From an uncultured Chloroflexia bacterium (GTDB taxonomy: Bacteria > Chloroflexota > Limnocylindria > Limnocylindrales > CSP1-4), in assembly GCA_963778955.1 (NCBI GenBank), contig CAVZWI010000001.1, forward strand, positions 285,582 through 349,581: a stretch of 64,000 nucleotides of DNA, in the 5' to 3' direction. Position 1 is the stretch's first letter. Each line of letters begins with the position of its first letter. Of this stretch, positions 1 through 64,000 are shown in pieces. A model generated the notes under the pieces. It was not told where the DNA came from. It did not search any database and was given only the letters and a program-made list of their open reading frames with translations. A program made the translations under genes and the position numbers.

Positions 1-506
1 CGATCATGAACAACCTAGCCATCACGGAGTGGCCGCGACTGGGCCCAGGGCCGCTCGTCATGCCCCATCGCGAGCGTGGTTTGGCGACCTCGCTCGTGGA
101 GGAGCTCAGCATCGTCGCCCGGAGCGTGCGCCAGCCAGCCTTCACCTTGAGCGGCGGCAATCAGCAGCGCGTCGCCATCGGCAAGTGGTTGGCCCGCGAC
201 CGGCTTGTCTATGTCCTCGACGAACCGACGCGCGGCGTGGACGTCTCGGCACGCTACGCGCTCTACGAGCTGATGGAGGCCATCGCCGACCGTGGCGGCG
301 CGGTCCTCATGATCTCCTCAGACCTGCCCGAGATCATCAGCATGAGCGATCGGATCTACGTGATGCGCGTGGGGGCGATCTCAGCGGAGGTGGCGCGCGA
401 GGATGCCACGGAGCAGGCGCTCCTGACCTCGATGCTGCCCGACGCGAACGTGGGCGACGCCGACGATCCTGCCGGGGCCGGTGGTTCTGCCGGGGCCGGC
501 GCTTGA
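1..506 (+). CDS. Sugar ABC transporter ATP-binding protein, C-terminal fragment. The gene starts upstream of the window.
   Basis: The ORF contains the ABC signature LSGGNQQRVAIGKWL and a Walker B motif (VLDEPTRGVD). The reading frame is open to the window edge. Confidence 0.75.
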   Translation, partial: IMNNLAITEWPRLGPGPLVMPHRERGLATSLVEELSIVARSVRQPAFTLSGGNQQRVAIGKWLARDRLVYVLDEPTRGVDVSARYALYELMEAIADRGGAVLMISSDLPEIISMSDRIYVMRVGAISAEVAREDATEQALLTSMLPDANVGDADDPAGAGGSAGAGA

Positions 507-534
507 GCGGGCCACACTCCCCCGGTTCGACCCG

Positions 535-1290
535 ATGAGCCGGGGCGTCGTCTTCGACATCCGCGAGTTCACGGTGCATGACGGGCCGGGCATGCGCACC
601 ACCGTCTTCATGAAAGGCTGCCCGCTGGCTTGCACCTGGTGCCACAACCCGGAAGGCCTGTCCATCGAGCCGCAAGTCATGCGCTCCGCGGGGGGCGAGC
701 GGATGGTGGGCCGCGAGTACGAGGCGGTCGAGCTGGCGGGGGTCCTGGTGGGGCAGGCGGACATCCTCGTCTCCGGCGGTGGTGGCGTGACCTTCTCCGG
801 TGGTGAGCCGCTGTTGCAGGCTGACTTCGTGGCCGAAGTCATCGACCTCTTGGGCGGCATGCACGTGGTGCTCGATACGTCGGGCTACGCTCCGGCCGCT
901 GTGTTCTCGCAGGTGGCGGGCCGAGCCGACCTGCTTTACTTCGACATCAAGTTCATCGACCCCGATGCGCACAGGCAGTGGACAGGCCAGGACAATCGAC
1001 CGATCCTGGCGAACCTGGACTTGTTGGCCCGATTGGCGAAGCCCTTCGTGGCACGGGTGCCGCTGGTCCCCGGTGTCACCGATACGACCGAGAACCTGAC
1101 CGCCATCGCCAAGCGCCTGGCACCACGGCCGACGCTCCGGTACGTCGAGCTGCTGCCATACAATCGAGCCGCTGGTGGCAAGTACGAAGCGTGCGGCATG
1201 ACGTTCCTGCCTGGCTTCGACGAGGCCCAGGAACCGAACGCCGATACGGGGCCGTTCGAGCAGATGGGGATCGAGGTGCGAGTCGCATGA
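535..1290 (+). CDS. Glycyl-radical enzyme activating enzyme (radical SAM)
   Basis: The N-terminus reads FDIREFTVHDGPGMRTTVFMKGCPLACTWCHNPE, a CX3CX2C cluster typical of PFL-activase-like proteins. The stop overlaps the start of the downstream glycyl-radical enzyme (ATGA). An alternative start exists at 481. Confidence 0.8.
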   Translation: MSRGVVFDIREFTVHDGPGMRTTVFMKGCPLACTWCHNPEGLSIEPQVMRSAGGERMVGREYEAVELAGVLVGQADILVSGGGGVTFSGGEPLLQADFVAEVIDLLGGMHVVLDTSGYAPAAVFSQVAGRADLLYFDIKFIDPDAHRQWTGQDNRPILANLDLLARLAKPFVARVPLVPGVTDTTENLTAIAKRLAPRPTLRYVELLPYNRAAGGKYEACGMTFLPGFDEAQEPNADTGPFEQMGIEVRVA

Positions 1291-3386
1291 ACCAGAAGCT
1301 GACGAGACTTCGAGCCCGCACGCGCGAGGGCCACTTCCGGCAGTACCGCCAGACGGTGGTGCCCGACCTCATCGCCGAGTGCGAGCGCGACGACTTGGCG
1401 TGGCCGGCACGGATGGCGCGCCTGACGCGTCGCATGTGCGAGGCCGAGCAGGTCGTCATCGAGCCCGACGAGCGCATCGTCTTCACCCGCACCCTGCCGA
1501 GCGTGCCGCCGGTGTATGCGCCGGCCGACCTGGCTGCCATGACCGAGGGCCGAACCCTGCACGAGGGCGGCATCGTGAACAACGTCTGTGCCGATTGGGG
1601 CATGTCGCTCGGGGCCGGCCTGCTGGGCCGGCGCGAGGTGGCGCTCCAGACACGTGCCCGGCTGGCAGCTGCCGACGATACGGATGGCGTCGAGTTCATC
1701 GATGCGTCCCTCGAGGCCATCGATGCCGTGCTGGCGCTGGCCGACCGCTACGCGACAGAAGCGCGCCAACACGGCATGGACGATGTGGCCGACCGGCTCG
1801 AGCGAGTCCCCGGCGGGGCTCCGACGTCCTTCCATGATGCCCTCCAGTCGATGCGATTCATGCACGCGGTGGTGTGGCTCTCCGGTCATCACCATGTCGG
1901 CCTGGGCCGACTGGACCAGTACCTGTGGCCGTACCTGGCCGCGGATCTTGACAGCGGCCGGCTCGACGAGGCCGGTGCGGAAGACCTGTTGGCCGAGTTC
2001 TTCATCGCGCTCAATCGCGACTCCGACCTCTACCCTGGCATCCAGCAAGGTGACAACGGCCAGTCGCTGACCCTCGGCGGGGTGACGCCCAGCGGTGAGT
2101 CCGCGGTCAACCCGCTCACCACCATGGCCCTGCGGGCGGCCCGCGACGTCGGCCTCATCGACCCCAAGATCAACCTGCGCATCACGGCCGAGACGGACCA
2201 GGGCTTGCTGGAGCTGGCGACCGAACTGACTCGCAAGGGATTGGGTTTCCCGCAATACGCGAATGACGACGTGGTGATCCCGGCGCTGGCCGCCCACGGC
2301 TATGAGATCGCCGACGCACGTGACTACACCGTCGCGGCTTGCTGGGAGTTCATCATCCCCGGACGTGGCATGGATGTGGGCAACATCGGCGCCGTCTCCT
2401 TCCCCGCTGCAGCGGATGCCGCCATCCGTGAGGTCCTGGCCGGCGGTGGGTCTTTCGGGGCCATCCTCGATGGCACCGCGGTCCAGGTCGCGGCACAGGT
2501 CCGAGCCCGAACCGAGCCCTACGAGCGACTGCTGTGGGCGCCCGCCCCGTACTACTCGGCACTGATGACCGATGCCCTGGAGAACGGGGTCGACCACGGT
2601 CAGGGCGCCAAGTACCGCAACCTCGGCATCCACGGAGCGGCGGCGGCGAGTGCGGCCGATGCCCTCGCGGCGGTGAAGCGTCACGTCTTCGATGCCGCCG
2701 ATGTGGATGCCTCCGAGTTGGTGGCCGCGCTGGACGCGGACTACGTCGGCTATGAAGACCTGCGGCGCACGATGGCCGAGGAGAGCCCACGCGTCGGGCT
2801 GGCCGAGCCGGAAGCTGACCAACTCCTGGGGCAGCTGTACGACTGGCTGGCCGATGCCTGCGATGCCGAGACGGAGCGTTCGGGGCTGCTGGTGCGGCCT
2901 GGGACCGGCACTGCCATGTATTACCTGTGGCTGGCTCGCGGGCGCGAAGACGGCCCGATGGCTGAACCGGTGGTCGGCGCCACCGCCGACGGGCGCCGCC
3001 GCGGAGATCCCTTCGGTGCCAACCTGGCTCCGACGCCAGGGACACGACTGCGCGGCCCCATCAGCGTCCTGCAGTCCTACTCGAAGATCGACTACGGCCG
3101 CGTCTGCAACGGCGGGCCCATCACGCTGGAGCTGTCCGACTCGGTCTTCCGCAGTAGCGGCTCGATCAGCAAGGTGGCGCAGCTGGTGCGCACGTTCGCG
3201 AGGGTCGGTGGTCAGCAATTGCAGCTCAACGCGCTCAATGCATCCACGCTGCTCGACGCCAAGGCCCACCCGGAGGCGCACCGAGACCTCATCGTGCGTG
3301 TTTGGGGTTGGAGCGGCTACTTCTGCGAGCTCTCGCCCGAGTACCAGGACCACGTCATCGCCCGCCACCTCTACGCCGAGGTATAG
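1288..3386 (+). CDS. Glycyl radical enzyme (PFL2/glycerol-dehydratase-like family), compact at about 699 aa, substrate unknown
   Basis: The C-terminus carries a glycyl-radical motif (IVRVWGWSGYFCELS). A candidate active-site Cys-x-Glu loop reads AACWEFIIPG. The N-terminal GRE core is conserved (FHDALQSMRFMHAVVWLSG...GRLDQYLWPY). The gene is translationally coupled to the activase. Confidence 0.8.
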
Positions 3387-3752
3387 AGGCAGACACCCAG
3401 GCCATCGGGCCGACCGGTCCGGGACCCCGCAGCCAGCCAGCGGTCCGGAATCCCAGATAGAGCGAACAGGAACGGTCCAATTGGTCCGTCGCCGCCCCTG
3501 GCCTGGCCACATACGCCCGCAACGCAGCCATCGCCGCCCCCAGGTGGGCTGCAGCCATGCCCCCGAGGGCATGATTTGGCATGCTCACCGAGGCCGACCG
3601 GGCTCGATCGCCACCCGAAGCCCTGCGAATCGGGCGGCTGCGTTCGCTCTATGTGGGATTCCGCCAAGTCGGGGCCGGAAACGGGCCGGGAGGGGCCGAG
3701 GCCGCGGACAGCCCATCGGCCGACCCCGGCGGGCAGGGGGGTCGCTGCCGCC

Positions 3753-4454
3753 CTACTCGGTGGGAGCGGGCTGCCCGTCACCAGGTAGCTGACCGAGCTG
3801 CTCGTCGATCCCGTCGAGGCGGTCCATGACCTCCTTCAGCCCGTCCTCCACATCACTCACGCGAGAACGCAGGTTCGTCGCATCGACACTGCCGAGCTGT
3901 GTCGTCAACTCATCGAGCTGGGTCTGGAGCTGCGCCACCGAATCATCGAGCTCGGCGATGTCGCGAGGCCCAAAGCGCTCAGACAGCGTCACTGTCGGGG
4001 CAGCCATGTCGCCCCCGTCGTCGGTCCAGGCCAGCGCGGTGTCGCCGCAGCGCTGAACCACGGGGAAAGCGATCGTGGCCCCGGGGTCGTCCGGGAAACG
4101 CGCCCGGAGGCCGAACTCCTGGAACGTGCCGTCAGGGAGCGAACCGCCGCTCCAGCGCACCACGGTCTGCTCACCACCATCGCCCTCGGACGCCGTGCTC
4201 TCGACAGTCACGTCCCAGCCGGGCACCGATTCCGGCAGTGGGCTCTGGACCGAGTCCGGGATGGTCACTTCGAGCGCATCGGTGGGCGCGCCGTCGCAAC
4301 CCTCCTGCACCTGGAAGTTGATGACCAAGACACTGTCGGGCGTCACTGCTCCGCCTTCGGGGATGTTCACGGCGGCGGCCGGAGCGGCGACCAGGCCGGC
4401 CAGTCCTGCCAGCACTGCGGCTCGCGTCATGCCGTTGCTCAGGGGATGCATCAT
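3753..4454 (-). CDS. YcnI-like DUF1775 domain secreted protein
   Basis: The protein has a signal peptide (AAVLAGLAGLVAAPAAA) and a DUF1775-like core. The C-terminal region is coiled-coil. Confidence 0.6.
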   Translation of the reverse strand: MMHPLSNGMTRAAVLAGLAGLVAAPAAAVNIPEGGAVTPDSVLVINFQVQEGCDGAPTDALEVTIPDSVQSPLPESVPGWDVTVESTASEGDGGEQTVVRWSGGSLPDGTFQEFGLRARFPDDPGATIAFPVVQRCGDTALAWTDDGGDMAAPTVTLSERFGPRDIAELDDSVAQLQTQLDELTTQLGSVDATNLRSRVSDVEDGLKEVMDRLDGIDEQLGQLPGDGQPAPTE

Positions 4455-4675
4455 CTCGATGGTCTCCTTCTTCTTGGTGTTCTAGACGAGGGAGCAGTCT
4501 GGCCAACGCGGCGTAACGGCCGGTCGGGCGCCCCGGGGCCTCACCTTGCAGCACCCTTGCGGAGTCGGCCCTGGCGAGCCGGCTGTAATGCCAGCGCAGG
4601 TGACTGGGGCGCAGATGTATCGCGCCACGAAGCAGATTTGGCTCACCGATCCCCGCAGAAAGGAGCGAACCGATC

Positions 4676-5251
4676 ATGACCACCGATACGAGCGCCCGCA
4701 GCCGGTCAGCGAGCGAATCCGGCAGCCCCAGCGACGAGTCGACCCGCAAGCAACTCGGATTGGCACGCGCCCAGGGAGAGGCCTTCGGCAACGCCGTCGA
4801 GATGATGACCCAGGAGGAGGCGCACGGCGAGCAGTTGGAGCGGGGCGACTACCTGGTCGGCTACGCCGTGGAAGAGGCTGAGGGCATGTACCACTTCCGC
4901 GACGGGGGGCTCGACTGGCAGAACCCCGAAGACGAGAACGCCCACATCGAGGTCGTCGTGCGCGACGCCCACGACGGTCAATTCCTCCCCGGCTTGACCG
5001 TCGGCGTCACGGTCTTCGATGAGGACGGCACGGAGGTCGGCAGCCACGAGCAGCCCTTCCTGTGGCACCCCTGGTTACACCACTACGGGCGAAACTGGAA
5101 GCTCCCCGGCGACGGTACCTACAAGCTGGCGGTCCACGTCGAACCACCGCAGTACATGCGGCACGACAAGGTCAACGGCAAGCGCTTCGCCGAGGCTGTC
5201 GATGTGGAGTTCGAGGACGTCGAGATCGAGACCGGGCAGAAGAAGAGCTGA
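4676..5251 (+). CDS. Hypothetical protein, possibly metal-binding (His-rich FLWHPWLHHYG motif)
   Basis: The 191 aa ORF has coding-like composition and is divergent from the DUF1775 gene. No signal peptide is visible. Confidence 0.5.
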   Translation: MTTDTSARSRSASESGSPSDESTRKQLGLARAQGEAFGNAVEMMTQEEAHGEQLERGDYLVGYAVEEAEGMYHFRDGGLDWQNPEDENAHIEVVVRDAHDGQFLPGLTVGVTVFDEDGTEVGSHEQPFLWHPWLHHYGRNWKLPGDGTYKLAVHVEPPQYMRHDKVNGKRFAEAVDVEFEDVEIETGQKKS

Positions 5252-5299
5252 GGCTTGTGCGTCAAGGACGACCGGAACGTTCCCGGGCCGACGAGCCGG

Positions 5300-5864
5300 C
5301 TACCGCGCCACCCGGTAGCGGTGGAGGACGACCCTCGAGCCGACGGTGCGGGTCTCGACGAGGTCGAGGTCCACGCGGCGCTCGCGCTGAGGAAAGAACG
5401 GGGTGCCGCCGCCGACCAGCACCGGATGGACCATGGTCTGGTACTCGTCGATCAGATCCGACGCGGCCGCCTCGGCGGCCAGCGTCGCACCGCCGATGGC
5501 GATGTCGCCATCCCCTGGCTCGGCTCGCAGCCGCGCGATCTCCTCCGCCAGGCCGCCGCAGAGCAAGCGGGCATTGCCCTGCACGGCGGACAGCGTGGTG
5601 GAGAAGACCACCTTGGGAAGCGGCTTCCAGAGCGCAGCCCACTCGCGCTCCGGATCGTCGAGCGACCGATCCTGATCGGCCGTCTCCCAGTACAGCATCG
5701 TCTCGTATAGCCGCCGCCCCAACAGGTGGACGCCGATGGTCCGGATCTCGTCGATCCAGAAATCGGAAGACATCCTCGTCGGGCACCGTCCAGTCGAAGC
5801 CGCCGTCCGGTCCGACGATGTAGCCATCAAGTGAGACACCCATCGAATAGGTCACGCTGCGCAT
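5300..5864 (-). pseudogene. Dihydrofolate-reductase-like protein (RibD C-terminal domain family), frameshifted as sequenced
   Basis: The N-terminus MRSVTYSMGVSLDGYIVGPDGGFDWTVPDEDVF lies in one frame. The continuation WIDEIRTIGVHLLGRRLYE lies in another. A 1-bp indel near 5759, beside GGATCG, explains the split. Confidence 0.65.
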
Positions 5865-5926
5865 CGGAACTCCTGCTCGGGAACGGTTCGACAGTATGAC
5901 CGGATGGCCAGATCCTCCGAGATCCC

Positions 5927-6115
5927 CTATGGATGATGGCCGGCCAGGTCGTGCTCATCCTCGCGTTCATCTGGTGCATCCGGCACCAGGTCGCCACTCC
6001 CCTTCCCTGGGGCACGTTGCTCGCCATGGTCGGGCCTTGCGTCCTCCCGACCCTTGGGGTCGGACATCGGTCCCTCGACCTGTCCCCGAGCCACCTGATA
6101 TGGATCATCCTTCAT
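5927..6115 (-). CDS. Candidate small hydrophilic protein (62 aa)
   Basis: The ORF is preceded by a plausible RBS (aaggga). No similarity was recognised. Confidence 0.2.
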   Translation of the reverse strand: MKDDPYQVARGQVEGPMSDPKGREDARPDHGEQRAPGKGSGDLVPDAPDEREDEHDLAGHHP

Positions 6116-6163
6116 GACAGAGTCCCTTCATCGTAAACACGTGCCCTTGGATGACGCGCCGTC

Positions 6164-6374
6164 TCAGCGCGGCCGGACACGAACCTCAACCTGGTGCGGG
6201 TCCGTCGTGGACCAGCGCACGCCGACCACCTCGTAGTCAGCGTCCTCGTGCTCGATGACGTCGCCCGTCCGCGGCATCGCCTCCGGCCAGGGCCACTTGC
6301 CAAACGAGTCGGCAGGATCGAGCCTCCAAGGTGAACTCCACGATCATCGGCGAGACTTCCAGGACTTCCTTCAC
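6164..6374 (-). CDS. Candidate small protein of about 69 aa, recovered after correcting a 1-bp indel
   Basis: AGGAGG sits 5 nt upstream of a GTG start. MKEVLEVSPMIVEFTLEA joins to ...DSFGKWPWPEAMPRTGDVIEHEDADYEVVGVRWSTTDPHQVEVRVRPR if the g in ctc[g]atcc near 6319 is removed. Confidence 0.35.
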
Positions 6375-6619
6375 GATCACCTCCTGTTCACGATGGCGCC
6401 AGACATCCTGGCGAGGACTGGGCTACCGAGCGCACATCGGCGGTTCGTAGTGGTTCCACGTTGTCGTCGGCGCAGGACCGAGCCGACTCGAGGACTGGCT
6501 GCCCGGACGATACGAGGATCACGGTAACGGGCGCCTCGCGCCCTGTGCCGGTCGCATGTCGGATGCGTATCGGTCTCGCTGGGAACGGCGCCCGCCGCGG
6601 CCGCCAGCTGGTGTCATGT

Positions 6620-7843
6620 CTAGGGAGCTGGACGGTCCGGATCCGGATCGAACGCCGTCAGCGCCCGCCGGATGGCAGGCAGCCGCGACGGTTCGACGTC
6701 CTGCGCCAGCGCCTCCAGGACCGACCGCAGGCGAGCACGCACCTGCGGCAGCGATGCGCTGGCATCGTGGATCTCGTCGATCGCAGCGTGGACGAACGCG
6801 TCCCAGTCAGGTGCCGGGATGACGATGGCGACACGGCCGTCGGCGCGGACGAGGCGCGGGGAGCAGATATCGCGGGTGAGCAGATGTCGCAGCAGGTCGT
6901 GGAGTTGGTCGATGACCTGGTTGGCGGTAGTTGGGTCGTTGAGGCTGGGAGAGAGCGCCCGCAGGGCCACGTCCACCAACTGGCGGAAGCCGAACGCGGG
7001 ATCCTGGCTCATCGTTCGCTCGGGACCGACCCGGATGGCGTCCCCCAGGCCCTCGCCGGCGATGGTGTCCGAGACATCGGCCGCCCCGTGGGATCGCACG
7101 ATGGGAGCGTCGCGGACCAGGTACTCCCCCAAGCCATGGGTCAGCTCCAAGGTCAGCCCGCTGCCGGCGTACTCGAGCAACCGTTGCTCATCGATGGCCT
7201 GGATGTAGCCGGAGTCCTGGGCCCAGCGGATGGTCGGCGCGTCAGGGTCAGCGTCGACGCCATCGCCCAGCACCGGAGGCCGTTCGCCATCGGTCGTGAG
7301 CTCGTCGTAGTTGCGATCGATGGCCTCTCGTGTCTCGGCGGCGATGGAGCGGATGACGCTGGTGGGGCGGATGGCATGCGCCATGTGGTCGATATAGGCC
7401 ACGAAGGCGAACACAGCAGCCAGCACCAGGACCACCGTCACGACCACCCCGAGCTGGGGCACGAAGTCCGACGTCACCGTGGCCAGCGTGAGCAGGGCGA
7501 AGACGAAGGTGGCCACGAACAGGCCAAGCACCGATTGGTTGAAGCGGTCGCGAAGGAAGGTGCGCATCACCCGTGGTGAGAGCTGCGAGCTGGCCAGCTG
7601 CAGCACCAGCATCGTCACGCTGAAGACCAGGCCGGTGAAGCTGATCATGGCCGACGACACCGCAGAAAGCAGCGATCGGGCACTCCCAGCGTCGATCTCG
7701 ACAGGCAGGCGAAGCGAACCCGTCCCTTGCTCGATCCCGACGACGATCAGCGCGCCGAGGGCGGCGGCGGCGGCGGACAGGGCCGGCACCACCCAGATCT
7801 GGAGCCTGAGGATCTCGGTCAGAACGGAGAACGAGGCGCGCAT
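6620..7843 (-). CDS. DUF2254 domain membrane protein
   Basis: The protein has two N-terminal transmembrane pairs (LSAAAAALGALIVVG.. / VLGLFVATFVFALLTLATV..) and a conserved soluble C-terminus. The start is ATG (MRASFSVL). Confidence 0.7.
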   Translation of the reverse strand: MRASFSVLTEILRLQIWVVPALSAAAAALGALIVVGIEQGTGSLRLPVEIDAGSARSLLSAVSSAMISFTGLVFSVTMLVLQLASSQLSPRVMRTFLRDRFNQSVLGLFVATFVFALLTLATVTSDFVPQLGVVVTVVLVLAAVFAFVAYIDHMAHAIRPTSVIRSIAAETREAIDRNYDELTTDGERPPVLGDGVDADPDAPTIRWAQDSGYIQAIDEQRLLEYAGSGLTLELTHGLGEYLVRDAPIVRSHGAADVSDTIAGEGLGDAIRVGPERTMSQDPAFGFRQLVDVALRALSPSLNDPTTANQVIDQLHDLLRHLLTRDICSPRLVRADGRVAIVIPAPDWDAFVHAAIDEIHDASASLPQVRARLRSVLEALAQDVEPSRLPAIRRALTAFDPDPDRPAP

Positions 7844-8625
7844 GCCCTCAGTATGCCGTGCCCCATCGACACCGAATGTGGGCCGGGCGCTACTCGTCGG
7901 GTAGCGACATGAACGAGCCGTCCGGCAGGTAGCCATCGCGGGTGCGCTGCCGATTCGCGCCGCGCCCGGCCGGGCTTCACACGCGGCCCGACGGCCACGA
8001 CGTAGGCGACGCGACTGCCGATCGCGACACCGGTGTCGGCGCGCGGCCAGGTCCGGAGCACGTGCCCTTCGGGGACCTTGTCCGAACGACGGGTGCCGCG
8101 GCGCTCGGCCGCCAGGCCCATGGCACGAAGCATCGTCGTTGCTTCCGATTCGTCGCGGCCGCGCAGGTCGGGGACCATGACATGGGGCCGCCCGCCGATC
8201 TCGATGGCGATGACACCGCCGGCAACGACTTCCACCCCCGGCTGCGGCTCCTGGCTCAACACCTGACCCCACAGATCCTCACGAGCCGGCTGTTCCTGGA
8301 CCTCGATGTGCAGGCCGGCAAGACGGGCCACTCGCCGCGCGTCTGAGGTGGACATACCCACCAGGTCGGGCGCCGAGACCGGCCCCTGCGGTTCTGGCGT
8401 CGTGGCCGGCACCGACGGGTCCGCCTTGGAGGCCCCCGCCGGAGTCGCAAATGCGTCGCTCGGTGGAACACCGGCATCGTCCACGAGACCTGCGGGGTCG
8501 CCTGGCTGATAGACGGACAGGGGCGAAAGCCCGCCATCGACGGTGGGAGGGTTGCGCCGCATGAGCCTGCGTCCTCGGTGAGTCGTGACAGCGCCCCCGT
8601 TCGGCCCGACTTGGCCCCGACTCAT
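7819..8625 (-). CDS. PASTA-domain protein (two PASTA repeats, no kinase or transmembrane domain visible)
   Basis: Two PASTA-like repeats are present (VPDLVGMSTSDARRVARLAGLHIEV.. and VMVPDLRGRDESEATTMLRAMGL..). The start is ambiguous (8625 or 8562). Confidence 0.5.
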   Translation of the reverse strand: MSRGQVGPNGGAVTTHRGRRLMRRNPPTVDGGLSPLSVYQPGDPAGLVDDAGVPPSDAFATPAGASKADPSVPATTPEPQGPVSAPDLVGMSTSDARRVARLAGLHIEVQEQPAREDLWGQVLSQEPQPGVEVVAGGVIAIEIGGRPHVMVPDLRGRDESEATTMLRAMGLAAERRGTRRSDKVPEGHVLRTWPRADTGVAIGSRVAYVVAVGPRVKPGRARRESAAHPRWLPAGRLVHVATRRVAPGPHSVSMGHGILRACAPRSPF

Positions 8626-8649
8626 GAGCGCCGCGAAGGCGATTCTTGC

Positions 8650-8760
8650 GCTTGGGACGCGGCCACTGTCAATTCGGCGTAGATGAAGAATCCGTAATCA
8701 CTCCGATATCGTTCGTTATCTTTCTGTAGGAGGTCACGAGGAGTACATTTCGGTGCGAGA
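8650..8760. promoter_or_regulatory. AT-rich island in a 70% GC background between divergent PASTA paralogs. It is a candidate promoter or leader.
   Basis: The sequence is tcaattcggcgtagatgaagaatccgtaatcactccgatatcgttcgttatctttctgtaggaggtcacgaggagtacatttcgg. Confidence 0.25.
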
Positions 8761-9062
8761 TCGGGGTGCGCATTCCGGCCGCCGTGGGCCCTGAGCGCTA
8801 CCACGCCGGTGAGGGCTCGGCCGATGGCGACGGATCGTGCGGATGTGGCCGTTACGTACGGCCCGCCCGACCCGAATACTGCGGACATGACGGTGACAGA
8901 GTGGGTCGCTGAGTCTGTCCCTTCCAGGGTCGTCCGCGGACCCCACGCGGACGACCCACCGTTCTGCCTCCGTCGGGCCGTCGCAGACGGATGCGAAGAG
9001 CGCCACTGGCCACAGCGTTTCGGAACGATCCGGTACACCTGATGTCGTAGGTCTGGATTCTG

Positions 9063-9449
9063 ATGGCCGCACATCGGCTCGCGCGCCGGCACCGACTGCG
9101 CCTGTCGGTCTCGGTCTGGGAGACCAAGATCGGACCGTGGGGCATGGTCCTGTCGCAGCAGCCTGGGGGCGGCAGACCACGGTCTGGAGCGTGCATCCAT
9201 GTGGTCGTCGCCGCTCGACCCCATCTCGCCATCCCCGATGTCGGAGGGCTCGAAGCGGGCAAGGCCATGCGAGCGCTGCGGCGTTTCGGCCTGCTGCCGA
9301 CTCGCGTCGAGGGTCGAGCCTCGCGTACGGTTCCCGCTGGTCACGTCATCGCGACACAGCCACGCGCCGGCACGCTTGTCGTGGACGGCGAACGCGTGAC
9401 GGTGACGATCTCTCGCGCGCGGTCCTCGCGCTCGCCGCTCGCGCGGTGA
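9063..9449 (+). CDS. PASTA-domain fragment (about 1.5 repeats), paralogous to 7819..8625 and possibly a remnant
   Basis: HLAIPDVGGLEAGKAMRALRRFGLLPTRVEGRASRTVPAGHVIATQPRAGTLVVDGERVTVTI is a PASTA fold. The preceding ...VLSQQP motif mirrors the minus-strand paralog. An in-frame stop lies 5 codons upstream of the ATG. Confidence 0.3.
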   Translation: MAAHRLARRHRLRLSVSVWETKIGPWGMVLSQQPGGGRPRSGACIHVVVAARPHLAIPDVGGLEAGKAMRALRRFGLLPTRVEGRASRTVPAGHVIATQPRAGTLVVDGERVTVTISRARSSRSPLAR

Positions 9450-9780
9450 CCCGGAGGAGCCGGTGAGCTCCCGCGAGGAGCCGTCGCAGACCCAGCCGGA
9501 CCCCAGGTGGGAGGTCCAACCGGAGCCTCCCGATGACGAGCCCGAGCCCGAACGGCGCAACCTCTTGCGCATCGTGCTCGCAGCGGTGTTGGTGGCCCTT
9601 GCCACGTGCCTATTCCTGGCGCTCGCCACGCGATCGGTGTAGAAGCGACCTTGGTCCCGGCGGGAGCAGGCTGAACGAGCCTGTCCCAGCGTGCACCAGG
9701 TATGAAAGTGTCATCCGAGCGCGCCGAGCAGGCCCCAGGATGACTCGATCTCGCAGCTGCGCTCTGCACACGATGGGAGC

Positions 9781-11314
9781 ATGGATGTTGGTTCCGCTGG
9801 TATGAACTCGGAGACGGAAGTCGGCCAACGCGTTCCCGCGAGCACCCCACCCCGGTCACGGCTTGGCGCCCGCCTGCTGCTCGGCATCGCCGTGGCCGTC
9901 GTGGCGGGCGTCGTCGCGGCGTGGCTGACACCGCGCGGACCAGTCACGACCACGGACACCGCAGGCTGGACGGTGGGGGCCGTGCTGGTAGGCCTGGCCT
10001 GCGGCCTCATCCTGGGCTCCCGCTGGGCTGTGCTCGTCGCACCGATCGCCTTCGGTGTGGCCTTCGAGATCGCTCGCCTGGGCACCGATGGGCCCACCGT
10101 CGATACCGTCCACCTTGGTTCGACCTACGGCCTCATCGCCTTCGTCGTCGGGCGCGGCCTCAGCTTCATCCTGCTGGTGCCGGCGATGATGCTCGGCGGC
10201 GTCATCGGCGTGGAGATCGCCGCCCGCACGGGCCGGCCGCGAGCTCGCAGGCTGCATATCGCTGGCTGGCTGGGAGTGGCGGTGCTGGTGCTGGCGGTGG
10301 TCGGACTGCAGGCGGCCTTCCTGCGACCTGCCACGATCGCGCCCATCCTGGGCTCCGACGGCGAGCCGTTGCCGGGCGCGGTGGCGGAGCTCACGAGCGT
10401 CGAGCTGGGCGGCCACGAGCAGGCCCTCATCGATCCGGGGCCGCAGCGACCAGAACCCGGTGCTCCTTCACCTCGCGGGTGGTCCCGGCGGCACGGACAT
10501 CGGTGCCATGCGCGCCGATACCTCGCTCGAGGACGACTTCGTGGTCGTCACCTGGGATCAGCGCGGCACGGGCAAGTCCTACGGCGCCATCGATCCGGTC
10601 GAGACCCTCACACCGCAGCAGATGGTCGACGACACCATCGAGCTCAGCGAGTACCTTCGCGACCGCTTCGACGAGGACGCCATCTACCTGCACGGCCAGT
10701 CATGGGGCTCACTCCTTGGCGTGCTGGCAGTCCAGCAGCGACCGGACCTGTATCACGCCTGGATCGGCAGCGGCCAGATGGTCAGCCCGGTCGAAACGGA
10801 CACGATGTTCTGGGAGGACACCATCGCATGGGCCGAGTCGATCGGCGACGATGCACTGGCAGCCAGCCTGCGTGAGAGCGGCCCGCCGCCCTACCAGGAC
10901 ATCCTGGCCTACGAGCCTGCGCTGTCACATGAGCACGACTGGAACCCCTACCCGGAATTCGACGGCGACAAGGAGATGCCCTTCAACCTCTTCGTGCCCG
11001 AGAACACGCTGATGGACCAGTTCAACGGACTGCGCGCCTTCCTCGACACCTTCTCCGTGCTCTATCCGCAGTTGCAGGACATCGACTTCCGACGGGACGC
11101 GCCCACTCTGGATGTGCCGGTGTACCTGATCGTGGGGGCGCACGAGGCCCGCGGCCGGGCGGTCCTGACCGAGGAATGGTTCAAGGTGCTCGACGCGCCG
11201 GCCAAGGAACTCATCGCCTTTCCCCACTCCGGCCACCGTCCGACCTTCGAGGAGCCGGGCCGTTTTGCCGAGTTGATGGGGCGCGTGCGCGACGAGACGT
11301 ATCGCGAGGCCTGA
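9781..11314 (+). pseudogene. Membrane-anchored alpha/beta hydrolase (proline-iminopeptidase-like), frameshifted as sequenced
   Basis: N-terminal transmembrane helices are followed by ...ELTSVELGGHEQALI in frame 1. IRGRSDQNPVLLHLAGGPGG...GQSWGS...PHSGH continues in frame 2. Removing the g in atc[g]atcc near 10432 restores ...QALIIRGRSDQNPVLL. Confidence 0.7.
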
Positions 11315-11375
11315 CGGGGACGAACGATACGACCGTCTACGATGGCCCTCGCGTGACCTGCAGCGGGAGAGCCCC

Positions 11376-12758
11376 ATGACCGTCGAGACCGAACGCCAGT
11401 CATCGCAGACCGACCGCCAGTCGCTGGAGCGCATCCGTGAGTTGGCAGCGGCCGACGACCGCGAGGGCTTGGACGCGGTCATCAGCGCGCTCGAACCGAG
11501 CGAGGCCATCCGGGCCATCCTGCGCCTGGAGGCTGAGGACCAGGAGGCGGTGCTCACGACCCTGTCGCCGCCGGAAGCCGCGGACCTCATCGAGGACGCG
11601 CCCGACGAGCAGGCAGCCGACCTGATCGAACAGCTGACCCCGACCGACGCTGCCGCCATCGTGACCGCGATGCAGAGCGACGAGCAGGCCGACCTGATCG
11701 CCGACCTGGGCCGCTCGGAGGCCGCGGCGATCCTGGGGCAGATGAGGCCCGAGGTCGCGAGCGAGGTCCGCGCACTCGCCGACTACCCCGACGATGTCGC
11801 CGGCGGCTTGATGATCACCGAGTTCCTGCAGGTCGGCGAGAACACCACGGTGGGCGAGACGCTCGATGCGTTGGTGGAAAACGCCGAGGACAGCGACGAC
11901 CATTTCAGCCGCTACGTCTACGTCCTTTCACCGCTGGGGCGGTTGGTGGGGGTGGCAGCGGCCAGCGTGCTGGCGGCCGCTCCACGGACCCAACGCGTGG
12001 CTGACACGATGGTGCCACCGCTGTTCACCACCCCGTCCACGGGCCTAGATGCCCTGCGTGACTTCTTCGAGGCACATCCGATCGCCGCCGTGCCGGTCGT
12101 CGATCCCCGCGGTCGCCTGCTGGGCGTGACCCGCCGCACCGCCGTGCTCGATGCCATCACCGACCGCACCGAGCGCGAGATGCTGCGCATGCGCGGCATC
12201 GTCGGCGGTGACGAGGTGCGCTCGCTCCCGCTCGCCACCCGCACCAAGCGCCGCCTCTCCTGGCTGAGCATCAACATCGGGCTCAACGTCATCGCCGCCA
12301 GCGTCATCGCTCTCTTCATCGACACGCTCGACGAGGTCATCGCGCTGGCCGTCTTCCTGCCCATCATCAGCGACATGTCCGGCGCCAGCGGCAACCAGGC
12401 GGTCGCTGTCAGCATGCGCGAACTCTCGCTCGGCCTGGTGCGGCCCTACGAGGTCGGGCGGGTCTGGCTCAAGGAGATCTCGGTCGGGCTCATCAACGGC
12501 ACCGCCCTGGGCATCCTCATCGCCGTGGTGGCCACGCTCTGGGACGGCAACGCCTGGCTGGGGTTGGTGGTCGGCATGACGCTCGCGGTCAACACCCTCA
12601 TCGCGGTGTCGATCGGCGGCACGGTACCCCTGCTGCTGAAGCGCTTCGGGATCGATCCGGCAGTGGCCTCGGGGCCCATCCTGACCACCATCACCGACAT
12701 CTGCGGCTTCTTCATCGCGCTGAGCCTGGCCAGCCTGTTGCTGGCACAGCTGACGTAG
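11376..12758 (+). CDS. mgtE: Magnesium transporter MgtE
   Basis: An N-terminal MgtE_N domain, tandem CBS domains, and a C-terminal five-helix transmembrane domain carrying the PIISDMSGASGNQ motif are all present. Confidence 0.9.
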   Translation: MTVETERQSSQTDRQSLERIRELAAADDREGLDAVISALEPSEAIRAILRLEAEDQEAVLTTLSPPEAADLIEDAPDEQAADLIEQLTPTDAAAIVTAMQSDEQADLIADLGRSEAAAILGQMRPEVASEVRALADYPDDVAGGLMITEFLQVGENTTVGETLDALVENAEDSDDHFSRYVYVLSPLGRLVGVAAASVLAAAPRTQRVADTMVPPLFTTPSTGLDALRDFFEAHPIAAVPVVDPRGRLLGVTRRTAVLDAITDRTEREMLRMRGIVGGDEVRSLPLATRTKRRLSWLSINIGLNVIAASVIALFIDTLDEVIALAVFLPIISDMSGASGNQAVAVSMRELSLGLVRPYEVGRVWLKEISVGLINGTALGILIAVVATLWDGNAWLGLVVGMTLAVNTLIAVSIGGTVPLLLKRFGIDPAVASGPILTTITDICGFFIALSLASLLLAQLT

Positions 12759-12783
12759 CCGAAGCGCTACGCTCGGAGGCGAC

Positions 12784-13269
12784 ATGACACCATCCCGCAC
12801 CAGGCCCCCGCTCATCACCGTCGGCTGGCGCGAGTGGGTGGCGCTGCCGGATTGGAGCGTGCCCTGGTTGAAGGCCAAGATCGACACCGGCGCACGGACG
12901 TCAGCCCTGCATGCGTTCGACATCGAGACCACCGAGCACGACGGGCAGCGCTGGGCTCGCTTCGCCATCCATCCCTGGCAGGACACGGCCCAGGACCAGG
13001 TCATCATCGAGGCGCCGCTGGTCGACCATCGCACGGTGCGAAGCTCTTCGGGATCGGAGGGCGAGCGGCCGGTGGTTCGCACCACCATCGAGCTGGCTGG
13101 GCGAACCGTGCCGCTGGAGGTCACCCTGACCAGGCGAGACGAGATGGGCTTTCGCATGCTCGTCGGCCGACAGGCGTTGCGGCGGAGGTACGTGGTCGAT
13201 CCGGCACGCTCCTACCTGGGCGGCCGACCGTCACACGAGATCCGCAAGCGCAATCGGGGACGAGCATGA
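12784..13269 (+). CDS. ATP-dependent zinc protease (RimK-associated, DUF785 / retropepsin-like)
   Basis: ITVGWREWVALPDW...KAKIDTGARTSALHA matches the family. The gene sits in a conserved context with a desuccinylase and RimK. Confidence 0.75.
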   Translation: MTPSRTRPPLITVGWREWVALPDWSVPWLKAKIDTGARTSALHAFDIETTEHDGQRWARFAIHPWQDTAQDQVIIEAPLVDHRTVRSSSGSEGERPVVRTTIELAGRTVPLEVTLTRRDEMGFRMLVGRQALRRRYVVDPARSYLGGRPSHEIRKRNRGRA

Positions 13270-13305
13270 CGCCGGCGCGACGATGATGATGCCGGAGCGA
13301 CGAGC

Positions 13306-14274
13306 ATGACACCCGTGCGGCGAGCGGACTTCGAGTTCGCGGGGCTGGCCGTCCCGGCCGGACGCGCGGCGACTGCCGAGCTGCCCGTGCCTCGCCTGGT
13401 CACCGGCACGGACGTGTCGCTACCAGTGCGTATCATCCACGGTCGCAGCGATGGCCCCACGGTGTGGATCAGCGCGGCCATCCACGGCGATGAGATCGCC
13501 GGGGTGGAGGTCATCCGCCGGGTCATCGGCCGCCTGGACCCACGTCGGCTGGCTGGCACCGTGATGGCCGTGCCCATCGTGAACGTGCACGGCTTCCTCA
13601 TCGGCGATCGCTATCTGCCCGACCGGCGTGATCTGAATCGATCCTTTCCCGGCTCCACCAGCGGCTCGCTGGCCGGCCACATCGCCAACGCCTTCATGGA
13701 GCAGATCGTGCGACGCAGCGACATCGGCATCGACCTGCATACTGGCTCCGACCACCGCACCAACCTGCCCCAGATACGCGGCAACCTCGAGGACTCGCGT
13801 ACACGCGAGCTGGCGCTCGCCTTCGGCGCTCCGCTGATCCTGCACTCAGGCCTCCGCGACGGCTCCCTGCGTGCAGCGGCCACCGACGCCGGTGTCACCG
13901 TGCTGCTCTTCGAGGGCGGTGAGGCGTGGCGCTTCGATGAGGAGGCGATCGCCGCCGGCACCAACGGCACGCTGCGAGTGCTGGCCCACCTGGGCATGAT
14001 CGACGCCGACGGCGTGGCGGCCACGACGACTCCTGTCGAAAGCCGGCGTAGCAGCTGGATCCGGGCGCGCCGCAGCGGTATCGTCTCGATGCTGGTGTCA
14101 CTGGGGCAACCGGTGCGCAAGGGCCAGCACGTGGCGGTCATCCACGATTCGCTGGGTCGGCGCCTCAGCCGCGCCGGGGCGCCATTCGCGGGTATGGTCA
14201 TCGGCATGACCCAGCATCCACTCGTCCACCAGGGTGACGCCCTTGTGCACCTCGCGGAGACGGAGACAGCATGA
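13306..14274 (+). CDS. Succinylglutamate desuccinylase / aspartoacylase family protein
   Basis: The AstE_AspA-like core reads GPTVWISAAIHGDEIAGVEVIRR. The stop overlaps the start of rimK. Confidence 0.75.
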   Translation: MTPVRRADFEFAGLAVPAGRAATAELPVPRLVTGTDVSLPVRIIHGRSDGPTVWISAAIHGDEIAGVEVIRRVIGRLDPRRLAGTVMAVPIVNVHGFLIGDRYLPDRRDLNRSFPGSTSGSLAGHIANAFMEQIVRRSDIGIDLHTGSDHRTNLPQIRGNLEDSRTRELALAFGAPLILHSGLRDGSLRAAATDAGVTVLLFEGGEAWRFDEEAIAAGTNGTLRVLAHLGMIDADGVAATTTPVESRRSSWIRARRSGIVSMLVSLGQPVRKGQHVAVIHDSLGRRLSRAGAPFAGMVIGMTQHPLVHQGDALVHLAETETA

Positions 14275-15488
14275 AGGTCGCCATCCTCTCCCGTGCGCCC
14301 GGTGCCTACAGCACCCAGCGCCTCAAGGCGGCCGCCCTCGACCGCGGCCACCGCTGCCGCGTGCTCGACACGATGCGCTTCGCCATCGACCTGTCCACTG
14401 GCGACCCGGACCTGCAGTACCGTGGCAAGCCCTTGTCCGACTACGACGCGGTCATCCCCCGCATCGGCGCGTCGATCACCTACTTCGGCTCGGCCGTGGT
14501 GCGGCAGTTCGAGCAGATGGACGTCTACACGCCTAACACGGCCAACGGCATCACCAACTCGCGCGACAAGCTGCGCGCCATCCAGTTCCTCTCACGCCAT
14601 GACATCGGCATGCCCGCCACCGCCTTCGTGCACGACCGTATCGATGTGCGCCCGGCCATCGAGCGAGTCGGTGGCGCACCGGTGGTCATCAAGTTGCTGG
14701 AAGGTACCCAGGGCATCGGCGTCATCCTGGCACCCAGCATGCGGGTCGCCGAAGCGATCGTGGAGACGCTGCACAGCACCCGCCAGAACGTGCTCATCCA
14801 GGAGTTCATCTCCGAGTCCAAGGGCCGGGACATCCGCGCGCTGGTGGTGGGCGACCGCGTCGTCGCCGCCATGCGCCGCACCGCCCAGGGTGACGAGTTC
14901 CGTTCCAACGTGCACCGCGGGGGCACCGCTGAGAAGGTCGCCATCAGCCCCGAGTACGAGCGCACCGCCGTGCGCGCGGCGCAGATCATGGGCCTGCGCG
15001 TGGCCGGTGTGGACATGCTCGAAGGCAAGGACGGTCCACTGGTGATGGAGGTCAACTCCTCGCCCGGGCTGGAAGGCATCGAGACCGCGACCGAGCTGGA
15101 CGTGGCGGGCGCCATCGTCGACTACATCGACAACCAGGTCGCGTTCCCCGAGTTGGACGTGCGCCAGCGGCTGTCGGTCAGCACCGGCTATGGCGTGGCC
15201 GAGTTGCTGGTGCGCGAGGACGGCGACTTCGTGGGCAGGACCATCGCCAATTCGGGTCTGCGGGACCGCGATATCGCGGTGCTGACGCTGCATCGAGGTG
15301 CAGAGGTCATCCCCAACCCGCGCGAGTCCCGCGTGCTGGAGTCCAACGACCGGCTGCTCTGCTTCGGCAAGCTCGAATCGATGCGCGACATGATCCCCAC
15401 GCGCCGCAAGCGGCGAGCACGTGTGCGCAAACTGCCCGACGACCCGCTGGCGGGTGGCGAGCCGCCGTCGAGCGCCGCCTCGGCCTGA
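14271..15488 (+). CDS. rimK: RimK-family alpha-L-glutamate ligase (ATP-grasp) with a C-terminal RCK_C/TrkA-C domain
   Basis: The ATP-grasp core reads VVIKLLEGTQGIGVIL...LIQEFI...GRDIRALVVGDRVVAAMRR. The C-terminal extension is RCK_C-like (GRTIANSGLRDRDIAVLTLHRGAEVIPNP). Confidence 0.8.
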   Translation: MKVAILSRAPGAYSTQRLKAAALDRGHRCRVLDTMRFAIDLSTGDPDLQYRGKPLSDYDAVIPRIGASITYFGSAVVRQFEQMDVYTPNTANGITNSRDKLRAIQFLSRHDIGMPATAFVHDRIDVRPAIERVGGAPVVIKLLEGTQGIGVILAPSMRVAEAIVETLHSTRQNVLIQEFISESKGRDIRALVVGDRVVAAMRRTAQGDEFRSNVHRGGTAEKVAISPEYERTAVRAAQIMGLRVAGVDMLEGKDGPLVMEVNSSPGLEGIETATELDVAGAIVDYIDNQVAFPELDVRQRLSVSTGYGVAELLVREDGDFVGRTIANSGLRDRDIAVLTLHRGAEVIPNPRESRVLESNDRLLCFGKLESMRDMIPTRRKRRARVRKLPDDPLAGGEPPSSAASA

Positions 15489-15536
15489 CGATACGTATGC
15501 TCGCTCACGTATCGGCGGGCCGGGTACCCTGAGGCG

Positions 15537-16445
15537 ATGAACAGCCACGACCTCGCAACCGCCGGCCGACCGACCTTTGGCATCTGTGTCCCCAACTTCC
15601 GTGCCGGCACTGGCCCGGAGGCCATCCTCGCCGCCGCCGGAACGGCCGAGCAGCTGGGTTGGTCGGCAGCCTGGACGACCGATCACCTGCTCGTCGACGA
15701 CGCCCAGCGTGGTGCCGACTATCGACACATCTACGAGGCGATCAGCGTCCTCGCCTGGCTGGCCGGCCAGACCCAGCGCATCTCGCTGGGCAGCAGCGTG
15801 CTGGTCGTGCCCATGCGCAGCGCCGTGGCGCTGGCCAAGGAGCTGGCGACCATCGATGCGCTCAGCCACGGACGGCTCATCGCCGGAGTGGGCATAGGCT
15901 GGAACCGCACCGAGTTCGAGAACGTCGGCGTCGGCGAGCGGTTCGCGGTGCGCGGGGCGTATCTGGAGGAGACCGTGGCCCTGTGGCGCTATCTGTGGGG
16001 CGGCGGCAGCGGGCCATACCGGGGACGTTTCGACAGCTTCGGCAAGAGCTACTTCTCTCCCTTGCCCCCGCAGGGCGCGGAGCTGCCGGTCTGGATCGGC
16101 GCCACTGCCGAGCCGGCCCTGCGCCGCGTCGGACGGATCGCCCAGGGCTACCAGGCGACCCAGACCGATCCCGCGACGATGCGTGAGCGGGCGCGCATCA
16201 TCGCCGCCGCCGCCTCCGAGGCCAGTCGCGCCACGCCCACCCTCTCGGTCCGCTGCAGCGTCATCTTCGACAAGGTCGTCGATGGGCCGGTGCTGTCCGG
16301 CTCGACCGATCGGATCCGTTCCCAGGTGCGCGCCTACCATGAAGCTGGAGTCGAACACCTGGCGCTCGACTTCAGGGAGGTCGAACCGACGGCCGTAGCG
16401 CGCGCCATCAAGCGGTTCGACGATGAGATCGTGGCGAGCCTGTAG
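15537..16445 (+). CDS. LLM-class F420-dependent oxidoreductase (luciferase-like)
   Basis: The ORF belongs to the luciferase-like monooxygenase family (TDHLL...LGSSVLVVPMR...GRLIAGVGIGW). Confidence 0.8.
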   Translation: MNSHDLATAGRPTFGICVPNFRAGTGPEAILAAAGTAEQLGWSAAWTTDHLLVDDAQRGADYRHIYEAISVLAWLAGQTQRISLGSSVLVVPMRSAVALAKELATIDALSHGRLIAGVGIGWNRTEFENVGVGERFAVRGAYLEETVALWRYLWGGGSGPYRGRFDSFGKSYFSPLPPQGAELPVWIGATAEPALRRVGRIAQGYQATQTDPATMRERARIIAAAASEASRATPTLSVRCSVIFDKVVDGPVLSGSTDRIRSQVRAYHEAGVEHLALDFREVEPTAVARAIKRFDDEIVASL

Positions 16446-16552
16446 GTCTTCTCATGGGCCGCGACGGCCACAGTGGATCCATGCGAATGACGACGCACCC
16501 TACACTGGACTAAGAGTGCGGCCGATGAGGAGCCCGTGCGCAGGAGGCATGG

Positions 16553-19025
16553 ATGCGATACGGACGGTTCGATGACGAACGGCGCGAGTACGTCATCACG
16601 CGACCGGATACGCCGCTGCCCTGGATCAACTACCTGGGGACCGAGGACTACCTGGGCCTCATCTCCAACACCGCCGGCGGTTACTCGTTCTATCGCGATG
16701 CCCGCCTGCGCCGCCTGACGCGCTACCGCTACAACAACGCGCCCCTCGATGTCGGCGGCCGCTACCTGTACCTGCGTGACGACCTCACCGGCGACTACTG
16801 GAGTCCCAGCTGGCAGCCGGTCGGCGGGTTCGTCGAGGACTACGAGTGCCGCCACGGGCTGGGCTACACGGTCATCGGCTCGCGCAGCAACGGCATCCGC
16901 ACCGAGACGACGTACTTCGTGCCGCTGGGCGAGACGCTGGAGGTTTGGCGCACCCGCATCACCAACGAACGCGATACACCCGCGCGGTTGTCGCTCTTCA
17001 GCGCGGTCGAATGGAACCTCTGGGACGCCCTGGACGATGCCACCAACTTCCAGCGCAACTACTCGGTCGGCGAGGTGGAGGTCGAAGACGACGTCATCTA
17101 CCACAAGTCCGAGTACCGCGAACGCCGCGACCACTTCGCCTGGTTCGCATGTTCGGAGCCGTTGGCCGGGTTCGACACCCAGCGCGATGCCTTCCTGGGA
17201 CCCTACCGCGGCTGGGACCGACCGACCGTCGTGGAACAGGGCACGGCGACGGACTCGATGGCCCATGGCTGGCAGCCCATCGGCTGCCATCACGTGCGCC
17301 TGGAGCTGGCACCAGATGAGACGTACGAGGTCATCTTCGCCATGGGCTACGCGGAGAACCCCGCCGACGCCAAGTTCGACCCACCCGGTTCGCAGACGAT
17401 CGCCAAGCGCGGCGTGCGGCCGACCATCGAGCGCTACCTCCGCGCCGATCAGGTCGAACAGGCACTGGCGGCCCTGAGCGATCATTGGGATGAGTTGCTG
17501 GGCGCACTGCACGTGGCCACGCCCAACGAGCACCTCGACCGCATGGTCAACACCTGGAACGCCTACCAGTGCATGGTCACGTTCAACCTCTCGCGCTCGG
17601 CATCGATGTTCGAGTCGGGCATCGGCCGGGGCATGGGCTTCCGCGATTCCAACCAGGACCTGCTCGGGCTTCGTGCACATGGTTCCTGCGCGCGCCCGGC
17701 AGCGCATCCTCGACATCAGCGCCACGCAGCTGCCGAGCGGCGGCGCCTATCACCAGTACCAGCCGCTGACCAAACGCGGCAACGACGCGGTCGGCTCCGG
17801 CTTCAACGACGACCCGGCCTGGCTGGTGCTGGCTGTGGCGGCCTACATCCGCGAGACCGGCGACTGGTCCATCCTCGACGAGCCGGTCCCCTACGACAAC
17901 GTCGCGGGCTCGGAGACGCCGCTGTACGAGCACCTGCTTCGGGCGGTCGAGTACACGCTGGAGCGGCTCGGACCACACGGGCTGCCGCTCATCGGCCGCG
18001 CCGACTGGAACGACTGCCTCAACCTCAACTGCTTCAGCCAGACCCCTGGCGAGTCGTTCCAGACCACGGAGAACAAGGCAGGCGGCGTGGCCGAATCGGT
18101 CTTCATCGGCGCCCTCTTCACGCTGGCAGCACAGGAGATGGGGGCCCTGGCACGACGACGAGGCGACGACGCCGTGGCCGATCGTTGTGGGTCGGCCGCG
18201 TCGGAGATGGTAGCGGCCATGGATGCGCACGGCTGGGATGGTGCCTGGTTCCGTCGTGCCTACGACCACTTCGGCCATCCCGTCGGCTCGGCGCAGAACG
18301 AGGAGGGGCAGATCTTCATCGAGCCCCAGGGCATGGCCGTCATGGCCGGCATCGGCGTCGGGGATGGTCGGGCGGAGACCGCCCTCGCCTCAGTGCGCGA
18401 GCGGCTGGCTACCGACCACGGCATCGTGCTGCTGCAGCCGGCCTTCAGCCACTACTACCCCGAGTACGGCGAGATCAGCTCGTATCCCCCCGGCTACAAG
18501 GAGAACGCCGGGGTCTTCTGCCACACCAACCCCTGGCTGATGATCGCTGAAGCTCGACTCGGCAACGGCGACGGCGCGTTCGACTACTACCTGCGCATCA
18601 ATCCATCGGCCCGTGAAGACATCAGCGAGATCCACCGCTGCGAGCCATACGTGTACGCCCAGATGATCGCCGGACGGGACGCACCCACCCATGGCGAAGC
18701 CAAGAACTCCTGGCTCAGCGGCACGGCGGCCTGGAACTTCGTCGCCGCCACGCAGTGGATCCTGGGGATCCGCCCCGAGCACGATGGCCTGCGCGTCGAT
18801 CCGTGCATCCCGGCCGATTGGGCAGGGTTCAGCACCACGCGACGCTTCCGGGGCACGACGTACCGCATCCGGGTCAGCAAGCCGGTGGGGACGATCGGAC
18901 GCGTGCGTCGATTGGTCGTCGACGGTCGGGCCATCGATGGCAACATCGTCCCACTGCCGGTCCGGCGGGGTGGCACTATCGAGGTCGAAGCGATGGTCGA
19001 GAACATCGCCATGGGAGGATCGTGA
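16553..19025 (+). pseudogene. Cellobiose phosphorylase (GH94), frameshifted as sequenced
   Basis: The N-terminus MRYGRFDDERREYVITRPDTPLPWINYLG reads through to ...[17 protein letters not shown] in one frame. [38 protein letters not shown]...[27 protein letters not shown] follows in the next. The culprit is an extra g in cgg[g]ctt near 17667. Confidence 0.85.
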
Positions 19026-19609
19026 TGACGCAGGGCCAGGGCTGGGGACCGCCACCGGGTAGCCAGTCTCCGGGGGGTCAGGCACCGGGTGGTCAGGCAC
19101 CCGGGACCCCGCCGCCTCTGGGTTCACCGCCACCGCACTGGGCACCGCCACCGCCGCCCGGTCCACCCTCCAAGTACTGCTATGCCTGCGGTTCGGCCAT
19201 CGACAGCCGCTCCGTCGACTGTCCGCGCTGTGGCGTGCGCCAACCTGACGCCTACGGTGGCTCCGGCAAGAACCGGGCGGGGGCGGCGTTGCTGGCCATC
19301 ATCGTCGGTGGCCTCGGTATCCACCGCTTCTACCTCGGTGACATCGCCTGGGGCGTGGTCTACCTGTTGTTCTCGTGGACCGGCATCCCCAGCATCATCG
19401 CCTGGTTCGAGGCGTTGTACTTCCTGACGCGCTCCGATGCGCAATGGGCGGCGGTGCACGGCGGTCCGGTGCGACCCGCGGACGGCTTGGGCATCGGCTG
19501 TGCCTGGTTCTTGCTCCTTTGGCCGCTGATCTTCCTTGTCGGAGCGATCGTGATGCTCGGAGGGCTCTTGCTGTTCGCTCCCGTCTCATCGATCGTCTCG
19601 GGCGCCTGA
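19025..19609 (+). CDS. TM2-domain membrane protein with a proline-rich N-terminus and a zinc-ribbon
   Basis: The ATG overlaps the stop of the upstream phosphorylase gene. A zinc-ribbon motif (CYACGS...CPRCG) and a TM2 domain (NRAGAALLAIIVGGLGIHRFYLGD) are present. Confidence 0.6.
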   Translation: MTQGQGWGPPPGSQSPGGQAPGGQAPGTPPPLGSPPPHWAPPPPPGPPSKYCYACGSAIDSRSVDCPRCGVRQPDAYGGSGKNRAGAALLAIIVGGLGIHRFYLGDIAWGVVYLLFSWTGIPSIIAWFEALYFLTRSDAQWAAVHGGPVRPADGLGIGCAWFLLLWPLIFLVGAIVMLGGLLLFAPVSSIVSGA

Positions 19610-20299
19610 TCGGGTCGCATCGCTCTGGGTCGACTGCACGCGACCCGTTCCAACATCGCCTCGCCCGTCGAGATCCTCGGGGCGGTCAACATCGAAGAGG
19701 GTGCGAGCTTCCGGGTCCAGCCTGCTCCACTCGCTCTCCGGCACCAGCTCAAAGTCGAGCCCGTCAAGCAGCGCCCGAAGGCTCCGCTGGCCGGCCACGA
19801 CCAGGTCCCGACCCTGATCAAGGACGGTTCGCCGCCGCAACGCCACCGGCAGGGGATGAGGCACGCCTTCCCGCATCAGACAGGCTCCGTCGCGTTCGTC
19901 GGGAAATGACAGCAGTCGCTGAAGGACTCGCGGCCGGAGTTCCGGCATGTCGCCACCGACGACCAGCAGACGTTCGTTGGCTGCTTGTGCGGCTGCACCC
20001 ACCAGCGCGACCAAGGGGCCTTCGAACGCCTGCTCATCGAGGACCTCGGTCACGCGAGCCAGGAGATCGAGCGGGATCGCGACCGGGAGACCGGCAGGTG
20101 ACCCGACCACCAGGATCTCCTCGCAGACCGGCGACACCGCTCCCAAGGCCAAGTGCAGGAGTGGCACGCCGTTCCGAAGGGACGCGAGCTTCTGACTACC
20201 GAAGCGGCTGGAGCGCCCACCGGCCAGCACGATCGCCGAGGCCGACACGACGGATCGGCCGCGGGTCGAGCCGACCTCGTCAGTGGGCATCGAACTCAC
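19586..20299 (-). CDS. mobA: MobA-like NTP transferase (molybdenum cofactor guanylyltransferase family)
   Basis: The N-terminus reads AIVLAGGRSSRFGSQK and the protein contains ...LVVGGDMPEL. Confidence 0.6.
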   Translation of the reverse strand: MSSMPTDEVGSTRGRSVVSASAIVLAGGRSSRFGSQKLASLRNGVPLLHLALGAVSPVCEEILVVGSPAGLPVAIPLDLLARVTEVLDEQAFEGPLVALVGAAAQAANERLLVVGGDMPELRPRVLQRLLSFPDERDGACLMREGVPHPLPVALRRRTVLDQGRDLVVAGQRSLRALLDGLDFELVPESEWSRLDPEARTLFDVDRPEDLDGRGDVGTGRVQSTQSDATRSGARDDR

Positions 20300-20457
20300 G
20301 CGGGGCCAACCAGGACGCCGCTATCGTGGATAGCCGGGATGGTTGCGTGCGACACCTCGCGAGGATAGGGCCCAGGCCCCTACCATGGCGACCAGGCCGT
20401 GCCAGACTGGACGGCAAGAGGAGGCCAACGTGGATCTTCGAGCAGTGCTATCGGACC

Positions 20458-20700
20458 ATGTCCGAACTCGCATCCGAGCACGGCCTGGAGCCGCTCGAAC
20501 CACTTTCGGATGACGAGGTGGCGGCCGTCCTCGACCTCGCCCGAGTGGTCGCTCACGGTGTCGAGCGCAAGGCCGCGCCGCTGGTCAGCTACTCGCTGGG
20601 CCAGGTGCTCGGCAGCGCCGACGCCGACGTGCGCATGGCGCTGCTCACAGGCGCCATCTCCCGTATCGCGAAGGCCGGAGACTCGTCGGCCGGGACGTGA
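20458..20700 (+). CDS. DUF6457-like small protein that is often MobA-adjacent. The start is uncertain and may lie near 20431.
   Basis: ...SDDEVAAVLDLARVVAHGVERKAAPLVSYSLGQVLG matches the family. Confidence 0.4.
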   Translation: MSELASEHGLEPLEPLSDDEVAAVLDLARVVAHGVERKAAPLVSYSLGQVLGSADADVRMALLTGAISRIAKAGDSSAGT

Positions 20701-20755
20701 CCTCAGAGGGGCGCCGGGCGTGGCGGTTGGGGGCCAGTGAGCCGGCTCGACAGAC

Positions 20756-21886
20756 CTAGTCGCGGATCACCGGCTCCACCGGGTACGGTGCCAGCAGCTG
20801 GCCGCCCTCGGGTGTGACACGGTAGACATCCTCGAAACGAGCACCGCCGAAGCCGGGGATGGCCAGCACCGGATGGCCGATGGTGAACGTCATTCCCTCA
20901 CGCAGCGGCACGTTCTTGTGTGGCGGGATGATGGTCGGGGCCGGCGTCTCCTCGAACCGCAGCCCCAGGCCGTGGCCGATGCCGTAGACGTGGAACTTGC
21001 CCAAACCGTGACGTTCACAGACCGCGTGGGCGACCGAGTCGAGCTTTGCCGGCGTTGCGCCCGGGACCAGCACGCGTCGCACAGCTTCCACCACGTCGAG
21101 GTAGGCGTCGATGAGCCCCTGCTGTCGGTCGTCCGGCTGGCCGACGACGAAGGTGCGGGCGAGGTTGGCGCAGTACCCCTCCACCTGCGGCGTCAGGTCG
21201 ATGATGGCCATCTCCCCGGCCGCCAGCGGCCGGGGACTCTGGCGGCCGTGGAGCATGCAACTCTCGATGCCAAAGTTGACCCAGGGTGGGGTGCTCGTCG
21301 ATTCGGCCCCGGCGCACATCATGGTGTAGAGAGCCTCGGTCACGACCTCGTGGGCCGTGGCGCCCGGCCGAAGCAGCTCGCGAGCACGATCCATGCCCAA
21401 GCCCGCGATCCGCTGCGCCTCCGTCATGAGCCCGATCTCACCGGAGTCCTTGATCATCCGCAACGGATCCATGACCGCGTCGGACGTCACCAGCTCCATC
21501 CCCGGATTCACCTTGCGGAACATGTCGACGAGAAAGGCCGGTGTATCGAACCACTGCTGCATGCCCACCTTGGGGCGTTCTCCGTCAGGCGTATCGGTGG
21601 CGGCCGCGATCTGGTTCAGACGGGAGACGACGTCATTGATCTGGCCGCCGACCGTGGTGAAGATCTGGACCCGGCCTTCTTCGATGCCGGCCCGCAACTC
21701 CGGCTCCTCGCCGGCGAAGGCCACGATCTCGGCCGGCCCTGAGGCGGGGATGAGCGCCCGCGGCTGGGAGCGGTCTTCGCCGAACAGGTAGCGGAAGTCG
21801 TCGTGGTTCATGACTACGATGGCGATGAGCCCTTGCTCGCGCATCCCTTCCTGGACGCGGGCGATGCGGTCGTAGCGGATATCCAT
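20756..21886 (-). CDS. M24-family metallopeptidase (Xaa-Pro aminopeptidase / creatinase-like)
   Basis: A creatinase N-domain is followed by the M24 pita-bread fold with metal ligands (...HGIGHGLGLRFEE...). Confidence 0.8.
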   Translation of the reverse strand: MDIRYDRIARVQEGMREQGLIAIVVMNHDDFRYLFGEDRSQPRALIPASGPAEIVAFAGEEPELRAGIEEGRVQIFTTVGGQINDVVSRLNQIAAATDTPDGERPKVGMQQWFDTPAFLVDMFRKVNPGMELVTSDAVMDPLRMIKDSGEIGLMTEAQRIAGLGMDRARELLRPGATAHEVVTEALYTMMCAGAESTSTPPWVNFGIESCMLHGRQSPRPLAAGEMAIIDLTPQVEGYCANLARTFVVGQPDDRQQGLIDAYLDVVEAVRRVLVPGATPAKLDSVAHAVCERHGLGKFHVYGIGHGLGLRFEETPAPTIIPPHKNVPLREGMTFTIGHPVLAIPGFGGARFEDVYRVTPEGGQLLAPYPVEPVIRD

Positions 21887-21925
21887 GGAGTCCTCCGGGT
21901 GGCGAGTCTGTATGGCCTCCCAGTA

Positions 21926-22333
21926 TCACCCGGTGATGACCTCACTCTTGGCACCGTCGTCATCGTCTGGGGTCCGATCCCATGGAGCGACAAGGCCCTC
22001 CGCGCCCGTCTCCTGGACCGTATCCCTCGCTGTCCGAGTGCGCGCCTGTCGGGCAGCGATGTTGCGCGCGACGAACAGGACGATGGCGCTGCCGATGAAC
22101 AACACCAAACCGGCGATGATGGCTGACTTGAGGCGCTCCTCGTCCCGGGCCGCCTGCACCGGTTCATTACAGGACCGGTCGTTGCGCCCCATCCGGCGCA
22201 TCGCCTCGCGCACCGCATCGCGCATTGCCGGCTCGATGGCCGCGGGCTCGACCTCCACTGAGTCGATGGCTTGCTGGGCCTGGCTGAGGGCTCGCTCGGC
22301 TTTCCTGAGGGCTCGCTCGGCCGTGCTCGTCAT
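21926..22333 (-). CDS. Hypothetical single-pass membrane protein with an N-terminal coiled coil
   Basis: The transmembrane helix is AIIAGLVLFIGSAIVLFV. A 21-bp tandem duplication encodes AERALRK/AERALSQ. Confidence 0.45.
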   Translation of the reverse strand: MTSTAERALRKAERALSQAQQAIDSVEVEPAAIEPAMRDAVREAMRRMGRNDRSCNEPVQAARDEERLKSAIIAGLVLFIGSAIVLFVARNIAARQARTRTARDTVQETGAEGLVAPWDRTPDDDDGAKSEVITG

Positions 22334-22632
22334 GCTTCGTCCTCCGCCGGCCCCGCTGGGTCGGTCACCCGCGGCTGGTCCTCACGGCCAGGAACCCCTT
22401 CTTCGACGGCGACCTCAGGCGTCCTCTCAGCCAGGTCGACCTGGCGAGCCTTTGCCGTCTCGAGCTCGGACAGGTCTGCGCTTGCGCGTTCGACCTGGCC
22501 CGTCGGCTTCGTCGATGGCCTCTGCTTGTCCATGCTGCACCTCCATGCGAGGCGGCCATGCGATTGCGGCGACCGGCCTCGGCTGCGGGCTATCGACGCT
22601 AGGAGGAGACCCAATTCGAACGCGCTGGCCAC
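22330..22632 (-). CDS. Hypothetical small acidic protein. The true start may be the internal Met near 22530.
   Basis: The stop overlaps the start of the downstream membrane protein. Confidence 0.3.
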   Translation of the reverse strand: MASAFELGLLLASIARSRGRSPQSHGRLAWRCSMDKQRPSTKPTGQVERASADLSELETAKARQVDLAERTPEVAVEEGVPGREDQPRVTDPAGPAEDEA

Positions 22633-22947
22633 AGCCGCCGGGACGTGTCAGTTCCGTGTCGGGCTGCGGTCCGACGGGCCGCTCCCAAGGGCACCGCAAG
22701 GCAAACGCAATCCCACGGACGAGGGTGGCCGCGCCGCCGCAGCGCCAACCGTGCTGGAGTTGACGCATGCCACATCATGCGACGCGCGATTTGGGTGCCA
22801 GGGGTCGCATCGTCATCCGCGAGGGGCTCACGCGACAGTCGGGCGGATCGTTCGTGCACGACCTGCGATCCGCGATGAGGCACCTCGAGGTCGACCCGCT
22901 CAACTGGTCCATGCAGCGCTCCGGGTACCACCACTAGAGGCTGGGCC

Positions 22948-23481
22948 ATGTCCTTCTGGGAGCTGGACGTCGCGGCAGTCATGCGCACCGTGGTGCTCGG
23001 CGTCCTGGCCTACTTCGCGCTCGTCGCGATGCTGCGCGTATCGGGCAAGCGGACCCTCTCGCAGCTCAACGCGTTCGACCTCGTGGTGACCGTGGCGTTG
23101 GGCTCCACCCTTGCGACCGTCCTGCTCTCGGAGGAGGTTGGGTTGCTGCAGGGCATGGCGGCATTCCTGGTGCTGATCGTGCTGCAGTTCGTCATCACCT
23201 GGACCTCGCTTCGGTCGAAGACGGTCGCACGGCTGGCGAAATCGGAGCCTACCGTCCTGGTGTATCGCGGCGAGCTGCTGGGTCAGGCGTTGCGACGCGA
23301 ACGGCTGCTGCCGGCTGAGATCCGCGCGGCGCTTCGCGAGCATCGACTGGCCAGGATCGAGGAGGCCGATCTCGTCGTGCTGGAGACAGACGGGACGATC
23401 TCCGTGGTGCCACGGCTCGAAGCCGGCGCCGATCCACCGCCGGTGCTCGACCCGCTACTCGAGCAGACCGACCGCCAGTGA
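22948..23481 (+). CDS. DUF421 (YetF-like) membrane protein
   Basis: Two or three N-terminal transmembrane helices and the conserved C-terminal DUF421 region (LVLETDGTISVV) are present. Confidence 0.7.
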   Translation: MSFWELDVAAVMRTVVLGVLAYFALVAMLRVSGKRTLSQLNAFDLVVTVALGSTLATVLLSEEVGLLQGMAAFLVLIVLQFVITWTSLRSKTVARLAKSEPTVLVYRGELLGQALRRERLLPAEIRAALREHRLARIEEADLVVLETDGTISVVPRLEAGADPPPVLDPLLEQTDRQ

Positions 23482-23494
23482 GCCGCCGGCTCAC
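23478..23494. terminator. GC-rich hairpin (7-bp stem, 4-nt loop) between convergent genes. It is a candidate bidirectional terminator.
   Basis: The hairpin sequence is gtgagcc-gccg-ggctcac, overlapping the DUF421 stop. No U-tract follows. Confidence 0.25.
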
Positions 23495-23538
23495 GTGCTT
23501 CGACCGCCGAGGCTGCGATGAAGCCGCCGGACACGGCG

Positions 23539-24840
23539 TCAGGCGGTGTCGTTCGGGGACAACGCCTCGAACCCTACGGCATGCCAGCGCTCGAGCAGCT
23601 CACGCCCCTGCTCCACGGCCTCGAGCACGGGTTGAACCTCGTCTGCCGGGAGATCTCTGGGCCAGATCGTGGAGAGCACGGCCTCATCGCCGCCATGGCC
23701 TTCCCCGCCTTGGCCACCCCCGCCGCGCAGCACGTCCAGACCGGCGGCCACGCCCATGGCGTAGCGTGGAGTCGGCACGCCTACAACGATTCCGAGTCGG
23801 ATGAGCCCGACCAATCGGTCGTCCCAGCCCAGCTTGCGGCGCGGGTCGCGGGCAGCACGCTCGATGGTATCGGCCAGGTTTGGGTTGACCATGCGTCGGA
23901 GCAGATCGTCGGCAAAGGCCTCGTAGCCGGCCTTGGTGAAGAGCTCGTCCGCCCCCACCCAGCGACGACGGAGTGTCGCCCCGGACTCCTCGATGAAGGC
24001 TGCCCGCAGGAAGCCCATGGCACCGGGCACATCGGCCAGATCGGCGAACAGCGACAGGCCCGACAGCTGGCCCAGGAAGGCACCCAGGGCATGTGTGGCG
24101 TTGTGACCCAGCAGCTTGGCGTCCTCGAACGGCGCCAGGTCGTCGACCTCCCGCAGCACGGGCATCCCGGGGTGGAGCACAGCAGCAGGGTCCACCCGGG
24201 AGACGAGGATGCGGTCGAACTCCTCCACCAGGAAGGCCGACCGCAGCGCCGAGGTGATGGTGGCCAGCCCGAGGGATGCGATCTCCGCCCGGTCGGTGAT
24301 GACCCCGCTCATCTTGCCGATGACGGTGTCGACGTAGCGAGCACGACCCTGGATGCTCCTCTGCTCGCCCGCGGGCATCGCGTCCAACACCGCATCCTCG
24401 AGCAGCGCCGCCGCACTGCGGTGGTTCTCGGCGCAGTAGACGATCAGCGGCTGCGCAGCGGTGCGCCGCCGCAGGCCTTCAGCGAGCAGCCGATGCGGAC
24501 TGTTGGCAGCATCGGAGCGATAGAAGGCGACGCTGGGGAGCGCCGAGGCCAGCTCGTCCGCGGCGGCGATGGTCTCCACGATGCGCGCACGCTCGGCAGC
24601 CACGGTCGAATCTGCGACCTCGATGGGTCCAAGTTCGGCGACATCGACCCGGTCGGATCGAGCGATGTTGACGCGCACTCGCCCCTCATCTGCGCGAATG
24701 CCGGCCACCAGGTCGGCGCGTACGTCCACCACCAGCGGCGGGGCATAGTCGCCCGTGCGCTGTGCCTCGTACACGAAGAGGCCGGACTGGATGGCGCCGA
24801 AGCCCAGCCCGACCAGCCTGCGGTGCCCGCCGAAGGCCAC
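23539..24840 (-). CDS. Mannitol dehydrogenase family oxidoreductase
   Basis: The N-terminal Rossmann fold (LVGLGFGAIQSG) and the C-terminal helical domain of the mannitol-DH family are present. Confidence 0.7.
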   Translation of the reverse strand: MAFGGHRRLVGLGFGAIQSGLFVYEAQRTGDYAPPLVVDVRADLVAGIRADEGRVRVNIARSDRVDVAELGPIEVADSTVAAERARIVETIAAADELASALPSVAFYRSDAANSPHRLLAEGLRRRTAAQPLIVYCAENHRSAAALLEDAVLDAMPAGEQRSIQGRARYVDTVIGKMSGVITDRAEIASLGLATITSALRSAFLVEEFDRILVSRVDPAAVLHPGMPVLREVDDLAPFEDAKLLGHNATHALGAFLGQLSGLSLFADLADVPGAMGFLRAAFIEESGATLRRRWVGADELFTKAGYEAFADDLLRRMVNPNLADTIERAARDPRRKLGWDDRLVGLIRLGIVVGVPTPRYAMGVAAGLDVLRGGGGQGGEGHGGDEAVLSTIWPRDLPADEVQPVLEAVEQGRELLERWHAVGFEALSPNDTA

Positions 24841-24844
24841 TCCC

Positions 24845-26119
24845 CTAGCCTGCCGCGAGGTAGCGCTGTTCGTCGGCCGCGTCCCAGCGGGTCACATCGC
24901 TGACGGCGCCCGCGTGCCGGTGCGGGTAAACGATGGCCTTGCCCTGCACGCGGCCGTCGCGCGCCATCTGCAGCAGCTCTGGCGCATGCGCCAGATCGCC
25001 GACGTGGCCGATATGTGCCGCCGCGTCGATCTCGCCGGCGGCCATCAGCCGCAGCGTCTCGATGATGTCCCAGGGGCCGCCGCCGGACGAGCCGGTGATG
25101 TTGATCTCCTGGTAGTGCACGAAACGCTCGTCGATGCCGATGGTCTCCTTGCCCGGCGGCAGCCCGGCGAAGAGATCGAGCACGCCGTAGCGCGCGACCA
25201 GGTGCTGGACCGATTCCATCAGCGGCCCGTCGGCGGCGGTGACGATGACGTCATCGGCGCCGCGCCCCCCGCTCACGCGCCCGACGGTCGCGGCCAGGTC
25301 GCCGGCCCCCGCGACGACCGTGACTAACTCGACGCCGGCCGCGGCGGCCCGTTCCCCGAACGTGTCGTGGAGCCACTGGAGTCGTTCCGCGCGCCGAGCC
25401 GTGACGACGAGGACCCGTGGCCGCGCCGCGATGGCGAGATCCACGTGGATGCGGCCCATGGGCCCGGCACCGATGACGACCGTGACGCCGTCGCGCACAA
25501 GACCGGTCGTGGCGCTGCGGGCCTCCGTCCGGTCGGGCTGGGAGAGGTGCATGTGGTGCGCGTGGGAGCTGATGATGCAGCTGATGGGCTCGGCGATGGC
25601 GGCGTGGCCGGCCGGCAGCGAGTCATCGGGGAGCGGCAGCAGGCAGCCTGCCGCCAGCACCTCCTCGCCGATGAGGATGTACTCGGCCAGCAGGCCCGGG
25701 AGCGAGTAGCCGACGGCGATCTTGGCCACGCCACGGCCGCCATCGGCGTAGCGCTCGAGGTGGTCGATGGGCGCGATGTCCACGGCCGGCTGCACCGAGC
25801 AGCGCCGCCCCACCGACCATCGGTCACGAAGGCCATCTCCGACCTGCACCAGTGTGACCACGCCCTCGTCGCCCACGATGGCCGGATGCTTGGCGGGAAC
25901 CCAGCCGTGCATCAGCGGATGCTCGGCACCCTGGTCGATGAGCTTGTTGACCGAGGTGCAGATGCCGGCCGCATCGACGCGCGCCAGCAGCTGCTGACGC
26001 CCCGGGCGCGGCACGGGCACACAACGCACCGCCAGTTGGTCGGTCCCGCAGCCGGAGAGCACGGTCGCGCGCATCTCCGTCGGTACGATCCCGACCTCAC
26101 CCGGCAGGATGCTGCTCAT
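24845..26119 (-). CDS. Zinc-dependent alcohol/polyol dehydrogenase (MDR family)
   Basis: GICTSV...H..GDEGVV, a GxGxxG motif (VVIGAGPMG) and ...EINITGS are present. Confidence 0.75.
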   Translation of the reverse strand: MSSILPGEVGIVPTEMRATVLSGCGTDQLAVRCVPVPRPGRQQLLARVDAAGICTSVNKLIDQGAEHPLMHGWVPAKHPAIVGDEGVVTLVQVGDGLRDRWSVGRRCSVQPAVDIAPIDHLERYADGGRGVAKIAVGYSLPGLLAEYILIGEEVLAAGCLLPLPDDSLPAGHAAIAEPISCIISSHAHHMHLSQPDRTEARSATTGLVRDGVTVVIGAGPMGRIHVDLAIAARPRVLVVTARRAERLQWLHDTFGERAAAAGVELVTVVAGAGDLAATVGRVSGGRGADDVIVTAADGPLMESVQHLVARYGVLDLFAGLPPGKETIGIDERFVHYQEINITGSSGGGPWDIIETLRLMAAGEIDAAAHIGHVGDLAHAPELLQMARDGRVQGKAIVYPHRHAGAVSDVTRWDAADEQRYLAAG

Positions 26120-27051
26120 CGGGGCGGCTCCAACCCAGCCAGGCGCCAGGCATCGGCCGGATCATCGGGCCCGGAGAAGGTGTCGATGGTGGTCGTGCAC
26201 AGGGCGCCCATGGCCGCGCCCAGTCGCGCCGCCTCCTCCGCCCCCAGGCCGTGGATGAGGCCGGTGAGCACGCCGCCGGTGAACGAATTGCCGGCCCCAG
26301 TCGTGTCGATGGTGTCCACCGTGAAGGCCGGGATGTGACCCACGAAGTCGTCGTGGTTCACCCAGGCACCGCGCGGGCCATCGGTGACGATGGCGAAGTG
26401 CACCCCCAGGTCGCGCAAGGCAGCCGCCGCATCGGCCGGGTCGGCGATCCCGGTGATGCCCACCACCTCGGCCAGGCTAGGCACGAAGAGGTCGGTGTAG
26501 GCCAGGGCCGGCAGCACTCGCTGCCACTGCCCGGTGGAGTCGTGCACCACATCGAGGCTGGTGTGCATCCCGCGCGCCTTGGTGCGCTCGAACAAGCCGG
26601 CCAGCGGCGCGCCATCAGGGTCGTCCAGGCCGGGCAGGACCAATGCCCCGCCGACGTGGAGGTAGTCACTGACGAGGCGCGATTCGATGGACTCAGCGGT
26701 GATCGACGCGTCGGCGCCGAGGTTGTGCAGCATCGTGCGCTCGCCATCCTGGTCCACCGCCACCAGCGAGGTGGACGTCGGGAAGGGCGACGCCACGAAC
26801 TCGACGTGCAGATGCGGCGCCGGCACGGTCTGCCGGAAGGAGCGGCCGAAGATGTCATCACCGACGGGGATGATGAGTCGGGTCTCGATGCCCATGCCGG
26901 CCAGGACGCGACCGGTGCGCAGAGCCGGACCACCCTCGGCAGTCGAGAAGGTATCGACCAGGCCCAGCACGCCGATGGGCAGCGGCCCGGCGGACTTGGC
27001 CAGGATGTCGAAGACGGCACTGCCGGCGCAGGTGATCTGGATGTCGCTCAT
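26116..27051 (-). CDS. PfkB-family carbohydrate kinase
   Basis: A ribokinase-like fold is present, including the C-terminal DTTGAGNSF anion-hole motif. Confidence 0.8.
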   Translation of the reverse strand: MSDIQITCAGSAVFDILAKSAGPLPIGVLGLVDTFSTAEGGPALRTGRVLAGMGIETRLIIPVGDDIFGRSFRQTVPAPHLHVEFVASPFPTSTSLVAVDQDGERTMLHNLGADASITAESIESRLVSDYLHVGGALVLPGLDDPDGAPLAGLFERTKARGMHTSLDVVHDSTGQWQRVLPALAYTDLFVPSLAEVVGITGIADPADAAAALRDLGVHFAIVTDGPRGAWVNHDDFVGHIPAFTVDTIDTTGAGNSFTGGVLTGLIHGLGAEEAARLGAAMGALCTTTIDTFSGPDDPADAWRLAGLEPPR

Positions 27052-27072
27052 GACCCGATGATAGGTCTGGCC

Positions 27073-28580
27073 CTACAGCCGATGTGAGATGGGCGCGACC
27101 GCCGGATAGACCTCACGATAGAGCTCGAAGAGCCGGGAATAGGCTGCGTGCCGCGCCGGATCGGGTTGGTAGATGTCGGTCAACTCCAGGAAGCGCTCGG
27201 CACCCTCGGCCGCGGACGGCCAGAGCCCGGCGCCCGTGCCCGCCAGCAATGCCGCGCCGAAGGCCGCGGCCTCCGTGATGCGCGGCGTGATGACTGGGAT
27301 GCCGGTGATGTCCGCCTTGAGTCGCAGCCAGAGCGGAGAGCGTGCACCCCCGCCGATGGCGCGCAAGACATCGATGGCCACACCGCCGTCACGGAGCAGG
27401 TCCAGGTTGAGCCGCAACTCGTAGGTGAGCCCCTCCAGGATGGCCTTGGCGATGTCGCCCCGAGTGGTCGAGAACGTCAACCCCAGGATGGCGCCCCGCG
27501 ACGCCGTGTCGAAGGTCGGCGTCCCGGCACCGGCGAAGTGGGGCAGGACCAGCAGACCGGTCGGTTCCGACGAGGCATCGGCGAGGATGACGTCGTATGC
27601 GTCCGCTCCGGAGGCAGACGCCCGAGACAGCTGCGGCTCGCAGAAGCCGTCGCGGAACCAGCGCAGCGCCAGGCCGCCGCTGTGATTGAGCGTCATGGCC
27701 AGGAACGACCCGGGCACGGTCGCACGGTAGACCGAGACGTTGCCCTCGTAGAGCGGCTCGGAGACGACCGGTGCGCCGAGCGCGACCTCCACCACCTCGG
27801 CGGTGCCGGTCGAGACCGAGGCCAAACCCGGGCGGGTAAGGCCGACGCCCAGCGCTCCACAAGCCTGGTCGTGACCACCGCTGACGACGCCGGGTGCCGA
27901 AGCCAGACCCAGTCGGTCGGCCAGGTCGGCCCGCATACGGCCTACCAGCGTGCCGGATGGCGCGACCTCCGCGAGCCGGTCGGGTGAAAGGTCCAGCGCG
28001 TCGAGGTATCTCCGGCGCCCAGCCGCCGGCCTCCAGGTCGTAGAGCTGGGTCCGCGAAGCCAGGCACTCACTGATGACGGCGCGGCCGGTCATGCGCGCG
28101 ATGAGGAAGTCCTCGACCAGCAGGAACCTGTGTGCCGCTGCCCAGACGTCGGGCTCGTGCTCCCTGAGCCAAAGCAGCTTGGGCAGCGTGTTGACGGTGT
28201 GGATGGGCATACCGGTGCGCTCGAACAACCGGCGCGCGCCGAAGCGGTCGCGCAGCCACGCGTTCTGCGCTTCGGTCCGGGTGTCCATGCCCAGGATGGT
28301 CGGCCGCAGCGGTCGCCCCTCGCCATCCACGGGCGTCACCGCCTCGCCGTGGACCGACAGCCCGATGGCGGCGACCTCACGCACCCCGGCCACGGCGATG
28401 GCCTCCGCCATCGACTCCATGGCCAACGCCCACACCTGCTCGATGTCCTGCTCCGCCCACGTCGGCCGCGGGAAGTCCACGGCGTACTCACGAGACGCAC
28501 TCGCGACCAGCACCCCGTCCTCGTCGAAGAGGACAGCCTTGCAGCCGGTGGTGCCGACGTCGAGCCCGATGAGGTTGGCC
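27073..28580 (-). pseudogene. FGGY-family carbohydrate kinase (xylulokinase-like), frameshifted as sequenced
   Basis: The N-terminus (GTG start) reads MANLIGLDVGTTGCKAVLFDEDG and runs to ...YDLEAGGWAPEI. The C-terminus LDALDLSPDRLAEV... lies in the next frame. An extra t near 28025 (gagg[t]atctcc; the true sequence GGATCTCC) explains the split. Confidence 0.8.
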
Positions 28581-28586
28581 ACCGAT

Positions 28587-29714
28587 CTAGGCGTAGCGCA
28601 AGGCGGCCTGGTACATGGCCTCGATGCGCTCGGGTGTGATGTCCGGTTGCAGGTTGTGGGCCGCACAGAACACGTAGCCACCACCGGCGCCCAGGGTGTC
28701 GATGCTGTACTTGACCTCGCGGTCGATCTCCTCTGGCGTGGCTGTGGGCAGCACCTGCTGCACGTCGATACCGCCACCCCAGAAGGCCAACTCGGAGCCG
28801 AACTCCCGCTTCATGACCGCGATGTCCATCTTGGCGGCACTGCGCTGGATGGGGTTGAGCGCATCGACGCCACATTCGATGAGATCGCCGATGATATCGA
28901 AGACCGAGCCGCAGGAGTGCATGAAGACCACCGCGTCGGTCCTGGAGTGGATGAAGTCGTAGAGCTGCCTCAGATACGGCTTGACGTCCTCGCGGAACAT
29001 CTCCGGCTTGATCCAGGTCCCGCGCTGCGTGCCCAGGTCATCGCCCTGCGCGACCACCTGCACATAGGGCTCCACGTGCTGCAGGAAGAGATCCCACAAT
29101 GCGATGTCGGTCTGGGTGATCTTGTCGAGGATGGCGTGGGCCATGTCGCGGTTCCAGTAGAGGTCCATGCAGAACTGCTCGTAGCCGCGCATGAAGCAGG
29201 CGCCCTCGAAGGGACCCAGGCACATGATGTCAGCCACGACCGCGTAGTCGGTCTCCTCGAACAAGCGACGCGCCTCCTCGCGGATGCCGGCCACGCGACC
29301 AGGGTCGTAGGGATCGGGCCACTGCACAGAGTCGAGATCGCTGGCCCGTTCCAGGTCGGCGAAGGGCCGCTTGACCACGTCGTAGTAGAACGACGCCTTC
29401 TCCCAGGTCAGGTCGTACTCGTCGACGAAACGGTCGCCGGGCAGCTCCCGGGTCTCGAACTCCCAGGGGCCCTTGAGGTAGACGGCGCGGGTGTCGACGT
29501 CGTAGCGATGCAACAGGTCTTCGCGCGGATACACCGTGTCCATCTGGCGATGGGAGATGCGCGGCTCGTCATCGGGCGGCAGGCCCAGGTGGACGAGGAG
29601 GTTCTGGTAGGCGATACGGGTGGCCGTGGTGACGATGGTCGAACCCAGGTCGATCGGCACACGGTCGGTCTCCTGGTGGTTCAGCGCAGCCACGACGCGC
29701 TCCCTGTGGTTCAT
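28587..29714 (-). CDS. Uroporphyrinogen decarboxylase (URO-D) family protein, MtaA/CmuA-like
   Basis: A URO-D fold is present. The gene is embedded in a sugar operon between a permease and a kinase. Confidence 0.75.
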   Translation of the reverse strand: MNHRERVVAALNHQETDRVPIDLGSTIVTTATRIAYQNLLVHLGLPPDDEPRISHRQMDTVYPREDLLHRYDVDTRAVYLKGPWEFETRELPGDRFVDEYDLTWEKASFYYDVVKRPFADLERASDLDSVQWPDPYDPGRVAGIREEARRLFEETDYAVVADIMCLGPFEGACFMRGYEQFCMDLYWNRDMAHAILDKITQTDIALWDLFLQHVEPYVQVVAQGDDLGTQRGTWIKPEMFREDVKPYLRQLYDFIHSRTDAVVFMHSCGSVFDIIGDLIECGVDALNPIQRSAAKMDIAVMKREFGSELAFWGGGIDVQQVLPTATPEEIDREVKYSIDTLGAGGGYVFCAAHNLQPDITPERIEAMYQAALRYA

Positions 29715-29780
29715 CTCACTCCCCTCTCTGGCTCCGATCCTCGACCCGCCTGCACCCGACCCGACCCGCCTGCACCGCCG

Positions 29781-30800
29781 CTACGACGGGGCGGGCGCCG
29801 GTTTGGGCCTGGGAGGGTCGGCATCGCCCTTCTCGACGCGGATGTTGCGCCGCTCCAGGCGACCCAGGATGCGCATGCGTTGGGCGTCGATGAAGACGGC
29901 GAAGAAGATCACGGCGGCCGCGATCATGTCCTGCAGGTAGAGGTCGATCTGCAGATAGACCAGGCCGGTCGCGATCATCTGCACCAGCAGCACGCCGATG
30001 ACGGTGCCGGGGAAGACAGCCCCGACACCGCCGAAGAGGCTGGTGCCGCCGAGCACGGCCGCGGCGATGGCGCGGAACTCGACGCCCTCACCGATGCCCG
30101 CCGAGACACTGCCTTGCTGGCTGATGGCGATGACGCCGGCCAGCGAGGCACAGAAGCCGCTGATGACGTAAACCGATCCGGTCAGGCGGACGACGTTGAG
30201 GCCGGCCTTCTTGGCGGCGTCAAGATCGTTGCCCATGGCGTAGATCTGCCGGCCCATGGCGGTGTAGCGCAGGAACACCACGGCCACCGCCACGACGATG
30301 GCGAAGACCACCACCGGGAGCGGTACACCGAAGACGTCGGTAGCCGCATAGGCCATCTCCGGCGGCAGGATGAACTGCCGCAATTCGGTCACCAGCAAGC
30401 CCACCCCTCGGCCCATGGTGAGCGTGGCCAGCGTGGCCACGAATGGGACCAGCCCCACCTTGGCGATGAGGAAGGCGTTGAGGAAGCCCCACGCGGTGCC
30501 CGCCGCGATGCCGGCCAGGATGGCCACGATGTAGTTGACATCCTGCTGCAGCAACATGCCCACGACCGCCGCGGTGATGTACATCGTGGCCCCCACCGAG
30601 AGGTCGATACCGCCGGTCAGGAGGACCGCGGTCATGCCCACCGCGAGCAGGCCCACGAAGGCTGAGGACTCCACGATGTTGGAGAAGTTGTCGATCGAGA
30701 AGAAGCGCTCATCGAGCACGCTGAAGAGCACGAACACGAGCACGAACAGGATCAGCGGCATGTTCCGCAGCAGGGTCATGGTCAGTCGGTTGCTGGTCAT
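29781..30800 (-). CDS. Sugar ABC transporter permease (ribose/xylose type)
   Basis: BPD_transp_2-type polytopic permease. Confidence 0.85.
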   Translation of the reverse strand: MTSNRLTMTLLRNMPLILFVLVFVLFSVLDERFFSIDNFSNIVESSAFVGLLAVGMTAVLLTGGIDLSVGATMYITAAVVGMLLQQDVNYIVAILAGIAAGTAWGFLNAFLIAKVGLVPFVATLATLTMGRGVGLLVTELRQFILPPEMAYAATDVFGVPLPVVVFAIVVAVAVVFLRYTAMGRQIYAMGNDLDAAKKAGLNVVRLTGSVYVISGFCASLAGVIAISQQGSVSAGIGEGVEFRAIAAAVLGGTSLFGGVGAVFPGTVIGVLLVQMIATGLVYLQIDLYLQDMIAAAVIFFAVFIDAQRMRILGRLERRNIRVEKGDADPPRPKPAPAPS

Positions 30801-32308
30801 GTCGCGTGCTCCCGAAAGGCCGTGCGGATGATGGACTCCTGGTCGAATCCCGCTCGGTCGAAGGCGCCGAGCACCTCACCCTGGCCCATGACGATGATGC
30901 GATCGCACATGCCGGTGAGCTCCTCGATCTCCGAGGAGATGAAGAGGACCGCGGTGCCCCTCGCAGCGATCTGGTCGATGATCTCGTAGATCTCGTACTT
31001 GGCGCCCACGTCCACGCCGCGGGTGGGCTCGTCGATGATGAGGATCGACGGCTCGGTCATGAGCCACTTACCCAGCACGACCTTCTGCTGGTTGCCGCCG
31101 GACAGGCCCTTGACCTCGTTCTTGAACGCGTCGTTGACCTTGATGCTCAGGATGTCCACGGTTTCCTTCACAGCGGTCGCCAGGCCGCTGTTCTTGACCC
31201 GCTTGACGACACGCGAGGTGTAGTCGGGCAGCGCCGCGATAGCTAGGTTGTCGGCGACGGTGGCCTCCATCATCAAGCCTTCCTCGCGACGGTTCTCGGT
31301 CACGAAGGCCATGCCGCCCCTGATGTTGCTGGTCGGCGACAGCTTCTCGGCGACGACCCCGTCGATGAGCACCTCACCCTCATCGAAGTCCTCGAGGCCG
31401 AAGATGATCTGGGCCAGTTCCGAACGACCCGAGCCCATCAGGCCGAACACGCCCAGGATCTCGCCCCTATGGAGCTGCAGGTCGATGTGGTGGCTGATGC
31501 CGGCCTTGGAGAGGTTGCGCACCTCGAGCATGAGGTCCTTGGTCGGAGCCGCCGTCCGATCAGGGTAGAGACTCTCGATGTCGCGACCGACCATCGAGCT
31601 GATCATGCGGTCGATGGTGAACTCGTCGCGCGAGCCCTGGGCTACCAGAGCCCCGTCACGAAGCACGGCGATGGCGTCCGACAGGCGCATCACGTCACCG
31701 AGGATGTGGCTGATGTAGAGGATGGTCTTGCCGTCCTCGTGGAGCCGCCCGATGAGGTCGAAGAGGCGGTCGGTCTCACGCGCGGTGAGCGATGTCGTGG
31801 GCTCGTCGAAGATGATGATGCTCGCGTCCACCGACAGCGCCTTGGCGACTTCCACGAGCTGCCGCTCGCCGGGAGCCAAGCGCTCGACGCGCATGTCGGG
31901 CGAGACATGTAGGTCGACCATGGCCAGGTACTCTCGAGCGCGGTCGTTGAGCTCACGCCGGTTCAACAACGGAGCGCGGCCCAGGGTCGGGAAATCACTG
32001 ATGAAGAAGTTCTCGGCGATGCTCAGGTTGGTGAAGAGGTTCAGCTCCTGGTGGATGAAGGCGATGCCGGCCTCATCCGCGTGTTTCGGGTCACCCGGCT
32101 CGAAGGCTTTCCCGTTGAGCAGCATTTGGCCTGCCGTGGCCGGCACCACGCCGCCGAGGATGTTCATGAGCGTGGACTTTCCGGCACCGTTCTCGCCGAC
32201 CAGGCCCACGGTCGTGCCGCGTTCCACGTCAAGGTCGATGCCCTTGAGCACCGGCACACCGAAGAAGGACTTGTCGATGCCCTGGAACTGCAGGATCAGG
32301 TCACTCAT
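30797..32308 (-). CDS. Sugar ABC transporter ATP-binding protein (duplicated ATPase domains)
   Basis: Two sets of Walker A, signature and Walker B motifs are present (GENGAGKST...; LSGGNQQKVVLGKWL...IIDEPTRGVD). Confidence 0.9.
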   Translation of the reverse strand: MSDLILQFQGIDKSFFGVPVLKGIDLDVERGTTVGLVGENGAGKSTLMNILGGVVPATAGQMLLNGKAFEPGDPKHADEAGIAFIHQELNLFTNLSIAENFFISDFPTLGRAPLLNRRELNDRAREYLAMVDLHVSPDMRVERLAPGERQLVEVAKALSVDASIIIFDEPTTSLTARETDRLFDLIGRLHEDGKTILYISHILGDVMRLSDAIAVLRDGALVAQGSRDEFTIDRMISSMVGRDIESLYPDRTAAPTKDLMLEVRNLSKAGISHHIDLQLHRGEILGVFGLMGSGRSELAQIIFGLEDFDEGEVLIDGVVAEKLSPTSNIRGGMAFVTENRREEGLMMEATVADNLAIAALPDYTSRVVKRVKNSGLATAVKETVDILSIKVNDAFKNEVKGLSGGNQQKVVLGKWLMTEPSILIIDEPTRGVDVGAKYEIYEIIDQIAARGTAVLFISSEIEELTGMCDRIIVMGQGEVLGAFDRAGFDQESIIRTAFREHAT

Positions 32309-32317
32309 GGTCGTACC

Positions 32318-33385
32318 TCAGACCTGCTGCAGCGCCAGGCGGCGGCGGACGACATCGAGCAGAGCGGCGAAGAGGATGACCGAACCCTTGACGATGGCGA
32401 TGTAGAAGTAGGGCACGTTGAGCAATGAGAGCGCATTGCCCAGCAGGACCAGGAAGATGACGCCAAAGACCGTCCAGATGATCTTGCCGCGGCCACCGGC
32501 CAGGCTGGTGCCGCCGATGACCACCGCCGCGATGATGTCGAGCAGGAGCGGCTCGCCCAGCGTGGGGCGGCCCTGCTGGACCCGCGACGTATAGATGATC
32601 GACGCGGCCGCGGCACAGACGCTGCTGAAGATGTAGGTAGCGACGATGACCTTCTTCACAGGCACGCCAGAGACCACGGCGGCACGGGGATTGTTGCCGA
32701 TGCCGTATAGCCAGCGCCCGAAGATGCTGCGACCCAGGATGAGGTGGGCCACGACGGCCACGCCGATGGCGATGACCATGGCGATGGAGAAGATGCCGAA
32801 GTCGTCGCCGATGAGGGCGAAAGCGTCAGGCAGATCGATGATGTTCTCGCTCTTGACCACGTAGATGGCCAAGGCAGCCACGAACATCGAGGTCACCAGG
32901 GTGACCATGAAGGGCGGGATGCGCGCGAATGCGACGGCCACGCCGTTGAAGGCACCGATGACAAGGCCGACGGCCAGCATGGCGACGATGGCCACCGGGA
33001 TACCCAGGACCGAGTCATGGAGGATGGCACCGTCCTGGAACAGGAAGATGTCCCACAAGGGGCTCTTGCGGAAGACGATGGGATTGGCCGACTGGGCGAT
33101 GAACGCCGCTCCGACCACGCTGGCGAGCGAGACGACTGCGCCCTGGCTGAGGTCGATGCCGGCGATGATGAGCACGAACGTCTGCCCGATGGCGATCACC
33201 AGCAGCGGCCACATGTTCGAGAGCAGGTTGGTGATGTTGTACGGCGTCGCCACCGTGGGCGACACGAGATAGAGCCCTGCGAACATGGCGATGCACAGGT
33301 ACAGGATCAGATACTCGGACATCAGGATGCGCTTGCCGAAGCTGAGCACGCGATCGGTCGCCGAAGGCTGCACGAGGGCCGTCAT
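32318..33385 (-). CDS. Sugar ABC transporter permease (second permease)
   Basis: BPD_transp_2-type permease. Confidence 0.85.
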   Translation of the reverse strand: MTALVQPSATDRVLSFGKRILMSEYLILYLCIAMFAGLYLVSPTVATPYNITNLLSNMWPLLVIAIGQTFVLIIAGIDLSQGAVVSLASVVGAAFIAQSANPIVFRKSPLWDIFLFQDGAILHDSVLGIPVAIVAMLAVGLVIGAFNGVAVAFARIPPFMVTLVTSMFVAALAIYVVKSENIIDLPDAFALIGDDFGIFSIAMVIAIGVAVVAHLILGRSIFGRWLYGIGNNPRAAVVSGVPVKKVIVATYIFSSVCAAAASIIYTSRVQQGRPTLGEPLLLDIIAAVVIGGTSLAGGRGKIIWTVFGVIFLVLLGNALSLLNVPYFYIAIVKGSVILFAALLDVVRRRLALQQV

Positions 33386-33521
33386 CTGGCTCGCTGCCTA
33401 TGTTGTGTCGGGTGCGGCAGGGTCATCACTTCTCGCCTGGATGGGGTAGATGCGCGGGCCCCGACGTGCGAGGCCCGCGTTACCTGGGGGCGGATCAGCT
33501 CCGCCCCCGTTCAGGTACTGC

Positions 33522-34586
33522 CTATGGGTTGTAGGACGGGTCGGCCAGCAGGATGCAGCCCCACATGTCCATCTCACGCTCAGCAAGGTTGCCGGCGGTG
33601 AGAGCGAACCCGGGGTCGTCGATCCACTGGTCGGGGTGGGTGTCGCCTTTGGCGACGGCGGCGAGCAGCGCATCCAGCATCGCCTGAGCCTCGTAGTAGA
33701 GGTTCTGGACGCCGGTGGCGTCGACGTAACCGTCCTTGATCTGCCGGCAGGCGTTGACGTCGCCGTCAAGACCGGCCATCAGCACGTGATTGGGATCATC
33801 ACGGGTGACCCACTTGCCGAGCGGCTCAAGGACGCCCTTGATGGTCGGGAAGAGGAAGTCGGAGGACGTGAACAGGAAGTCCACGTCGGGGTTGGCGGCC
33901 ATGGCCGCCTGCAGGTTGGCCTGCCCGGTCGCGGCGTCCCAGTTGGTGGGGACCTCGATGGGATCGGTCAACCAGAGGTCGGGGTTGGCGTTGATGACGT
34001 CGTAGAAGCCCTCATAGCGGCCGATGGCGTTGGGATCGCCCAGGTCGCCGACCATGATGAGCGGAGTCACCTTCTTGCCGGCCGCGATGGCCTGGTCGGC
34101 GATGTACTGGACGGCGTCACGCGCGATGGTGCGGTTGTCGGCCTGCACCACGATGGCGGCGCCATCCTCGCTCTGCGGCGGGCGGTTGAAGATGCCGATG
34201 GGGATGTTGGCGTTGTTGGCTTCTTCGATCAGCGTCAGGGCGATGGAGCCGTCCTTGGGGATGACGAAGATGGCGTCGACGCCCTGTGCGATGCAGTCGC
34301 GTTCCAACTGCAGCTGCCCATTGGCATCGGGGCTATAGCGCTCGAGGACGTTGTCGCCCTGCGCGGCCAGCGTCTCGGTCATGGCCTTGTGGCCGGCCAG
34401 CCAGAACTCGGTCTCGAGATCTTCGTGGATGAAGCAGATGTTCAGGCCTCCGGCCGCGGCCATGGACTCGGCCGGAGCGGCACTTTCGTCCTGTGCCAGG
34501 GCCGGGGTCGCGGACAGCGCCAACGCGCCGACCATGGTGAGCCCGATGACTCCCTTGAGATTCCGCATGAGTTTGGTCTCCTCCAA
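33522..34586 (-). CDS. Sugar ABC transporter substrate-binding protein (periplasmic binding protein type I)
   Basis: A signal peptide and a RbsB-like PBP fold are present. The start could instead be the internal Met near 34568. Confidence 0.85.
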   Translation of the reverse strand: MEETKLMRNLKGVIGLTMVGALALSATPALAQDESAAPAESMAAAGGLNICFIHEDLETEFWLAGHKAMTETLAAQGDNVLERYSPDANGQLQLERDCIAQGVDAIFVIPKDGSIALTLIEEANNANIPIGIFNRPPQSEDGAAIVVQADNRTIARDAVQYIADQAIAAGKKVTPLIMVGDLGDPNAIGRYEGFYDVINANPDLWLTDPIEVPTNWDAATGQANLQAAMAANPDVDFLFTSSDFLFPTIKGVLEPLGKWVTRDDPNHVLMAGLDGDVNACRQIKDGYVDATGVQNLYYEAQAMLDALLAAVAKGDTHPDQWIDDPGFALTAGNLAEREMDMWGCILLADPSYNP

Positions 34587-34648
34587 GATCTGTTCCCTTG
34601 ATGGATTTCTGAGGTTCCCTATCGGTCTGCTAGCACCTCCTATGTTGG

Positions 34649-36061
34649 TCAGGCATGTCGGAAGACCTCCCAGTCGAGGTAGTTCTCGAGCGCTTCGGCC
34701 ACGGCGTCCGCGGTGTGCGCGGGACTCATGGCGCAGTGGTGCTCGAAGCCGACCTTGCAGATGAGCTTCAGGAGCGGCTGGAAGTTGGGGATCTCGACCA
34801 CTGCACTGGAGCCGAAGGTGTCCAGCGGGTCGTCGAGGAACTGCCCCTCAGCCACGTAGGCCTTGCACCTGCCGTTGACGTCGTCAGTGCTGATGCGGGC
34901 GATGGTCAGCGGCGCCGCCGGCGCGCGGCCAGTGATGGCACCGTAGACGTTGTCATTGCCCAGCGTAGTGCCAAGCACGTCGGCGATGCGCATCTCGGCC
35001 TCTCCCTCGGGGTAGAAGTTCAGGGGCCAGTTGCCGCAATGGAAGAGCACGCACTTGTCAGGGTGGTCGCCGTAGTTGTTGTTGAGGTCGACGATGGCCG
35101 CCGGCTGCTCGGCGGCCAGCTGCAGCGCGTACATCGAGGCCAAGCCGGTGATGTCGGTCTCACAGGCGCTGGGCATGAGCTTGTTGCTCATGATGCTCAT
35201 GAGCGTGCAGACGTTGACCCCGTAGTTCTCCTGGAGTGAGCTCCAGCACTGCATGGCGGTGGCATCAAGGTCGTTGGCGGCCATCCAGTCGTCGACCACG
35301 ACGCCCAGCTTGGCCATCTTCACCAGCTTCTCCGGCGGCACCGTCGGATGCGGCATGTGAGCCCGGATCTCGTCGAGCTTGGCCTTGGTCTTGGCGTCGT
35401 CATCGCCCAAGCGGTTGGCGTTGCCGAAGACCTCGCTGAAGTCGATGACGCTGACCGCGATGCCGGAGGCTTCGAGCAGCTTCTCGCTGTAGCGCACGGT
35501 CTTGAAGGCATCGGGTCGCGTGCCGATGGCGCCAAGTCGGGCATGCTTCATGCCGTTGGCGACCTTGCACACGCGCACGAACTTGTCGAGGTCCGCACGG
35601 AAGGCATCCGATTGCACCGGGACCGTGTGACGCTCGGTCAGCGAGTAGCTGAACCCGTATTGACGGAGGTCGCTACAGACGGAGATCTTGCCGCAGAACG
35701 AGTCGCGACGACGGTCGAGAGTGAAGGCGGTGACGTCATCCGGGTAGGCCTGGATGAGGATGGGCACATCCAGGCCGGAGAGCCGCATCGTGTCCGCGAC
35801 GCCCTTCTCGTCGCCGAAGTTGGGCAGAACCACCAGCACACCCTCGATGCGCTTGCGGTTCTCATCGAACAGCTGAGCACACAACTGTGCCTCACGCCAG
35901 GTCTCCACACCGCCGAGCTTGGTGGCGCCAGCGTCGAGGATGACGGGCTCGATGTCCATCTCCTCGAACAGCGCCAGCACGTCCGCACGTGCTTCGGTCA
36001 CCAGTGCGTCGGGGAAGAAATCGCGGTTCCCGACGATGACTCCCAATGTGGCTCGTGCCAT
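34649..36061 (-). CDS. L-fucose/L-arabinose isomerase family protein
   Basis: A FucI-like fold is present (...VLFHCGNWP...; C-terminal domain). Confidence 0.7.
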   Translation of the reverse strand: MARATLGVIVGNRDFFPDALVTEARADVLALFEEMDIEPVILDAGATKLGGVETWREAQLCAQLFDENRKRIEGVLVVLPNFGDEKGVADTMRLSGLDVPILIQAYPDDVTAFTLDRRRDSFCGKISVCSDLRQYGFSYSLTERHTVPVQSDAFRADLDKFVRVCKVANGMKHARLGAIGTRPDAFKTVRYSEKLLEASGIAVSVIDFSEVFGNANRLGDDDAKTKAKLDEIRAHMPHPTVPPEKLVKMAKLGVVVDDWMAANDLDATAMQCWSSLQENYGVNVCTLMSIMSNKLMPSACETDITGLASMYALQLAAEQPAAIVDLNNNYGDHPDKCVLFHCGNWPLNFYPEGEAEMRIADVLGTTLGNDNVYGAITGRAPAAPLTIARISTDDVNGRCKAYVAEGQFLDDPLDTFGSSAVVEIPNFQPLLKLICKVGFEHHCAMSPAHTADAVAEALENYLDWEVFRHA

Positions 36062-36094
36062 GTCCTCTCCTCCTTGGATCGCTCTTGGTCCGGC

Positions 36095-37441
36095 TTAGTC
36101 GGTGGCTAGCTGGTCGACAGCCTCGAGCAGCTCGGCAGCAGCGATCGCGCCCTGCGACCACTGGTCCTGCAGCTGTCGCAGCCGGTAGACGGTGGATGGC
36201 TTGATCTCGACGTCCTGAGTGGTGATGGGGGCGTCGATCGCTACGGGTCGGACGACCCTGGCGCCGTTGGCAAGGCCGATGGGCAGGAGTCCCTCGGTAG
36301 CAGCGGTCTGGAACGTATCGATGAGGCTGTAGTAAGCCGTGCCGCCGATGGCGTCGAGCGTGTCGCCGGCTGTGAGGTCGCGCTTGGCGACCGCAAAGAC
36401 CTCCGAGGTCAGCCGATCGAGCGGCACCATGTTGGAGACCTTGCGGATGGCCAGCATGGCGCAGGTCAGCGGCACCTCGATGCTGCACAGGTGGAAGGGC
36501 CGGAAGAGGGTGTAGTAGGGCCCGTCGCCCATGTCGCGCAGCACCATCGCTTCGCGCAGCCGCGGATGGTCCGTGCGGACGATGACGAAGACGCCCGGGG
36601 CCACCGCGCCGATGCCGTAGTCGACCACGCCCAGCTGGCTGAGCACGCCACCATCCTCGATGAGCCTGAAGGCGTCGGTCAGATGGTCGCGATCGGTGTC
36701 GGGACCGTGCATGCCGCGGACGTCCGGCACCAGACCGGTGGCGTTGGAGGTGGCGGCCATCTCGATCATCGTCTTGGAGCCGTCCACGAACTCGACCAGC
36801 ATGTTGGGCGAGAGGCCGCGGCGGGCCGCTTCCTTCTGCACCGCCGGGTCGGCCGGGGTGGAGTGGCGGTCGAGCGGGTTGTTCTTGCCCTTGCCGGCAG
36901 CCACGATGGTGAAGCCCATCGACACCGCGAGGTCGTAGAGCTCCTTGCAGGCGGCTGGCTCGTCACCGGCGGCGAGCGCGTAGAGCACACCCTTCTGCTG
37001 TGCGTACCAGTGCAGGATGGGGCCCACGGTGATGTCGGTCTCGACGTTCATCATGGCTAGGTCCTGGCCGTTGCGAGCGCTGCGAAGCGCGGCCCGAGCG
37101 CCGATCTCAGGCACGCCTGTGGATTCCAGCATGACGTCGACCGAATGCATGTCGGTGACGATGCGATAGTCGGCCGCGGCCACTCGCTTGCCAGCCGCCA
37201 CGGCAGCGTCGGCCTCGGCGGCTGACACCGCCACGACGACCTCGTCCTCGATGAGGCCGATGCGGTAGGCATCGCGAGCGCGTTCGAGGTCCAGGTCGGC
37301 GGTGACGACCACGCGCACGCCCTGCATCTCGTGCGTGGTGGCGACGACGTCGGTGCCCATCTGCCCGGCGCCGATGAGGCCGATGCGCACGGCCTGCCCA
37401 GAGGCTTCCCGCTGCTGCAACTCGGTATTCAGTCCGATCAT
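36095..37441 (-). CDS. NAD(P)-dependent oxidoreductase with a C-terminal SAF domain (COG4091-like)
   Basis: A Rossmann N-terminus (RIGLIGAGQMGTDVV) is followed by a SAF-like C-terminus. The gene is paralogous to 41054..42340. Confidence 0.7.
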   Translation of the reverse strand: MIGLNTELQQREASGQAVRIGLIGAGQMGTDVVATTHEMQGVRVVVTADLDLERARDAYRIGLIEDEVVVAVSAAEADAAVAAGKRVAAADYRIVTDMHSVDVMLESTGVPEIGARAALRSARNGQDLAMMNVETDITVGPILHWYAQQKGVLYALAAGDEPAACKELYDLAVSMGFTIVAAGKGKNNPLDRHSTPADPAVQKEAARRGLSPNMLVEFVDGSKTMIEMAATSNATGLVPDVRGMHGPDTDRDHLTDAFRLIEDGGVLSQLGVVDYGIGAVAPGVFVIVRTDHPRLREAMVLRDMGDGPYYTLFRPFHLCSIEVPLTCAMLAIRKVSNMVPLDRLTSEVFAVAKRDLTAGDTLDAIGGTAYYSLIDTFQTAATEGLLPIGLANGARVVRPVAIDAPITTQDVEIKPSTVYRLRQLQDQWSQGAIAAAELLEAVDQLATD

Positions 37442-38499
37442 GCCGGGTCCGTGCCTTCCTGGCCGATCTCGACCATGACCTTGAGCGCCTCGCCTGCGGC
37501 GACGGTCCGAAAGACCTCGTCGGCCTGGTCGAGGGCGTAGCGGTGGGTGATGATCGCGTCGGGGTCGACCTGGCCGCGTTCCAGCAGCTGCAGCGCGCGC
37601 GCGTGGAAGTCGGGGTGATAGCTGAACGAGCCGATGACGCGGATCTCGTCGTAGTGGATGCGGTTGGCGTCCAGGTTCGTCATGGGGGCCGCCTTGGGCA
37701 GGCCGCCGAAGAGCACCACGTTCCCGCGCTTGCGCACCGCGTCGACCGCCTGCTGGTGGGTAGCAGCCACGGGGTTGGCGCAGATGGCGCTGTCGGCACC
37801 CAGGCCGTCGGTGAAGGCTTTGACCACGGCGACGACATCCTGGCTCATGGGGTCCAGCACCAGCTCTGGCGCGAACGGTTCGGCCAGCGTGCGCCGCAGC
37901 TCGTTGGGCTCGGACAGGATGACGCGGGCGCCGCGCAGGTGGGCGATGAGCGTATGTAGGCAGCCGATGGGACCGGCGCCCATGACAAGGACCGTGTCAC
38001 CGAGCGTGGTGCCGATGTCCTCGTGACAGGCCTGCACCGAGCTGAGCGGCTCAGCCAGGGCGCCCTGCGCGAACGTGAGCGACGATGGCATCTTGTGGAT
38101 GGTGCCGCCGGCCAACGCGTGGGCCGGCAAGACGCAGTACTCGGCCAGCCCGCCATCGAAGCCGGGCGTGATGCCGATCATCGTCATGTCGTCGCAGAGG
38201 TTGTAGAGGCCCACGCTGCAGTACCAACACTTGAGGCAGTGGACGTCCGGCGCGACCGCCAGGTGCTCGCCGACCTGGTACCCGCTGACGTCGGAGCCGA
38301 CCTCGACGATCTCGCCGGCGAACTCGTGGCCGGGCACGGTGATGGCACCGGCAGCCGGACCCTCGCGCCAACGCCGCAGGTCGGAGCCGCAGACCCCACA
38401 GGCCCTGACGGCGAGGAGGACGCCGTCGTTGGGGCACTGCGGGACGGGAACATCGACCAGTTCGATGGTCTCGGGGGCGGTGAGGTGAGCGGCTTTCAC
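37438..38499 (-). CDS. Zinc-dependent alcohol/polyol dehydrogenase (MDR family)
   Basis: GVCGSDL...GHEFAGEIVEVG... and GxGxxG (VLVMGAGPIG) are present. Confidence 0.85.
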   Translation of the reverse strand: MKAAHLTAPETIELVDVPVPQCPNDGVLLAVRACGVCGSDLRRWREGPAAGAITVPGHEFAGEIVEVGSDVSGYQVGEHLAVAPDVHCLKCWYCSVGLYNLCDDMTMIGITPGFDGGLAEYCVLPAHALAGGTIHKMPSSLTFAQGALAEPLSSVQACHEDIGTTLGDTVLVMGAGPIGCLHTLIAHLRGARVILSEPNELRRTLAEPFAPELVLDPMSQDVVAVVKAFTDGLGADSAICANPVAATHQQAVDAVRKRGNVVLFGGLPKAAPMTNLDANRIHYDEIRVIGSFSYHPDFHARALQLLERGQVDPDAIITHRYALDQADEVFRTVAAGEALKVMVEIGQEGTDPA

Positions 38500-39105
38500 T
38501 GGCTGTCGATCTCTCTGATCTTGTGACCGACCGCACCACCGGGGTGGGTCTCCCCGAAGGCCTCGACCGAGTAGCCGCGAAGCTCGAGGAGCGCCACACA
38601 GAGGGCATCGGTGAAGGCCGAGTTGAAGAGCGAGCTGCCCGTGGCCACCATGCCGAAGGGGTCGACCCCGTCCGGCGCGGTCACCTGCAGGACCAGGTCG
38701 GCCAGCCGGCCCAGACTAGAGTCAGGCTTCTCGGTGATGGCGACGACGGCCGCGCCGCGCTTGCGGGCGACCCCGGCCAGGAACACGACCTCAGTCGTCT
38801 CGCCACCCTTGGACAGGCCGACCCAGACGTCGTTGGCGGTCACCGCACCGGCAGCGCCATGCTGGCTGTCGCCGGGGTGGAGGAAGAGCGCGGGAGTGCC
38901 CACGCACGAGAGCAGATGGGCGAACCGCAGTGCCACCGCGTGGGAGGTACCGGAACCTGACACGAGGACGTGGCCGCGGCAGTCCAGCAGCATGCGAACG
39001 GCCTGGGCGAAGGTGTCCGGCAGGTCGTCGGCCAGCGTCGCGGCGGCAGCGCTCTCACGGCGGACGGTCTCGGCGCCGAGCGCGCGGATCTTGCTGGTCA
39101 GCCAT
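38496..39105 (-). pseudogene. SIS-domain sugar-phosphate isomerase-like protein. The start region is disturbed, with a putative 1-bp indel, and the start is uncertain.
   Basis: The SIS core is LLDCRGHVLVSGSGTSHAVALRFAHLLSCVGTPALFLHPGDSQHG. The conserved N-terminus (IRALGAETVRRESAAAATLADDLPDTF) has no in-frame ATG. An ATG (MADQQ) lies in the +1 frame next to an aa[g]atcc context near 39088. Confidence 0.55.
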
Positions 39106-39115
39106 CGTTCGCTGC

Positions 39116-40126
39116 TCAGCCATCGTTCGACTCCAAGAGCGTCTCCGCGGTCACCGAGTCGGTGACAAGCACGTTGATGAGACGGCCACGCAGGGCGGCA
39201 CGGATGGCGGCTTGCTTGTCCGGGCCGCCCGACACGCCTACGATCTTGGGCACCTGCTTGATCTGCTCCAGCGTCATGCCGATGATGCGGTCGTTGATCT
39301 CGGACTCGATGCATTCGCCGTCGACGTCGTAGTAGCGCAGGGCGATGTCGCCGACCGCTCCCTTGCGCAGCAGCGCATCCAACTCGGCGCGCGTGATGAT
39401 GGAGCCGTCGCGCATGGTCACCGAGCCCAGCGTCGGTGCGCCGATGCCGACGAACGCGATGTCCAGATCATCGAACGCCTCCACGGCGCGCTGGACGTGG
39501 ACGTCGGAGAGCAGCACCTCGCGGGTCCGTTGATCGGGCACGATTCCCGGTACCGGCAGCAGCGTCAGGCGGCAGCCCAGCGAACGCGAGACGCTCCGGC
39601 ACAGTTCGGTGGCATGGACTTCCGAGTCTGGCTGACCCAGGCCACCGATGACCTGCACGACCTGGGCGTTGGGGTAGCGCTGCGGGGTCAGCGCTGCCGC
39701 CATGTGGCGCAGCGTGTCACCCCAGCACATGCCGATGGTGCTGCGAGGGGACATGGCGCGCAGCAGGTAGCCCGCGGCGGCGCTGCCGACAGCGCGGCTG
39801 ACCTGCGCCTGCGAGTCCCCCGGCTGCGCTTCGACCACGAGCGCCTCCTGGAGCCCGTAGCGCTCCTCAAGCCCGCTCTCGAGGTCGAGGAAGAGGTCCT
39901 CCGGCGCCACCACGTTGATCTGCACCACACCCGTCTCGCGCGCCTGCGCCATGAGCCGGGAGACCTTCGAACGAGACAGCCCCAGGCGCGCCGTGATGGC
40001 GTCCTGGTTCAGGCCGTCCTCGTAGTAGAACCTGCTGACTTTGACCAGCAAGCGAAGCTCCTCGTTCGATGGGTGGCTGGCTACCGCCATGAAAGAATTC
40101 CCACTCCTGAGAATTATTTCAGGCAC
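39116..40126 (-). CDS. SorC/DeoR-family sugar-binding transcriptional regulator
   Basis: An N-terminal HTH (DAITARLGLSRSKVSRLMAQARETGVV) is followed by a C-terminal sugar-binding domain. The true start is probably MAVASHPSNEE near 40090. Confidence 0.8.
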   Translation of the reverse strand: MPEIILRSGNSFMAVASHPSNEELRLLVKVSRFYYEDGLNQDAITARLGLSRSKVSRLMAQARETGVVQINVVAPEDLFLDLESGLEERYGLQEALVVEAQPGDSQAQVSRAVGSAAAGYLLRAMSPRSTIGMCWGDTLRHMAAALTPQRYPNAQVVQVIGGLGQPDSEVHATELCRSVSRSLGCRLTLLPVPGIVPDQRTREVLLSDVHVQRAVEAFDDLDIAFVGIGAPTLGSVTMRDGSIITRAELDALLRKGAVGDIALRYYDVDGECIESEINDRIIGMTLEQIKQVPKIVGVSGGPDKQAAIRAALRGRLINVLVTDSVTAETLLESNDG

Positions 40127-40213
40127 CGTAGCATGGTCGATGGGCGTGCGTCAACCGGATCCGCATTCGAATGCACGAGACGGCTGCACAGCTGGTCCGC
40201 CTATCGGGCGGCT

Positions 40214-40477
40214 CTACCCACCCTGCGGGTGATCCGACGGTCGCTCGCCGTCCATCCAGACCTCGCGGGCGACTCCTACCCGCCTGGCGGGTGAATCAGC
40301 GTCGATCCGACGCAAACCGCAGGCTCGCTCCGTCGGTTCACCCGCCCCGTGGGTCAAGTGACCGGTATCTGGCTATCCCAGATGACCTGCTCCGTCGGTT
40401 CACCCGCCCCGTGGGTCAAGTGACCGGATCTGGCTATCCCAGATGACCTGCTCCGTCGGTTCACCCGCCCCGTGGGT
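40214..40477. repeat. Palindrome-rich intergenic repeat array. Two ACCC..GGGT palindromes are followed by 2.4 tandem copies of a 62-bp unit that carries three palindromes per unit.
   Basis: The two leading palindromes are CACCCtgcGGGTG at about 40218 and ACCCGCCtGGCGGGT at about 40277. The 62-bp units start at 40328, 40390 and 40451; each unit contains ACCCgccccgtGGGT, GGTCAagTGACC and ATCTGGctatcCCAGAT. Confidence 0.6.
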
Positions 40478-40522
40478 AGAGCACGCGTGGCGGGCGTGGC
40501 GGGCATGACGATGACTGCGGAT

Positions 40523-41044
40523 CTAGTCCTCGGGCGGGTAGATCTTCTCCGGGGGGTTGCGACGCGCCGGCCGGCAGATGAGCTCGTAGGTGACGCCGTA
40601 CTCCCGCTCCGTGTCCAGGTAGGCGTAGTGGCCGTCACCGTCGGGACCGAAGCCGGAGCCGTCCATGATCATCTTGAAACCGGCAGCTTCAGCCTGGGCC
40701 AGGGCCACCTCCATGTCATCGACCAGCACGCCGAGATGCTGCACGCCGAAGCCATGCGTCGCCACGAAGTCGGCATAGACCGTCGGCCCCTCGACCATCT
40801 CGATGAGCTCGACGCGCATCGGCCCGAAGTACGACAGCGCCACGCGCATCTTGTACTCGCAAGGCTGCCCGTAGTAGGACATCTTCTTCACGAGCGGCCT
40901 GCCGTACGTGTAGAAGTGCCACGGTCCGATCCCGAACATGTCGTGGTACATCTCCACGGTGCGGTCCAGATCCTCGACCACGAAGGCGATCTGCGCGATG
41001 CCGTTGTCCAGGAACGGCAGCCGCGGGTGGTGTTGCTGGCTCAT
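40523..41044 (-). CDS. VOC-family protein (glyoxalase/bleomycin-resistance/dioxygenase fold)
   Basis: GIAQIAFVVEDLDRTVEMYHDMFGIGPW and the tandem beta-alpha-beta-beta-beta modules place it in the VOC family. Confidence 0.7.
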   Translation of the reverse strand: MSQQHHPRLPFLDNGIAQIAFVVEDLDRTVEMYHDMFGIGPWHFYTYGRPLVKKMSYYGQPCEYKMRVALSYFGPMRVELIEMVEGPTVYADFVATHGFGVQHLGVLVDDMEVALAQAEAAGFKMIMDGSGFGPDGDGHYAYLDTEREYGVTYELICRPARRNPPEKIYPPED

Positions 41045-41053
41045 CTCGACCCC

Positions 41054-42340
41054 CTACCCGTAGAGCGCGTCCTGCAGCCGGCGCAGCCGAGCCACGAACG
41101 TCGTCTCATCGACCGCCACATCGTCCTCGGTGATGGTCGCACCCGCCTTGATGGCCCGCGTGGCCACTGCCCCTGCACCGATGCCGATGGGCACCGCCCG
41201 CATCGCCCGCGCCTCCGCGTAGGTCATGACCAGCCCGTACCAGTCGGGTCCACCGATGCCCTCGAGCACGGCGCCAGCCTCGATGTCGCGCTTGGCCGTG
41301 CAGACCACCTCGGCGTGCATCTCCTCCGCGGTCACGGTGACCTCCCCCAGCAGCACTGCCTCCGCGACCGATTGCGGCGTCTCCAGGTCGCAGAGATGGT
41401 AGGGCCGCAGGTGCAGGTAGTAGGGCCCCTCGGCATGGGTGATGAACTTCATCTCCTTGCGGATGCGGGCATCGTAGGACCGCACGATGGCGAACACACC
41501 GGGCGCGATGGCTCCGGTCGAGTAGTCCACGCAGCCGGCGCGCGACAGGACGCCGCCGTCAGCCTGCGGGATGAAGGTGCTGACCAGCTGGTCGACCTCC
41601 ACCTTCGGTCCGTGCATTCCAGGCACATCCGGCAGCAGGCCCGTGGCATTGGAGACCGCCGCCATCTCCACCATCGTCTTGGTGCCGTCCTTGAAGGCCG
41701 AGAGCATCTTGGGGTTCATGCCCTTCGTCGCAGCCTCTGCCACGCAGGCCTCAGGCGTGGCGGCGAGATCGATGACGTTGTTCTTGCCCTTGCCCAGGGC
41801 CACCACTTCGAAGCCCATCAGGACGGCCTGCTCGTGGAGCATCTTGAGCACGCCGGGCTCATCGCCCGACGCAACCGTGTACACCGAACCCATCGTTCGA
41901 GCCAGACGGTCCAGGTAGACGCCGATGGTGATGTCCGTCTCGACATTCATCATCACGACCGGCTTGCGGTTCATGATGGAGTCGTGGGCCACGCGCGCGC
42001 CCACGTCGGGCACGCCGGTGACCTCGACGATGCACTCCAGCCCTTCAAGCTGCGGCAGCGCCAGCGCATCGGGCGTGACCACCGCGGCACCGGCGCGGAT
42101 GCCATCCTCCGCCGCGCCGAGGTCCTCGGCCACCAGCACATCGGCCGCCGAGCGGCCCATCTCGCCGTAGGTGCTGACACCGCGTGACACGTCCAGGTCG
42201 GCGATGGCCGCCACCCGCATGCCCTCGATGTTGTTGATGGCATGGGCCAGCCCGGACCCCATCTGTCCGCAGCCGACGATGCCGATGCGGATGGGGTCAT
42301 CGGCGGCGACGCGCTGCCTGAGCTTGCTGACCAGCTCCAT
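41054..42340 (-). CDS. NAD(P)-dependent oxidoreductase with a SAF domain (COG4091-like), paralog of 36095..37441
   Basis: A Rossmann N-terminus (RIGIVGCGQMGSGL) is followed by VMMNVETDITIG and MVEMAAVSNATGLLPDVPGMHGP. The latter two motifs are shared with the paralog. Confidence 0.7.
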   Translation of the reverse strand: MELVSKLRQRVAADDPIRIGIVGCGQMGSGLAHAINNIEGMRVAAIADLDVSRGVSTYGEMGRSAADVLVAEDLGAAEDGIRAGAAVVTPDALALPQLEGLECIVEVTGVPDVGARVAHDSIMNRKPVVMMNVETDITIGVYLDRLARTMGSVYTVASGDEPGVLKMLHEQAVLMGFEVVALGKGKNNVIDLAATPEACVAEAATKGMNPKMLSAFKDGTKTMVEMAAVSNATGLLPDVPGMHGPKVEVDQLVSTFIPQADGGVLSRAGCVDYSTGAIAPGVFAIVRSYDARIRKEMKFITHAEGPYYLHLRPYHLCDLETPQSVAEAVLLGEVTVTAEEMHAEVVCTAKRDIEAGAVLEGIGGPDWYGLVMTYAEARAMRAVPIGIGAGAVATRAIKAGATITEDDVAVDETTFVARLRRLQDALYG

Positions 42341-42361
42341 GTATGGCTCCTGTCTGTCGCG

Positions 42362-43911
42362 CTAGTGCGACCGGATACGGGCGAGCTCGACGAAGTCTCC
42401 CCGGAGGTCCTGGTAGACCTGCTTGAAGAGCGCGAACCGTTCCATGTAATCGGCATGGGCTGCAGGGTCAGGCTCCATGGGATCGATGGTGGTGGCCCAA
42501 CCCCTGGCCACGGAAAAGTCCTTGAAGATGCCGGTCGCGACGCCGGCCAGGATGGCATCGCCGTAGGGTGCGCCGGTGCGGCGTTCCAGCAGCACGGTAC
42601 CCACCTCGAAGACGTCGGTGATGATGCGCCGCCACAGGGTCGACTTGGCACCACCCTCGTTGAGCACCAGCGGATAGTTGACACGCAAGCCTGCCGCGCT
42701 GAGCGTCTCGAACGAGTGATAGAGCGCGAAGGCGACGCCCTCCATGGCCGCACGCACGACGTGCCCCTTGGTGTGGTTGAGTGACAGGCCGAAGAGCACA
42801 CCGCGAGCGTTGACGTCCCAGATCGGCGTGCGCTCGCCCATCAGGTAGGGCAGGAACAAGAGGCTGTCCGCGCCCCGTGGAACGGCTGCTGCTTGCTCAT
42901 TGAGGACGTCGTACGCGTCAGGCCCACCTGATCTCTCGCGTTGGACCTCCAGGGCTGAGAACTGGTCGCGCAGGTACCGCAGCGTGCCGCCGCCAGTGGT
43001 CGTCGTCGGCACCGTGATGTACGTCGTCTCCGAATCCACGGTGTAGGGGAAGTTGATCGAGGCAGCGCCCGACTCACTGAAGAGGAAGTCGCGCGAGCGA
43101 TGGATGATGCCGAAGTTGCCGGCCGTACCCAGGTTCATCTGGATGTCACCCGGCTCGATGGCCCCGCCCTGCAGCCAGCCGGCATTACAGTCCACCTGGC
43201 CGCCCGCGACCGGGGTCCCCGCTGCCAGCCCGCAGTCGGCCGCTGCCGCAGGGGTGACCTCGCCGATGATGTCCTCACAGCGGCACAGGTCCGGCATCAA
43301 CGCCGGATCACGCCCATGGCCTCGAGTAGATCGGTATCGAAGCGCCGCTCGAGGATGTCGTAGACGCCGTAGAACGGCCCGGCCGAATAGTGCGCGGTCG
43401 ATGCCCCGGTGAGCTTGAAGTTGATGAAGCCGTCGATGGTCAGCACCTTGGCGATGGTGCGGTAGCGCTCGGGATGGTTGTCGCGCTCCCACAGCACGTT
43501 CATCAGCACGGGATGGTCTTCGAGCCGATTGGCGGTGATCTTGAAGATGCGCTCCGCGCCGATGTGCTCGCTGACCCAGGCCACCTCGGCGGTGGCGCGG
43601 CGATCCATCAGGTTGTAGGCGCGCGGGAGCGGCTCACCGTCGCGGTCCACAAGGACGACCGAGGGGAGCGCGGAGGAGGCGGCCACGCCCCTGATCTCGG
43701 CCGGGTCCACACCGGTCTCGGCGAGGACCTTGCGGGTCATGCGGCAGAAGGCGTCCCAATAGCGGGGCGCGTCATGCTCCGACCATCCCGGATGGTCGGT
43801 GTAGATGGGGTATTCCTCATAGGCATAGCCGACCTGCTCACCGTCTGCGTCGATGAGCGCGACCTTCGCTCCACCGGTGCCGTAGTCGGCGCCCAGGAGG
43901 TATTCAGCCAA
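42362..43911 (-). pseudogene. FGGY-family carbohydrate kinase, second copy, frameshifted as sequenced
   Basis: The N-terminus MAEYLLGADYGTGGAKVALID runs to ...[26 protein letters not shown]... follows in the next frame. A 1-bp deletion in GGATC(C)AC near 43310 explains the split. Confidence 0.8.
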
Positions 43912-44042
43912 GATCCGATTCCGTCGCCATGCTGAAATCCTCTCGCTTCTGAGAATATTCTCAACTCAACGTAGCAGGCCGCGGCCCCGGAGTCAATGTG
44001 CACGAGCCGGACCAAGACGACGCCGATGGAGCGGGACGAGCC

Positions 44043-45347
44043 TCAGGCGATCTCCACCGGAGGCGCGGTGGAGGCCTCGGCCAACACCTCGGCGGGAAGG
44101 AGTTCGCGGTCGGCCGACCGATCCCACACCGCGTCGGACCAGCGAGAGGCCACGAACGCCACGCTGCAGACGAGCACGCCGGCCACGGCGAAGGGCGTGA
44201 CCGAGCCATCGTAAGCCGCGTCGATCAGCGCGCCGATGATGGCACCACCGAGCGTGCTGATGGCTCCGATGATCGCCGCCGCGGTACCCGCGACGTGACC
44301 CATCGGCATCATCGCTGCCGAGTTCAGGTTGGGCATCACGAACGAGTGTGCCGTCAGGATCGGCAGCACCCCGAGCAGGTAGAGCCAGAACGGCGGGTGG
44401 CCACCGGTGGCGATCGCGATGGCCGCGAACAGCGTCGTGGCGGCCAGGTATCCGGTCAATGCGATGCGCACCATGCCGCGCAAGCCGAAGCGGTCGATCA
44501 GCCGCGGATTGAAGAGCATCGCCGTACCCAGCATCAGCGATGCCCCGCCGAAGACGACCGGAAACCAGGGGCCCAGGCCAAAGACGTCGTCGATGATGAG
44601 CTCGGTCGAGGCGAGATACGAGGCAAAGAACCCAAAGACCGCCATCTGTGCGATGGTGAAACCCATTGCGAAGCGGCTGCCGAGCACGACGCGCGCGGCG
44701 GTCAGCAAGCGGGAGAGGGAGAGCGGCAGGCGGCGCTCCGCCGGCAGCGTCTCCGGCAGGCGCCTGGCCCACAGACCGGCGCCGACGGCGGCGACGACGA
44801 AGAATGCGAAGATCCAGCGCCAGTTCCCTATGGCCAGCACGGCCGTACCCAGCGATGGCGCGATCATCGGCACCAACAGGAAGACGGCCATGATGTAGGA
44901 GAGCACCTTGGCCATCTGGTCGCCGCGGTAGCGGTCGCGGATCGTCCCCTGGGTCACGACGCGGATGGCGGCCGCGCCAAGACCTCCCACGAAACGCATC
45001 AGCAACAGGATCGACAGCGATGGCGAGAGGGCAGCGCCCAGCGCTGCCAGCGAGTAGATGGCGAGACCCATCCAGAGGATGCGTTTGCGCCCCAGCGCGT
45101 CGGACAGCGGACCCCAGAACAGCTGGCCCGAGCCGAAGCCGATGAGGAACACGGTGATGACCGGCGCGATGGCGGTCGAATTGGGCTCCAGCCCAAAGCT
45201 CGAGCGCATCTCGCCGAAGGCCGGCAGCATCATGTCGATGGCCAGGGCGGTCAGCGCCATGAGCATGGAGATGAGCACGATGAACTCGCGCTTGCCCATC
45301 TCGCCGACTCGTTGGCGGGCCGCAGGCTCGTGGTTAGATGTGGTCAT
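44043..45347 (-). CDS. MFS transporter (Bcr/CflA drug-resistance subfamily)
   Basis: Twelve transmembrane segments and MFS motifs are present (GPLSDALGRKR). Confidence 0.8.
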   Translation of the reverse strand: MTTSNHEPAARQRVGEMGKREFIVLISMLMALTALAIDMMLPAFGEMRSSFGLEPNSTAIAPVITVFLIGFGSGQLFWGPLSDALGRKRILWMGLAIYSLAALGAALSPSLSILLLMRFVGGLGAAAIRVVTQGTIRDRYRGDQMAKVLSYIMAVFLLVPMIAPSLGTAVLAIGNWRWIFAFFVVAAVGAGLWARRLPETLPAERRLPLSLSRLLTAARVVLGSRFAMGFTIAQMAVFGFFASYLASTELIIDDVFGLGPWFPVVFGGASLMLGTAMLFNPRLIDRFGLRGMVRIALTGYLAATTLFAAIAIATGGHPPFWLYLLGVLPILTAHSFVMPNLNSAAMMPMGHVAGTAAAIIGAISTLGGAIIGALIDAAYDGSVTPFAVAGVLVCSVAFVASRWSDAVWDRSADRELLPAEVLAEASTAPPVEIA

Positions 45348-45371
45348 CGGCCGTGACTCATGGTCGGCTCC

Positions 45372-46068
45372 TCAGCCCAGGTCAAGCGGTATACCGACCG
45401 AGCGACGCGCGGCGCGCGCCACCCGCAGGAAGTTGGCAACGTGGGCGACCGGCCGAGATGTGGCTTCCGGCGTCGTCATAGATGGTGGGGATGGGCACCC
45501 AGTCGATGGTCAGGCCGGCACGGACCGCGTCGGTGATCATCTCCACCTCGAACTCGAAACCAACCTCGCGGCTTTCGAGCAGGTGCCCCAGCAACGGCTG
45601 GGCGATGAGCCGGTAGCCCGATTGGTTGTCCGCGATGCGGCGGCCGACAGCCCAGCTGAAGACCCGCGTGCCGAGCACATTGGCCACTCGGCGGGAGAGC
45701 GGCATGCGGCTGAAATCACGGCGCCCGATGACCAGCGGCGCCCCGCTGGCGTGCCAACGCGCCAGGAAGTCGGGAACGCAGGCCGGGTCGTGCTGGCCGT
45801 CCGCGTCGAGCGTCAGCACCGCCGCGACGCCGTCGTCGAGGGCACGGCGGAAGCCGTATCGGAGTGCCGCACCCTTGCCCTGGTTGGGCCTCTGTCGCAG
45901 CACCTTGGCCCCAGCCGCCGCGGCTACCACAGCCGTGTCATCGGTGGAGCCGTCATCGACCACCAGCACCGGCAGGTGCTCCGCGGTCGCGCGCACGACC
46001 ACATCGAGCGTCGCCGCCGCCTGGTAGGCAGGGATGACCGCGATGACGTCAGTGGCTCGGGAACCCAT
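45372..46068 (-). pseudogene. GT2-family glycosyltransferase (polyprenol-phosphate glycosyltransferase-like), frameshifted near the C-terminus
   Basis: The GT2 core reads VIPAYQAAATL...VDDGSTDDT...LDADGQHDP. The C-terminus switches frame at about 45448 (...GSHI | RPVAHVANFLRVARAARRS...). Confidence 0.7.
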
Positions 46069-46143
46069 ACGCCCATCGTAGGCTGGATGGGCGCGCAGGC
46101 TCGTCGCTGGGTGGGCCGACCGAGCGGCCGATGGTCTCCAAAG

Positions 46144-47873
46144 CGCTCAGTCGATCATGATGGCGTCGGGTGCGGGAACGCCGGTCGGCGTGGTCGCCCG
46201 CGAGGCCGGCAGCCGCCGGTTGAGGGCGAACTCGCGCATGGCCGTGGCACCCGAGAGGTTGTAGACATCCTTGAAGCCGTGCTGTGCGAGGATGCGCGTG
46301 CCCAGGTAGGAGCGCATCCCGGAGCGACAGGCCACGATCGTCGGCTTCGCGGATCAAGCTCACCAATCCGGTCACGCAACTGGTCAAGCGGGATGTTGAC
46401 GACGTCGTCGCAGTCGGCCAGCGGCAGCGCCACGACCTCGAACGGCTCGCGCACATCCACCGTCTGGTACGGGCACAGGTCGACATCGGGCTGCACAACG
46501 CGGGCAAGCCCGGCGAGGTGGTTCTCCGCGGCGAATGCGGCCATGTGCAGCGGATCCTTGGCCGAGCCGAAGGGTGGCGCATAGGCCAGGTCCAGCTCGG
46601 CCAGGTCGTGCACGTCGCCGCCGAAGTGCGTCAGGGTGGCGATGATGTCCAGGCGCTTGTCGACGCCGTCACCGCCACAGGCCTGCACGCCGAGGACCTT
46701 GCCGCTGCCCTCCTCGAAGACGAGCTTCAGGGCCATGGCCTGGGCGCCAGGGTAGTAACCGGCATGGTGGTTGGCGATGACGTGGACGGCGTTGGCGTCG
46801 AAGCCGGCGTCGCGCGCAGCGCGCAACGAAAGGCCGGTGATGCCGGCGGTCGTGCCGAAGACGCGCACGATGGACGTGCCCCAGACCGACGGCGCCGGAC
46901 GGGACGAGCCCGTGGCCGCGTGTTCACCGGCCAGTCGACCGCTGCGGTTGGCGGGTCCGGCGAGCGGCACCCGCATCTTGGCGCCGGTCGGACCGAAGGT
47001 GTATTCGGCCGCATCACCGACCGCATAGATGTCCGGGTCGTTGGTGCGCATGAACTCATCGGTGGCGATGCCACGACCGGCACCCAGCACCAGGCCGGCG
47101 TCCTCGGCCAGCTTGACGTTGGGGCGGACGCCGACGCCGAGCAGGATCAGATCGGCAGGCAGGCGCGTGCCATCGGCCAGCACCGCGGCGATGGCCCGCC
47201 CATCGCGCTCCTCGATCGAGGCGATGCCGTTGCCAAGCTCAAGACGCACGCCGTTGTACTCCAGTTGGCGGTGTAGCGGCTCGACCATCTCACGGTCCAG
47301 GAAGGGCATCACCTGCGGCTGCATCTCGACCAGGGCCACCTCAAGGCCCTTGCGCCGGAACTGCTCGACCGTCTCAAGGCCCACGTAACCGCCGCCGATG
47401 ACGACCACCTGACGGGCCTCGGGCATGGCCGCGGCGATGTGGTCGCAGTCCTCCAGATTGCGCAGCGTGAAGACGCCTTCCGAGTCGACGCCCGGGATCG
47501 GCGGCACCAGTGAATCGGCACCCGGAGCCAGGATCAGCTTGTCGTAGGCCTCGCTGTAAGTACGGCCGGCGTCAAGGTCCGAGACGGTGATGGTCTTGGC
47601 TTCACGATCGATGGACACGACCTCATTGCGCGTGCGTACCTCGATGTGGAAACGGCGCTTGAACAACTCGGGCTTGGCGACCAGCAGCTTGTCGCGGTCG
47701 CTGATCTCACCACCCAGGTAGTAGGGCAGGCCGCAGTTGGCGAACGAGACATAGGAGTCCCGCTCGAAGATGATGATGCGTGCGTCCTCGTTCATACGGC
47801 GGGCGCGGGCAGCAGCAGAGGCGCCACCAGCCACACCACCGACGATGAGGATGGTCGGGGCAGAGTCGGTCAC
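46144..47873 (-). pseudogene. CoA-disulfide reductase / NADH-oxidase-family flavoprotein with a C-terminal rhodanese domain, frameshifted as sequenced
   Basis: The FAD motif ILIVGGVAGGASAA follows a GTG start. The rhodanese domain is split as ...GELDP | AKPTIVACRSGMRSYLG by a 1-bp deletion near 46350, next to GGATC. Confidence 0.8.
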
Positions 47874-48109
47874 GGTCGGTCTCCGGTTCGGAGGGATGAT
47901 GAGTTGTTGCCGTTGATACTGAGTCTCAGCATGCGGGATGGCATCGGCCGCGTGTCCCCGAATCGGTGAGCCATGCGGACCCTTGCTTCGGACGGACGTT
48001 GAGGACACGGTGCCGTGTCGGCGTGCAACCATGACCGCGAGACGGTATGGCCCACAGGTCGCCGGCTGAAGCTCGTCGGTCGCAAAGCGTCAAAGAGGGA
48101 ACGCGTGTG

Positions 48110-48979
48110 AGACGGTACGTGAGCGAGGTGTCGGTCCTGGGTCCATGGTCGTTGGCCACCAGCCGCTCGTTCTGGGAGGGCTTCGCCCCGGCCGCGCTTT
48201 CGGCTCAACGGGATGATCAGCAACTGTCGACCGTCTTCAGGGTAGAGGCCGATTGGTCCCGTGCTGAGACGACCGTGAGCCAGCATGCTGGCACTGCCGA
48301 GGTCATCGTCCGTGGCGACGGCGACCTGGAAGCCGCCGCCATACAGGTCTGCCGCTTCCTCGCACTCGACGTGGATGGGCGCAACTGGCCCGGCGTCGCC
48401 GACCGCGATCGTGTCATGGCCGATGCGCAGGCGCGCCTGCCGGGCCTGCGCCCTTGCGGCTTCCACTCCCCGTATGAGGCGGCGGCCTGGGCAGTGCTGT
48501 CCCAGCGCCTGCGTATCGTCCAGGCAGCGCGGCTGCGTGACGACCTCGTCCATCGCCACAGCCGGGACGGCGCTTTTCCCGACCCGGAGATGCTGCGAGC
48601 GCGCGAGCTCGACCTGCCGGGCCGCAAGAGCGAGTACCTGCACGCAGTCGCGGAGGCAGCCCTGGAGGGGCGACTCGATGGCACGGCCCTGCGTTCGGTC
48701 GACCCTGACCAGGCGATCCGCAACGTTCGGGAGATCAACGGTCTAGGCCCGTTCGCCGCCGAGCTCGTCGTCATCAGGGGCGCCAATGCCCCGGATGTCG
48801 TGCCCCACCACGAGCGCCGGCTTGAAGCAGAAGTGATCGAGCGCTACGGACCCGATGCGGTACTCGACGAGGTAGCCAAGGGCTGGCGGCCGTACCGCAC
48901 GTGGGCCTGCGTGCATTTGCGAACGATGCGCGAACTACGTACCCACGAGATCACCCGACGATCGTCAGCCGCCATGTGA
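48110..48979 (+). CDS. DNA-3-methyladenine glycosylase II family protein (AlkA-like, HhH-GPD)
   Basis: The HhH-GPD region reads ...INGLGPFAAELVVIRG. The start is uncertain (48047 ATG or a GTG near 48110). Confidence 0.6.
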   Translation, partial: RRYVSEVSVLGPWSLATSRSFWEGFAPAALSAQRDDQQLSTVFRVEADWSRAETTVSQHAGTAEVIVRGDGDLEAAAIQVCRFLALDVDGRNWPGVADRDRVMADAQARLPGLRPCGFHSPYEAAAWAVLSQRLRIVQAARLRDDLVHRHSRDGAFPDPEMLRARELDLPGRKSEYLHAVAEAALEGRLDGTALRSVDPDQAIRNVREINGLGPFAAELVVIRGANAPDVVPHHERRLEAEVIERYGPDAVLDEVAKGWRPYRTWACVHLRTMRELRTHEITRRSSAAM

Positions 48980-49079
48980 GCCGTCTCCCCGGGCTGCGCG
49001 ACTACGTCGCGTTCAGGCATCATTCGCAAATGGGCAGCAGGTCGGTAGTCATTCAGGCCGTTCCTCGAGGGGTCCTCTG

Positions 49080-49680
49080 ATGGACGTCGGCGCCGTCATC
49101 TTCGTCTATGGCCTGCTGGCCCTCGTGGGCATCGTGGCCCTGTTCTGGCTGGGCCTGATGTTCGTGGCCTCGCACCTGTCCGAGCCGGTCGACCAGAGCT
49201 TCAGCCGACTCCGTCGGCGGCTCAGCCCATTGGCCATCACTGGCGCCTGGGCCGCAGCCACGTTGGCGATGGCCGGCAGCCTGTACTTCAGTGAGATCGC
49301 GCACTACACACCGTGCACCCTGTGCTGGTACCAACGCATCGCGATGTACCCATTGGTGCTGATCCTCGCCATCGCCGCGATCCGCCGGGACATCGGCATC
49401 CGGCGCTACGCCATCCCGTTGGCGGCGGTGGGCGCAGTCGATCTCCAGCTATCACTACTTGCTGGAGTGGTTCCCGCAGATCGATACCGGCGCCTGCACC
49501 GTGGGCATCCCCTGCACGCAGGTCTGGTTCCGCGAGTTCGGATTCGTCAGCCTGCCGCTGCTGGCACTCGTTGCGTTCGGGCTTGTCATCGCGCTACTGC
49601 TCATCCCGCCGCGCAAGCCCGCTCCCGATGAGCTTGCTCCCGATGAGCTCGCCGCTGATGACGAGACGCCAGCGAGCTGA
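49080..49680 (+). pseudogene. Disulfide bond formation protein B (DsbB/BdbC family), frameshifted as sequenced
   Basis: CTLCWYQR lies in the first frame. ...ISSYHYLLEWFPQIDTGACTVGIPCTQVWFREFGF lies in the next. The culprit is an extra g at gtc[g]atctcc, about 49450. Confidence 0.75.
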
Positions 49681-50622
49681 CTACCTCGCCGCGGCCTCCA
49701 CGACCGCTGTGGCGATGGCGATGTCCTGCACGGCCACACCGGTCGAGTCGAAGAGCGTGATCTGCTCGGTCGACGTCCGCCCGTTCGCCTCCCCTGCCAG
49801 CAGCGCTCCGAGCTCGATGACCTTGTCTTCGTCGATGGCGTTGGCGGCCAGGGCCCGTGCGATCTCGCCACGCGTACGGCACTGCTCCAGGCTATCGGCC
49901 ACGACGATGTCGGCGCGCGCCAGCACGTCGGCAGCCAGCTCCTGCTTCCCGATCGTGTCCGAACCGATGGCGTTGATGTGTGTACCAGGGCGGATGTCGG
50001 CCGCATGCAACAGCGGCTCGGTCGAGGGCGTGGTCGTCACGATGAGATCGGCCGACCGTGCCACCGCCGCCGGGGTCCGCACCACCTCCACCAGGAAACC
50101 GGCAGAGGCCATGTCCGTGCGGTAGCGCTCCAAACGAATGGGGTCGCGGCCCCATACGACCACGGACCGCGTCTTGAACAGCGGCCCAAGATGCTGCACC
50201 TGCAACCGAGCCTGGGTCCCCGTGCCAAGCACGCCGATGCGTTCGACGTCCGGCCGAGCCAGGACCCTGGCGCCGATCGCCCCGGCCACAGCCGTTCGCA
50301 CATCGGTCAGCCAGCCTTCATCGAGAAGCAGGGCCTCCGGCTCTCCGGTGTCCACCCGGAACACCAGCATCAGGCCGTTGCTCGAGGGCAGCCCGCGCGT
50401 GGCGTTGCCGTAGAAGCCCGAGGCGATCTTGATGACGTAGTAGCGGTCGCCGCCGATGGCGCCATACTTGATGTGGACCTCCCCATCGTCCAGCACCAAC
50501 TCCCCCACCGGCGGCACGATGGCGCGCCCGGCCGAGTAGTCCCGGAACGCCTTCTCGATCAGCGGCAGCAGGTCAAGGCCGGCCAGCGACTCCTCGATCT
50601 CTGCCCGCTCGATGATCCTCAC
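49681..50622 (-). CDS. Ornithine cyclodeaminase / mu-crystallin family protein
   Basis: A GGAGG RBS precedes a GTG start (MRIIERAEIEESLA). The Rossmann motif reads GVLGTGTQARLQ. The start overlaps the upstream stop (GTGA). Confidence 0.8.
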   Translation of the reverse strand: MRIIERAEIEESLAGLDLLPLIEKAFRDYSAGRAIVPPVGELVLDDGEVHIKYGAIGGDRYYVIKIASGFYGNATRGLPSSNGLMLVFRVDTGEPEALLLDEGWLTDVRTAVAGAIGARVLARPDVERIGVLGTGTQARLQVQHLGPLFKTRSVVVWGRDPIRLERYRTDMASAGFLVEVVRTPAAVARSADLIVTTTPSTEPLLHAADIRPGTHINAIGSDTIGKQELAADVLARADIVVADSLEQCRTRGEIARALAANAIDEDKVIELGALLAGEANGRTSTEQITLFDSTGVAVQDIAIATAVVEAAAR

Positions 50623-51612
50623 CTCCAGCCCTCCCTCATGCGTCGAAGATCTCGCCGCAGCTTCGCCACGCCGACGTTGCCGCCACAAAGGACGACAGCC
50701 GTGGTGCCCTCGACCGCCGATGCACCGGCGCGGGCCCCCGCATCGGTGCGAGCCGCCGCGTAGGCCATGGCGGCCGAGCCCTCGACCAGTTGGTGCTCGA
50801 TCTCGATGATGTCTAGGAGGGCCTGCTGGATGTCGTCCTCCTCGACGGTCACGAAGTCATCGAGCACGCGCCCCAGGATGTCGAAGGTGACGGCATCGGC
50901 TTCCACGCCTCCTGCGGTGCCATCGCTCAGCGTGGGCTCGGAGGGCATGTCCAGGATGTGACCGGCGCGTAGCGAGTGGTACATGACGGCCGATGCGGCA
51001 GGTGAGCAGCCGATGACACGCGTGGACGGCGAGACCGCCTTGATGATCCCGGCCACGCCCGACGCCAGCCCGCCACCACCGACCGCGACGTACACCCTGG
51101 CCAGATCCCCCGCCTGCTCGAGCAGCTCCAGCCCCAGCGTGCCCTGTCCCCCGATGACCTGCGGGTCGTTGTAGGGCGAGATGTAGGTCATGCCACGTTC
51201 TTGCGCCAGTGCCCGAGCGCCGGTCTCACTCTCGACGCTGTCGACGCCGTGGACCTGGATGCGGCCACCCAGCCGCTCGATGGCAGCCAGCTTGCTGGCA
51301 TTGGCGTCCTCAGGCACCACCACCAGTGCAGAGGCCCCCACGATGCGAGCGGCGTGCGCCACGGCCGCCCCGTGGTTTCCTGTCGAGGCGGTGACGATGC
51401 CACGCTCCCGCTCCTGCGCCGAGAGCGAGAGCACCTTGCTCAGGGCCCCGCGCGCCTTGAACGAACCAGTGTGCTGGAGGTTCTCGCACTTGAGCACGAC
51501 CGGTGAACCGGCCTCGACCGTCAGTCCGACGGCAGGCACGACCGGTGTCGTGAGGACGTAGGGTCGGATGCGGGCCTCGGCAGCCCGGACCTCGGCCGCG
51601 ACATCGATCACT
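50619..51612 (-). CDS. Threonine/serine dehydratase-like PLP enzyme (fold type II)
   Basis: The lysine motif reads KCENLQHTGSFKARGA and a glycine loop (VAVGGGGLASG) is present. The GTG start overlaps the aminotransferase stop. Confidence 0.8.
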
Positions 51613-52733
51613 GGCGCAGTTCGAGCACCGATCGGTGGATGCGCTCCAGGCCGTCGAGCAGCTGGGCCCCGGGCACCGCGAACGACAGGCGGATGTGCCG
51701 TTCCAGGCCGAAGTGGTCGCCGGGCACGATGAGCACGCTGCGCTCGTCGCGCAACTGCTCCATCCAGTCGGTCGAAGCGATGGGCAGGTCGTACTTCAGG
51801 AAGGTGATGGCCGCAGCATCGGGCGGCGTGCCGGTGAAGACGCCGTCCTGCTCGCTGAGCCACTCGGCCAGCATGCCGTAGCCGCCCTTGAGCAGCATAC
51901 GGGTCCGTGCCAGGATCTGCGGACGCACCTTGGGCGAGAGTGCCGTAGCCGTGAGGTGGTTGGACAGCATGGTGGTGGCGATGGTCGTGTACTCGTGGCG
52001 GCGCCACATATCCGTCACCGCCTGTGCCGGCCCCACCGTCCAGCCCACGCGCAGCCCCGGCAGCCCGTAGGCCTTGCTCATCGAGCCCTGCGCGAGCACC
52101 TTGTCGTAGCGGCCGAAGAACGACGGTGTCTCATCTCGCTCACGCTCGGCTCCGCGATAGACCTCGTCGGCCAGCAGCCAGGCGCCTGAGCGCCCGGCCG
52201 CCGCCACCACCGCGTCCATCTCCGCCTCGCTCATGATGCGGCCGGTGGGGTTGTTGGGGTTGACCACGCAGATCATCTTCGTATCCGCGCTCACCGCCGC
52301 ATCGAGAGCAGCCGTATCCAGGGCCCAGTCGCGGTCCACGTCGAGGTAGACCTCCTTGACGCGACAGCCCCGATTCCTTGCCACACCCCAGACTTGCATG
52401 TAGTTGGGCAGCACGATGACGACCTCGTCGCCGGGATCGGTGAACGTGTTGATGGCGATGTAGTTAGCCTCCGCCGCACCGACCGTGACCAGCACGTCGT
52501 TCGGGGTGGCACCGGGGTACATGGCCGCGATGGCCTCCCGCAGCTCGACCGTGCCGTTGGCCTGCGGGTAGAACAGACCCACGTCCGCGAGGTCGCCGGC
52601 CTCACGCCCGTCCATGGCCAGCAGTTCGCCCAGCGTCATGGGATGCACGCCACTCTCGGACAGGTTGATGTCCACCACGTTCTCCCACTCGGACATCATC
52701 TGTTCCATCACGAATGGCCGGAAGGGCATGGCA
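51608..52733 (-). CDS. PLP-dependent aminotransferase (class I/II)
   Basis: ...GSMSKAYGLPGLRVGW is the conserved PLP-lysine region. The start is MPFRPFVME. Confidence 0.8.
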
Positions 52734-52761
52734 GGACTCCTGTAACGGGTGGTCGGCGTGC

Positions 52762-53931
52762 TCAGTCTAGGGCCCGCGCCGGATGCGGCGTGGTGATGAC
52801 CCTGACCGTCAAGAGGCCCACCACCACTGCTCCGGTCAGGAAGATCGGTTGCGGTGTCAGTGGCGTCAGCAGCACTAGCATGATCGCCACCGGTGTGAGC
52901 GCCAGGCGCACGCGCGACATCGGCCGCGGCAGGTCGTGAAGCACCCACACACCGGCCAGGTAGATCGCGACCGGGATGGCCACCGCGGCGCCCGCGAGCG
53001 TCATGTCGACGTGGGCGTGGTCCGTGAGGACGTCGACGCCCGCGGCGATCCCGGCTCCCACCGCGGCCGCCGCGATCCAGATGAAGTAGTGACCGTAGCC
53101 CCACTCGAAAGCGCGTCCCCGGGACGTGAGCAGATCGTTGCTGGAGTGCTCGAAGTACAGCCACCACATGGCGAACACCAGCAGCAGCGCACCCAAGGCC
53201 AGGAAGAGAAGCTCAAGATCGGAGAAGGCGTCCTCGGTGATCGAGCCGAATGCCGTGGCTCCCGCCAACACCGATTCACCCAGCACGATGATGGTGAGCA
53301 GCCCATAGCGTTCGGCGATGTGGTCGGCATGCCAGCGCGTCGGCAGGTCGTGCGTGGCGATGATCGGAACTGCCAACTCCCCCGCGACCAGAACCAGGAA
53401 CGCCACGGGGAACAGGTCTGTGGGGACGAAGAGGAAGGCGATGACCCAGAACACCTGCATGATCGCGATGCCCGTCGCCCAGCGGATGTTCTGTCGACGG
53501 TGCAGAGGATCGTTGCGGGCAGCGCGCAACCACTGCCCCACTTGCGAGATGCGCATGACGATGTATCCGAGCAGGACCAGCGACCAGTCGCCAGCATCGA
53601 AGGCGCGGCTGATCCCCGCCGCCATGATGATGGCGCCAGCCATCTGCACGAAGACCGCGATGCGATAGGGCACGTCGTCGGTGTCGTATCCCGCCGCGAA
53701 CCAGGTGAAGCTCATCCACGCCCACCAGATAGCGAAGAAGGTGAGGATGTAGCCGAGGATGCCATCGACGATATGGTCGTCCGCGAGCGCGTGGTGCAGC
53801 GATGACGCTGCTGCTGCGATGGCGACCACGATGACCAGGTCGAAGAACAGTTCCAGTGGCGTGGATGCTCGGTTCTCCTCATCAGGCTCCCGGCCGCGCA
53901 TCGGGACCAGCCAGCGCTTGACCTCGCTCAT
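52762..53931 (-). CDS. Low-temperature-requirement A (LtrA) family membrane protein
   Basis: The N-terminus reads ...STPLELFFDLVIVVAIA and about ten transmembrane helices follow. Confidence 0.75.
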   Translation of the reverse strand: MSEVKRWLVPMRGREPDEENRASTPLELFFDLVIVVAIAAAASSLHHALADDHIVDGILGYILTFFAIWWAWMSFTWFAAGYDTDDVPYRIAVFVQMAGAIIMAAGISRAFDAGDWSLVLLGYIVMRISQVGQWLRAARNDPLHRRQNIRWATGIAIMQVFWVIAFLFVPTDLFPVAFLVLVAGELAVPIIATHDLPTRWHADHIAERYGLLTIIVLGESVLAGATAFGSITEDAFSDLELLFLALGALLLVFAMWWLYFEHSSNDLLTSRGRAFEWGYGHYFIWIAAAAVGAGIAAGVDVLTDHAHVDMTLAGAAVAIPVAIYLAGVWVLHDLPRPMSRVRLALTPVAIMLVLLTPLTPQPIFLTGAVVVGLLTVRVITTPHPARALD

Positions 53932-54148
53932 GGCGGGGAACGGTATCAGGCCGGTCAGTCCAGCGGGTCGGCGCGATCGGTACGCCGACGGTCAACCTGC
54001 GACCGATCCTGCGTCACCACTCTCCGGGTGCCGCTCGGTGCCGTTGCAGCCGGTGTTGCCGATCACATGTGGCTTGCGCGTCTCGGGGCCGGGCACCGGA
54101 TAGCAGGCATCGAGCCGCCATCTACCACCGATGCCGCGACCGAATGCT

Positions 54149-54188
54149 GACAGGATCGCTGGCCCGTCGGCGGACAGGGTCGCTGGCC
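54149..54188. promoter_or_regulatory. Direct repeat GACAGGRTCGCTGGCC x2 with 24-bp spacing, upstream of the 54271 gene. It is a candidate operator.
   Basis: The repeat gacaggatcgctggcc...gacagggtcgctggcc is read directly from the sequence. Confidence 0.25.
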
Positions 54189-54270
54189 GCCGTCACGCGC
54201 GGACCCGAGACGGGTGAAGTTATCGAAACCTTCGCCCGGTCCAGGCCTGACATGTCGGTATGGTCGGGGC

Positions 54271-55371
54271 ATGCAACCGAGATGGGCGGGCCATACCCCT
54301 GATGGCAGGCTGAGGCAGACGCGGCCCAGGCGGGTCCGCGTCACCACGGTCATCCTGGTTTCGCTCCTGGGCTTCGCGGTCGTGGTCGCCGGACTGCTCG
54401 TCGGACTCGCGCTGGTCGGCCGGAACCCGCTGGATCTCCTGGCACGCGACACAGACCCGGGGCAGCCGCGGGCCATCGGGAGCCGCCAGATGGCGGAGTT
54501 GGCTGCCGAGACCAGCCCTACCACGCTGGTCCGGGGTCCCGAGGATGGCGCCTTCTTCATCGACGACCGCACCGGCTCCGTATGGCGTGTCAATCTCAAG
54601 GCAGGCAAGGCCGTCGAGATCATCACACCGGGCGATCGCCCGGCTGGCTCGGACGACGCCATCGGCACGCCAGTCCAGCTCACTGCGGCCGGTCCCGATG
54701 TGGTCGTGGTCGATGACGCCGGTAGAGCCTGGCGCTGGCAACCCTCGAACCGCAAGGGTGCCGGCAAGTTGGCGCGATTGCGCCTGCAGGGCGAGCCGAC
54801 GCTTCCCCAGGGCCACGGCCCGGTGGCGGCATTCGGGTCGGAAGTGGGCCAGTACCGTCTCTACGTCGCCGACCGCAGCGGCGACCAGATCTTGCGCTAC
54901 CAGCAGACATTCGACGGCAGCTCGTTCCAGCCGCCCAGCCCCTACCTGGAACGATCGGAGACGGTGACCGGGGATGTGAAGCAGCTCTACCTCGACTTCG
55001 ACCTGTATACGCTGGCGGACGGGGAGCCACAGCGCTACAGCTATGGCCGGCGCGACTGGATGTGGATGCCCGATGACGTGGGGGGCACCGACTACCGACT
55101 GCTCGGCGGGAGTGGGACCAGCAGCAACGCTGGGCGGCTCTACCTGTATGACGCTGCCGGCCCACAGATCATCGGCATGGCCAAGGCGGACGGCAGCATC
55201 CTGGGCCGCTGGACCCCGGACGTGGGGAGCAGTGCGCTGGACGATGTTCGCGGCATGTACGTCGTCGAAGGCGGTGTGAGCAAGAAGGGCAAGCGCAAAG
55301 CGGACACGTTGGTCTGGATCACGCCGGATGCCATCCACCGCGCCAAGCTGGGGTTGCCCGTCGATGGTTGA
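54271..55371 (+). CDS. Hypothetical membrane-anchored extracytoplasmic protein. An alternative start lies at 54214.
   Basis: The N-terminal transmembrane segment is VTTVILVSLLGFAVVVAGLLVGLALV. A large soluble domain follows. The stop overlaps the start of the next gene. Confidence 0.5.
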   Translation: MQPRWAGHTPDGRLRQTRPRRVRVTTVILVSLLGFAVVVAGLLVGLALVGRNPLDLLARDTDPGQPRAIGSRQMAELAAETSPTTLVRGPEDGAFFIDDRTGSVWRVNLKAGKAVEIITPGDRPAGSDDAIGTPVQLTAAGPDVVVVDDAGRAWRWQPSNRKGAGKLARLRLQGEPTLPQGHGPVAAFGSEVGQYRLYVADRSGDQILRYQQTFDGSSFQPPSPYLERSETVTGDVKQLYLDFDLYTLADGEPQRYSYGRRDWMWMPDDVGGTDYRLLGGSGTSSNAGRLYLYDAAGPQIIGMAKADGSILGRWTPDVGSSALDDVRGMYVVEGGVSKKGKRKADTLVWITPDAIHRAKLGLPVDG

Positions 55372-56044
55372 CGGGCTCGCGGTCATCGAGCGCGAAGGGC
55401 GTCGCATCATCGCCTTGGGACGATCCGCCCCCGAGCGACGGGTACCGCAGTATCCGACCTGGACGCTGCGTGACCTCGTGGTGCACGTGGCCGGTGTCCA
55501 CGGGCGCACGGCGGAGGTCTGTCGGATGCTGCCAAAGGAGCGGATCGCGACGCCGGCTCTTCCCGAGGACAGGGATGCCTTCGACTGGGCGACCGAGCAG
55601 CTCGACCGGATGCTCGCTGGGCTTCGCACGGCCGATGTGGAGGCCGCAGTCTGGACCTTCGTTCCCAGCAAGCGGCTGGCGTTCTGGGGACCCCGGATGG
55701 TCATCGAGACGGGCGTCCATCGCTGGGACGCGCAGGCCGCGATCGAAGATCCCGAACCGCTCTTGCCGGTCGTCGCGGCCGATGGGCTCGACGAGTTCAG
55801 CGCGCTCTACCTGCCACAGCTGGGCCGGGTCCCGACCATCGAGCTGACCGCGACCGACCTGGGACGAACGTGGCGCTTCGGCGAGGGCGAGCCGGCAGCG
55901 CGCATCGAGGGGTCGGCCTCCGGCCTGTTCCTGCGGCTGATGTCACGCCCCGGCACGCCCCTGCCGGCCGAGTGGGAACGGGCCGTCGACGCGCTGGGCT
56001 CACCGGCGGACCGCGAGTCACGGCGCGCGCGTCAGGCGCGGTAG
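55364..56044 (+). CDS. Maleylpyruvate isomerase family, mycothiol-dependent enzyme (TIGR03083-like)
   Basis: A DinB/MDMPI N-terminal domain is present (...WTLRDLVVHVAGVHGRTAEV... / ...ETGVHRWD). Confidence 0.65.
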   Translation: MVDGLAVIEREGRRIIALGRSAPERRVPQYPTWTLRDLVVHVAGVHGRTAEVCRMLPKERIATPALPEDRDAFDWATEQLDRMLAGLRTADVEAAVWTFVPSKRLAFWGPRMVIETGVHRWDAQAAIEDPEPLLPVVAADGLDEFSALYLPQLGRVPTIELTATDLGRTWRFGEGEPAARIEGSASGLFLRLMSRPGTPLPAEWERAVDALGSPADRESRRARQAR

Positions 56045-56829
56045 CGATCCAGCCCGCGGGTGGTGACGAGGCGCTCGTCATGGGTGATGCCGGCGGCAGC
56101 GTAGCCGGGTAGCGAATCGACCCAGGTGAGCCCATCGCGTCCCATCGCGAATGCGGCCGTGGCGTAGGCGTCGGCTCGCGCCAGGGCAGGCCCGACCACG
56201 CTGACCGTGAGCAACTCGTCGACGGCCCGGCCGGTCCGCGCATCGACGATATGGTGGCCGCGCTCGGTGGTGCCGGACGTAGCCACTGCGAGATCGTCGC
56301 TCTGCAACACCAGGGCCACGGCCGTTCCCGTGTGTGGGTGCGCGATACCGATGCGCCAGGGCACGCCCGGCTCCTGCCCGCCACGGACGACCACGTCGCC
56401 CCCGGCGCTGACGAAGAAGCGTTCGACCCCTGCGGCGGTGAGGATGTCAGCGGCTCGGTCGACCGCCCAGCCCTTCACCACTCCAGTGGGGTCGGGCAGG
56501 CCATCGGGCCGATGGCCGCGGATGTCGAACGCCCCGCCACTGAGCACCTCGATGGCATCGGCGATCTGCAGCACGTGGGCCAGGTCGTCGGAGAGGTCCG
56601 ACGCGGCGATCTCGCCGCGCATCATGCGGCTGACCTCGCTGTCCGACTTGAATGGGCTGAAGCGGTCATCGACCTCGTGGAGCCAGGCGAACGCAGCATC
56701 GACCGGGGGTGAGCAAGCACGCCCGTCGGGCACGAAGAGGCTGATCACGGTGCCCATGGCACGCTCCACGCGTCGCCTGTCAGGGTCGCGCGTCGCGAGC
56801 CGATCCTCACCGACCAGCTGGGCCTCCAT
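56032..56829 (-). CDS. apbE: FAD:protein FMN transferase (ApbE family)
   Basis: The ApbE fold is present (...DIRGHRPDG...GVVKGWAVDRAADIL...IGIAHP). Confidence 0.75.
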   Translation of the reverse strand: MEAQLVGEDRLATRDPDRRRVERAMGTVISLFVPDGRACSPPVDAAFAWLHEVDDRFSPFKSDSEVSRMMRGEIAASDLSDDLAHVLQIADAIEVLSGGAFDIRGHRPDGLPDPTGVVKGWAVDRAADILTAAGVERFFVSAGGDVVVRGGQEPGVPWRIGIAHPHTGTAVALVLQSDDLAVATSGTTERGHHIVDARTGRAVDELLTVSVVGPALARADAYATAAFAMGRDGLTWVDSLPGYAAAGITHDERLVTTRGLDRYRA

Positions 56830-57363
56830 CTACATGCCCAACTGGTCGAGCGCTGACTGCAGCGATGCCGCATAGGCTCGGCTGGTATAGGTGGCGCCGG
56901 AGATGACGCTGACCCCGGAACTGTCGGCCGCGATGGCCTCCTCGCGCAGCACCGGGCCAGCATAGCCACTGATCTGCGAAGAGTGGCGATCGCCATCGGG
57001 CAAGGACAGCGTCTGCACGTCGACGATGTCTCGGCCATCAACGGTGACGGCGACCTGGACCGTGCCCCAGCGGATGGCGATGGGGTCACCCGTGACCGTC
57101 ACCGGAGTGGCCGTCACCGGCTCGCTCGTCGCCGTCACCGCCGGCGAAACCTCGACCACCGCGTCCGCACTGCTCGTCGGGGTCGCCGCGCCGACCATCA
57201 TTCCATCGGTCGCCGCGGCCCCCTCGTCGTCGGCCACCACGACCGTGTCGAGCGACGGCGCACCGCGAAAGGAGAAGAGCAATGCCAGGGCCCCGACGGT
57301 GCCGGCAAGGGCCATGCTGCCGCGGACGGGGAGGCGGGAAGGTTCGCGTGTTCCAGTGTTCAT
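56830..57363 (-). CDS. FMN-binding domain protein (ApbE flavinylation target)
   Basis: A signal or transmembrane segment is present, and the flavinylation motif ...SGATYTSRAY lies in the FMN_bind domain. An alternative start exists at 57438. Confidence 0.7.
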   Translation of the reverse strand: MNTGTREPSRLPVRGSMALAGTVGALALLFSFRGAPSLDTVVVADDEGAAATDGMMVGAATPTSSADAVVEVSPAVTATSEPVTATPVTVTGDPIAIRWGTVQVAVTVDGRDIVDVQTLSLPDGDRHSSQISGYAGPVLREEAIAADSSGVSVISGATYTSRAYAASLQSALDQLGM

Positions 57364-57365
57364 CG

Positions 57366-58751
57366 TTAGTACCCAAATCGTTCTGCATGGATCTGCCGGG
57401 ACGGGACGCCCAGGCGTCGAAGGCTCTGCAGCGTGCACTCGGTGAAGGAGCGCGAGCCGCAGATGAAGACGTCCGCGTCGACGAGGTCGGGGACCAGGCG
57501 AGCCAAGGACGCGGGCGATAGAGGGTCGAGTGGCATCTGGGCCGAACCGCGATGGCCGGCAAGGATTTGCACGTCGGCGCCGCTGCGGGAGGCGATGTCT
57601 GCCAGTTCGCGACCGAAGATGACCTCCGATGGCTCACCTTCACGGTAGAGCAGCGTGCAGCGAACCGGATGGGCCACCAACTCCTCCAGGATGGCGCGGA
57701 GCGGCGTCACTCCGACACCGCCCGCGAGCATGACGACGCGCGGACGAGTGACCAGTGCCGAGGTGAACGCCCCGTAGGGGCCCTCGATGAAGACCGGTGT
57801 TCCTATGCGCATCGTGAGCATGCGCCGGGAGTCGTCGCCGAGGCCCTTGATGGTGAACCGGAGGTACGACCCATTCGGTGCCGCAGAGATGGAGAAGGGA
57901 TGTGGGCGCCACCAGCCTCCGCCGCGCAGGAAGCGGATGTTGAAGAACTGGCCTGCCCGCACCGGAAGGCGCTCGACGTCCCGGCCGACCAGATAGATCG
58001 ACACCACATCGTGTGACTCCGGCACGACCGCGGCCACTCGGAGCCGGTGCCGCGCGGAGAGCCGCATCGGTGCCAGTAGGCGATACCACAGGAGCAGGCC
58101 GAAGGTGACGACGTAGAGGCCGATCCAGTACGCCAGGGCCACCGGGTCAGCGATGAGATCGCTGCCCATGCTGATCTGATGCGCGAAGGCCAGCGCGATG
58201 CCGAGGTAGGCGTACAGGTGCAACCCATACCAGGTCTCGTACGCGAGCCGGCGACGCGCGGCCACGATCGACGTCAGCGCCACCACCACCAGCAGCACCA
58301 GCCCGACGGTAGCGATGAGGACGTCCCAGATCTCGTTGAGCGCCACGAACTCCGCGACGACGCCGGTGCCGGTGACCAACGCCGGACCGATGGTGCTGAA
58401 GATGGCGTGGGCCACGATCAAGCTGATCATGGTGCGGCCCAACCATCGATGCCAGGCCATGAGCCGGTCGCTGCCGACCACGTGGTCGATCCAGGGCACC
58501 CGCGCCATCAGCACGATCTGCACGAGCGCCAGGTAGGTGCCCACCAGCGCGGTGAGTTGGCCGAGGCCGATGGCAAGGCCCGACGGAGAACCGACTTGGC
58601 CGAGACCGCCATGGCGGACCCACATACCGACGACGAGGAGTCCGAGGACGACGAGCGCGAGGACGATGTCGCCCGATCGGAATGACCACGATCTCGGCAT
58701 CGTGCCGCGCCGGGTCGCAGGCGGTCGCGCAACCTGCGTCAGGGTCGTCAC
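57366..58751 (-). CDS. Ferric-reductase-like transmembrane protein fused to an FAD/NAD(P)-binding oxidoreductase domain
   Basis: A six-helix, His-containing ferric reductase domain is followed by an FNR-like domain (...RPHPFSIS...GPYG...MLAGGVGVTP). Confidence 0.8.
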   Translation of the reverse strand: MTTLTQVARPPATRRGTMPRSWSFRSGDIVLALVVLGLLVVGMWVRHGGLGQVGSPSGLAIGLGQLTALVGTYLALVQIVLMARVPWIDHVVGSDRLMAWHRWLGRTMISLIVAHAIFSTIGPALVTGTGVVAEFVALNEIWDVLIATVGLVLLVVVALTSIVAARRRLAYETWYGLHLYAYLGIALAFAHQISMGSDLIADPVALAYWIGLYVVTFGLLLWYRLLAPMRLSARHRLRVAAVVPESHDVVSIYLVGRDVERLPVRAGQFFNIRFLRGGGWWRPHPFSISAAPNGSYLRFTIKGLGDDSRRMLTMRIGTPVFIEGPYGAFTSALVTRPRVVMLAGGVGVTPLRAILEELVAHPVRCTLLYREGEPSEVIFGRELADIASRSGADVQILAGHRGSAQMPLDPLSPASLARLVPDLVDADVFICGSRSFTECTLQSLRRLGVPSRQIHAERFGY

Positions 58752-58908
58752 GATCGGGCGGAAAGCAGTGCGTCCATCGATACCGAGTCTCAGGCTCCGA
58801 GATCAGCCTCCCGGCCCGTCCGCGTAAAGGCGGTGTAATCGCCTGGCCGTCGTGCCTACGCTTATGTCACGTACCCGACGGGCACATCCACCCACGAGGC
58901 AACCCCCG

Positions 58909-60307
58909 ATGAGTCATCAGCCAGCGCCGTTCACCCATCCATACATCCCCAACTCGGAGCCGCGACAGCGCAAAGCGATGCTCGACGAACTCGGCGCCGC
59001 CGCGATCGACGACCTGTACGCTGCCATCCCGGCGCACCTGCGCCTCACGCGGCCCCTGGACATGCCTGCTCCCCTCTCGTCCGAGATGGAGCTGCGGCGC
59101 CACGTCGGTGGCCGCATCGACCGCAACACGTCCACCCGGCAGCTGGTCAGCTTCCTCGGCGCCGGCTGCTATGACCACCAGGTGCCGGCCGTGTGCGACG
59201 AGGTCAATGGCCGCGCCGAGTTCCTGACCGCATATGCCGGCGACCCCTACGAGGACCACGGGCGCTTCCAGACGCTCTTCGAGTTCGCCTCGATGATGGG
59301 CGAGCTGCTGGAGATGGACGTCGTCAGCGTCCCCACCAACGACGGCCACCAGGCAGCCGCGACGGCCCTGCGCATGGCGGCTCGGGTGACCGGGCGAGGT
59401 CGCCTGCTCGATCAACGACTCCATCGGTCGCGACAAGCTCAGCCGGATCACCGACTACTGCGCGCCTGGCCTGGAGATCGTCCCACTGCCCTCCGATCGA
59501 AGCGGCGGGGTGGACATCGATGCGCTCAGGCACCTGCTGGACGACTCGGTCGCGGCGGTGCACCTCGATCAACCGTCGTTCTTCGGCGTGGTGGAGACCC
59601 GTGGTGCCGAGATCGTTCGCCTGGCTCACGAGACCGGGGCACTCGCGGTGGTCTCGGTCGACCCCTCCACCCTCGGGGTGCTCGCGCCACCGGCGAGCTG
59701 GGGTGCGGACATCGTGGCCGGTGACATCCAGCCGCTGGGGATCCACCAGCAGTTCGGCGGCGGGCACGGGGGTTTCATCGCCTCGGCCGATGACCCGCGG
59801 CTGGTGATGGAGTACCCCACGCGCCTGTTCGGCCTGGCCCGGACGTCGGTGCCGGGCGAGTACGGCTTCGGTGACGTGGCCTATGAGCGCACCTCGTTCG
59901 CGGTGCGCGAGGAGGGCAAGGAGTGGGTCGGCACCGCCGCCGGCCTGTGGGGCATCACCGCCGGCGTCTATCTCGCCCTGATGGGCCCACAGGGCATGAC
60001 CGAGCTGGGCGAAGCGATGATGGCTCGAACGCGCTACGCGATGGAGCGCATGGCCCAATTGCCGGGCGTACGGATCCCCTTCGCCGACAGCCATCACGTG
60101 AAGGAGTTCGTGGTGGACTTCGACACCACCGGACGGACCGTGGCTGCCATCGACGCAGGTCTGCTGGAGCGCGGGTACCTGGGTGGGGCCGACCTGTCGG
60201 GAACGTTCCCCGACCTCGGACAGAGCGCCCTGTACGCGGTCACCGAAGTGCGCAGCCAGGCAGAGATCGATGGGCTCGTCGAGGCCCTCGGGGAGGTGCT
60301 CTCATGA
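58909..60307 (+). pseudogene. gcvPA: Glycine dehydrogenase (decarboxylating) subunit 1, frameshifted as sequenced
   Basis: MSHQPAPFTHPYIPNSEPRQRKAMLDELG runs to ...AARVTGRGRLL. INDSIGRDKLSRITDYCAPGLEIV... follows in the next frame. The culprit is an extra g at ctc[g]atcaac, about 59410. Confidence 0.8.
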
Positions 60308-61938
60308 CGACGGACCGTACCGACGCCATCGGCCCCAAGCCCAGCCCACGCCGCTTCCACCAGGCGCGCTGGGATGAGCCCATCATCTTCGCGCACTCGG
60401 TGCCGGGGGCCAGGGGCGTGCTCATCCCGACGGTCGAGGACGGCATCCGAGAGATGGTCGGTAGCCCGGCTGACGACCTTCCTGCCGGAGTGCGACGGAC
60501 GACTCCGCCCGCCTTGCCGGAGATGGCGCAGGTCAACGTCCTGCGTCACTACACGCGGCTCAGCCAGGAGACGCTGGGCGTGGACGTCAACATCGACGTC
60601 GGCCAGGGCACCTGCACCATGAAGTACTCGCCCAAGATCAACGAGAGCTTCGCCCGCGACCCGCGCATCGCCGACCTGCATCCGCTGCAGGACGGATCGA
60701 CGGTGCAGGGCGCGCTCGAGATCATGTGGCACCTGGAGCGACTGCTGTGCGAGGTCAGCGGCATGGACCGCGTGACCCTGCAGCCGCCGTCCGGCTCGGC
60801 CGCCATCTGGACGAACGTCAGCATGATCCGCGCCTATCACGCAGCCCGCGGTGAGGGAGAGCAGCGGAACGAGGTCATCACCACCGCCTTCTCCCACCCC
60901 TCCAACGCCGCCTGCGCCCGCACCGCCGGTTACACCATCATCACCTTGCAGCCCGACCCGATCAGTGGCCGGCCCACGCTGGAGGCACTGAAGACGGCGG
61001 TCTCGGAGCGGACGGCGGCACTGCTCATCACCAATCCCGAGGACACCGGCATCTATAACGACCAGATCGACGAGTTCGTGCGTGTCGTCCACGCGGTCGG
61101 CGGCCTGGCCTGTTACGACCAGGCCAATGCCAACGGTATCCTCGGCGTCACGCGCGCCCGCGAGGCCGGCTTCGACCTGTGCCACTTCAACCTGCACAAG
61201 ACGTTCTCCACCCCGCATGGCTGTGGCGGCCCCGGCGCGGGCGCCTGTGGCGTGACCGAGGCCCTGACCCCGTTCCTGCCATCGCCGACCGTGGAGCGTG
61301 GCGGCGGGCGTTTCTGGCTGGACCACGACCGTCCGCGCTCGATCGGCAAGGTGCAGCCGTGGTACGGATCGGCGCCCAACCATGTCCGCGCCTACGCCTG
61401 GATCATGAGCCTGGGGGCGGTCGGCCTGCGGCAGGTCGCCGAGACCGCCGTCCTCAACAACAACTACCTGATGCAGCGGGTGCTCGCGATCCGCGGTGTC
61501 TCGGCACCCTATGCCCAGGGCCGACGTCGCATCGAGCAGGTCCGCTACAGCTGGCAGCAGCTGGCCGATGACACTGATGTCCACATCGATCACCTCAGCG
61601 CCCGACTGAACGACCACGGCGCCCACTTCTGGTCCAGCCATCATCCCTTCGTGGTGCCCGAGCCGATGACTCTGGAGCCGACCGAGGCCTACTCACGGGC
61701 TGACCTCGACGAACACGCGGCCATGCTGGACGCGGTGGCTGAGGAGGCGTACGCCGACCCCGATACCGTCCGTTCCGCTCCGCATCGTTCGACCATCCAC
61801 CGGATCGATCACGCCTGGCTGGACGACCCTGAGCGGTGGGCAGTGACCTGGCGCGCTTACCTGCGCAAGCACGGTGGGCCGATGGACGCATCCCCGGATG
61901 ACCCGATGGACGCATCGACGGACGGACCGACGGGCTGA
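60304..61938 (+). CDS. gcvPB: Glycine dehydrogenase (decarboxylating) subunit 2
   Basis: The ATG overlaps the gcvPA stop (ATGA). ...CHFNLHKTFSTPHGCGGPGAG is the PLP-lysine region. Confidence 0.85.
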   Translation: MTTDRTDAIGPKPSPRRFHQARWDEPIIFAHSVPGARGVLIPTVEDGIREMVGSPADDLPAGVRRTTPPALPEMAQVNVLRHYTRLSQETLGVDVNIDVGQGTCTMKYSPKINESFARDPRIADLHPLQDGSTVQGALEIMWHLERLLCEVSGMDRVTLQPPSGSAAIWTNVSMIRAYHAARGEGEQRNEVITTAFSHPSNAACARTAGYTIITLQPDPISGRPTLEALKTAVSERTAALLITNPEDTGIYNDQIDEFVRVVHAVGGLACYDQANANGILGVTRAREAGFDLCHFNLHKTFSTPHGCGGPGAGACGVTEALTPFLPSPTVERGGGRFWLDHDRPRSIGKVQPWYGSAPNHVRAYAWIMSLGAVGLRQVAETAVLNNNYLMQRVLAIRGVSAPYAQGRRRIEQVRYSWQQLADDTDVHIDHLSARLNDHGAHFWSSHHPFVVPEPMTLEPTEAYSRADLDEHAAMLDAVAEEAYADPDTVRSAPHRSTIHRIDHAWLDDPERWAVTWRAYLRKHGGPMDASPDDPMDASTDGPTG

Positions 61939-63095
61939 TGCCGGACCGGCCGACCCATGGCGTTCCACGGCTGGGGCTGCTCGTGAACCCCATCGCCGGC
62001 CTGGGCGGACGCGTAGGCTTGAAGGGCACCGATGGGGCCGGCATGGCGGAACGCGCGCGGCAGCTGGGCGCCGTACCCCGAGCGACGGCCCGTGCGGCCA
62101 CCGCGCTGCGGCGGCTGGCCCAGACGTGGCCGACAGGACAGGCGCCTCCGATGCTCATCTGCGGTGTCGGGAGGATGGGGGCCACGGCAGCTGTGGGTGC
62201 CGGCTGGCCGCACCAGGCCCTGGGTGAACTTCGCGCCAAGACCACGGCCGATGACACACGATGGCTGGCGGCCGGACTGGCAGAGACGGTGGACCTGCTG
62301 CTATTCGCCGGCGGCGACGGCACGGCCCGCGACATCTGCGAGACCGTCGGTGACCAGCTGCCGGTCCTCGGCATCCCTGCCGGGGTGAAGATCCAATCGG
62401 CCGTGTTCGCCACCAGCCCCGGTGCCGCGGGCGAGGTGGCGTCCCACTACCTCGCCACGAGCGCACGCCGCACGCTGGAACGCGAGGTCCTGGACCTTGA
62501 CGAGGAGGCCTATCGAGCCGGCGACGTGCGGCCGCGGCTCCACGGATCCATGCGCGTCCCACAGGGCCGGCGCTTGCAGGCGCGCAAGAGCGCTGCTCCG
62601 GCTGGTGAGGCGTCGGCCCTGGCCTCGATCGCGGCCGAGATCGAGTCGCTGCTGCAGCCCGACCGGCGCTACATCCTGGGTCCCGGCACCACCACGCGCG
62701 CGCTGGCACGGCGGCTGGGGCTCGCCAAGACGCTGGTCGGGGTCGACGCCTTCCTCGTCGCGGCCGATGGGCCGCGACTGCTGGCCCGCGACGCGGCAGA
62801 GGCTGACCTGCGGACCATCGTGCGCGACGGTCCCACCGCCATCATCGTCACGCCCATCGGCGGCCAGGGCTTCCTCTTCGGTCGCGGCAACCAACCCATC
62901 TCGCCCGAGGTCATCCGCGCGGTCGGCCGTGAGGGCATCCTCGTGCTGGCCACGCCGGGCAAGCTGGCCGAGCTGGCCGGACGGCCGCTCCTGGTCGACA
63001 CCGGCGATGAGACGCTGGATCAGCGATTGGCGGGGCATCTCCGCGTCATCAGCGGGCGTGGCGAGCGTGCCATCGTCCGGGTCGAACCGGCATGA
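61938..63095 (+). CDS. ATP-NAD kinase family protein
   Basis: The GGDGT motif is present (LLLFAGGDGTARDI). Confidence 0.65.
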   Translation: MPDRPTHGVPRLGLLVNPIAGLGGRVGLKGTDGAGMAERARQLGAVPRATARAATALRRLAQTWPTGQAPPMLICGVGRMGATAAVGAGWPHQALGELRAKTTADDTRWLAAGLAETVDLLLFAGGDGTARDICETVGDQLPVLGIPAGVKIQSAVFATSPGAAGEVASHYLATSARRTLEREVLDLDEEAYRAGDVRPRLHGSMRVPQGRRLQARKSAAPAGEASALASIAAEIESLLQPDRRYILGPGTTTRALARRLGLAKTLVGVDAFLVAADGPRLLARDAAEADLRTIVRDGPTAIIVTPIGGQGFLFGRGNQPISPEVIRAVGREGILVLATPGKLAELAGRPLLVDTGDETLDQRLAGHLRVISGRGERAIVRVEPA

Positions 63096-63129
63096 GAGCC
63101 GGCATGAGAGTCGCCATGAGAGGAGAGAC

Positions 63130-63886
63130 ATGAGGATCGAAGACAAGCGCGCGCTCGTGACCGGCGCCGCGTCGGGCATGGGCAGGGCGATCGCGGAGCT
63201 GCTGGCGACCGAGGGTGCTGCCGTCGTGCTGGCTGACATCGACGCCGAGGCAGTCGAGCGGGTCGTGACCGGCATCGTCGCCTCGGGAGGCCGCGCGCTC
63301 GCCATCGGCTGTGATGTCGCCAGCAGCCCCGATGTGCAGCGCGCGGTGGACACGGCCGTGGCAGGCTTCGGGGGCCTGGACATCGTGGTCAACTGCGCCG
63401 GCATCATCCGCCGCGCCAGCGTCGTCGACACCACGCAAGGCGAGTGGATCGCGTCATGGCCGTCAACGTCGGCTCGGTCTTCCTGGCCGGCAAGCACGCC
63501 ATCCCGGCCATGGCCGCCGGCGGTGGTGGCTCCATCGTCAACATCAGCTCCGGCTGGGGCCTGAAGGGTGGTCCCGACGCCGCCAGCTACTGCGCTTCCA
63601 AGGCTGCCGTGGTCAACCTCACCCGCGCCATGGCCATCGACCACGGGCCGCAGGGCATCCGCGTCAACTGCATCTGCCCAGGGGACACCGACACGCCCAT
63701 GCTGCGTTCAGAAGCCCAGCAGCTGGGTCTCGATGAAGCGACGTTCCTCCGGGACTCCGCCGATCGCCCCCTGAGGCGCCTGGGCACCCCGCTGGACATC
63801 GCCGCAGCCGTCCTGTACCTGGTCTCCGATGATTCGGCCTGGGTGACCGGTTCGAATCCTCGTCGTCGACGGCGGCGGGCTGGCAT
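63130..63886 (+). pseudogene. SDR-family oxidoreductase (3-oxoacyl-ACP-reductase-like), two 1-bp frameshifts as sequenced
   Basis: The N-terminus reads MRIEDKRALVTGAASGMGRAIA...NCAGI. There are shifts at about 63447 (..QGEW|DRVMAVNVGSVFL..) and at about 63857. The second restores the canonical C-terminus ...VTGSNLVVDGGGLA*. Confidence 0.8.
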
Positions 63887-64000
63887 GACCGTACGCGATA
63901 CTTGGCGCCATGGCCTCACGTCCCCTCCGGTCCCCTGATCCCATCGCCCGAGGCAACACGTCCGACATCGTCGCCTGGACCAGGGAGACCGTGGTCAAGG

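Follow-up and report, generated by a model that had tools for sequence, protein, structure and literature searches.

The analysed stretch of DNA (64,000 nucleotides, referred to here as the window) encodes an intact, translationally coupled pair of a glycyl-radical enzyme (GRE) and its radical-SAM activating enzyme (AE), and this GRE lies outside every characterised GRE family. In its chemistry it is very probably a radical eliminase or isomerase of the Cys-x-Glu (CXE) type, and as its substrate an L-arabinose-type monosaccharide in free, unphosphorylated form, or a compound closely derived from one, is somewhat favoured. Any single proposal for the exact reaction is a long shot at best. The GRE is a lead for enzyme discovery and not an anomaly.

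The coupled gene pair and its host

The GRE gene occupies positions 1287-3386 of the forward strand, on which all features described here are located, and its 699-aa product was recognised by the Pfam models PFL-like (E 3.5e-81) and Gly_radical (E 6.8e-19, residues 579-680), values far beyond chance. A preliminary description of this DNA had called the enzyme compact, and it is the shortest of the GREs compared, with 765 aa in PflD, 787 in glycerol dehydratase (GDH) and 810 in YbiW. The two motifs named in that description were found in the translation and in alignments: the Cys loop ACWEF (2337-2351), with Cys352 as the predicted thiyl-radical residue and Glu354 as the predicted CXE base, and the glycyl-radical motif RVWGWSGYF (residues 671-679, 3297-3323), with Gly674 as the predicted site of radical storage. 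Its concern that the radical Gly or Cys might prove variable was not borne out, as none of C352, E354 and G674 varies among 26 orthologues or across an alignment of 46 sequences that spans two orthogroups. Three features of the GRE superfamily were thus observed, namely a C-terminal domain with RVxG, a ten-stranded barrel with a Cys loop and a nearby CX3CX2C activase. An AF2 model of the enzyme (pLDDT 90.3) matched CutC, GDH, PD, PflD and HypD with TMq values of 0.82-0.87, about equally far from each.

Three further segments distinguish the putative active site. The loop VNNVCADWG (residues 97-105, 1575-1601) emerged as orthogroup-specific from loop comparison and a phmmer alignment to 1r8w, in which the invariant N99 is paired with His164, the general acid of GDH. 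In the second specificity loop, SGHHHVGLGR (residues 199-208, 1881-1910), H202/H203 align with GDH His281/Ser282, and H203 is invariant in both orthogroups. The clade-defining motif QQGDNGQ (residues 253-259, 2043-2063) stands in place of the aromatic-rich strand of other GREs (the GDH Tyr339 region), with a 5-residue deletion; its G255, D256, N257, G258 and Q259 are invariant in the alignments.

The activase gene (251 aa) runs from ATG 535 to TGA 1290 and carries the radical-SAM [4Fe-4S] motif CX3CX2C as CPLACTWC (619-642), with Pfam matches to Radical_SAM (1.4e-16) and Fer4_12 (3.5e-11). Its stop codon overlaps the GRE start in the sequence ATGA (1287-1290), so the translational coupling reported earlier for these two genes, both intact, is confirmed by direct reading. 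The same 4-nt overlap was found among the called genes of relatives L001 (9249-10004/10001-12100), L002, L005 and L007. The listed activase ORF begins at GTG 481; ATG 535 is the likelier start and lies beyond the stop of the ABC gene at 504-506.

Upstream, positions 3-506 encode the 3' end (C-terminal 167 aa; Pfam ABC_tran) of the ATPase of a CUT2-type monosaccharide ABC transporter. Its best NCBIfam matches, AraG (2.7e-40) and GguA (1e-39), both score below cutoff because the window edge truncates the gene. The preliminary description had placed the operon behind a sugar ABC ATPase and suggested inspecting the genes before the window start; these were read from relative L001 (88% identical), in the order LacI on the opposite strand, then araA, SBP, permease, permease, ATPase, AE and GRE. 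The ATPase is accordingly the last transporter gene of the operon, and the proposed carbohydrate role agrees with the transporter type and with the arabinose genes at related loci.

The host is a Chloroflexota bacterium and not an actinobacterium. Mycothiol- and F420-related genes had earlier prompted an actinobacterial-like reading of the genome, in which a GRE appeared unusual. The window is collinear over more than 15 kb, at 81-87% nucleotide identity, with MAGs titled Candidatus Limnocylindrales and Chloroflexia, and the reading as an actinobacterial oddity therefore fails. The "mycothiol" protein is a DinB/MDMPI_N-domain protein (TIGR03083, 61.9 bits) and the "F420" protein an LLM oxidoreductase (TIGR03619), neither of which is lineage-diagnostic. 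Nor is the enzyme rare: species genomes with its orthogroup number at least 594 and come mostly from Chloroflexota, and the best 80 of these include 50 Chloroflexota and no actinobacterial genome.

Clade membership and gene neighbourhoods

The NCBIfam equivalog scores of the GRE all fall far below their cutoffs (about 4-5-fold). Scores against cutoffs, in bits, were 232/1100 for HypD, 221/1050 for CutC, 228/1000 for HpsG/HpfG, 196/1000 for IAD, 168/1100 for HPAD and 145/1150 listed with BSS, for which no enzyme model gave a match. Membership of a characterised GRE clade, which the preliminary description had named as grounds for abandoning its view, was found neither in the NCBIfam and PDB comparisons and the alignments to YbiW and PflD nor in the structural model. 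Placement on a GRE phylogeny, also proposed there, put the enzyme in a clade of compact GREs (~640-745 aa) marked by AACWEF, (Q)QGDNGQ and RVWG[WF]S, all three of which it carries; Trp353 of its ACWEF loop is a hallmark of this clade. With YbiW as the root of the NJ tree, the GRE from the window is nested among 37 representatives with a median length of 689 aa, of which 35 have CWE and 32 have GDNGQ; PflD joins them only at the deepest node. For comparison, GREs overall numbered 1,488 representatives at E <= 1e-30.

According to a review of June 2026, the characterised GREs number a few dozen, and entire clades have yet to be validated by experiment (PMC13450708). The compact CWE/GDNGQ clade is one of these, and our search found no biochemical data for any of its members. 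It is large, with at least 594 species genomes in one orthogroup, and structurally distinct in its short enzyme, minimal activase and own catalytic-loop signature.

Neighbouring genes were counted at 80 species-representative loci, the best 80 of at least 594, which are not phylogenetically independent (50 are from Chloroflexota). The activase is present at 68 of these loci, in 67 cases within 3 kb of the GRE. An ABC ATPase was found near the GRE at 38 loci, and at least one arabinose gene likewise at 38. Individually, araA was counted at 22 loci (on the same strand in all 22), araD at 15, an FGGY kinase at 15, GH51-like genes at 9 and GH127 at 7. URO-D genes are near the GRE at 30 loci (26 within 3 kb), corrinoid proteins at 19 (18 within 3 kb) and Zn-ADH at 14. 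About 30 loci have no informative neighbours, being stand-alone AE-GRE pairs or short contigs. Neighbourhoods with arabinose genes, arabinofuranosidases (GH51, GH127), transporters, mutarotase and methyltransferases thus recur. In Anaerolineae, a single strand carries three URO-D genes, a corrinoid protein, AE, GRE, araA, (M24), Zn-ADH, araB and araD, in this order, and by NCBIfam the araA (827 bits, cutoff 622), ribulokinase (781, cutoff 428) and L-ribulose-5-P 4-epimerase (333, cutoff 251) are bona fide. In the window lineage, araA adjoins the GRE and araB and araD do not (L001). At acidobacterial loci, the immediate neighbours of the GRE include GH51, aldose 1-epimerase and a sugar symporter (MFS or RhaT).

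The sister orthogroup, with 37-45% identity to the window GRE, has MFS sugar symporters at 35 of 80 loci, aldose 1-epimerase at 23 and GH51-like genes at 16, and GH127 also occurs. A paralogue lies in a polysaccharide utilisation locus (PUL) of Bacteroides fragilis with HTCS, AE, GRE, Sugar_tr, mutarotase and GH127. A mutarotase and a neutral-sugar symporter with no kinase point to a free reducing sugar. The loops aligned with GDH His164 and His281/Ser282, which by this alignment would be the classical substrate-contact positions, are exactly where the two orthogroups diverge.

Proposed reaction and competing readings

The CXE loop is the catalytic motif common to all GRE 1,2-eliminases and isomerases and is not that of pyruvate formate-lyase (PFL) (PMC13450708). 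The preliminary description had drawn the same distinction from the single Cys plus Glu, and C352-W353-E354 is indeed present. The GRE should therefore work like the 1,2-eliminases and isomerases. In the proposed mechanism, the minimal radical-SAM activase would place the radical on Gly674, the Cys352 thiyl radical would take a hydrogen from a hydroxyl-bearing carbon, and Glu354 would deprotonate the hydroxyl of that radical-bearing carbon. The vicinal C-O bond (to OH, ring or ether oxygen) would then be eliminated and the hydrogen returned, giving a deoxy-carbonyl product. The sugar would enter through the upstream CUT2 ABC transporter and be handled beside araA under anoxic conditions. To judge from the alignments, the many invariant polar residues would suit a polyhydroxylated ligand.

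In a bolder and rather unlikely version of this reading, the compact CWE/GDNGQ clade would comprise the first GREs to use common aldoses directly, in unphosphorylated form, and the orthogroup of the window would take one anomer of free L-arabinose. Two routes may be envisaged. Abstraction of C1-H with loss of the 2-OH would yield a 2-deoxy-pentonolactone (radical dehydration), and a PflD-like ring opening, with a C4 radical and C5-O5 scission, would yield a 5-deoxy-4-ketopentose. Two points weigh against the favoured substrate: if araBAD already handles L-arabinose, a radical enzyme for this sugar has no obvious purpose, and the URO-D/corrinoid methyltransferase genes so often found beside the GRE hint at a modified (perhaps methylated) sugar in place of plain arabinose.

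In an unlikely competing reading, the GRE would be a radical ether or glycoside lyase freeing L-arabinose from modified, hydrolase-resistant forms (for instance O-alkylated or ether-linked arabinose, or a small arabinoside). Hydrogen would be abstracted beside the ether carbon and the sugar or substituent oxygen expelled; the URO-D/corrinoid proteins would demethylate the same substrate class, and araA/araB/araD would consume the released L-arabinose. The Anaerolineae locus, with its GRE beside three URO-D genes and a corrinoid protein and upstream of a complete araBAD set, fits well, as do the 26 and 18 loci with URO-D and corrinoid genes within 3 kb. Release of a single anomer would also call for a mutarotase, and HpsG, IslA and CutC offer precedent in expelling sulfite or trimethylamine from the carbon beside a carbinol radical. 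However, window-lineage, acidobacterial, planctomycete and B. fragilis loci carry the GRE without URO-D or corrinoid genes, so methyl removal is not obligatory. Furthermore, we identified no natural candidate substrate, CUT2 and Sugar_tr transporters mostly carry plain monosaccharides, and free arabinose is already released by GH51 and GH127.

Isomerisation in the manner of PflD/YbiW is improbable. An unphosphorylated 1,5-anhydro-alditol or other cyclic-ether sugar would be taken up through ABC or MFS transporters, with no PTS, and ring-opened to a 1-deoxy-ketose. The best PDB sequence matches are indeed PflD (8id0, bound to 1,5-anhydromannitol-6-P; E 4e-61) and YbiW, but identity to the E. 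coli enzymes is only 30% and 29%, the NF007437 score (235 bits) falls far short of its cutoff (1109), and PflD joins only at the deepest node of the tree. In favour of this reading, PTS genes are absent nearby, and some loci (L002, L063) encode GFO_IDH_MocA oxidoreductases and AP_endonuc_2 isomerases, families that include 1,5-anhydrofructose reductase and anhydro-sugar enzymes; the dominant neighbours are nevertheless arabinose genes, and an F6P-aldolase-type partner (fsaA in E. coli) was not seen near the GRE. We know of no natural source of anhydro-pentitols.

A classical B12-independent dehydratase of diols or glycerol, with a small product of pentose fermentation (ethylene glycol, 1,2-propanediol or glycerol) as its substrate, is quite improbable too. 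The leading PDB matches include GDH (1r8w) and PD (5i2a) at E ~1e-59, the CXE motif is shared and Zn-ADH occurs at 14 of the 80 loci. Against this, the substrate residues of GDH are replaced (His164 by Asn99, His281/Ser282 by His202/His203, the Tyr339 region by GDNGQ with a deletion, Val434 by Trp353 and Asp447 by Asn366), TIGR01774 gives 280.3 bits against a cutoff of 678.2, and the many invariant polar residues suit a polyhydroxylated ligand. In the annotated loci, no genes for a microcompartment shell, aldehyde dehydrogenase or 1,3-PD dehydrogenase adjoin the GRE. Of the "carbohydrate- or diol-processing" role first suggested, the carbohydrate half stands, given the sugar transporter and arabinose-gene neighbours, and the diol half is disfavoured because the substrate residues are replaced. 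A pyruvate or 2-ketoacid formate-lyase can be dismissed, despite homologue annotations reading "pyruvate formate-lyase" or "formate C-acetyltransferase", since the A-C-W-E loop has no adjacent Cys-Cys pair, TIGR01255 scores 46.1 bits against 994.2, and the match to PFL structures is confined to the C-terminal Gly-radical domain (E 1e-14).

The clade is tied to the breakdown of plant arabinan, arabinogalactan protein and extensin in anoxic soils, peat, sediments and the human gut. If its reaction were worked out, a new radical step would be added to what is known of the anaerobic catabolism of plant sugars, and the sugar-linked URO-D/corrinoid methyltransferase clusters of Anaerolineae, puzzling at present, might be explained as well. 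Should the enzymes act directly on free aldoses, pentose catabolism would gain an anaerobic branch not known before, one with a wide distribution among the Chloroflexota, Acidobacteriota and Planctomycetota of soil, peat and sediment and, via the paralogue, in PULs of human-gut Bacteroides. The B. fragilis paralogue provides a genetically tractable test system.

Comparison with characterised glycyl-radical enzymes

The GRE "isomerases" of anhydroglycolysis, PflD and YbiW, open sugar rings (PDB 8ID0, 8YJO, 8ID7) and share with the window GRE the CXE loop, the GATxDGR and RVxG motifs, the fold (TMq 0.83-0.86), an adjoining activase gene and a carbohydrate substrate, which for the window GRE is predicted. 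In contrast, the window GRE is 66-111 residues shorter, its Cys loop reads ACWEF instead of GCVE or GCIE, and QQGDNGQ replaces FAGxPxGY. An ABC transporter and araA accompany it, with no PTS, sugar-phosphate or aldolase partner.

The activases differ as well. The window activase is 31% identical to E. coli PflC, whose Cys-rich segment is deleted in it. It scores 207.5 bits against TIGR02494 (cutoff 174.35) in two aligned stretches, with ~40 profile positions skipped, and 155 bits against TIGR02493 (PflA) in one stretch over residues 12-225. It thus appears to be a minimal form without the ferredoxin-like auxiliary-cluster insert, closer by score to the PflC/PflE-type eliminase activases of TIGR02494, whose insert it would have lost, and resembling the minimal PflA-type activases in its ~250 aa, its single CX3CX2C cluster and the lack of a ferredoxin-like domain.

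GDH (1R8W) and PD (5I2A) have in common with the window GRE the fold (TMq 0.83-0.84), the CXE motif, a match at E ~1e-59 and the two-gene layout of enzyme and activase. However, every substrate-contact position identified by alignment is changed, the window GRE is compact, and its neighbours are sugar transporters and araA. CutC, HypD and the sulfonate lyases IslA, IseG and HpsG differ in genomic context and score (221-232 bits against cutoffs of 1000-1100), and no counterpart of CutC Asp216 was seen in the aligned N99 and H202/H203 loops. They share with the window GRE the fold, with CutC giving the highest TMq (0.87), and the logic of radical 1,2-elimination with a Glu base.

The activase-GRE gene pair and its host

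At its start the window cuts into a gene for a CUT2-type sugar ABC ATPase, of which the 3' end is included (3-506, stop codon 504-506), with AraG and GguA as its best NCBIfam matches. After this stop, a radical-SAM activase of 251 aa was identified from an ATG at 535 to 1290, with its CX3CX2C motif (CPLACTWC) at 619-642. The activase stop overlaps, as ATGA, the start of a 699-aa glycyl-radical enzyme (GRE) ORF (1287-3386; Pfam PFL-like, E 3.5e-81; Gly_radical, E 6.8e-19), which carries ACWEF at 2337-2351 and RVWGWSGYF at 3297-3323. Cys352, Glu354 and Gly674 were invariant among 26 orthologues and also in a 46-sequence alignment covering two orthogroups. The pair is real and intact, well past chance. 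The preliminary description had placed the ABC ATPase end, activase, overlap, GRE and motifs correctly, and the radical Gly and Cys central to its reading proved conserved in the alignments. The activase scores above the TIGR02494 cutoff with about 40 profile positions skipped, and the Cys-rich ferredoxin-like segment of PflC is missing from it; as judged from its sequence, this activase is reduced in form. An exact-sequence lookup of the window GRE returned no match, and relatives 88-90% identical were used in place of an exact record. An Rfam scan of the window for rRNA/tRNA markers gave 0 matches, while promoter and terminator scans of its DNA (68% GC) gave no useful result.

With one genome scanned per GTDB species, at least 594 loci were confirmed, and the best 80 of them were tallied. 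These 80, MAGs without exception, comprised 50 from Chloroflexota (Limnocylindrales, Anaerolineae, Caldilineae, Thermoflexales), 10 from Planctomycetota, 9 from Acidobacteriota, 6 from Kiritimatiellota, Lentisphaerota and Verrucomicrobiota together, one each from Spirochaetota and Armatimonadota, and 3 unclassified; none of the best 80 was actinobacterial. In addition, the window is collinear over >15 kb, at 81-87% nucleotide identity, with two MAGs, one 'Candidatus Limnocylindrales' and one 'Chloroflexia', both of which share the downstream order DUF1775, DUF2254, hydrolase, MgtE, AstE/AspA and RimK. The earlier view that a GRE is an oddity in an actinobacterial-like lineage was therefore wrong. 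Its 'F420' and 'mycothiol' labels likely came from a TIGR03619 F420-dependent LLM-class oxidoreductase (15537-16445, +; 188 bits, cutoff 166.9) and a TIGR03083/MDMPI_N domain protein (55328-56044, +; 61.9 bits, cutoff 50), but these are family names, which do not by themselves prove cofactor use or actinobacterial origin. F420 is also found among Chloroflexota, and proteins of the DinB/MDMPI fold occur widely, their thiol specificity being unverified; with a Chloroflexota host, the actinobacterial surprise dissolves. The oddity is lessened further by GREs in facultative bacteria such as E. coli, which has several.

A compact clade among the glycyl-radical enzymes

When 1.84 billion cluster representatives were scanned exhaustively with HMMER, 1,488 GREs came out at E ≤ 1e-30. 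The nearest were compact proteins of ~640-745 aa with AACWEF(I/V)IPG, (Q)QGDNGQ and RVWG[WF]S, motifs that standard GREs lack. In a neighbour-joining tree rooted on YbiW (midpoint rooting had misled), the window GRE nests first inside its own orthogroup. The next clade out contains 37 representatives (median 689 aa; CWE in 35/37, GDNGQ in 32/37), followed by a larger enclosing clade of 64-70 representatives, mostly with CWE, and PflD branches in only at the deepest node. In five 50%-cluster representatives of the compact clade (P0148, P0173, P0180, P0189 and P0193), the catalytic Cys, the radical Gly or both are gone, P0148 having ASGGEF and SVCGWD as its motifs; these five may be fragments, or GRE-like proteins without activity.

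The window GRE fell far under the cutoff of every curated NCBIfam GRE model: PFL2/glycerol dehydratase subfamily (280 bits, cutoff 678), PflD-type (235, cutoff 1109), HypD (232, cutoff 1100), HpsG (228, cutoff 1000), CutC (221, cutoff 1050), IAD (168, cutoff 1100), HPAD (145, cutoff 1150) and PFL (46, cutoff 994). The best sequence matches among solved structures were PflD (8id0, E 4e-61; 8yjo), followed by propanediol dehydratase and glycerol dehydratase (~1e-59), and identity was 30% to E. coli PflD and 29% to YbiW. An initial AF2 model based on 26 close orthologues rendered both the Cys loop and the Gly domain poorly (pLDDT 72.6), and its fold search was uninformative (TM ~0.6). The second, built from the 46-sequence alignment of two orthogroups, reached pLDDT 90.3 and pTM 0.91, and Foldseek with this model found no single nearest characterised GRE. 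Since it superposes similarly on CutC, GDH, PD, PflD, HypD and HplG (TMq 0.82-0.87, 20-24% identity), the predicted structure is a complete GRE fold, at much the same distance from every characterised eliminase and isomerase. The enzyme lies outside the characterised GRE clades.

The defining features of the window orthogroup are two loops, x[NS]N[VI]CADW (residues 97-105) and SGH[HY]HVGLGR (residues 199-208), which in the main sister orthogroup read xCNISP[DN]Y and xGxYHNTxGR. When aligned to glycerol dehydratase (GDH) by phmmer, the two loops fall at His164 and His281/Ser282, the classical substrate-contact positions. Tyr339 of GDH aligns in the GDNGQ segment, which itself has a 5-residue deletion, and Val434 and Asp447 correspond to Trp353 and Asn366 in the window GRE. 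The scaffold of the clade looks constant and its specificity loops variable, a pattern expected of a single chemistry acting on different, related substrates.

Sugar-utilisation neighbourhoods

The portion of the operon lying beyond the window edge is seen in the closest long relative (L001, 88% identical), where a divergent LacI gene is followed by araA, SBP, two permeases, ATPase, activase and GRE. There, araA is called as two ORFs (2819-4322; 364 + 151 aa), either by frameshift or by assembly error. Neighbours were clustered and re-scored with HMMs over the best 80 of the species loci. The activase was found in 68 of the 80, together with transport and regulatory genes (ABC ATPase 38, permease 34, SBP 32, LacI 31), URO-D (30, with 26 within 3 kb), a corrinoid protein (19, with 18 within 3 kb), araA (22, on the same strand in every case), araD (15), FGGY kinase (15), Zn-ADH (14), GH51-like (9), GH127 (7) and galK (6). 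A signal-peptide transglutaminase-like gene on the opposite strand was observed at 17/80 loci. Neighbourhoods were uninformative at ~30/80 loci, and around 'context-less' loci lay unrelated genes, MutS, CMAS methyltransferase, NACHT and xanthine-dehydrogenase-like proteins among them.

A typical Anaerolineae operon comprises LacI, SBP, ATPase, permease, three URO-D, corrinoid protein, activase, GRE, araA, M24, Zn-ADH, araB and araD. By NCBIfam, its araA (827 bits, cutoff 622), ribulokinase (781 bits, cutoff 428) and L-ribulose-5-P 4-epimerase (333 bits, cutoff 251) are bona fide. Comparing the SBPs with PDB and NCBIfam told little: one was RbsB/AlsB-like at ~120 bits, and the Anaerolineae SBP was only weakly rhizopine-SBP-like. 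The M24-like gene lies between araA and Zn-ADH in several of these operons (6/80 loci); the window has an M24 Xaa-Pro dipeptidase/creatinase-like gene at 20756-21886 (-), to which the operon M24 is more distant. In Anaerolineae loci L005, L007, L017-L047 and others, the sugar ABC transporter is separated from the activase-GRE-araABD genes by three paralogues of URO-D and a single corrinoid protein (TIGR02370-like, 203 bits, slightly below the 215.3 cutoff). From its gene content, this set looks like a corrinoid methyltransferase system for a sugar-like substrate; we know of no description of a system so devoted. A preprint on mlp methyltransferase clusters mentions neither GREs nor sugars.

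The GRE family's URO-D association has an echo in the window, in a second large sugar/polyol catabolic island (23539-45347, -). Mannitol-DH-like, ADH and PfkB kinase genes are listed first, then ORFs with FGGY_C only (27073-28071 and 42362-43300). Next, a URO-D/MtaA-like protein (28587-29714), without a corrinoid protein, adjoins a CUT2 ABC transporter (29781-34586), and an L-fucose-isomerase-C protein (34649-36046) is weakly sulfoquinovose-isomerase-like. Two DRL-type oxidoreductases, a Zn-ADH, a SorC-type regulator and an MFS transporter complete the island. The window also includes a GH94 (cellobiose/chitobiose phosphorylase-type) catalytic-domain ORF (17673-19025, +) that starts at profile position 64, with long overlapping ORFs upstream (16553-18550); it may have a mis-called start or a frameshift.

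Acidobacterial loci carry Zn-ADH, SDR, GH51, aldose 1-epimerase and MFS on one side and GRE and activase on the other, with variants including a GntR regulator, a metallo-beta-lactamase-fold protein, a RhaT-type symporter and GH127. In planctomycete loci, the GRE occurs with MFS, GH127 and GH51; downstream of one of them (L031, 13504-18743), a 468-aa + 123-aa gene pair is present in three tandem copies. Scanning metagenomes with the sister orthogroup gave 80 loci, with an activase in 74, an MFS sugar symporter in 35, aldose 1-epimerase in 23, GH51-like in 16 and GH127 in 6. Its Bacteroides fragilis PUL (L170 and L171, B. fragilis-type contigs, 1-22070) comprises SusD and SusC on one side and HTCS, activase, GRE, a Sugar_tr symporter (MFS), aldose 1-epimerase, GH127 and an ABM-domain protein on the other, with GH27 nearby. 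The B. fragilis paralogue (689 aa) is ~37% identical to the window GRE and belongs to a 90%-identity cluster of 1,914 sequences; the organism is tractable for functional tests of the family. Overall, these compact GREs form an uncharacterised and very widespread clade whose activase is minimal and whose genes lie in L-arabinose/arabinoside utilisation loci; the clade is a good enzyme-discovery target. The preliminary reading of an uncharacterised, carbohydrate-linked eliminase-type enzyme was borne out by the retained CXE, the position outside characterised clades and the sugar neighbours.

Proposed chemistry and substrate

According to a June 2026 GRE review (PMC13450708), all 1,2-eliminases (GD, PD, HpfG, HypD, HpyG, HpzG, CutC, IslA, IseG, HpsG) retain the CXE loop, as do the isomerases HplG, YbiW and PflD; Cys abstracts H, while Glu hydrogen-bonds or deprotonates the substrate hydroxyl. 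None of the characterised GREs listed there has an arabinose context, and our literature search found no paper on the compact clade or on any GRE in arabinose metabolism. Because CXE is kept, the window GRE most likely runs the same radical sequence by analogy: the thiyl radical would take H off the carbinol carbon, a ketyl would form with Glu354 assistance, the vicinal C-O bond would be eliminated, and the H atom would be given back.

Arabinofuranosidases, neutral-sugar transporters and mutarotases as neighbours argue that the substrate comes from the arabinose (galacto-configured) family and is a monosaccharide in its free, reducing form. No kinase or PTS was found between import and GRE, and the mutarotases suggest that anomeric state matters. 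A complete araBAD next to the GRE, which might already handle L-arabinose, and the neighbouring URO-D/corrinoid methyltransferases leave room for an alternative in which the GRE would be an ether- or methyl-sugar lyase; possibly, the substrate is a modified arabinose. Other candidates were set aside as too poorly supported: a galacturonate decarboxylase yielding arabinose, since the symporters transport neutral sugars; a radical C4-epimerase, since the clade has no second conserved catalytic Cys (C101 is Cys, Ser or Thr); a Hyp-arabinoside lyase, with the M24 peptidase and GH127 as its sole hints; and an inositol or pinitol pathway, backed solely by weak SBP and IolM-like matches.

For a free arabinose-family sugar, two hypothetical reactions would be chemically reasonable. 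PflD and YbiW open the CH(OH)-CH2-O(ring) motif of 1,5-anhydrohexitols, and the identical motif is present in a pentopyranose, whose PflD-like opening would give a 5-deoxy-4-ketopentose. The pentopyranose lactol carbon beside C2-OH is also formally a substrate of the diol dehydratase type, and the corresponding reaction would give a 2-deoxy-pentonolactone. Beside a complete araBAD, the GRE might serve a branch that is reductive or otherwise alternative, comparable to the glycerol dha system.

Follow-up and report, generated by a model that had tools for sequence, protein, structure and literature searches.

Single-base frameshifts in a soil Chloroflexota genome are very probably long-read consensus errors, mostly at GATC

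The window analysed here (the whole stretch of 64,000 nucleotides, GCA_963778955.1, CAVZWI010000001.1:285582-349581) contains many conserved genes whose reading frame is broken by one extra or one missing base. Has this organism lost the functions of these genes, or is the deposited sequence wrong at these points? The window comes from a Chloroflexota soil bacterium, Limnocylindria-like.

Inventory of the shifts

By three-frame translations, nucleotide alignments to orthologous loci and tblastn, at least 16 single-base shifts were found in 14 of about 61 genes of the window, so that about 23% of the gene set carries a shift. The first-pass annotation had listed 13 shifts of 1 bp, and the same three approaches recovered all of them, each within 20 nt of the position given. 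The exact sites differ in the first FGGY kinase (28007, not 28025), the SIS gene (39091/39092, not 39088), the GT2 gene (45456, not 45448) and the DsbB gene (49439/49440, not 49450). Its count of 13 conserved genes has to be corrected, as its own list holds 12 genes with 13 indels, and the rule of exactly one indel per gene fails for the SDR and for the 184-aa PASTA-domain gene (PASTA184). Three shifts are additional to that list, all in two PASTA-domain genes (7953, 9059/9060 and somewhere in 8880-8990). The events are as follows.

3605, no strand: intergenic 1-bp insertion, GCT[C]GATCG, from alignment to L013; the region is divergent and the assignment to the window is less certain
5760-5762, minus strand: +1, one extra A in AAA (TTT), RibD_C-like gene (about 5300-5864)
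6320, minus strand: +1 (+G on the plus strand; minus strand GGCT[C]GATCC), gene of 69 aa with function unassigned (about 6164-6373)
7953, minus strand: +1 (+A), CCG[A]TTCG, C-terminus of the 217-aa PASTA-domain gene (about 7893-8562), away from GATC
8880-8990, plus strand: probable +1, base not pinpointed, variable linker of PASTA184 (about 8824-9449)
9059/9060, plus strand: +1 (+T) within GATC, GGAT[T]CTGATGG, PASTA184
10431, plus strand: +C, CAT[C]GATCC, membrane-anchored alpha/beta hydrolase gene (9787-11314)
17666, plus strand: +G, CTC[G]GGCTT (GG to GGG), GH94 cellobiose phosphorylase gene (16553-19025), away from GATC
28007, minus strand: +1 within GATC (+T on the plus strand; minus strand GGAGAT[A]CCTC), first FGGY kinase gene (27073-28582)
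39091/39092, minus strand: +1 directly before GATC (+T; minus strand CAGC[A]AGATCC), codon 11 or 12 of the SIS-domain gene (38496-39123)
43308/43309, minus strand: 1-bp deletion directly before GATC (minus strand GCGT-GATCC versus GCGTGGATCC), second FGGY kinase gene (42362 to about 43905)
45456, minus strand: +1 (+A; minus strand CACATC[T]CGG), GT2 glycosyltransferase gene (45372-46068), away from GATC
46350/46351, minus strand: 1-bp deletion 2 nt past GATCC (minus strand GATCCG-CGAA), CoA-disulfide-reductase/rhodanese fusion gene (46147-47879)
49439/49440, plus strand: +1 giving GT[C]GATCTCC, DsbB-like gene (49080-49680)
59409-59411, plus strand: +1 giving GCT[C]GATCAAC, gcvPA (58909-60307)
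63445/63446, plus strand: 1-bp deletion before GGATC (AGT-GGATCGC versus AATGGGATCGC), SDR gene (63130-63888), in which a second shift follows
63855, plus strand: +A within GATC, TCG[A]ATCCTC, second shift of the SDR gene, 10 codons ahead of the stop

The frameshift-aware comparison called for by the first-pass annotation was run as tblastn with intact orthologous proteins, and gave abutting HSPs in two frames. The fragments of each gene are contiguous parts of one orthologue, with 76-100% amino-acid identity, and, judged from the sequence, this split-gene pattern is far beyond chance. The hydrolase query matches with residues 1-224 in frame 1 and 216-508 in frame 2 (alignment and repaired ORF agree), the cellobiose phosphorylase with 1-372 in frame 2 and 372-816 in frame 3 (backed by alignment), the first FGGY kinase with 1-192 and 193-502 in two frames and gcvPA with 1-167 in frame 1 and 168-464 in frame 2, the alignment agreeing for both. 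After the second SDR shift, residues 243-252 are back in frame 1 at 100% identity, again in agreement with the alignment. In the GT2 gene the shift lies about 26 codons short of the gene end.

Some sites rest on other evidence. At 5760-5762 three-frame translation shows the protein carrying on in two frames, and the placement within the run follows from protein sense, as orthologous DNA was not to hand; a GGATC lies at a distance of 4-6 nt. The shift at 6320 is based on alignment to two related loci (L013 and L014), on orthologue residues 19-69, which are in a single frame from 6319, and on the repaired ORF. At 7953, residues 1-197 of the orthologue match in frame -2 and 191-217 in frame -3 by tblastn. 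In PASTA184 frame 1 encodes the conserved N-terminus (MATDRADVAV...) and frame 2 the following conserved block, SERSGTPDVVGL; in frame 2 a start codon was sought and none was found before 9137; the first shift would therefore lie between them. The second takes frame 2 to frame 3 between ...PDVVGLD and MAAHRLARRHRLRLSVSVWETK.

Intact orthologues, repair and selection

Wherever orthologous DNA exists, the nucleotide alignments show the indels to be private to the window, and none of the window-specific indels was present in the fetched orthologues, the short-read MAG included. Orthologues are intact in this MAG (GCA_038251965.1) and in Logan short-read assemblies of the same sample (SRR19962010), and the identical tblastn test gave 0 shifts in the short-read comparators. 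The MAG, at about 87% nucleotide identity, is the nearest clean comparator but represents another species, and the evidence on each indel is accordingly indirect. Intact orthologues have 473/508 aa for the hydrolase, 818 aa for the cellobiose phosphorylase, 502 aa for the first FGGY kinase, 213/202 aa for the SIS-domain protein and 465 aa for gcvPA.

Could the genes be functional as written, with ribosomal frameshifting or transcriptional slippage restoring the frame? The one point in favour of such programmed recoding is that the downstream frames are intact. However, the shifts are of both signs (+1 and -1), and neither a shared slippery heptamer nor a long A/T run was found at the shift sites, where runs do not exceed 3 nt. 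The orthologues of all relatives are single-frame at the shift positions, which in effect refutes recoding, and we consider its probability to be practically nil.

At 14 sites, none of them in PASTA184, a one-base correction (a base taken out or put in) restored uninterrupted ORFs of orthologue length. As the first-pass annotation had it, the genes show no additional damage: internal stops, larger deletions and further lesions were looked for and none was seen, the lesions being solely 1-bp indels and the repaired ORFs free of stops. In ten repaired proteins scanned, covering 11 shifts, Pfam family matches span the junctions. The C-terminal fragment of the RibD_C-like protein alone covers positions 38-197 of the family, and the repaired protein 2-197 of 197. 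The repaired second FGGY kinase crosses its junction within FGGY_N (1-242/245), and the fusion gene carries Pyr_redox_2 and Rhodanese in a single ORF. Similar matches are found for DsbB (9-146/148), gcvPA (GDC-P, 3-428/429) and the SDR with both shifts mended (adh_short_C2, 1-234/236). The repaired SIS-domain protein has 208 aa and matches the SIS family, in agreement with the alignment, and the 217-aa PASTA-domain protein, whose family is confirmed by Pfam, ends in ...RARRERQRTRDGYLPDGSFMSLPDE as its orthologue does.

Relaxed selection downstream of the shifts was sought by dN/dS against the short-read MAG and not found: the ratio is 0.10 downstream (1745 codons) versus 0.19 upstream (1964 codons), so the downstream constraint is at least as strong as the upstream one. 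Genuine recent pseudogenisation, a rapid inactivation (by a hypermutator or a population bottleneck, for example) with one hit per gene so far, would likewise leave dN/dS unaltered if the events were very recent; the indels are present in the sequence as deposited and the comparators are all from other species. On the other hand, this process would have produced 16 hits in 14 genes with no stop, larger deletion or second lesion type among them, would have struck gcvPA, the sugar kinases and DsbB, and does not account for at least one like event in intergenic DNA (3605), a position showing that events of the GATC type also occur outside genes. We regard it as very unlikely, all the more so as the identical motif-specific event is found in other Nanopore MAGs and not in short-read ones.

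The GATC context and its recurrence

Of 14 tested sites, 10 have a GATC at a distance of 2 nt or less (71%), versus 6.4% expected (binomial P about 9e-10; the motif was spotted in the data and then tested, and correction of this post hoc choice for 256 tetramers leaves P about 1e-7). A fifteenth site, 9059, is also inside a GATC. The commonest type is TGATC to TCGATC, with five events in the window. Four of the 15 localised shifts are away from GATC (7953, 17666, 45456 and, more loosely, 5760), and the longest homopolymer run at any shift site is 3 nt. The errors are thus mostly linked to the motif, often as GGATC, and are neither random nor of the classic long-homopolymer type.

These exceptions, together with non-GATC errors in three related loci (L005, L007 and L010), would fit a generic random long-read error at low coverage, in which indels fall at GATC simply because the tetramer is abundant (401 copies in the window, 2.1x the mononucleotide expectation). 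But the 6.4% null already takes this abundance into account, and the change of TGATC to TCGATC occurs at least 10 times over the window and four related loci. Random error as the only cause is decidedly unlikely.

The four loci (L002, L005, L007 and L010) belong to three Nanopore-only MAGs, and in the short-read MAG the change is absent. At one orthologous position of the GT2 gene, GAGAT[C]GATCAC, the extra C is present in L002, L007 and L010 and absent from the window, L001, L003 and L004. L002 is closest to L003, a clean short-read locus (88.9% identity; L007 81.7%, L010 75.6%), so the insertion is recurrent rather than inherited. In L005, which shares a bin with L010, the event is GATC[G]ATG at a different position. 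The related Nanopore-only MAGs also carry private shifts of their own, with 0, 1, 3, 3 and 7 shifts per locus by tblastn, and a spread as wide as this is expected for depth-dependent error. Disruption of relatives at different positions had been proposed as a sign of true decay; it fails as such here, as the disrupted relatives are Nanopore-only assemblies and the relative assembled from short reads shows no shifts.

The strong enrichment of indels at GATC could also be expected if the motif were a real mutational target, cut or nicked by a restriction or MutH-like nuclease and closed by error-prone end joining with 1-bp scars. Such mutagenesis needs an independent origin in several species and an identical +C at one orthologous site, is never seen in the short-read MAG and would have a large fitness cost, with no decay after the lesions according to dN/dS; it is extremely improbable. 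The related reading, that genes of the window were inactivated in a very recent burst by one hit each, through nuclease action at (G)GATC and error-prone repair, is highly improbable as well. A so-far undescribed Nanopore basecalling or polishing failure at a modified motif, affecting many deposited soil MAGs, is a much more likely source of the TGATC to TCGATC change than real GATC-directed mutagenesis.

Origin of the errors and comparison with known systems

We therefore hold with high confidence that a long-read assembly introduced the frameshifts as consensus errors, mostly systematic at GATC, and that the real genes are intact. The first-pass view of indel errors rather than pseudogenisation is supported by the private indels, the clean short-read orthologues, the kept constraint, the motif link and its recurrence. 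A 1.75-Mb contig carries the gcvPB of the window with 100% identity. A contig of this length out of soil points to long reads. From this contig, and from relatives that are MFD Nanopore MAGs, we infer a long-read origin, and the source assembly is very probably a Nanopore-only MAG. MFD MAGs were obtained from Nanopore R10.4.1 reads only, with Flye and one round of Medaka (PMC12313526). If the window shares this origin, the first-pass description of the assembly as unpolished probably does not hold to the letter.

As for the likely mechanism, a modification of GATC or its signal context would be poorly handled by the basecalling and polishing models, and at modest read depth the wrong call would win the consensus. 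Nanopore bins under about 40x still require short-read polishing (PMC9262707), and in R10.4.1-only assemblies error-prone sites coincide with modification motifs, GATC among them (PMC11610603). The errors are probably motif- or modification-linked, and their pattern may reflect a modification of GATC or GGATC in these Chloroflexota. The methylation step is not established here, since the methylation-linked errors described for Nanopore data are mostly substitutions (purine/purine or pyrimidine/pyrimidine) rather than indels (PMC11610573).

The frameshifts are almost certainly no biological feature. Cellobiose phosphorylase, the two FGGY kinases, gcvPA, DsbB and the remaining affected genes should be counted as intact in this organism. 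Otherwise about 23% of the genes here would be called truncated, split or pseudogenes, and uncorrected shifts inflate gene counts and pseudogene estimates and break pathway reconstruction, a caution for users of this genome and of related long-read-only MAGs. The strong association with GATC and the repeated change of TGATC to TCGATC suggest a systematic error that is correctable; a motif-aware or frameshift-aware polisher could mend the errors at GATC.

Reductive genome decay, of the kind seen in Mycobacterium leprae or in recently host-restricted pathogens, leaves many pseudogenes. Its lesions are mixed (stops, deletions and IS insertions, with more than one hit in a gene), and constraint is relaxed. 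The window resembles such decay in the high share of genes with a broken reading frame, but has neither the mixed lesions nor the relaxed constraint. Indel-induced gene truncation in long-read-only assemblies is what the IDEEL test measures, and reportedly was the subject of earlier work by Watson and Warr (2019). It has been described for Nanopore MAGs (PMC9262707), and the window agrees with it in the single-base indels that split intact genes into two ORFs, in the depth-dependent density and in the clean short-read relatives, whereas the classic form occurs at long homopolymers and the window has runs of 1-3 nt, with the GATC context dominant. Modification-linked Nanopore errors (PMC11610603; PMC11610573) differ in being mainly A/G or C/T substitutions, while the window was scored for indels only, its substitutions not being callable because the relatives are too divergent; they share with the window the short motif, the recurrence in independent samples and the survival of polishing.

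Comparison loci and composition

The window has a GC content of 68% throughout and contains about 61 genes of ordinary metabolism and transport. GATC is found in 401 copies over its whole length, 2.1x the mononucleotide expectation, while CTAG has 21 copies only. With the intact 434-aa protein encoded at 44043-45347 as query and one genome scanned per species, syntenic loci were found at 83-89% nucleotide identity. Most of these loci (L001, L002, L004-L008 and L010) belong to 'uncultured Chloroflexia' MAGs with MFD sample names, and one is from a MAG labelled Candidatus Limnocylindrales (GCA_038251965.1; JBBSAV01; La6_metabat2.046). We infer the latter to be a short-read assembly, since its contig names are of the k-mer/coverage style and the same proteins occur in Logan assemblies of SRR19962010. 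The MFD genomes are based on Nanopore R10.4.1 reads only, assembled with Flye and polished by one round of Medaka (PMC12313526). A copy of the window gcvPB with 100% identity is found on a contig of 1,746,884 bp (NCBI, ENA).

After protein searches and exact look-ups for further pieces, 48.5 kb of the window were aligned to GCA_038251965.1. The short-read pieces are L003, L013, L016 and L017, plus the Logan contigs L014 and L018; L015 and L019 are further MFD pieces.

Frame interruptions in the window

Three-frame translation of each claimed site recovered the 13 single-base shifts reported by the first-pass annotation, with the second frame continuing a sensible protein. The 13 indels of that list fall in 12 genes rather than the 13 stated, and its sites, although real, were displaced by up to 18 nt. 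In nucleotide alignments covering the reported sites 6319, 10432, 17667, 28025, 39088, 43310, 45448, 46350, 49450, 59410, 63447 and 63857, a single-base indel private to the window was found at every site with orthologous DNA. When intact orthologous proteins served as tblastn queries, the hydrolase, GH94, the first FGGY kinase and gcvPA each aligned as abutting HSPs that fall in two frames; the SDR was recovered in three HSP pieces. Orthologous DNA is lacking for the RibD_C site; here the profile is matched by the C-terminal fragment on its own over positions 38-197 only, and the match extends over 2-197 of 197 once one base of an AAA run is removed.

An all-against-all six-frame tblastn census was dropped as too noisy, since at 68% GC long ORFs in non-coding frames also align, and shifts were counted instead with GC3-filtered ORFs and the called genes of the short-read MAG as queries. 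A strict multiple-alignment singleton caller, which misses sites close to other gaps, was kept as supporting evidence only. Pairwise indels against the short-read MAG and tblastn revealed shifts in two neighbouring genes:

about 7893-8562, minus strand: 217-aa PASTA-domain gene
about 8824-9449, plus strand: 184-aa PASTA-domain gene

The first has a +1 insertion at 7953, and its conserved C-terminus is regained by repair at this base. The second requires two +1 shifts, one at 9059/60, inside a GATC, and the other somewhere in the variable linker 8880-8990. All three were missed in the first pass. Altogether, at least 16 shifts affect 14 of the approximately 61 genes, a density of about one per 4 kb.

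One-base repair at each of 14 sites gave uninterrupted ORFs of orthologue length, with Pfam matches spanning the junctions. Zero stops and zero extra lesions were left after repair, in line with the initial claim that the genes carry no additional lesions. The short-read MAG has intact orthologues of the hydrolase (473/508 aa), FGGY kinase (502 aa), SIS protein (213 aa), GcvPA (465 aa) and SDR (252 aa). Against this MAG, dN/dS is 0.10 downstream of the shifts (1745 codons) and 0.19 upstream (1964 codons), and the affected genes show no decay. Programmed recoding, by which the frames would be restored during expression, is excluded, as the orthologues carry no shift and the sites lack slippery sequences.

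Most other candidates were rejected. The ORFs at 3-506 and 427-1290 are not one split gene, but the end of an ABC ATPase and a separate radical SAM gene; ApbE, the FMN_bind gene, ferric reductase, the MobA-like gene, LtrA and the PALP gene appear to be complete, and the other suspicious frame changes are ordinary gene boundaries or intact genes. A YetF-like ORF (22879-23481, plus strand) covers just positions 2-71 of DUF421, a domain of 129 positions, and stops so close to the convergent mannitol dehydrogenase gene that no room is left for a continuation; either a truncation or merely a divergent C-terminus may account for this.

Some repeats were also observed. The N-terminus of the SIS protein (about 39090-39125) has a variable copy number of a unit of ~15 nt encoding M-D-D-Q-Q, with one copy in the window, L005 and L007 and extra partial or full copies in L001-L003; the 39091 frameshift lies at the end of this repeat. 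Tandem CCGGCATGAGAG copies, absent from the short-read relative, are found between the NAD kinase and SDR genes (63079-63110). At 40366-40442, in intergenic DNA upstream of the gene for the sugar-binding regulator, the 16-nt context AGGTCATCTGGGATAG occurs twice, about 60 nt apart, which suggests a direct repeat.

Association of the shifts with GATC

In the sequence as written or as repaired, 10 of the 14 tested shifts are no more than 2 nt away from a GATC, against 6.4% of random positions (binomial P about 9e-10).

Window events by their relation to GATC
TGATC changed to TCGATC: 10431, 49440, 59410, 6320 (opposite strand) and intergenic 3605
Extra base inside GATC: 28007, 63855 and 9059
One base gained or lost directly beside GATC: 39091, 43308, 63445 and 46350
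Not at GATC: 7953, 17666, 45456 and, more loosely, 5760

By our own count, 9 of 11 GATC-linked sites have GGATC on one strand, compared with about 39% among all GATC, which only hints at a motif longer than GATC. The four shifts away from GATC resemble the usual consensus errors that arise at short runs or at random. Classic homopolymer error was rejected as the main cause, the runs at the sites having just 1-3 nt. At 28584, the window also differs by 1 bp from the short-read relative at a GATC (TAGATCGGTG); the position lies in the spacer of 3-4 nt that separates the URO-D stop from the FGGY start, and the start in the window would be GTG instead of ATG.

Recurrence in Nanopore assemblies and origin of the shifts

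At one orthologous GT2 position, the MFD loci L002, L007 and L010 have GAGATCGATCAC, while the window, L001, L003 and L004 have GAGATGATCAC. The identical +C, GAGAT[C]GATCAC, is at about 9781 in L002, 9827 in L007 and 9670 in L010 (window equivalent about 45539), and in all three the 50 codons downstream remain conserved when read in the shifted frame. These loci are not mutually closest relatives: L002 has 88.9% identity with the clean short-read L003, its closest, 81.7% with L007 and 75.6% with L010. Since L002 is nearest to a clean locus, the +C arose independently and was not inherited. Further private insertions of this kind were found in L005 at 4091 (GATC[G]ATG), away from the GT2 site, and in L007 (GGATC[G]ATCG), orthologous to window about 50614. 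The same tblastn shift test found no shift in the short-read MAG and Logan contigs.

In the related Nanopore loci, the shifts number 0 (L001, L019), 1 (L002), 3 (L005, L007) and 7 (L010), a spread that does not follow relatedness and is expected for a depth-dependent consensus error. In L019, the mannitol dehydrogenase (17656-18910) is divided into two gene calls (231 and 194 aa), while the short-read MAG has a single 426-aa gene; this is probably another frameshift, and the junction was not found at the one position tried. The contigs of L005 and L010, both from MFD09964.bin.2.79, are homologous copies of one region with only 82.6% identity, and L010 has its 7 shifts within 3.2 kb of aligned coding sequence, which points to a mixed bin or to a contig of very low coverage.

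The private indels, the lack of decay, the link to GATC, the recurrence in Nanopore MAGs and the uneven counts all favor the initial reading of the lesions as errors and not pseudogenes, and we are highly confident that the frameshifts are an artefact of the assembly and not a feature of the organism. Genuine recent pseudogenisation is very improbable, and mutagenesis directed at GATC in this lineage even more so. In both cases, identical events would have had to happen in several species and yet never appear in short-read data, along with a burst of single hits, without any other lesion type, and the inactivation of about a quarter of the genes.

In the best-supported account of the artefact, basecalling and polishing would have miscalled the signal around GATC in this organism, with a read depth insufficient for the correct call to prevail; DNA modification is the presumed cause of the miscalls. 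In Nanopore R10.4 bins below about 40x, polishing is still required against fragmented gene calls (PMC9262707). The added value is technical only, consisting of a sharply motif-specific error signature usable to flag and repair such genomes.

Published methylation-linked Nanopore errors are mainly substitutions (PMC11610573), whereas the window was scored for indels only, since a divergence of about 13% of sites from the nearest relative makes substitutions impossible to score. In R10.4.1-only assemblies, error-prone sites coincide with modification motifs, including GATC (PMC11610603).

Follow-up and report, generated by a model that had tools for sequence, protein, structure and literature searches.

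The locus described here raises a simple question: which compound does it serve, and by what route is that compound broken down? It lies within a 64,000-nucleotide stretch of DNA (the window) and is a conserved, real sugar-uptake and breakdown locus of 17 minus-strand genes, running from 43911 to 23539. All the families named in the initial annotation were recovered by Pfam searches on the minus strand and in the order claimed, and the tight packing, the association with a SorC regulator and the assignment to carbohydrate uptake and catabolism were also supported. The run was, however, placed within 27073–40126, a span that covers just 11 of its 14 named genes: the low end is the 3′ end of an FGGY kinase gene, while three genes lie beyond it, down to 23539: those for the PfkB kinase, the second Zn-ADH and the mannitol-DH-like protein. 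Three upstream genes on the same strand, encoding FGGY2, DRL2 and a VOC/Glyoxalase_4 protein, had been overlooked. The reported 4-nt overlaps are found in four gene pairs (SIS/ZnADH1, ZnADH1/DRL1, ATPase/permease 2 and PfkB/ZnADH2), and the remaining intergenic gaps are mostly 4–66 nt, with a single gap of 136 nt. The mannitol-DH-like gene closes the unit, the next gene (22879–23481) being on the plus strand.

The host is a Limnocylindria-like Chloroflexota MAG. Its nearest genomes are Chloroflexota MAGs from long-read projects, which makes the earlier comparison with Actinobacteria the wrong frame. An identical 14-gene order, with an intact FGGY gene, is present in Chloroflexota relatives, and the FGGY2-DRL2-VOC module directly adjoins SorC in the nearest of them (L099, L100 and L102). 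The SorC-SIS-ZnADH-DRL-isomerase-(transporter)-FGGY core occurs in five more annotated loci, whose DRL is 73–81% identical; DRL1 shows the same 73–81% identity in Anaerolineae-type clusters. The core, including the AraA/FucI-like isomerase and the xylulokinase-like kinase, recurs across many uncultured genomes. Because the order is kept in relatives, the arrangement is not due to chance, and the gene families, their order, conservation and co-occurrence form the established part of this account.

The two genes that had been flagged as odd, the URO-D-like and the SAF-domain gene, turned out to be the informative ones. Judged by its sequence, the “SAF-domain dehydrogenase” is a DXR-II/DRL-type NAD(P) oxidoreductase/reductoisomerase, and the locus encodes two such paralogues, DRL1 (36095–37441; PF21135, 209 bits, plus SAF) and DRL2 (41054–42340; PF21135 DRL_cat, 202 bits). 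DRL1 matches the Brucella DXR-II structure 3UPL (E 1e-109) and DRL2 the Brucella DRL structure 3UPY (E 5e-90), while no NCBIfam model matched either protein. The substrate-binding and signature residues K191, K193, T229, H250 and R320, whose roles are taken from PMC3847144, are retained in both, and DRL2 also keeps G121 and N194; several of these positions, T229 notably, are missing from DLO-like homologues. Since the residues of a true DXP reductoisomerase are retained, DXP/MEP could be the true substrates of DRL1 and DRL2. In 53 metagenome loci DRL2 is accompanied by FGGY2-like, Zn-ADH and VOC genes.

The genes around DRL1 encode a regulator, a transporter and sugar-converting enzymes. The SorC/DeoR-type sugar-binding transcription regulator (39116–40126; PF04198, 237 bits) matches the DeoR and LsrR equivalogs below cut-off. 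The SIS-domain sugar-phosphate isomerase (38496–39123; PF01380) is devoid of CBS domains and resembles KpsF/GutQ and 6-phospho-3-hexuloisomerase, with scores of 135 bits for KdsD, 122 for GutQ and 48 for HxlB, all under cut-off. ZnADH1 (37438–38499; ADH_N, ADH_zinc_N) is a medium-chain Zn-dependent polyol or polyol-phosphate dehydrogenase, for which the threonine DH, IolM and galactitol-1-P DH matches each fall below cut-off. The aldose-ketose isomerase (34649–36061; Fucose_iso_C, 96 bits) gave no match in a sequence search of the PDB; the AF2 model predicts an AraA/FucI fold, with L-arabinose isomerases best (TM 0.72–0.74, E 2e-20) and L-fucose isomerases next.

The transporter is of the CUT2 (ribose) type. 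It comprises a substrate-binding protein (33522–34586; Peripla_BP_4), permease 1 (32318–33385; BPD_transp_2, with Ribose/GguB-type matches below cut-off), an ATPase with tandem nucleotide-binding domains (30797–32308; two ABC_tran domains, AraG, XylG and RbsA-like matches) and permease 2 (29781–30800; BPD_transp_2). The PDB relatives of the binding protein are distant, 4RY0 and 5IBQ being the best at 52 bits. Xylulokinase is the nearest NCBIfam relative of both FGGY kinases: the joined proteins score 344 bits (FGGY1, 27073–28582, frame-broken) and 287 bits (FGGY2, 42362–43911, FGGY_N and FGGY_C in two frames) on TIGR01312 XylB, where the cut-off is 380.

Evidence on the substrate comes from the related loci. 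The proposed comparison of gene neighbourhoods across genomes shows the core recurring and reveals genes for GH140, DUF4432 and ribulose-phosphate 3-epimerase in related loci, the window itself having none of the three. GH140 apiosidase-like genes (PF13204, 274–399 bits) lie at most 10 kb from a DRL gene in six loci, against a roughly estimated chance expectation of well under one, and in L178 and L144 they are within the operon. The GH140 gene of L178 flanks that of a binding protein 67% identical to the one described here, and the L178 FGGY kinase shows 71–75% identity to FGGY here. The slot beside the transporter that is occupied here by the URO-D-like gene is filled in relatives by a gene that encodes either a GH140 apiosidase-like protein or a member of the ADP-ribosyl-glycohydrolase family. 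At the operon end, L179 and L180 carry mutarotase-like DUF4432 and ribulose-phosphate 3-epimerase genes, which indicates that a free aldose enters and a pentulose 5-phosphate leaves. GH140/DUF4038 is a large family with a single characterised specificity, so that it suggests apiose and does not prove it. For an unbranched pentose an isomerase, a kinase and an epimerase would suffice, and the extra conserved ZnADH, DRL and SIS would thus be accounted for by a branched skeleton. Instead of the simple polyol proposed initially, the related loci point to a branched aldopentose of the D-apiose type, with a pentulose 5-phosphate as its end product.

The reading that we tentatively favour, giving it slightly less than an even chance, is that the locus imports a C5 sugar with a branched skeleton, D-apiose or one of its conjugates being the likeliest, and converts it to a pentulose 5-phosphate by an undescribed route with a DXR-II-type key step. 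The sugar would enter through the CUT2 transporter (33522–34586 and 29781–33385), the AraA/FucI-fold isomerase would turn apiose, an aldose, into the ketose apulose, and ZnADH1 would reduce the keto group to yield apiitol. The xylulokinase-like FGGY1 would then phosphorylate the primary hydroxyl adjoining the secondary carbinol, to give apiitol 1-phosphate, the hydroxymethyl analogue of methylerythritol 4-phosphate. DRL1 would run the DXR reaction oxidatively, converting a branch hydroxymethyl to an aldehyde and, through a 1,2-shift (retro-aldol/aldol), forming a linear pentulose 5-phosphate, which is DXP's hydroxy analogue. The KpsF/PHI-like SIS isomerase would finally shift the carbonyl, and the resulting ribulose or xylulose 5-phosphate would enter the pentose-phosphate pathway.

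ZnADH1 and DRL1, with their overlapping genes, would form a redox-balanced pair. The DXR equilibrium lies toward the reduced, branched product, so that the oxidative direction requires a downstream pull. FGGY2, DRL2 and the VOC protein would handle, in parallel, a stereoisomer or some other branched compound of related structure; a single substrate leaves the paired DRL modules unexplained. NAD-dependent migration of a hydroxymethyl group has a precedent in apiose catabolism, in ApnO (PMC12994016).

The same DXR-II signature would also suit catabolism of methylerythritol, a reading that we consider unlikely. Here 2-C-methyl-D-erythritol or a 2-methyltetrol would be imported, phosphorylated by an FGGY or PfkB kinase to MEP and converted by DRL to DXP, which would be cleaved elsewhere, for instance by a TPP-dependent E1/E2/E3 complex to acetyl-CoA and glyceraldehyde 3-phosphate. 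In all five alphaproteobacterial plasmid loci the DRL is 73–74% identical to the proven Brucella DXR-II and lies directly upstream of acetoin-dehydrogenase-like E1a/E1b/E2 genes; three of these loci carry a Gut-type PTS and one an ABC transporter with a PfkB kinase. The sorbitol PTS of Salmonella is reported as a methylerythritol carrier (Testa et al. 2004, as cited in PMC3994034), and functional DXR-II can be present in bacteria without the MEP pathway (PMC3847144). The fit is, however, better to the alphaproteobacterial clusters than to this locus. The E1/E2 genes are absent from the window, a polyol substrate leaves the conserved AraA/FucI-fold isomerase and mutarotase-like DUF4432 unaccounted for, and a DXP product does the same for ribulose-phosphate 3-epimerase; the GH140 genes are unexplained as well. 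Isomerisation of 2-C-methyl-erythrose to a 2-ketose is moreover chemically impossible, which counts against this substrate.

An unbranched rare pentose or pentitol is distinctly unlikely. The aldose would be isomerised, reduced to a pentitol and phosphorylated, DRL serving only as a polyol-phosphate 1-dehydrogenase that gives arabinose 5-phosphate, from which the KpsF-like SIS would make ribulose 5-phosphate. This would agree with the SIS protein having its closest characterised relatives in the arabinose-5-phosphate isomerases KdsD and GutQ, and with the ribulose-phosphate 3-epimerase of related loci. In Listeria and Ligilactobacillus DRL adjoins Gut-type PTS genes, and the set, which in Ligilactobacillus also includes Tkt and Fsa, has no other evident dehydrogenase; in classical gut operons a polyol-phosphate dehydrogenase holds that place. 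Such a route is longer than needed, however, as the ketopentose could pass straight from the isomerase to a kinase; it explains neither the recruitment of a rearranging enzyme family nor the GH140 genes, and every equivalog score is far under cut-off.

The URO-D-superfamily protein (28587–29714; PF01208, 106 bits; MtaA/CmuA matches below cut-off) is of the MtaA type and is not a haem UroD. It carries the zinc H-x-C motif: H266-x-C268 aligns with the LHICG zinc motif of MtaA, H266, C268, H353 and N354 are invariant, and the best fold-search match is MtaA 4AY7. It is a putative Zn-dependent methyl or thiol transferase. Genes for its homologues adjoin those of B12-binding proteins in 12 of 79 loci, and in L069 the two are fused. 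The initial guess of a deoxy or methyl sugar thereby keeps some support in its “methyl sugar” part. On the apiose route this protein probably serves to release the sugar from a methylated derivative, which is the most speculative assignment.

The same zinc motif and corrinoid-linked homologues would also serve salvage of a deoxy or methylthio C5 compound (5-deoxyribose, 5-methylthioribose or the autoinducer DPD) through DXP to MEP, which we hold to be quite improbable. The MtaA-like protein would strip the methyl(thio) group and DRL, with its retained DXR-II signature, would be biosynthetic, in analogy with the Rhodospirillum MTA-isoprenoid shunt or lsr-type processing. E. coli XylB phosphorylates 1-deoxyxylulose, and autoinducer-2 kinase is the second-best match for FGGY1 and the third for FGGY2; the SorC regulator matches LsrR and the transporter is of the CUT2 type, as LsrACDB. 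The Lsr equivalogs are nevertheless all well under cut-off, LsrF and LsrG are absent from the locus, and the PDB matches of the binding protein include no LsrB-named entry. URO-D is outside the core (one of 53 DRL2-type loci and none in L178–L181), the epimerase and GH140 genes are left without explanation, and cofactor salvage would hardly be expected to call for a high-capacity importer and three extra dehydrogenases.

The VOC/Glyoxalase_4 protein (40523–41044; PF13669, 66 bits) is methylmalonyl-CoA-epimerase-like, scores 44 bits on TIGR03081, below cut-off, and is a candidate epimerase or isomerase; homologues 60–84% identical occur in 29 of the 53 DRL2-type loci. The PfkB-family sugar kinase (26116–27051; PF00294, 138 bits; ribokinase and tagatose-kinase matches below cut-off) is limited to the closest relatives. 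ZnADH2 (24845–26119), a divergent 424-aa Zn-ADH with weak ADH_N and ADH_zinc_N matches, also has its counterparts (79–88% identical) in close relatives only. With the mannitol-1-phosphate 5-DH-like protein of the mannitol-DH family (23539–24840; Mannitol_dh_C, 52 bits; mannitol-1-P DH equivalogs far under cut-off) they form a lineage-specific add-on module. The roles given to SIS, VOC, URO-D-like, PfkB, ZnADH2 and mannitol-DH-like proteins are guesses.

Three genes are frame-broken in the assembly, and the locus may for this reason be non-functional in this organism. FGGY1 has one extra A near 28007, FGGY2 a 1-nt deletion near 43300, and the 5′ end of SIS an extra A near 39092, as judged from a DNA alignment with L001. 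If these frameshifts were real, both kinases and SIS would be pseudogenes and the gene order would reflect history in a decaying locus or one that is not a single functional unit, which is highly improbable. Three of the four breaks in the window do fall in this locus, but with about 32% of the window covered the chance probability is near 0.1 by our own calculation, and the fourth lies in an unrelated GH94 gene, as random consensus errors would give. The genes are intact in the nearest relatives (FGGY1 in L001, 502 aa; FGGY2 in L099 and L100, 85–88% identical), all 14 remaining genes have their full length and a strong third-position GC bias, and each break is of one base, with no further degradation. 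The breaks are probably long-read assembly errors. The presumed promoter region upstream of SorC (40127–40522) has a genome-specific 61–62-nt tandem array, which might speak for decay (40327–40477; TRF period 61, 2.5 copies, 98% match); ACCCRCNRGGYGGGT is present there in five spaced copies in 40216–40477, against 0.02 expected, and in 0 of 181 related loci.

A divergent form of a pathway already characterised, whether for erythritol/threitol, for xylitol/arabitol or for apiose (four published routes), is hardly credible: the SorC-type regulator, CUT2 transporter, Zn-ADHs, kinases and isomerases are common to tetritol pathways, but the 17 genes include no GlpD-like EryB, RpiB- or TIM-type erythrulose-phosphate isomerase, RuBisCO-like protein, transketolase or DUF1537 kinase, and to our knowledge DRL and the AraA/FucI-like isomerase, the most conserved partners, have no part in any of them. 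The locus is not an enlarged version of an erythritol or threitol locus. The initial view that it matches no textbook pathway holds, as all NCBIfam equivalog matches fall under their curated cut-offs and no description of its gene set was found in the literature searched. Pfam search gave no aldolase family in it, as was noted initially. The locus is centred on two copies of DXR-II, which is elsewhere known solely as an enzyme of isoprenoid synthesis, and it hints at a reason for the presence of DXR-II in bacteria that have no MEP pathway.

The sugar uptake and breakdown locus lies on the minus strand and comprises 17 genes between 43911 and 23539. Fourteen of these form an unbroken run, assigned by Pfam to a SorC regulator (39116-40126), a SIS protein (38496-39123), a zinc alcohol dehydrogenase, ZnADH1 (37438-38499), an oxidoreductase with DRL_cat and SAF domains, DRL1 (36095-37441), a Fucose_iso_C protein (34649-36061), a Peripla_BP_4 binding protein (33522-34586), permease 1 (32318-33385), a tandem ATPase (30797-32308), permease 2 (29781-30800), a URO-D protein (28587-29714), the kinase FGGY1 (27073-28582), a PfkB protein (26116-27051), a divergent 424-aa zinc alcohol dehydrogenase, ZnADH2 (24845-26119), and a mannitol-dehydrogenase-family protein (23539-24840). 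The window has a G+C content of ~68%, and real genes were recognised by their high third-position G+C. Four junctions of the 14-gene run overlap by 4 nt and the remaining gaps measure 4-136 nt; the next gene downstream of the locus (22879-23481) is on the opposite strand. Upstream of SorC, across a 396-nt gap, are a VOC/Glyoxalase_4 gene (40523-41044), a second DRL gene, DRL2 (41054-42340), and FGGY2 (42362-43911), all on the minus strand. In the metagenomic loci nearest to the window (L099, L100 and L102), these three genes adjoin SorC-SIS-ZnADH1(-DRL1) directly, and the functional locus is therefore taken to be all 17 genes. The genes farther upstream, encoding a Bcr/CflA efflux MFS protein, a GT2 protein and a CoA-disulfide-reductase-like protein, appear unrelated.

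The initial annotation named the gene families, their order and their strand correctly, but its operon was drawn too short: the span of 27073-40126 holds just 11 of the 14 genes it listed, and the upstream FGGY2-DRL2-VOC module was overlooked. Three genes of the locus are also frame-broken. Compared with its 87%-identical counterpart in the related locus L001, FGGY1 has an additional A near 28007; FGGY2 lacks one base near 43300, and an extra A near 39092 removes the conserved ATG start of the SIS gene, which in L001 too overlaps with the stop of SorC. The fourth single-base break of the 64 kb is a frame switch near 17650 (17610-17700) in an unrelated GH94 gene of the cellobiose-phosphorylase type (16529-19025, plus strand). 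The genes are intact in relatives and the nearest genomes stem from long-read MAG projects; consensus errors are the most likely cause of the breaks, and decay of the locus by real inactivation is the lesser possibility. A GH94 gene is also found near the cluster in the related locus L003. At the junction of the SorC stop and the SIS start there is a direct duplication of 18 nt, CGAACGATGGCTGA(G/C)CAG (39100-39135, minus strand), which copies the ATGGCTGA start-stop overlap. An 863-aa open frame antisense to the URO-D and permease genes (28074-30665, plus strand) has a low-complexity, high-G+C translation, lacks the third-position G+C bias and is spurious; a comparable antisense call of 866 aa is annotated in L003.

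The intergenic region 40127-40522 contains a tandem array of 61-62-nt units (40216-40477), 2.5 of them near-identical and two diverged. Within the array ACCCRCNRGGYGGGT occurs in five regularly spaced copies and nowhere else in the window (0.02 expected). The motif is missing from all 181 related loci, where the matching intergenic region is only ~66-108 nt long, which rules out the array as a conserved SorC operator. A cobalamin or other riboswitch was likewise discarded, as the window has no Rfam match, and promoter and terminator scans gave nothing informative.

DRL1 and DRL2 share with the Brucella abortus DXR-II (PDB codes 3UPL and 3UPY) an N-terminal NAD(P)-binding Rossmann domain, the DRL catalytic domain and a C-terminal SAF domain. 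They score 209 and 202 bits on PF21135, respectively, both match SAF, and neither matches any NCBIfam model. Full-length alignment to the Brucella structure gives an E-value of 1e-109 and 44% identity for DRL1, and 5e-90 and 39% for DRL2. Both proteins keep K191, K193 and T229, which anchor fosmidomycin or substrate, as well as G121, T229, H250 and R320, which discriminate DXR-II from the DLO1 and DLO2 clades (PMC3847144); the DLO-like homologues of Natronococcus and Chelatococcus have P or S at position 229, plus other changes. Unlike the Brucella enzyme, the DRL proteins of the window are two paralogues placed inside a sugar uptake and catabolism locus and not in an isoprenoid context. The 64-kb window contains no MEP-pathway gene and the neighbours are all sugar genes. 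The partners of DRL, namely the isomerase, Zn-ADH, xylulokinase-like kinase and SIS protein, joined in relatives by GH140 and a ribulose-phosphate epimerase, point to a hydroxylated C5 analogue as substrate and to the oxidative direction.

The distribution of DXR-II has been a puzzle. The enzyme is scattered, often redundant with DXR-I, and functional in bacteria that have no MEP pathway, such as Chloroflexus aurantiacus and Finegoldia, as noted by Carretero-Paulet et al. 2013 (PMC3847144), whose study did not extend to gene neighbourhoods, and a 2026 review still finds no pattern that explains it (PMC13001223). Sugar or polyol uptake genes adjoin DRL in Chloroflexota, Alphaproteobacteria, Listeria and Ligilactobacillus, so that a catabolic use of the DXR-II family would offer a simple explanation.

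The Fucose_iso_C protein (96 bits on its Pfam domain) retains invariant acidic and His residues. Its predicted structure (pLDDT 76) matches L-arabinose isomerases best in Foldseek (TM 0.72-0.74, E 2e-20), followed by FucI (E 1e-12), and the model has the three-domain fold with a C-terminal catalytic domain that is typical of the AraA/FucI superfamily. It is, however, only ~12% identical to the solved structures, has no sequence-level match in the PDB, and its sole NCBIfam match is to sulfoquinovose isomerase (79 bits; cut-off 700). Both FGGY kinases are nearest to xylulokinase; TIGR01312 gives them 344 and 287 bits, below its cut-off of 380. The SIS protein is closest to arabinose-5-phosphate isomerases and more weakly related to 6-phospho-3-hexuloisomerase. 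The best PDB relatives of the binding protein, 4RY0 and 5IBQ, are distant (~52 bits), which ruled out deducing the ligand from solved binding proteins; 5IBQ is reportedly an apiose complex.

When an alignment of the URO-D-like protein was scanned against one genome per species, the best loci (79-92% identity) came solely from MAGs labelled uncultured Chloroflexia, Candidatus Limnocylindrales or Chloroflexota. An actinobacterial origin is thereby ruled out, and the actinobacterial systems with which the operon had been compared are the wrong frame. Relatives keep the gene order, and the core recurs in related loci. A tblastn search of the related loci with the proteins of the window found the complete 14-gene order only in loci whose URO-D protein reaches 87% identity or more. 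Two further loci with a URO-D protein of 79-81% identity, L015 and L016, have no PfkB, ZnADH2 or mannitol-DH-like gene, which restricts this trio to the closest relatives. All carriers of the 14-gene order, as well as L015 and L016, belong to Chloroflexota.

Two conserved modules exist, each with its own kinase, DRL and Zn-ADH. A set anchored on DRL2 comprised 80 metagenome contigs, and among its 53 loci of at least 6 kb a Zn-ADH is present in 44, an FGGY2-like kinase in ~34, a VOC protein in 29, an AraA/FucI-like isomerase and SorC in 20 each, an AP_endonuc_2 TIM-barrel protein in 15, and URO-D in just one. Some of these loci have a CUT2 transporter, with a binding protein 55-60% identical to that of the window. 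Searches anchored on DRL1-type proteins or the isomerase homologue found the order SorC-SIS-ZnADH-DRL-isomerase-(transporter)-FGGY in five more contigs, with a DRL 73-81% identical. Both modules occur together in some genomes, including the window and the related locus L138. Among the 120 matches listed for DRL1, the homologues are 76-100% identical and nearly all exactly 448 aa long, several of them from Anaerolineae-labelled MAGs, a pattern that would fit strong constraint, a recent horizontal spread within Chloroflexota, or a combination of the two. Where the cluster is of the Anaerolineae type, a 550-aa Cpn60/TCP1-family protein, often with a BNR/sortilin-like protein, is encoded directly after CUT1 ABC transporter genes (L005-L008, L019, L021, L152, L160 and L161), an association of a chaperonin-like ATPase with sugar loci.

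The related loci suggest a branched aldopentose as substrate. In L178, which is otherwise collinear with the window (74% identity for DRL, 67% for the binding protein and 71-75% for the kinase), a GH140 “apiosidase-like” gene (PF13204 and PF12904) is inserted between the binding protein and the permease. Further GH140-like genes (274-399 bits) are located no more than 10 kb from DRL in L128, L144, where the gene is inside the operon, L157, L109 and L154. GH140, a glycosidase family whose only characterised activity is D-apiose release, is thus present in six of ~60 DRL neighbourhoods, against a rough chance expectation below one; for a rare family this is, on a rough estimate, far above chance. 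The window itself has no GH140 gene. A mutarotase-like DUF4432 gene and a ribulose-phosphate 3-epimerase close the cluster in L179 and L180, DUF4432 is followed by PfkB in L181, and an ADP-ribosyl-glycohydrolase-family gene adjoins a CUT1 transporter in L179 and L181. The mutarotase-like gene and the AraA/FucI fold of the isomerase indicate that the pathway starts from a free aldose, and the epimerase, together with the xylulokinase-like kinase and the SIS protein, points to a pentulose 5-phosphate as its product. For an ordinary pentose, an isomerase, a kinase and an epimerase would be enough, so that the always-present additional Zn-ADH and DXR-type enzyme fit a branched skeleton. Apiitol 1-phosphate is the hydroxymethyl analogue of methylerythritol 4-phosphate.

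Together these features lead to a proposed route for D-apiose. The isomerase would convert apiose to apulose, ZnADH1 would reduce apulose to apiitol, and an FGGY kinase would phosphorylate apiitol to apiitol 1-phosphate. DRL, using NAD(P)+, would then run the DXR reaction in reverse and linearise apiitol 1-phosphate to a pentulose 5-phosphate, either xylulose or ribulose 5-phosphate, or to a 3-ketopentose phosphate that SIS could isomerise. SIS, aided by the epimerase in relatives, would pass the pentulose 5-phosphate to the pentose-phosphate pathway. The ZnADH1 reduction and the DRL oxidation, encoded by overlapping genes, would cancel in redox terms. We give this specific mechanism, which is built on protein families, gene context and chemistry, slightly less than an even chance of being correct.

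The URO-D protein is the weakest part of the proposed apiose route. It matches PF01208 with 106 bits and UroD structures with TM 0.61-0.66, but not the HemE model; its only NCBIfam matches are to the MtaA/MtbA/CmuA families and its context is a sugar operon, so a haem enzyme is ruled out. The best match of its predicted structure (pLDDT 80) is MtaA (PDB code 4AY7), and the MtaA/MtbA/MtsA methylcobamide:thiol methyltransferases are its nearest relatives in both sequence and fold. The invariant H266-x-C268 of the protein lines up with LHICG, the zinc-binding motif of MtaA. At the position that we assume for the third zinc ligand, from an MtaA site of the form H-x-C ... C, there is no conserved Cys, and the invariant residue is His353. 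It differs from these methyltransferases in being only ~17% identical to them, in scoring far below the family cut-offs (59.5 against 244 bits on PRK06252 and 58.4 against 235 on TIGR01463), and in residing in sugar loci and not in loci of methanogenesis or acetogenesis. A B12-binding gene adjoins the URO-D homologue in 12 of 79 genome loci, with SorC-SIS-UROD-B12-FGGY clusters in L004 and L021 (URO-D 62-63% identical to that of the window); no such corrinoid gene is found in the window or its nearest relatives. In L069 (10001-11953), URO-D, B12-binding_2 and B12-binding domains are fused in one 650-aa frame, within a CUT2 sugar-transporter locus, alongside DUF4380 and creatininase-family genes. 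The slot of the URO-D gene beside the transporter is held in relatives by a GH140 or an ADP-ribosyl-glycohydrolase-family gene, which suggests that the URO-D/MtaA-like protein releases the sugar from a conjugate taken up by the cell, such as a methylated form. 2-O-methyl sugars are among the constituents of rhamnogalacturonan-II too. Directly upstream of SorC-SIS-ZnADH-DRL-isomerase-FGGY, L177 (4602-5615) encodes a member of a second, separate URO-D subfamily, 337 aa long and ~30% identical to the protein of the window, so that genes of the URO-D superfamily were recruited to the cluster more than once.

Among other routes through the same enzymes, an unbranched pentitol pathway is possible, in which DRL would act as a polyol-phosphate 1-dehydrogenase and supply the KpsF-like SIS enzyme with arabinose 5-phosphate. 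DRL homologues adjoin Gut-type PTS genes in Listeria monocytogenes (L011) and Ligilactobacillus salivarius (L091), and no other dehydrogenase is evident there; the classical gut operons have a polyol-phosphate dehydrogenase at this place. In the Ligilactobacillus locus a fructose-6-phosphate aldolase and a transketolase come after DRL. Lactobacilli use the mevalonate pathway, and an isoprenoid role for this DRL is therefore unlikely. Against the pentitol pathway in the window stands its length, which would be needless.

The DXR-II signature of DRL1 and DRL2 is also what catabolism of methylerythritol, through MEP to DXP, would call for, and this reading is retained for the alphaproteobacterial clusters. 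In all five alphaproteobacterial plasmid loci (L009, L010, L094, L095 and L096), DRL is followed by acetoin-dehydrogenase-like TPP-dependent E1a/E1b and E2 genes, and DXP carries an acetoin-like CH3-CO-CHOH unit. These loci have a SorC regulator and, in addition, either a Gut-type PTS or an ABC transporter with PfkB, two of the five have LpdA, and their DRLs are 73-74% identical to the proven Brucella DXR-II (measured in L009 and L010). The sorbitol PTS of Salmonella is reported to carry methylerythritol (Testa et al. 2004, cited in PMC3994034). The alphaproteobacterial loci look like a candidate operon for conversion of methylerythritol via MEP and DXP to acetyl-CoA and glyceraldehyde 3-phosphate. 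For the locus of the window the same reading fits poorly: it has no E1/E2 genes, and the aldose isomerase fold, the ribulose-phosphate epimerase, DUF4432 and GH140 would be left without explanation. The 644-aa flavoprotein at 46155-48089 is CoA-disulfide-reductase-like and not a lipoamide dehydrogenase, which removes it as an E3/PDH-like partner, and the E1 genes beside the related locus L139 appear to belong to an ordinary pyruvate dehydrogenase.

A salvage route that feeds deoxy or methylthio C5 compounds, such as 5-deoxyribose and methylthioribose, or autoinducer-2 into DXP is chemically attractive. The lsr autoinducer-2 operon (LsrR, LsrK, LsrACDB, LsrFG) resembles the locus in its SorC-family regulator, its FGGY kinase and its CUT2 transporter, which has two permeases and a tandem ATPase, and phospho-DPD is a 3-oxo analogue of DXP. 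However, URO-D lies outside the conserved core, and all Lsr equivalogs score below their cut-offs: LsrR 160 of 486, LsrK 232 and 182 of 528, LsrA 387 of 586 and LsrC 171 of 388. Judged by its PDB matches, the binding protein is not LsrB-like, and no LsrF or LsrG domain is found among the locus genes; salvage and an lsr-like system are both set aside as unlikely.

A divergent form of an already known pathway is the weakest reading, since no gene reaches an equivalog cut-off and the hallmark enzymes are missing. Erythritol and threitol operons are defined by an EryB-type FAD dehydrogenase and by tetrulose-phosphate isomerases of the EryC/TpiA2/RpiB or DerI/LerI type, and Pfam finds none of these in the 17 genes. 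The erythritol, D-threitol and L-threitol pathways (Brucella ery; Mycobacterium smegmatis, Huang et al. 2015) do share with the locus a SorC/DeoR-type regulator, a CUT2 ABC transporter, Zn polyol dehydrogenases, kinases and isomerases in one operon, as well as parallel enzyme sets, there for stereoisomers. They have no counterpart of the DRL, AraA/FucI-like and URO-D-like proteins, and the end product of the locus is probably C5 rather than erythrose 4-phosphate.

The presumed substrate and the layout, with an ABC binding protein beside catabolic genes, are common to the locus and to published apiose pathways. Four D-apiose catabolic pathways were reportedly described by Carter et al. 2018 (Nat Chem Biol 14:696), and their hallmarks are said to be an apionate oxidoisomerase with a DUF1537-type kinase (3-oxo-isoapionate kinase) and a RuBisCO-like decarboxylase/transcarboxylase, or else an apulose-4-phosphate transketolase. 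According to Pfam, no RuBisCO-large, transketolase or DUF1537 domain is present in the 17 genes. Part of this list of hallmarks follows PMC11747546 and PMC12994016. Both the published pathways and the proposed route need an NAD-dependent move of a hydroxymethyl group, which the D-apionate oxidoisomerase ApnO performs on apionate (PMC12994016); here the rearrangement would take place on a polyol phosphate and be carried out by a DXR-II-type enzyme. Literature searches turned up neither a description of this gene set nor any account of methylerythritol catabolism or a catabolic DXR-II. The view of the initial annotation that the pathway is undescribed is thus upheld, although the organism belongs to Chloroflexota and the substrate proposed here is more specific than its polyol or methyl sugar.

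We rate the locus as a sugar catabolic operon built on an enzyme family not known in catabolism. More tentatively, and at clearly less than even odds, the DXR-II family may be catabolic by origin or main use, rearranging branched C5 polyol phosphate skeletons, which would be apiitol phosphate here and methylerythritol phosphate in the alphaproteobacterial and Listeria operons. The sugar D-apiose is widespread in plant cell walls and occurs in rhamnogalacturonan-II, in apiogalacturonan and in many apiosides. If the proposal is correct, the window encodes a fifth and mechanistically new D-apiose pathway, and the DXR-type linearisation of apiose would be new enzymology and would give a function to a cluster widely found in uncultured bacteria of soil, sediment and fresh water. 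The corrinoid-linked URO-D-like proteins of sugar loci hint at an unexplored route of sugar demethylation, and their large URO-D/MtaA-like family would be sugar demethylases. As DXR is the target of fosmidomycin, the native substrates of DXR-II matter for inhibitor design, and the presence of a functional “DXR-II” in bacteria without the MEP pathway would be explained by sugar catabolism.
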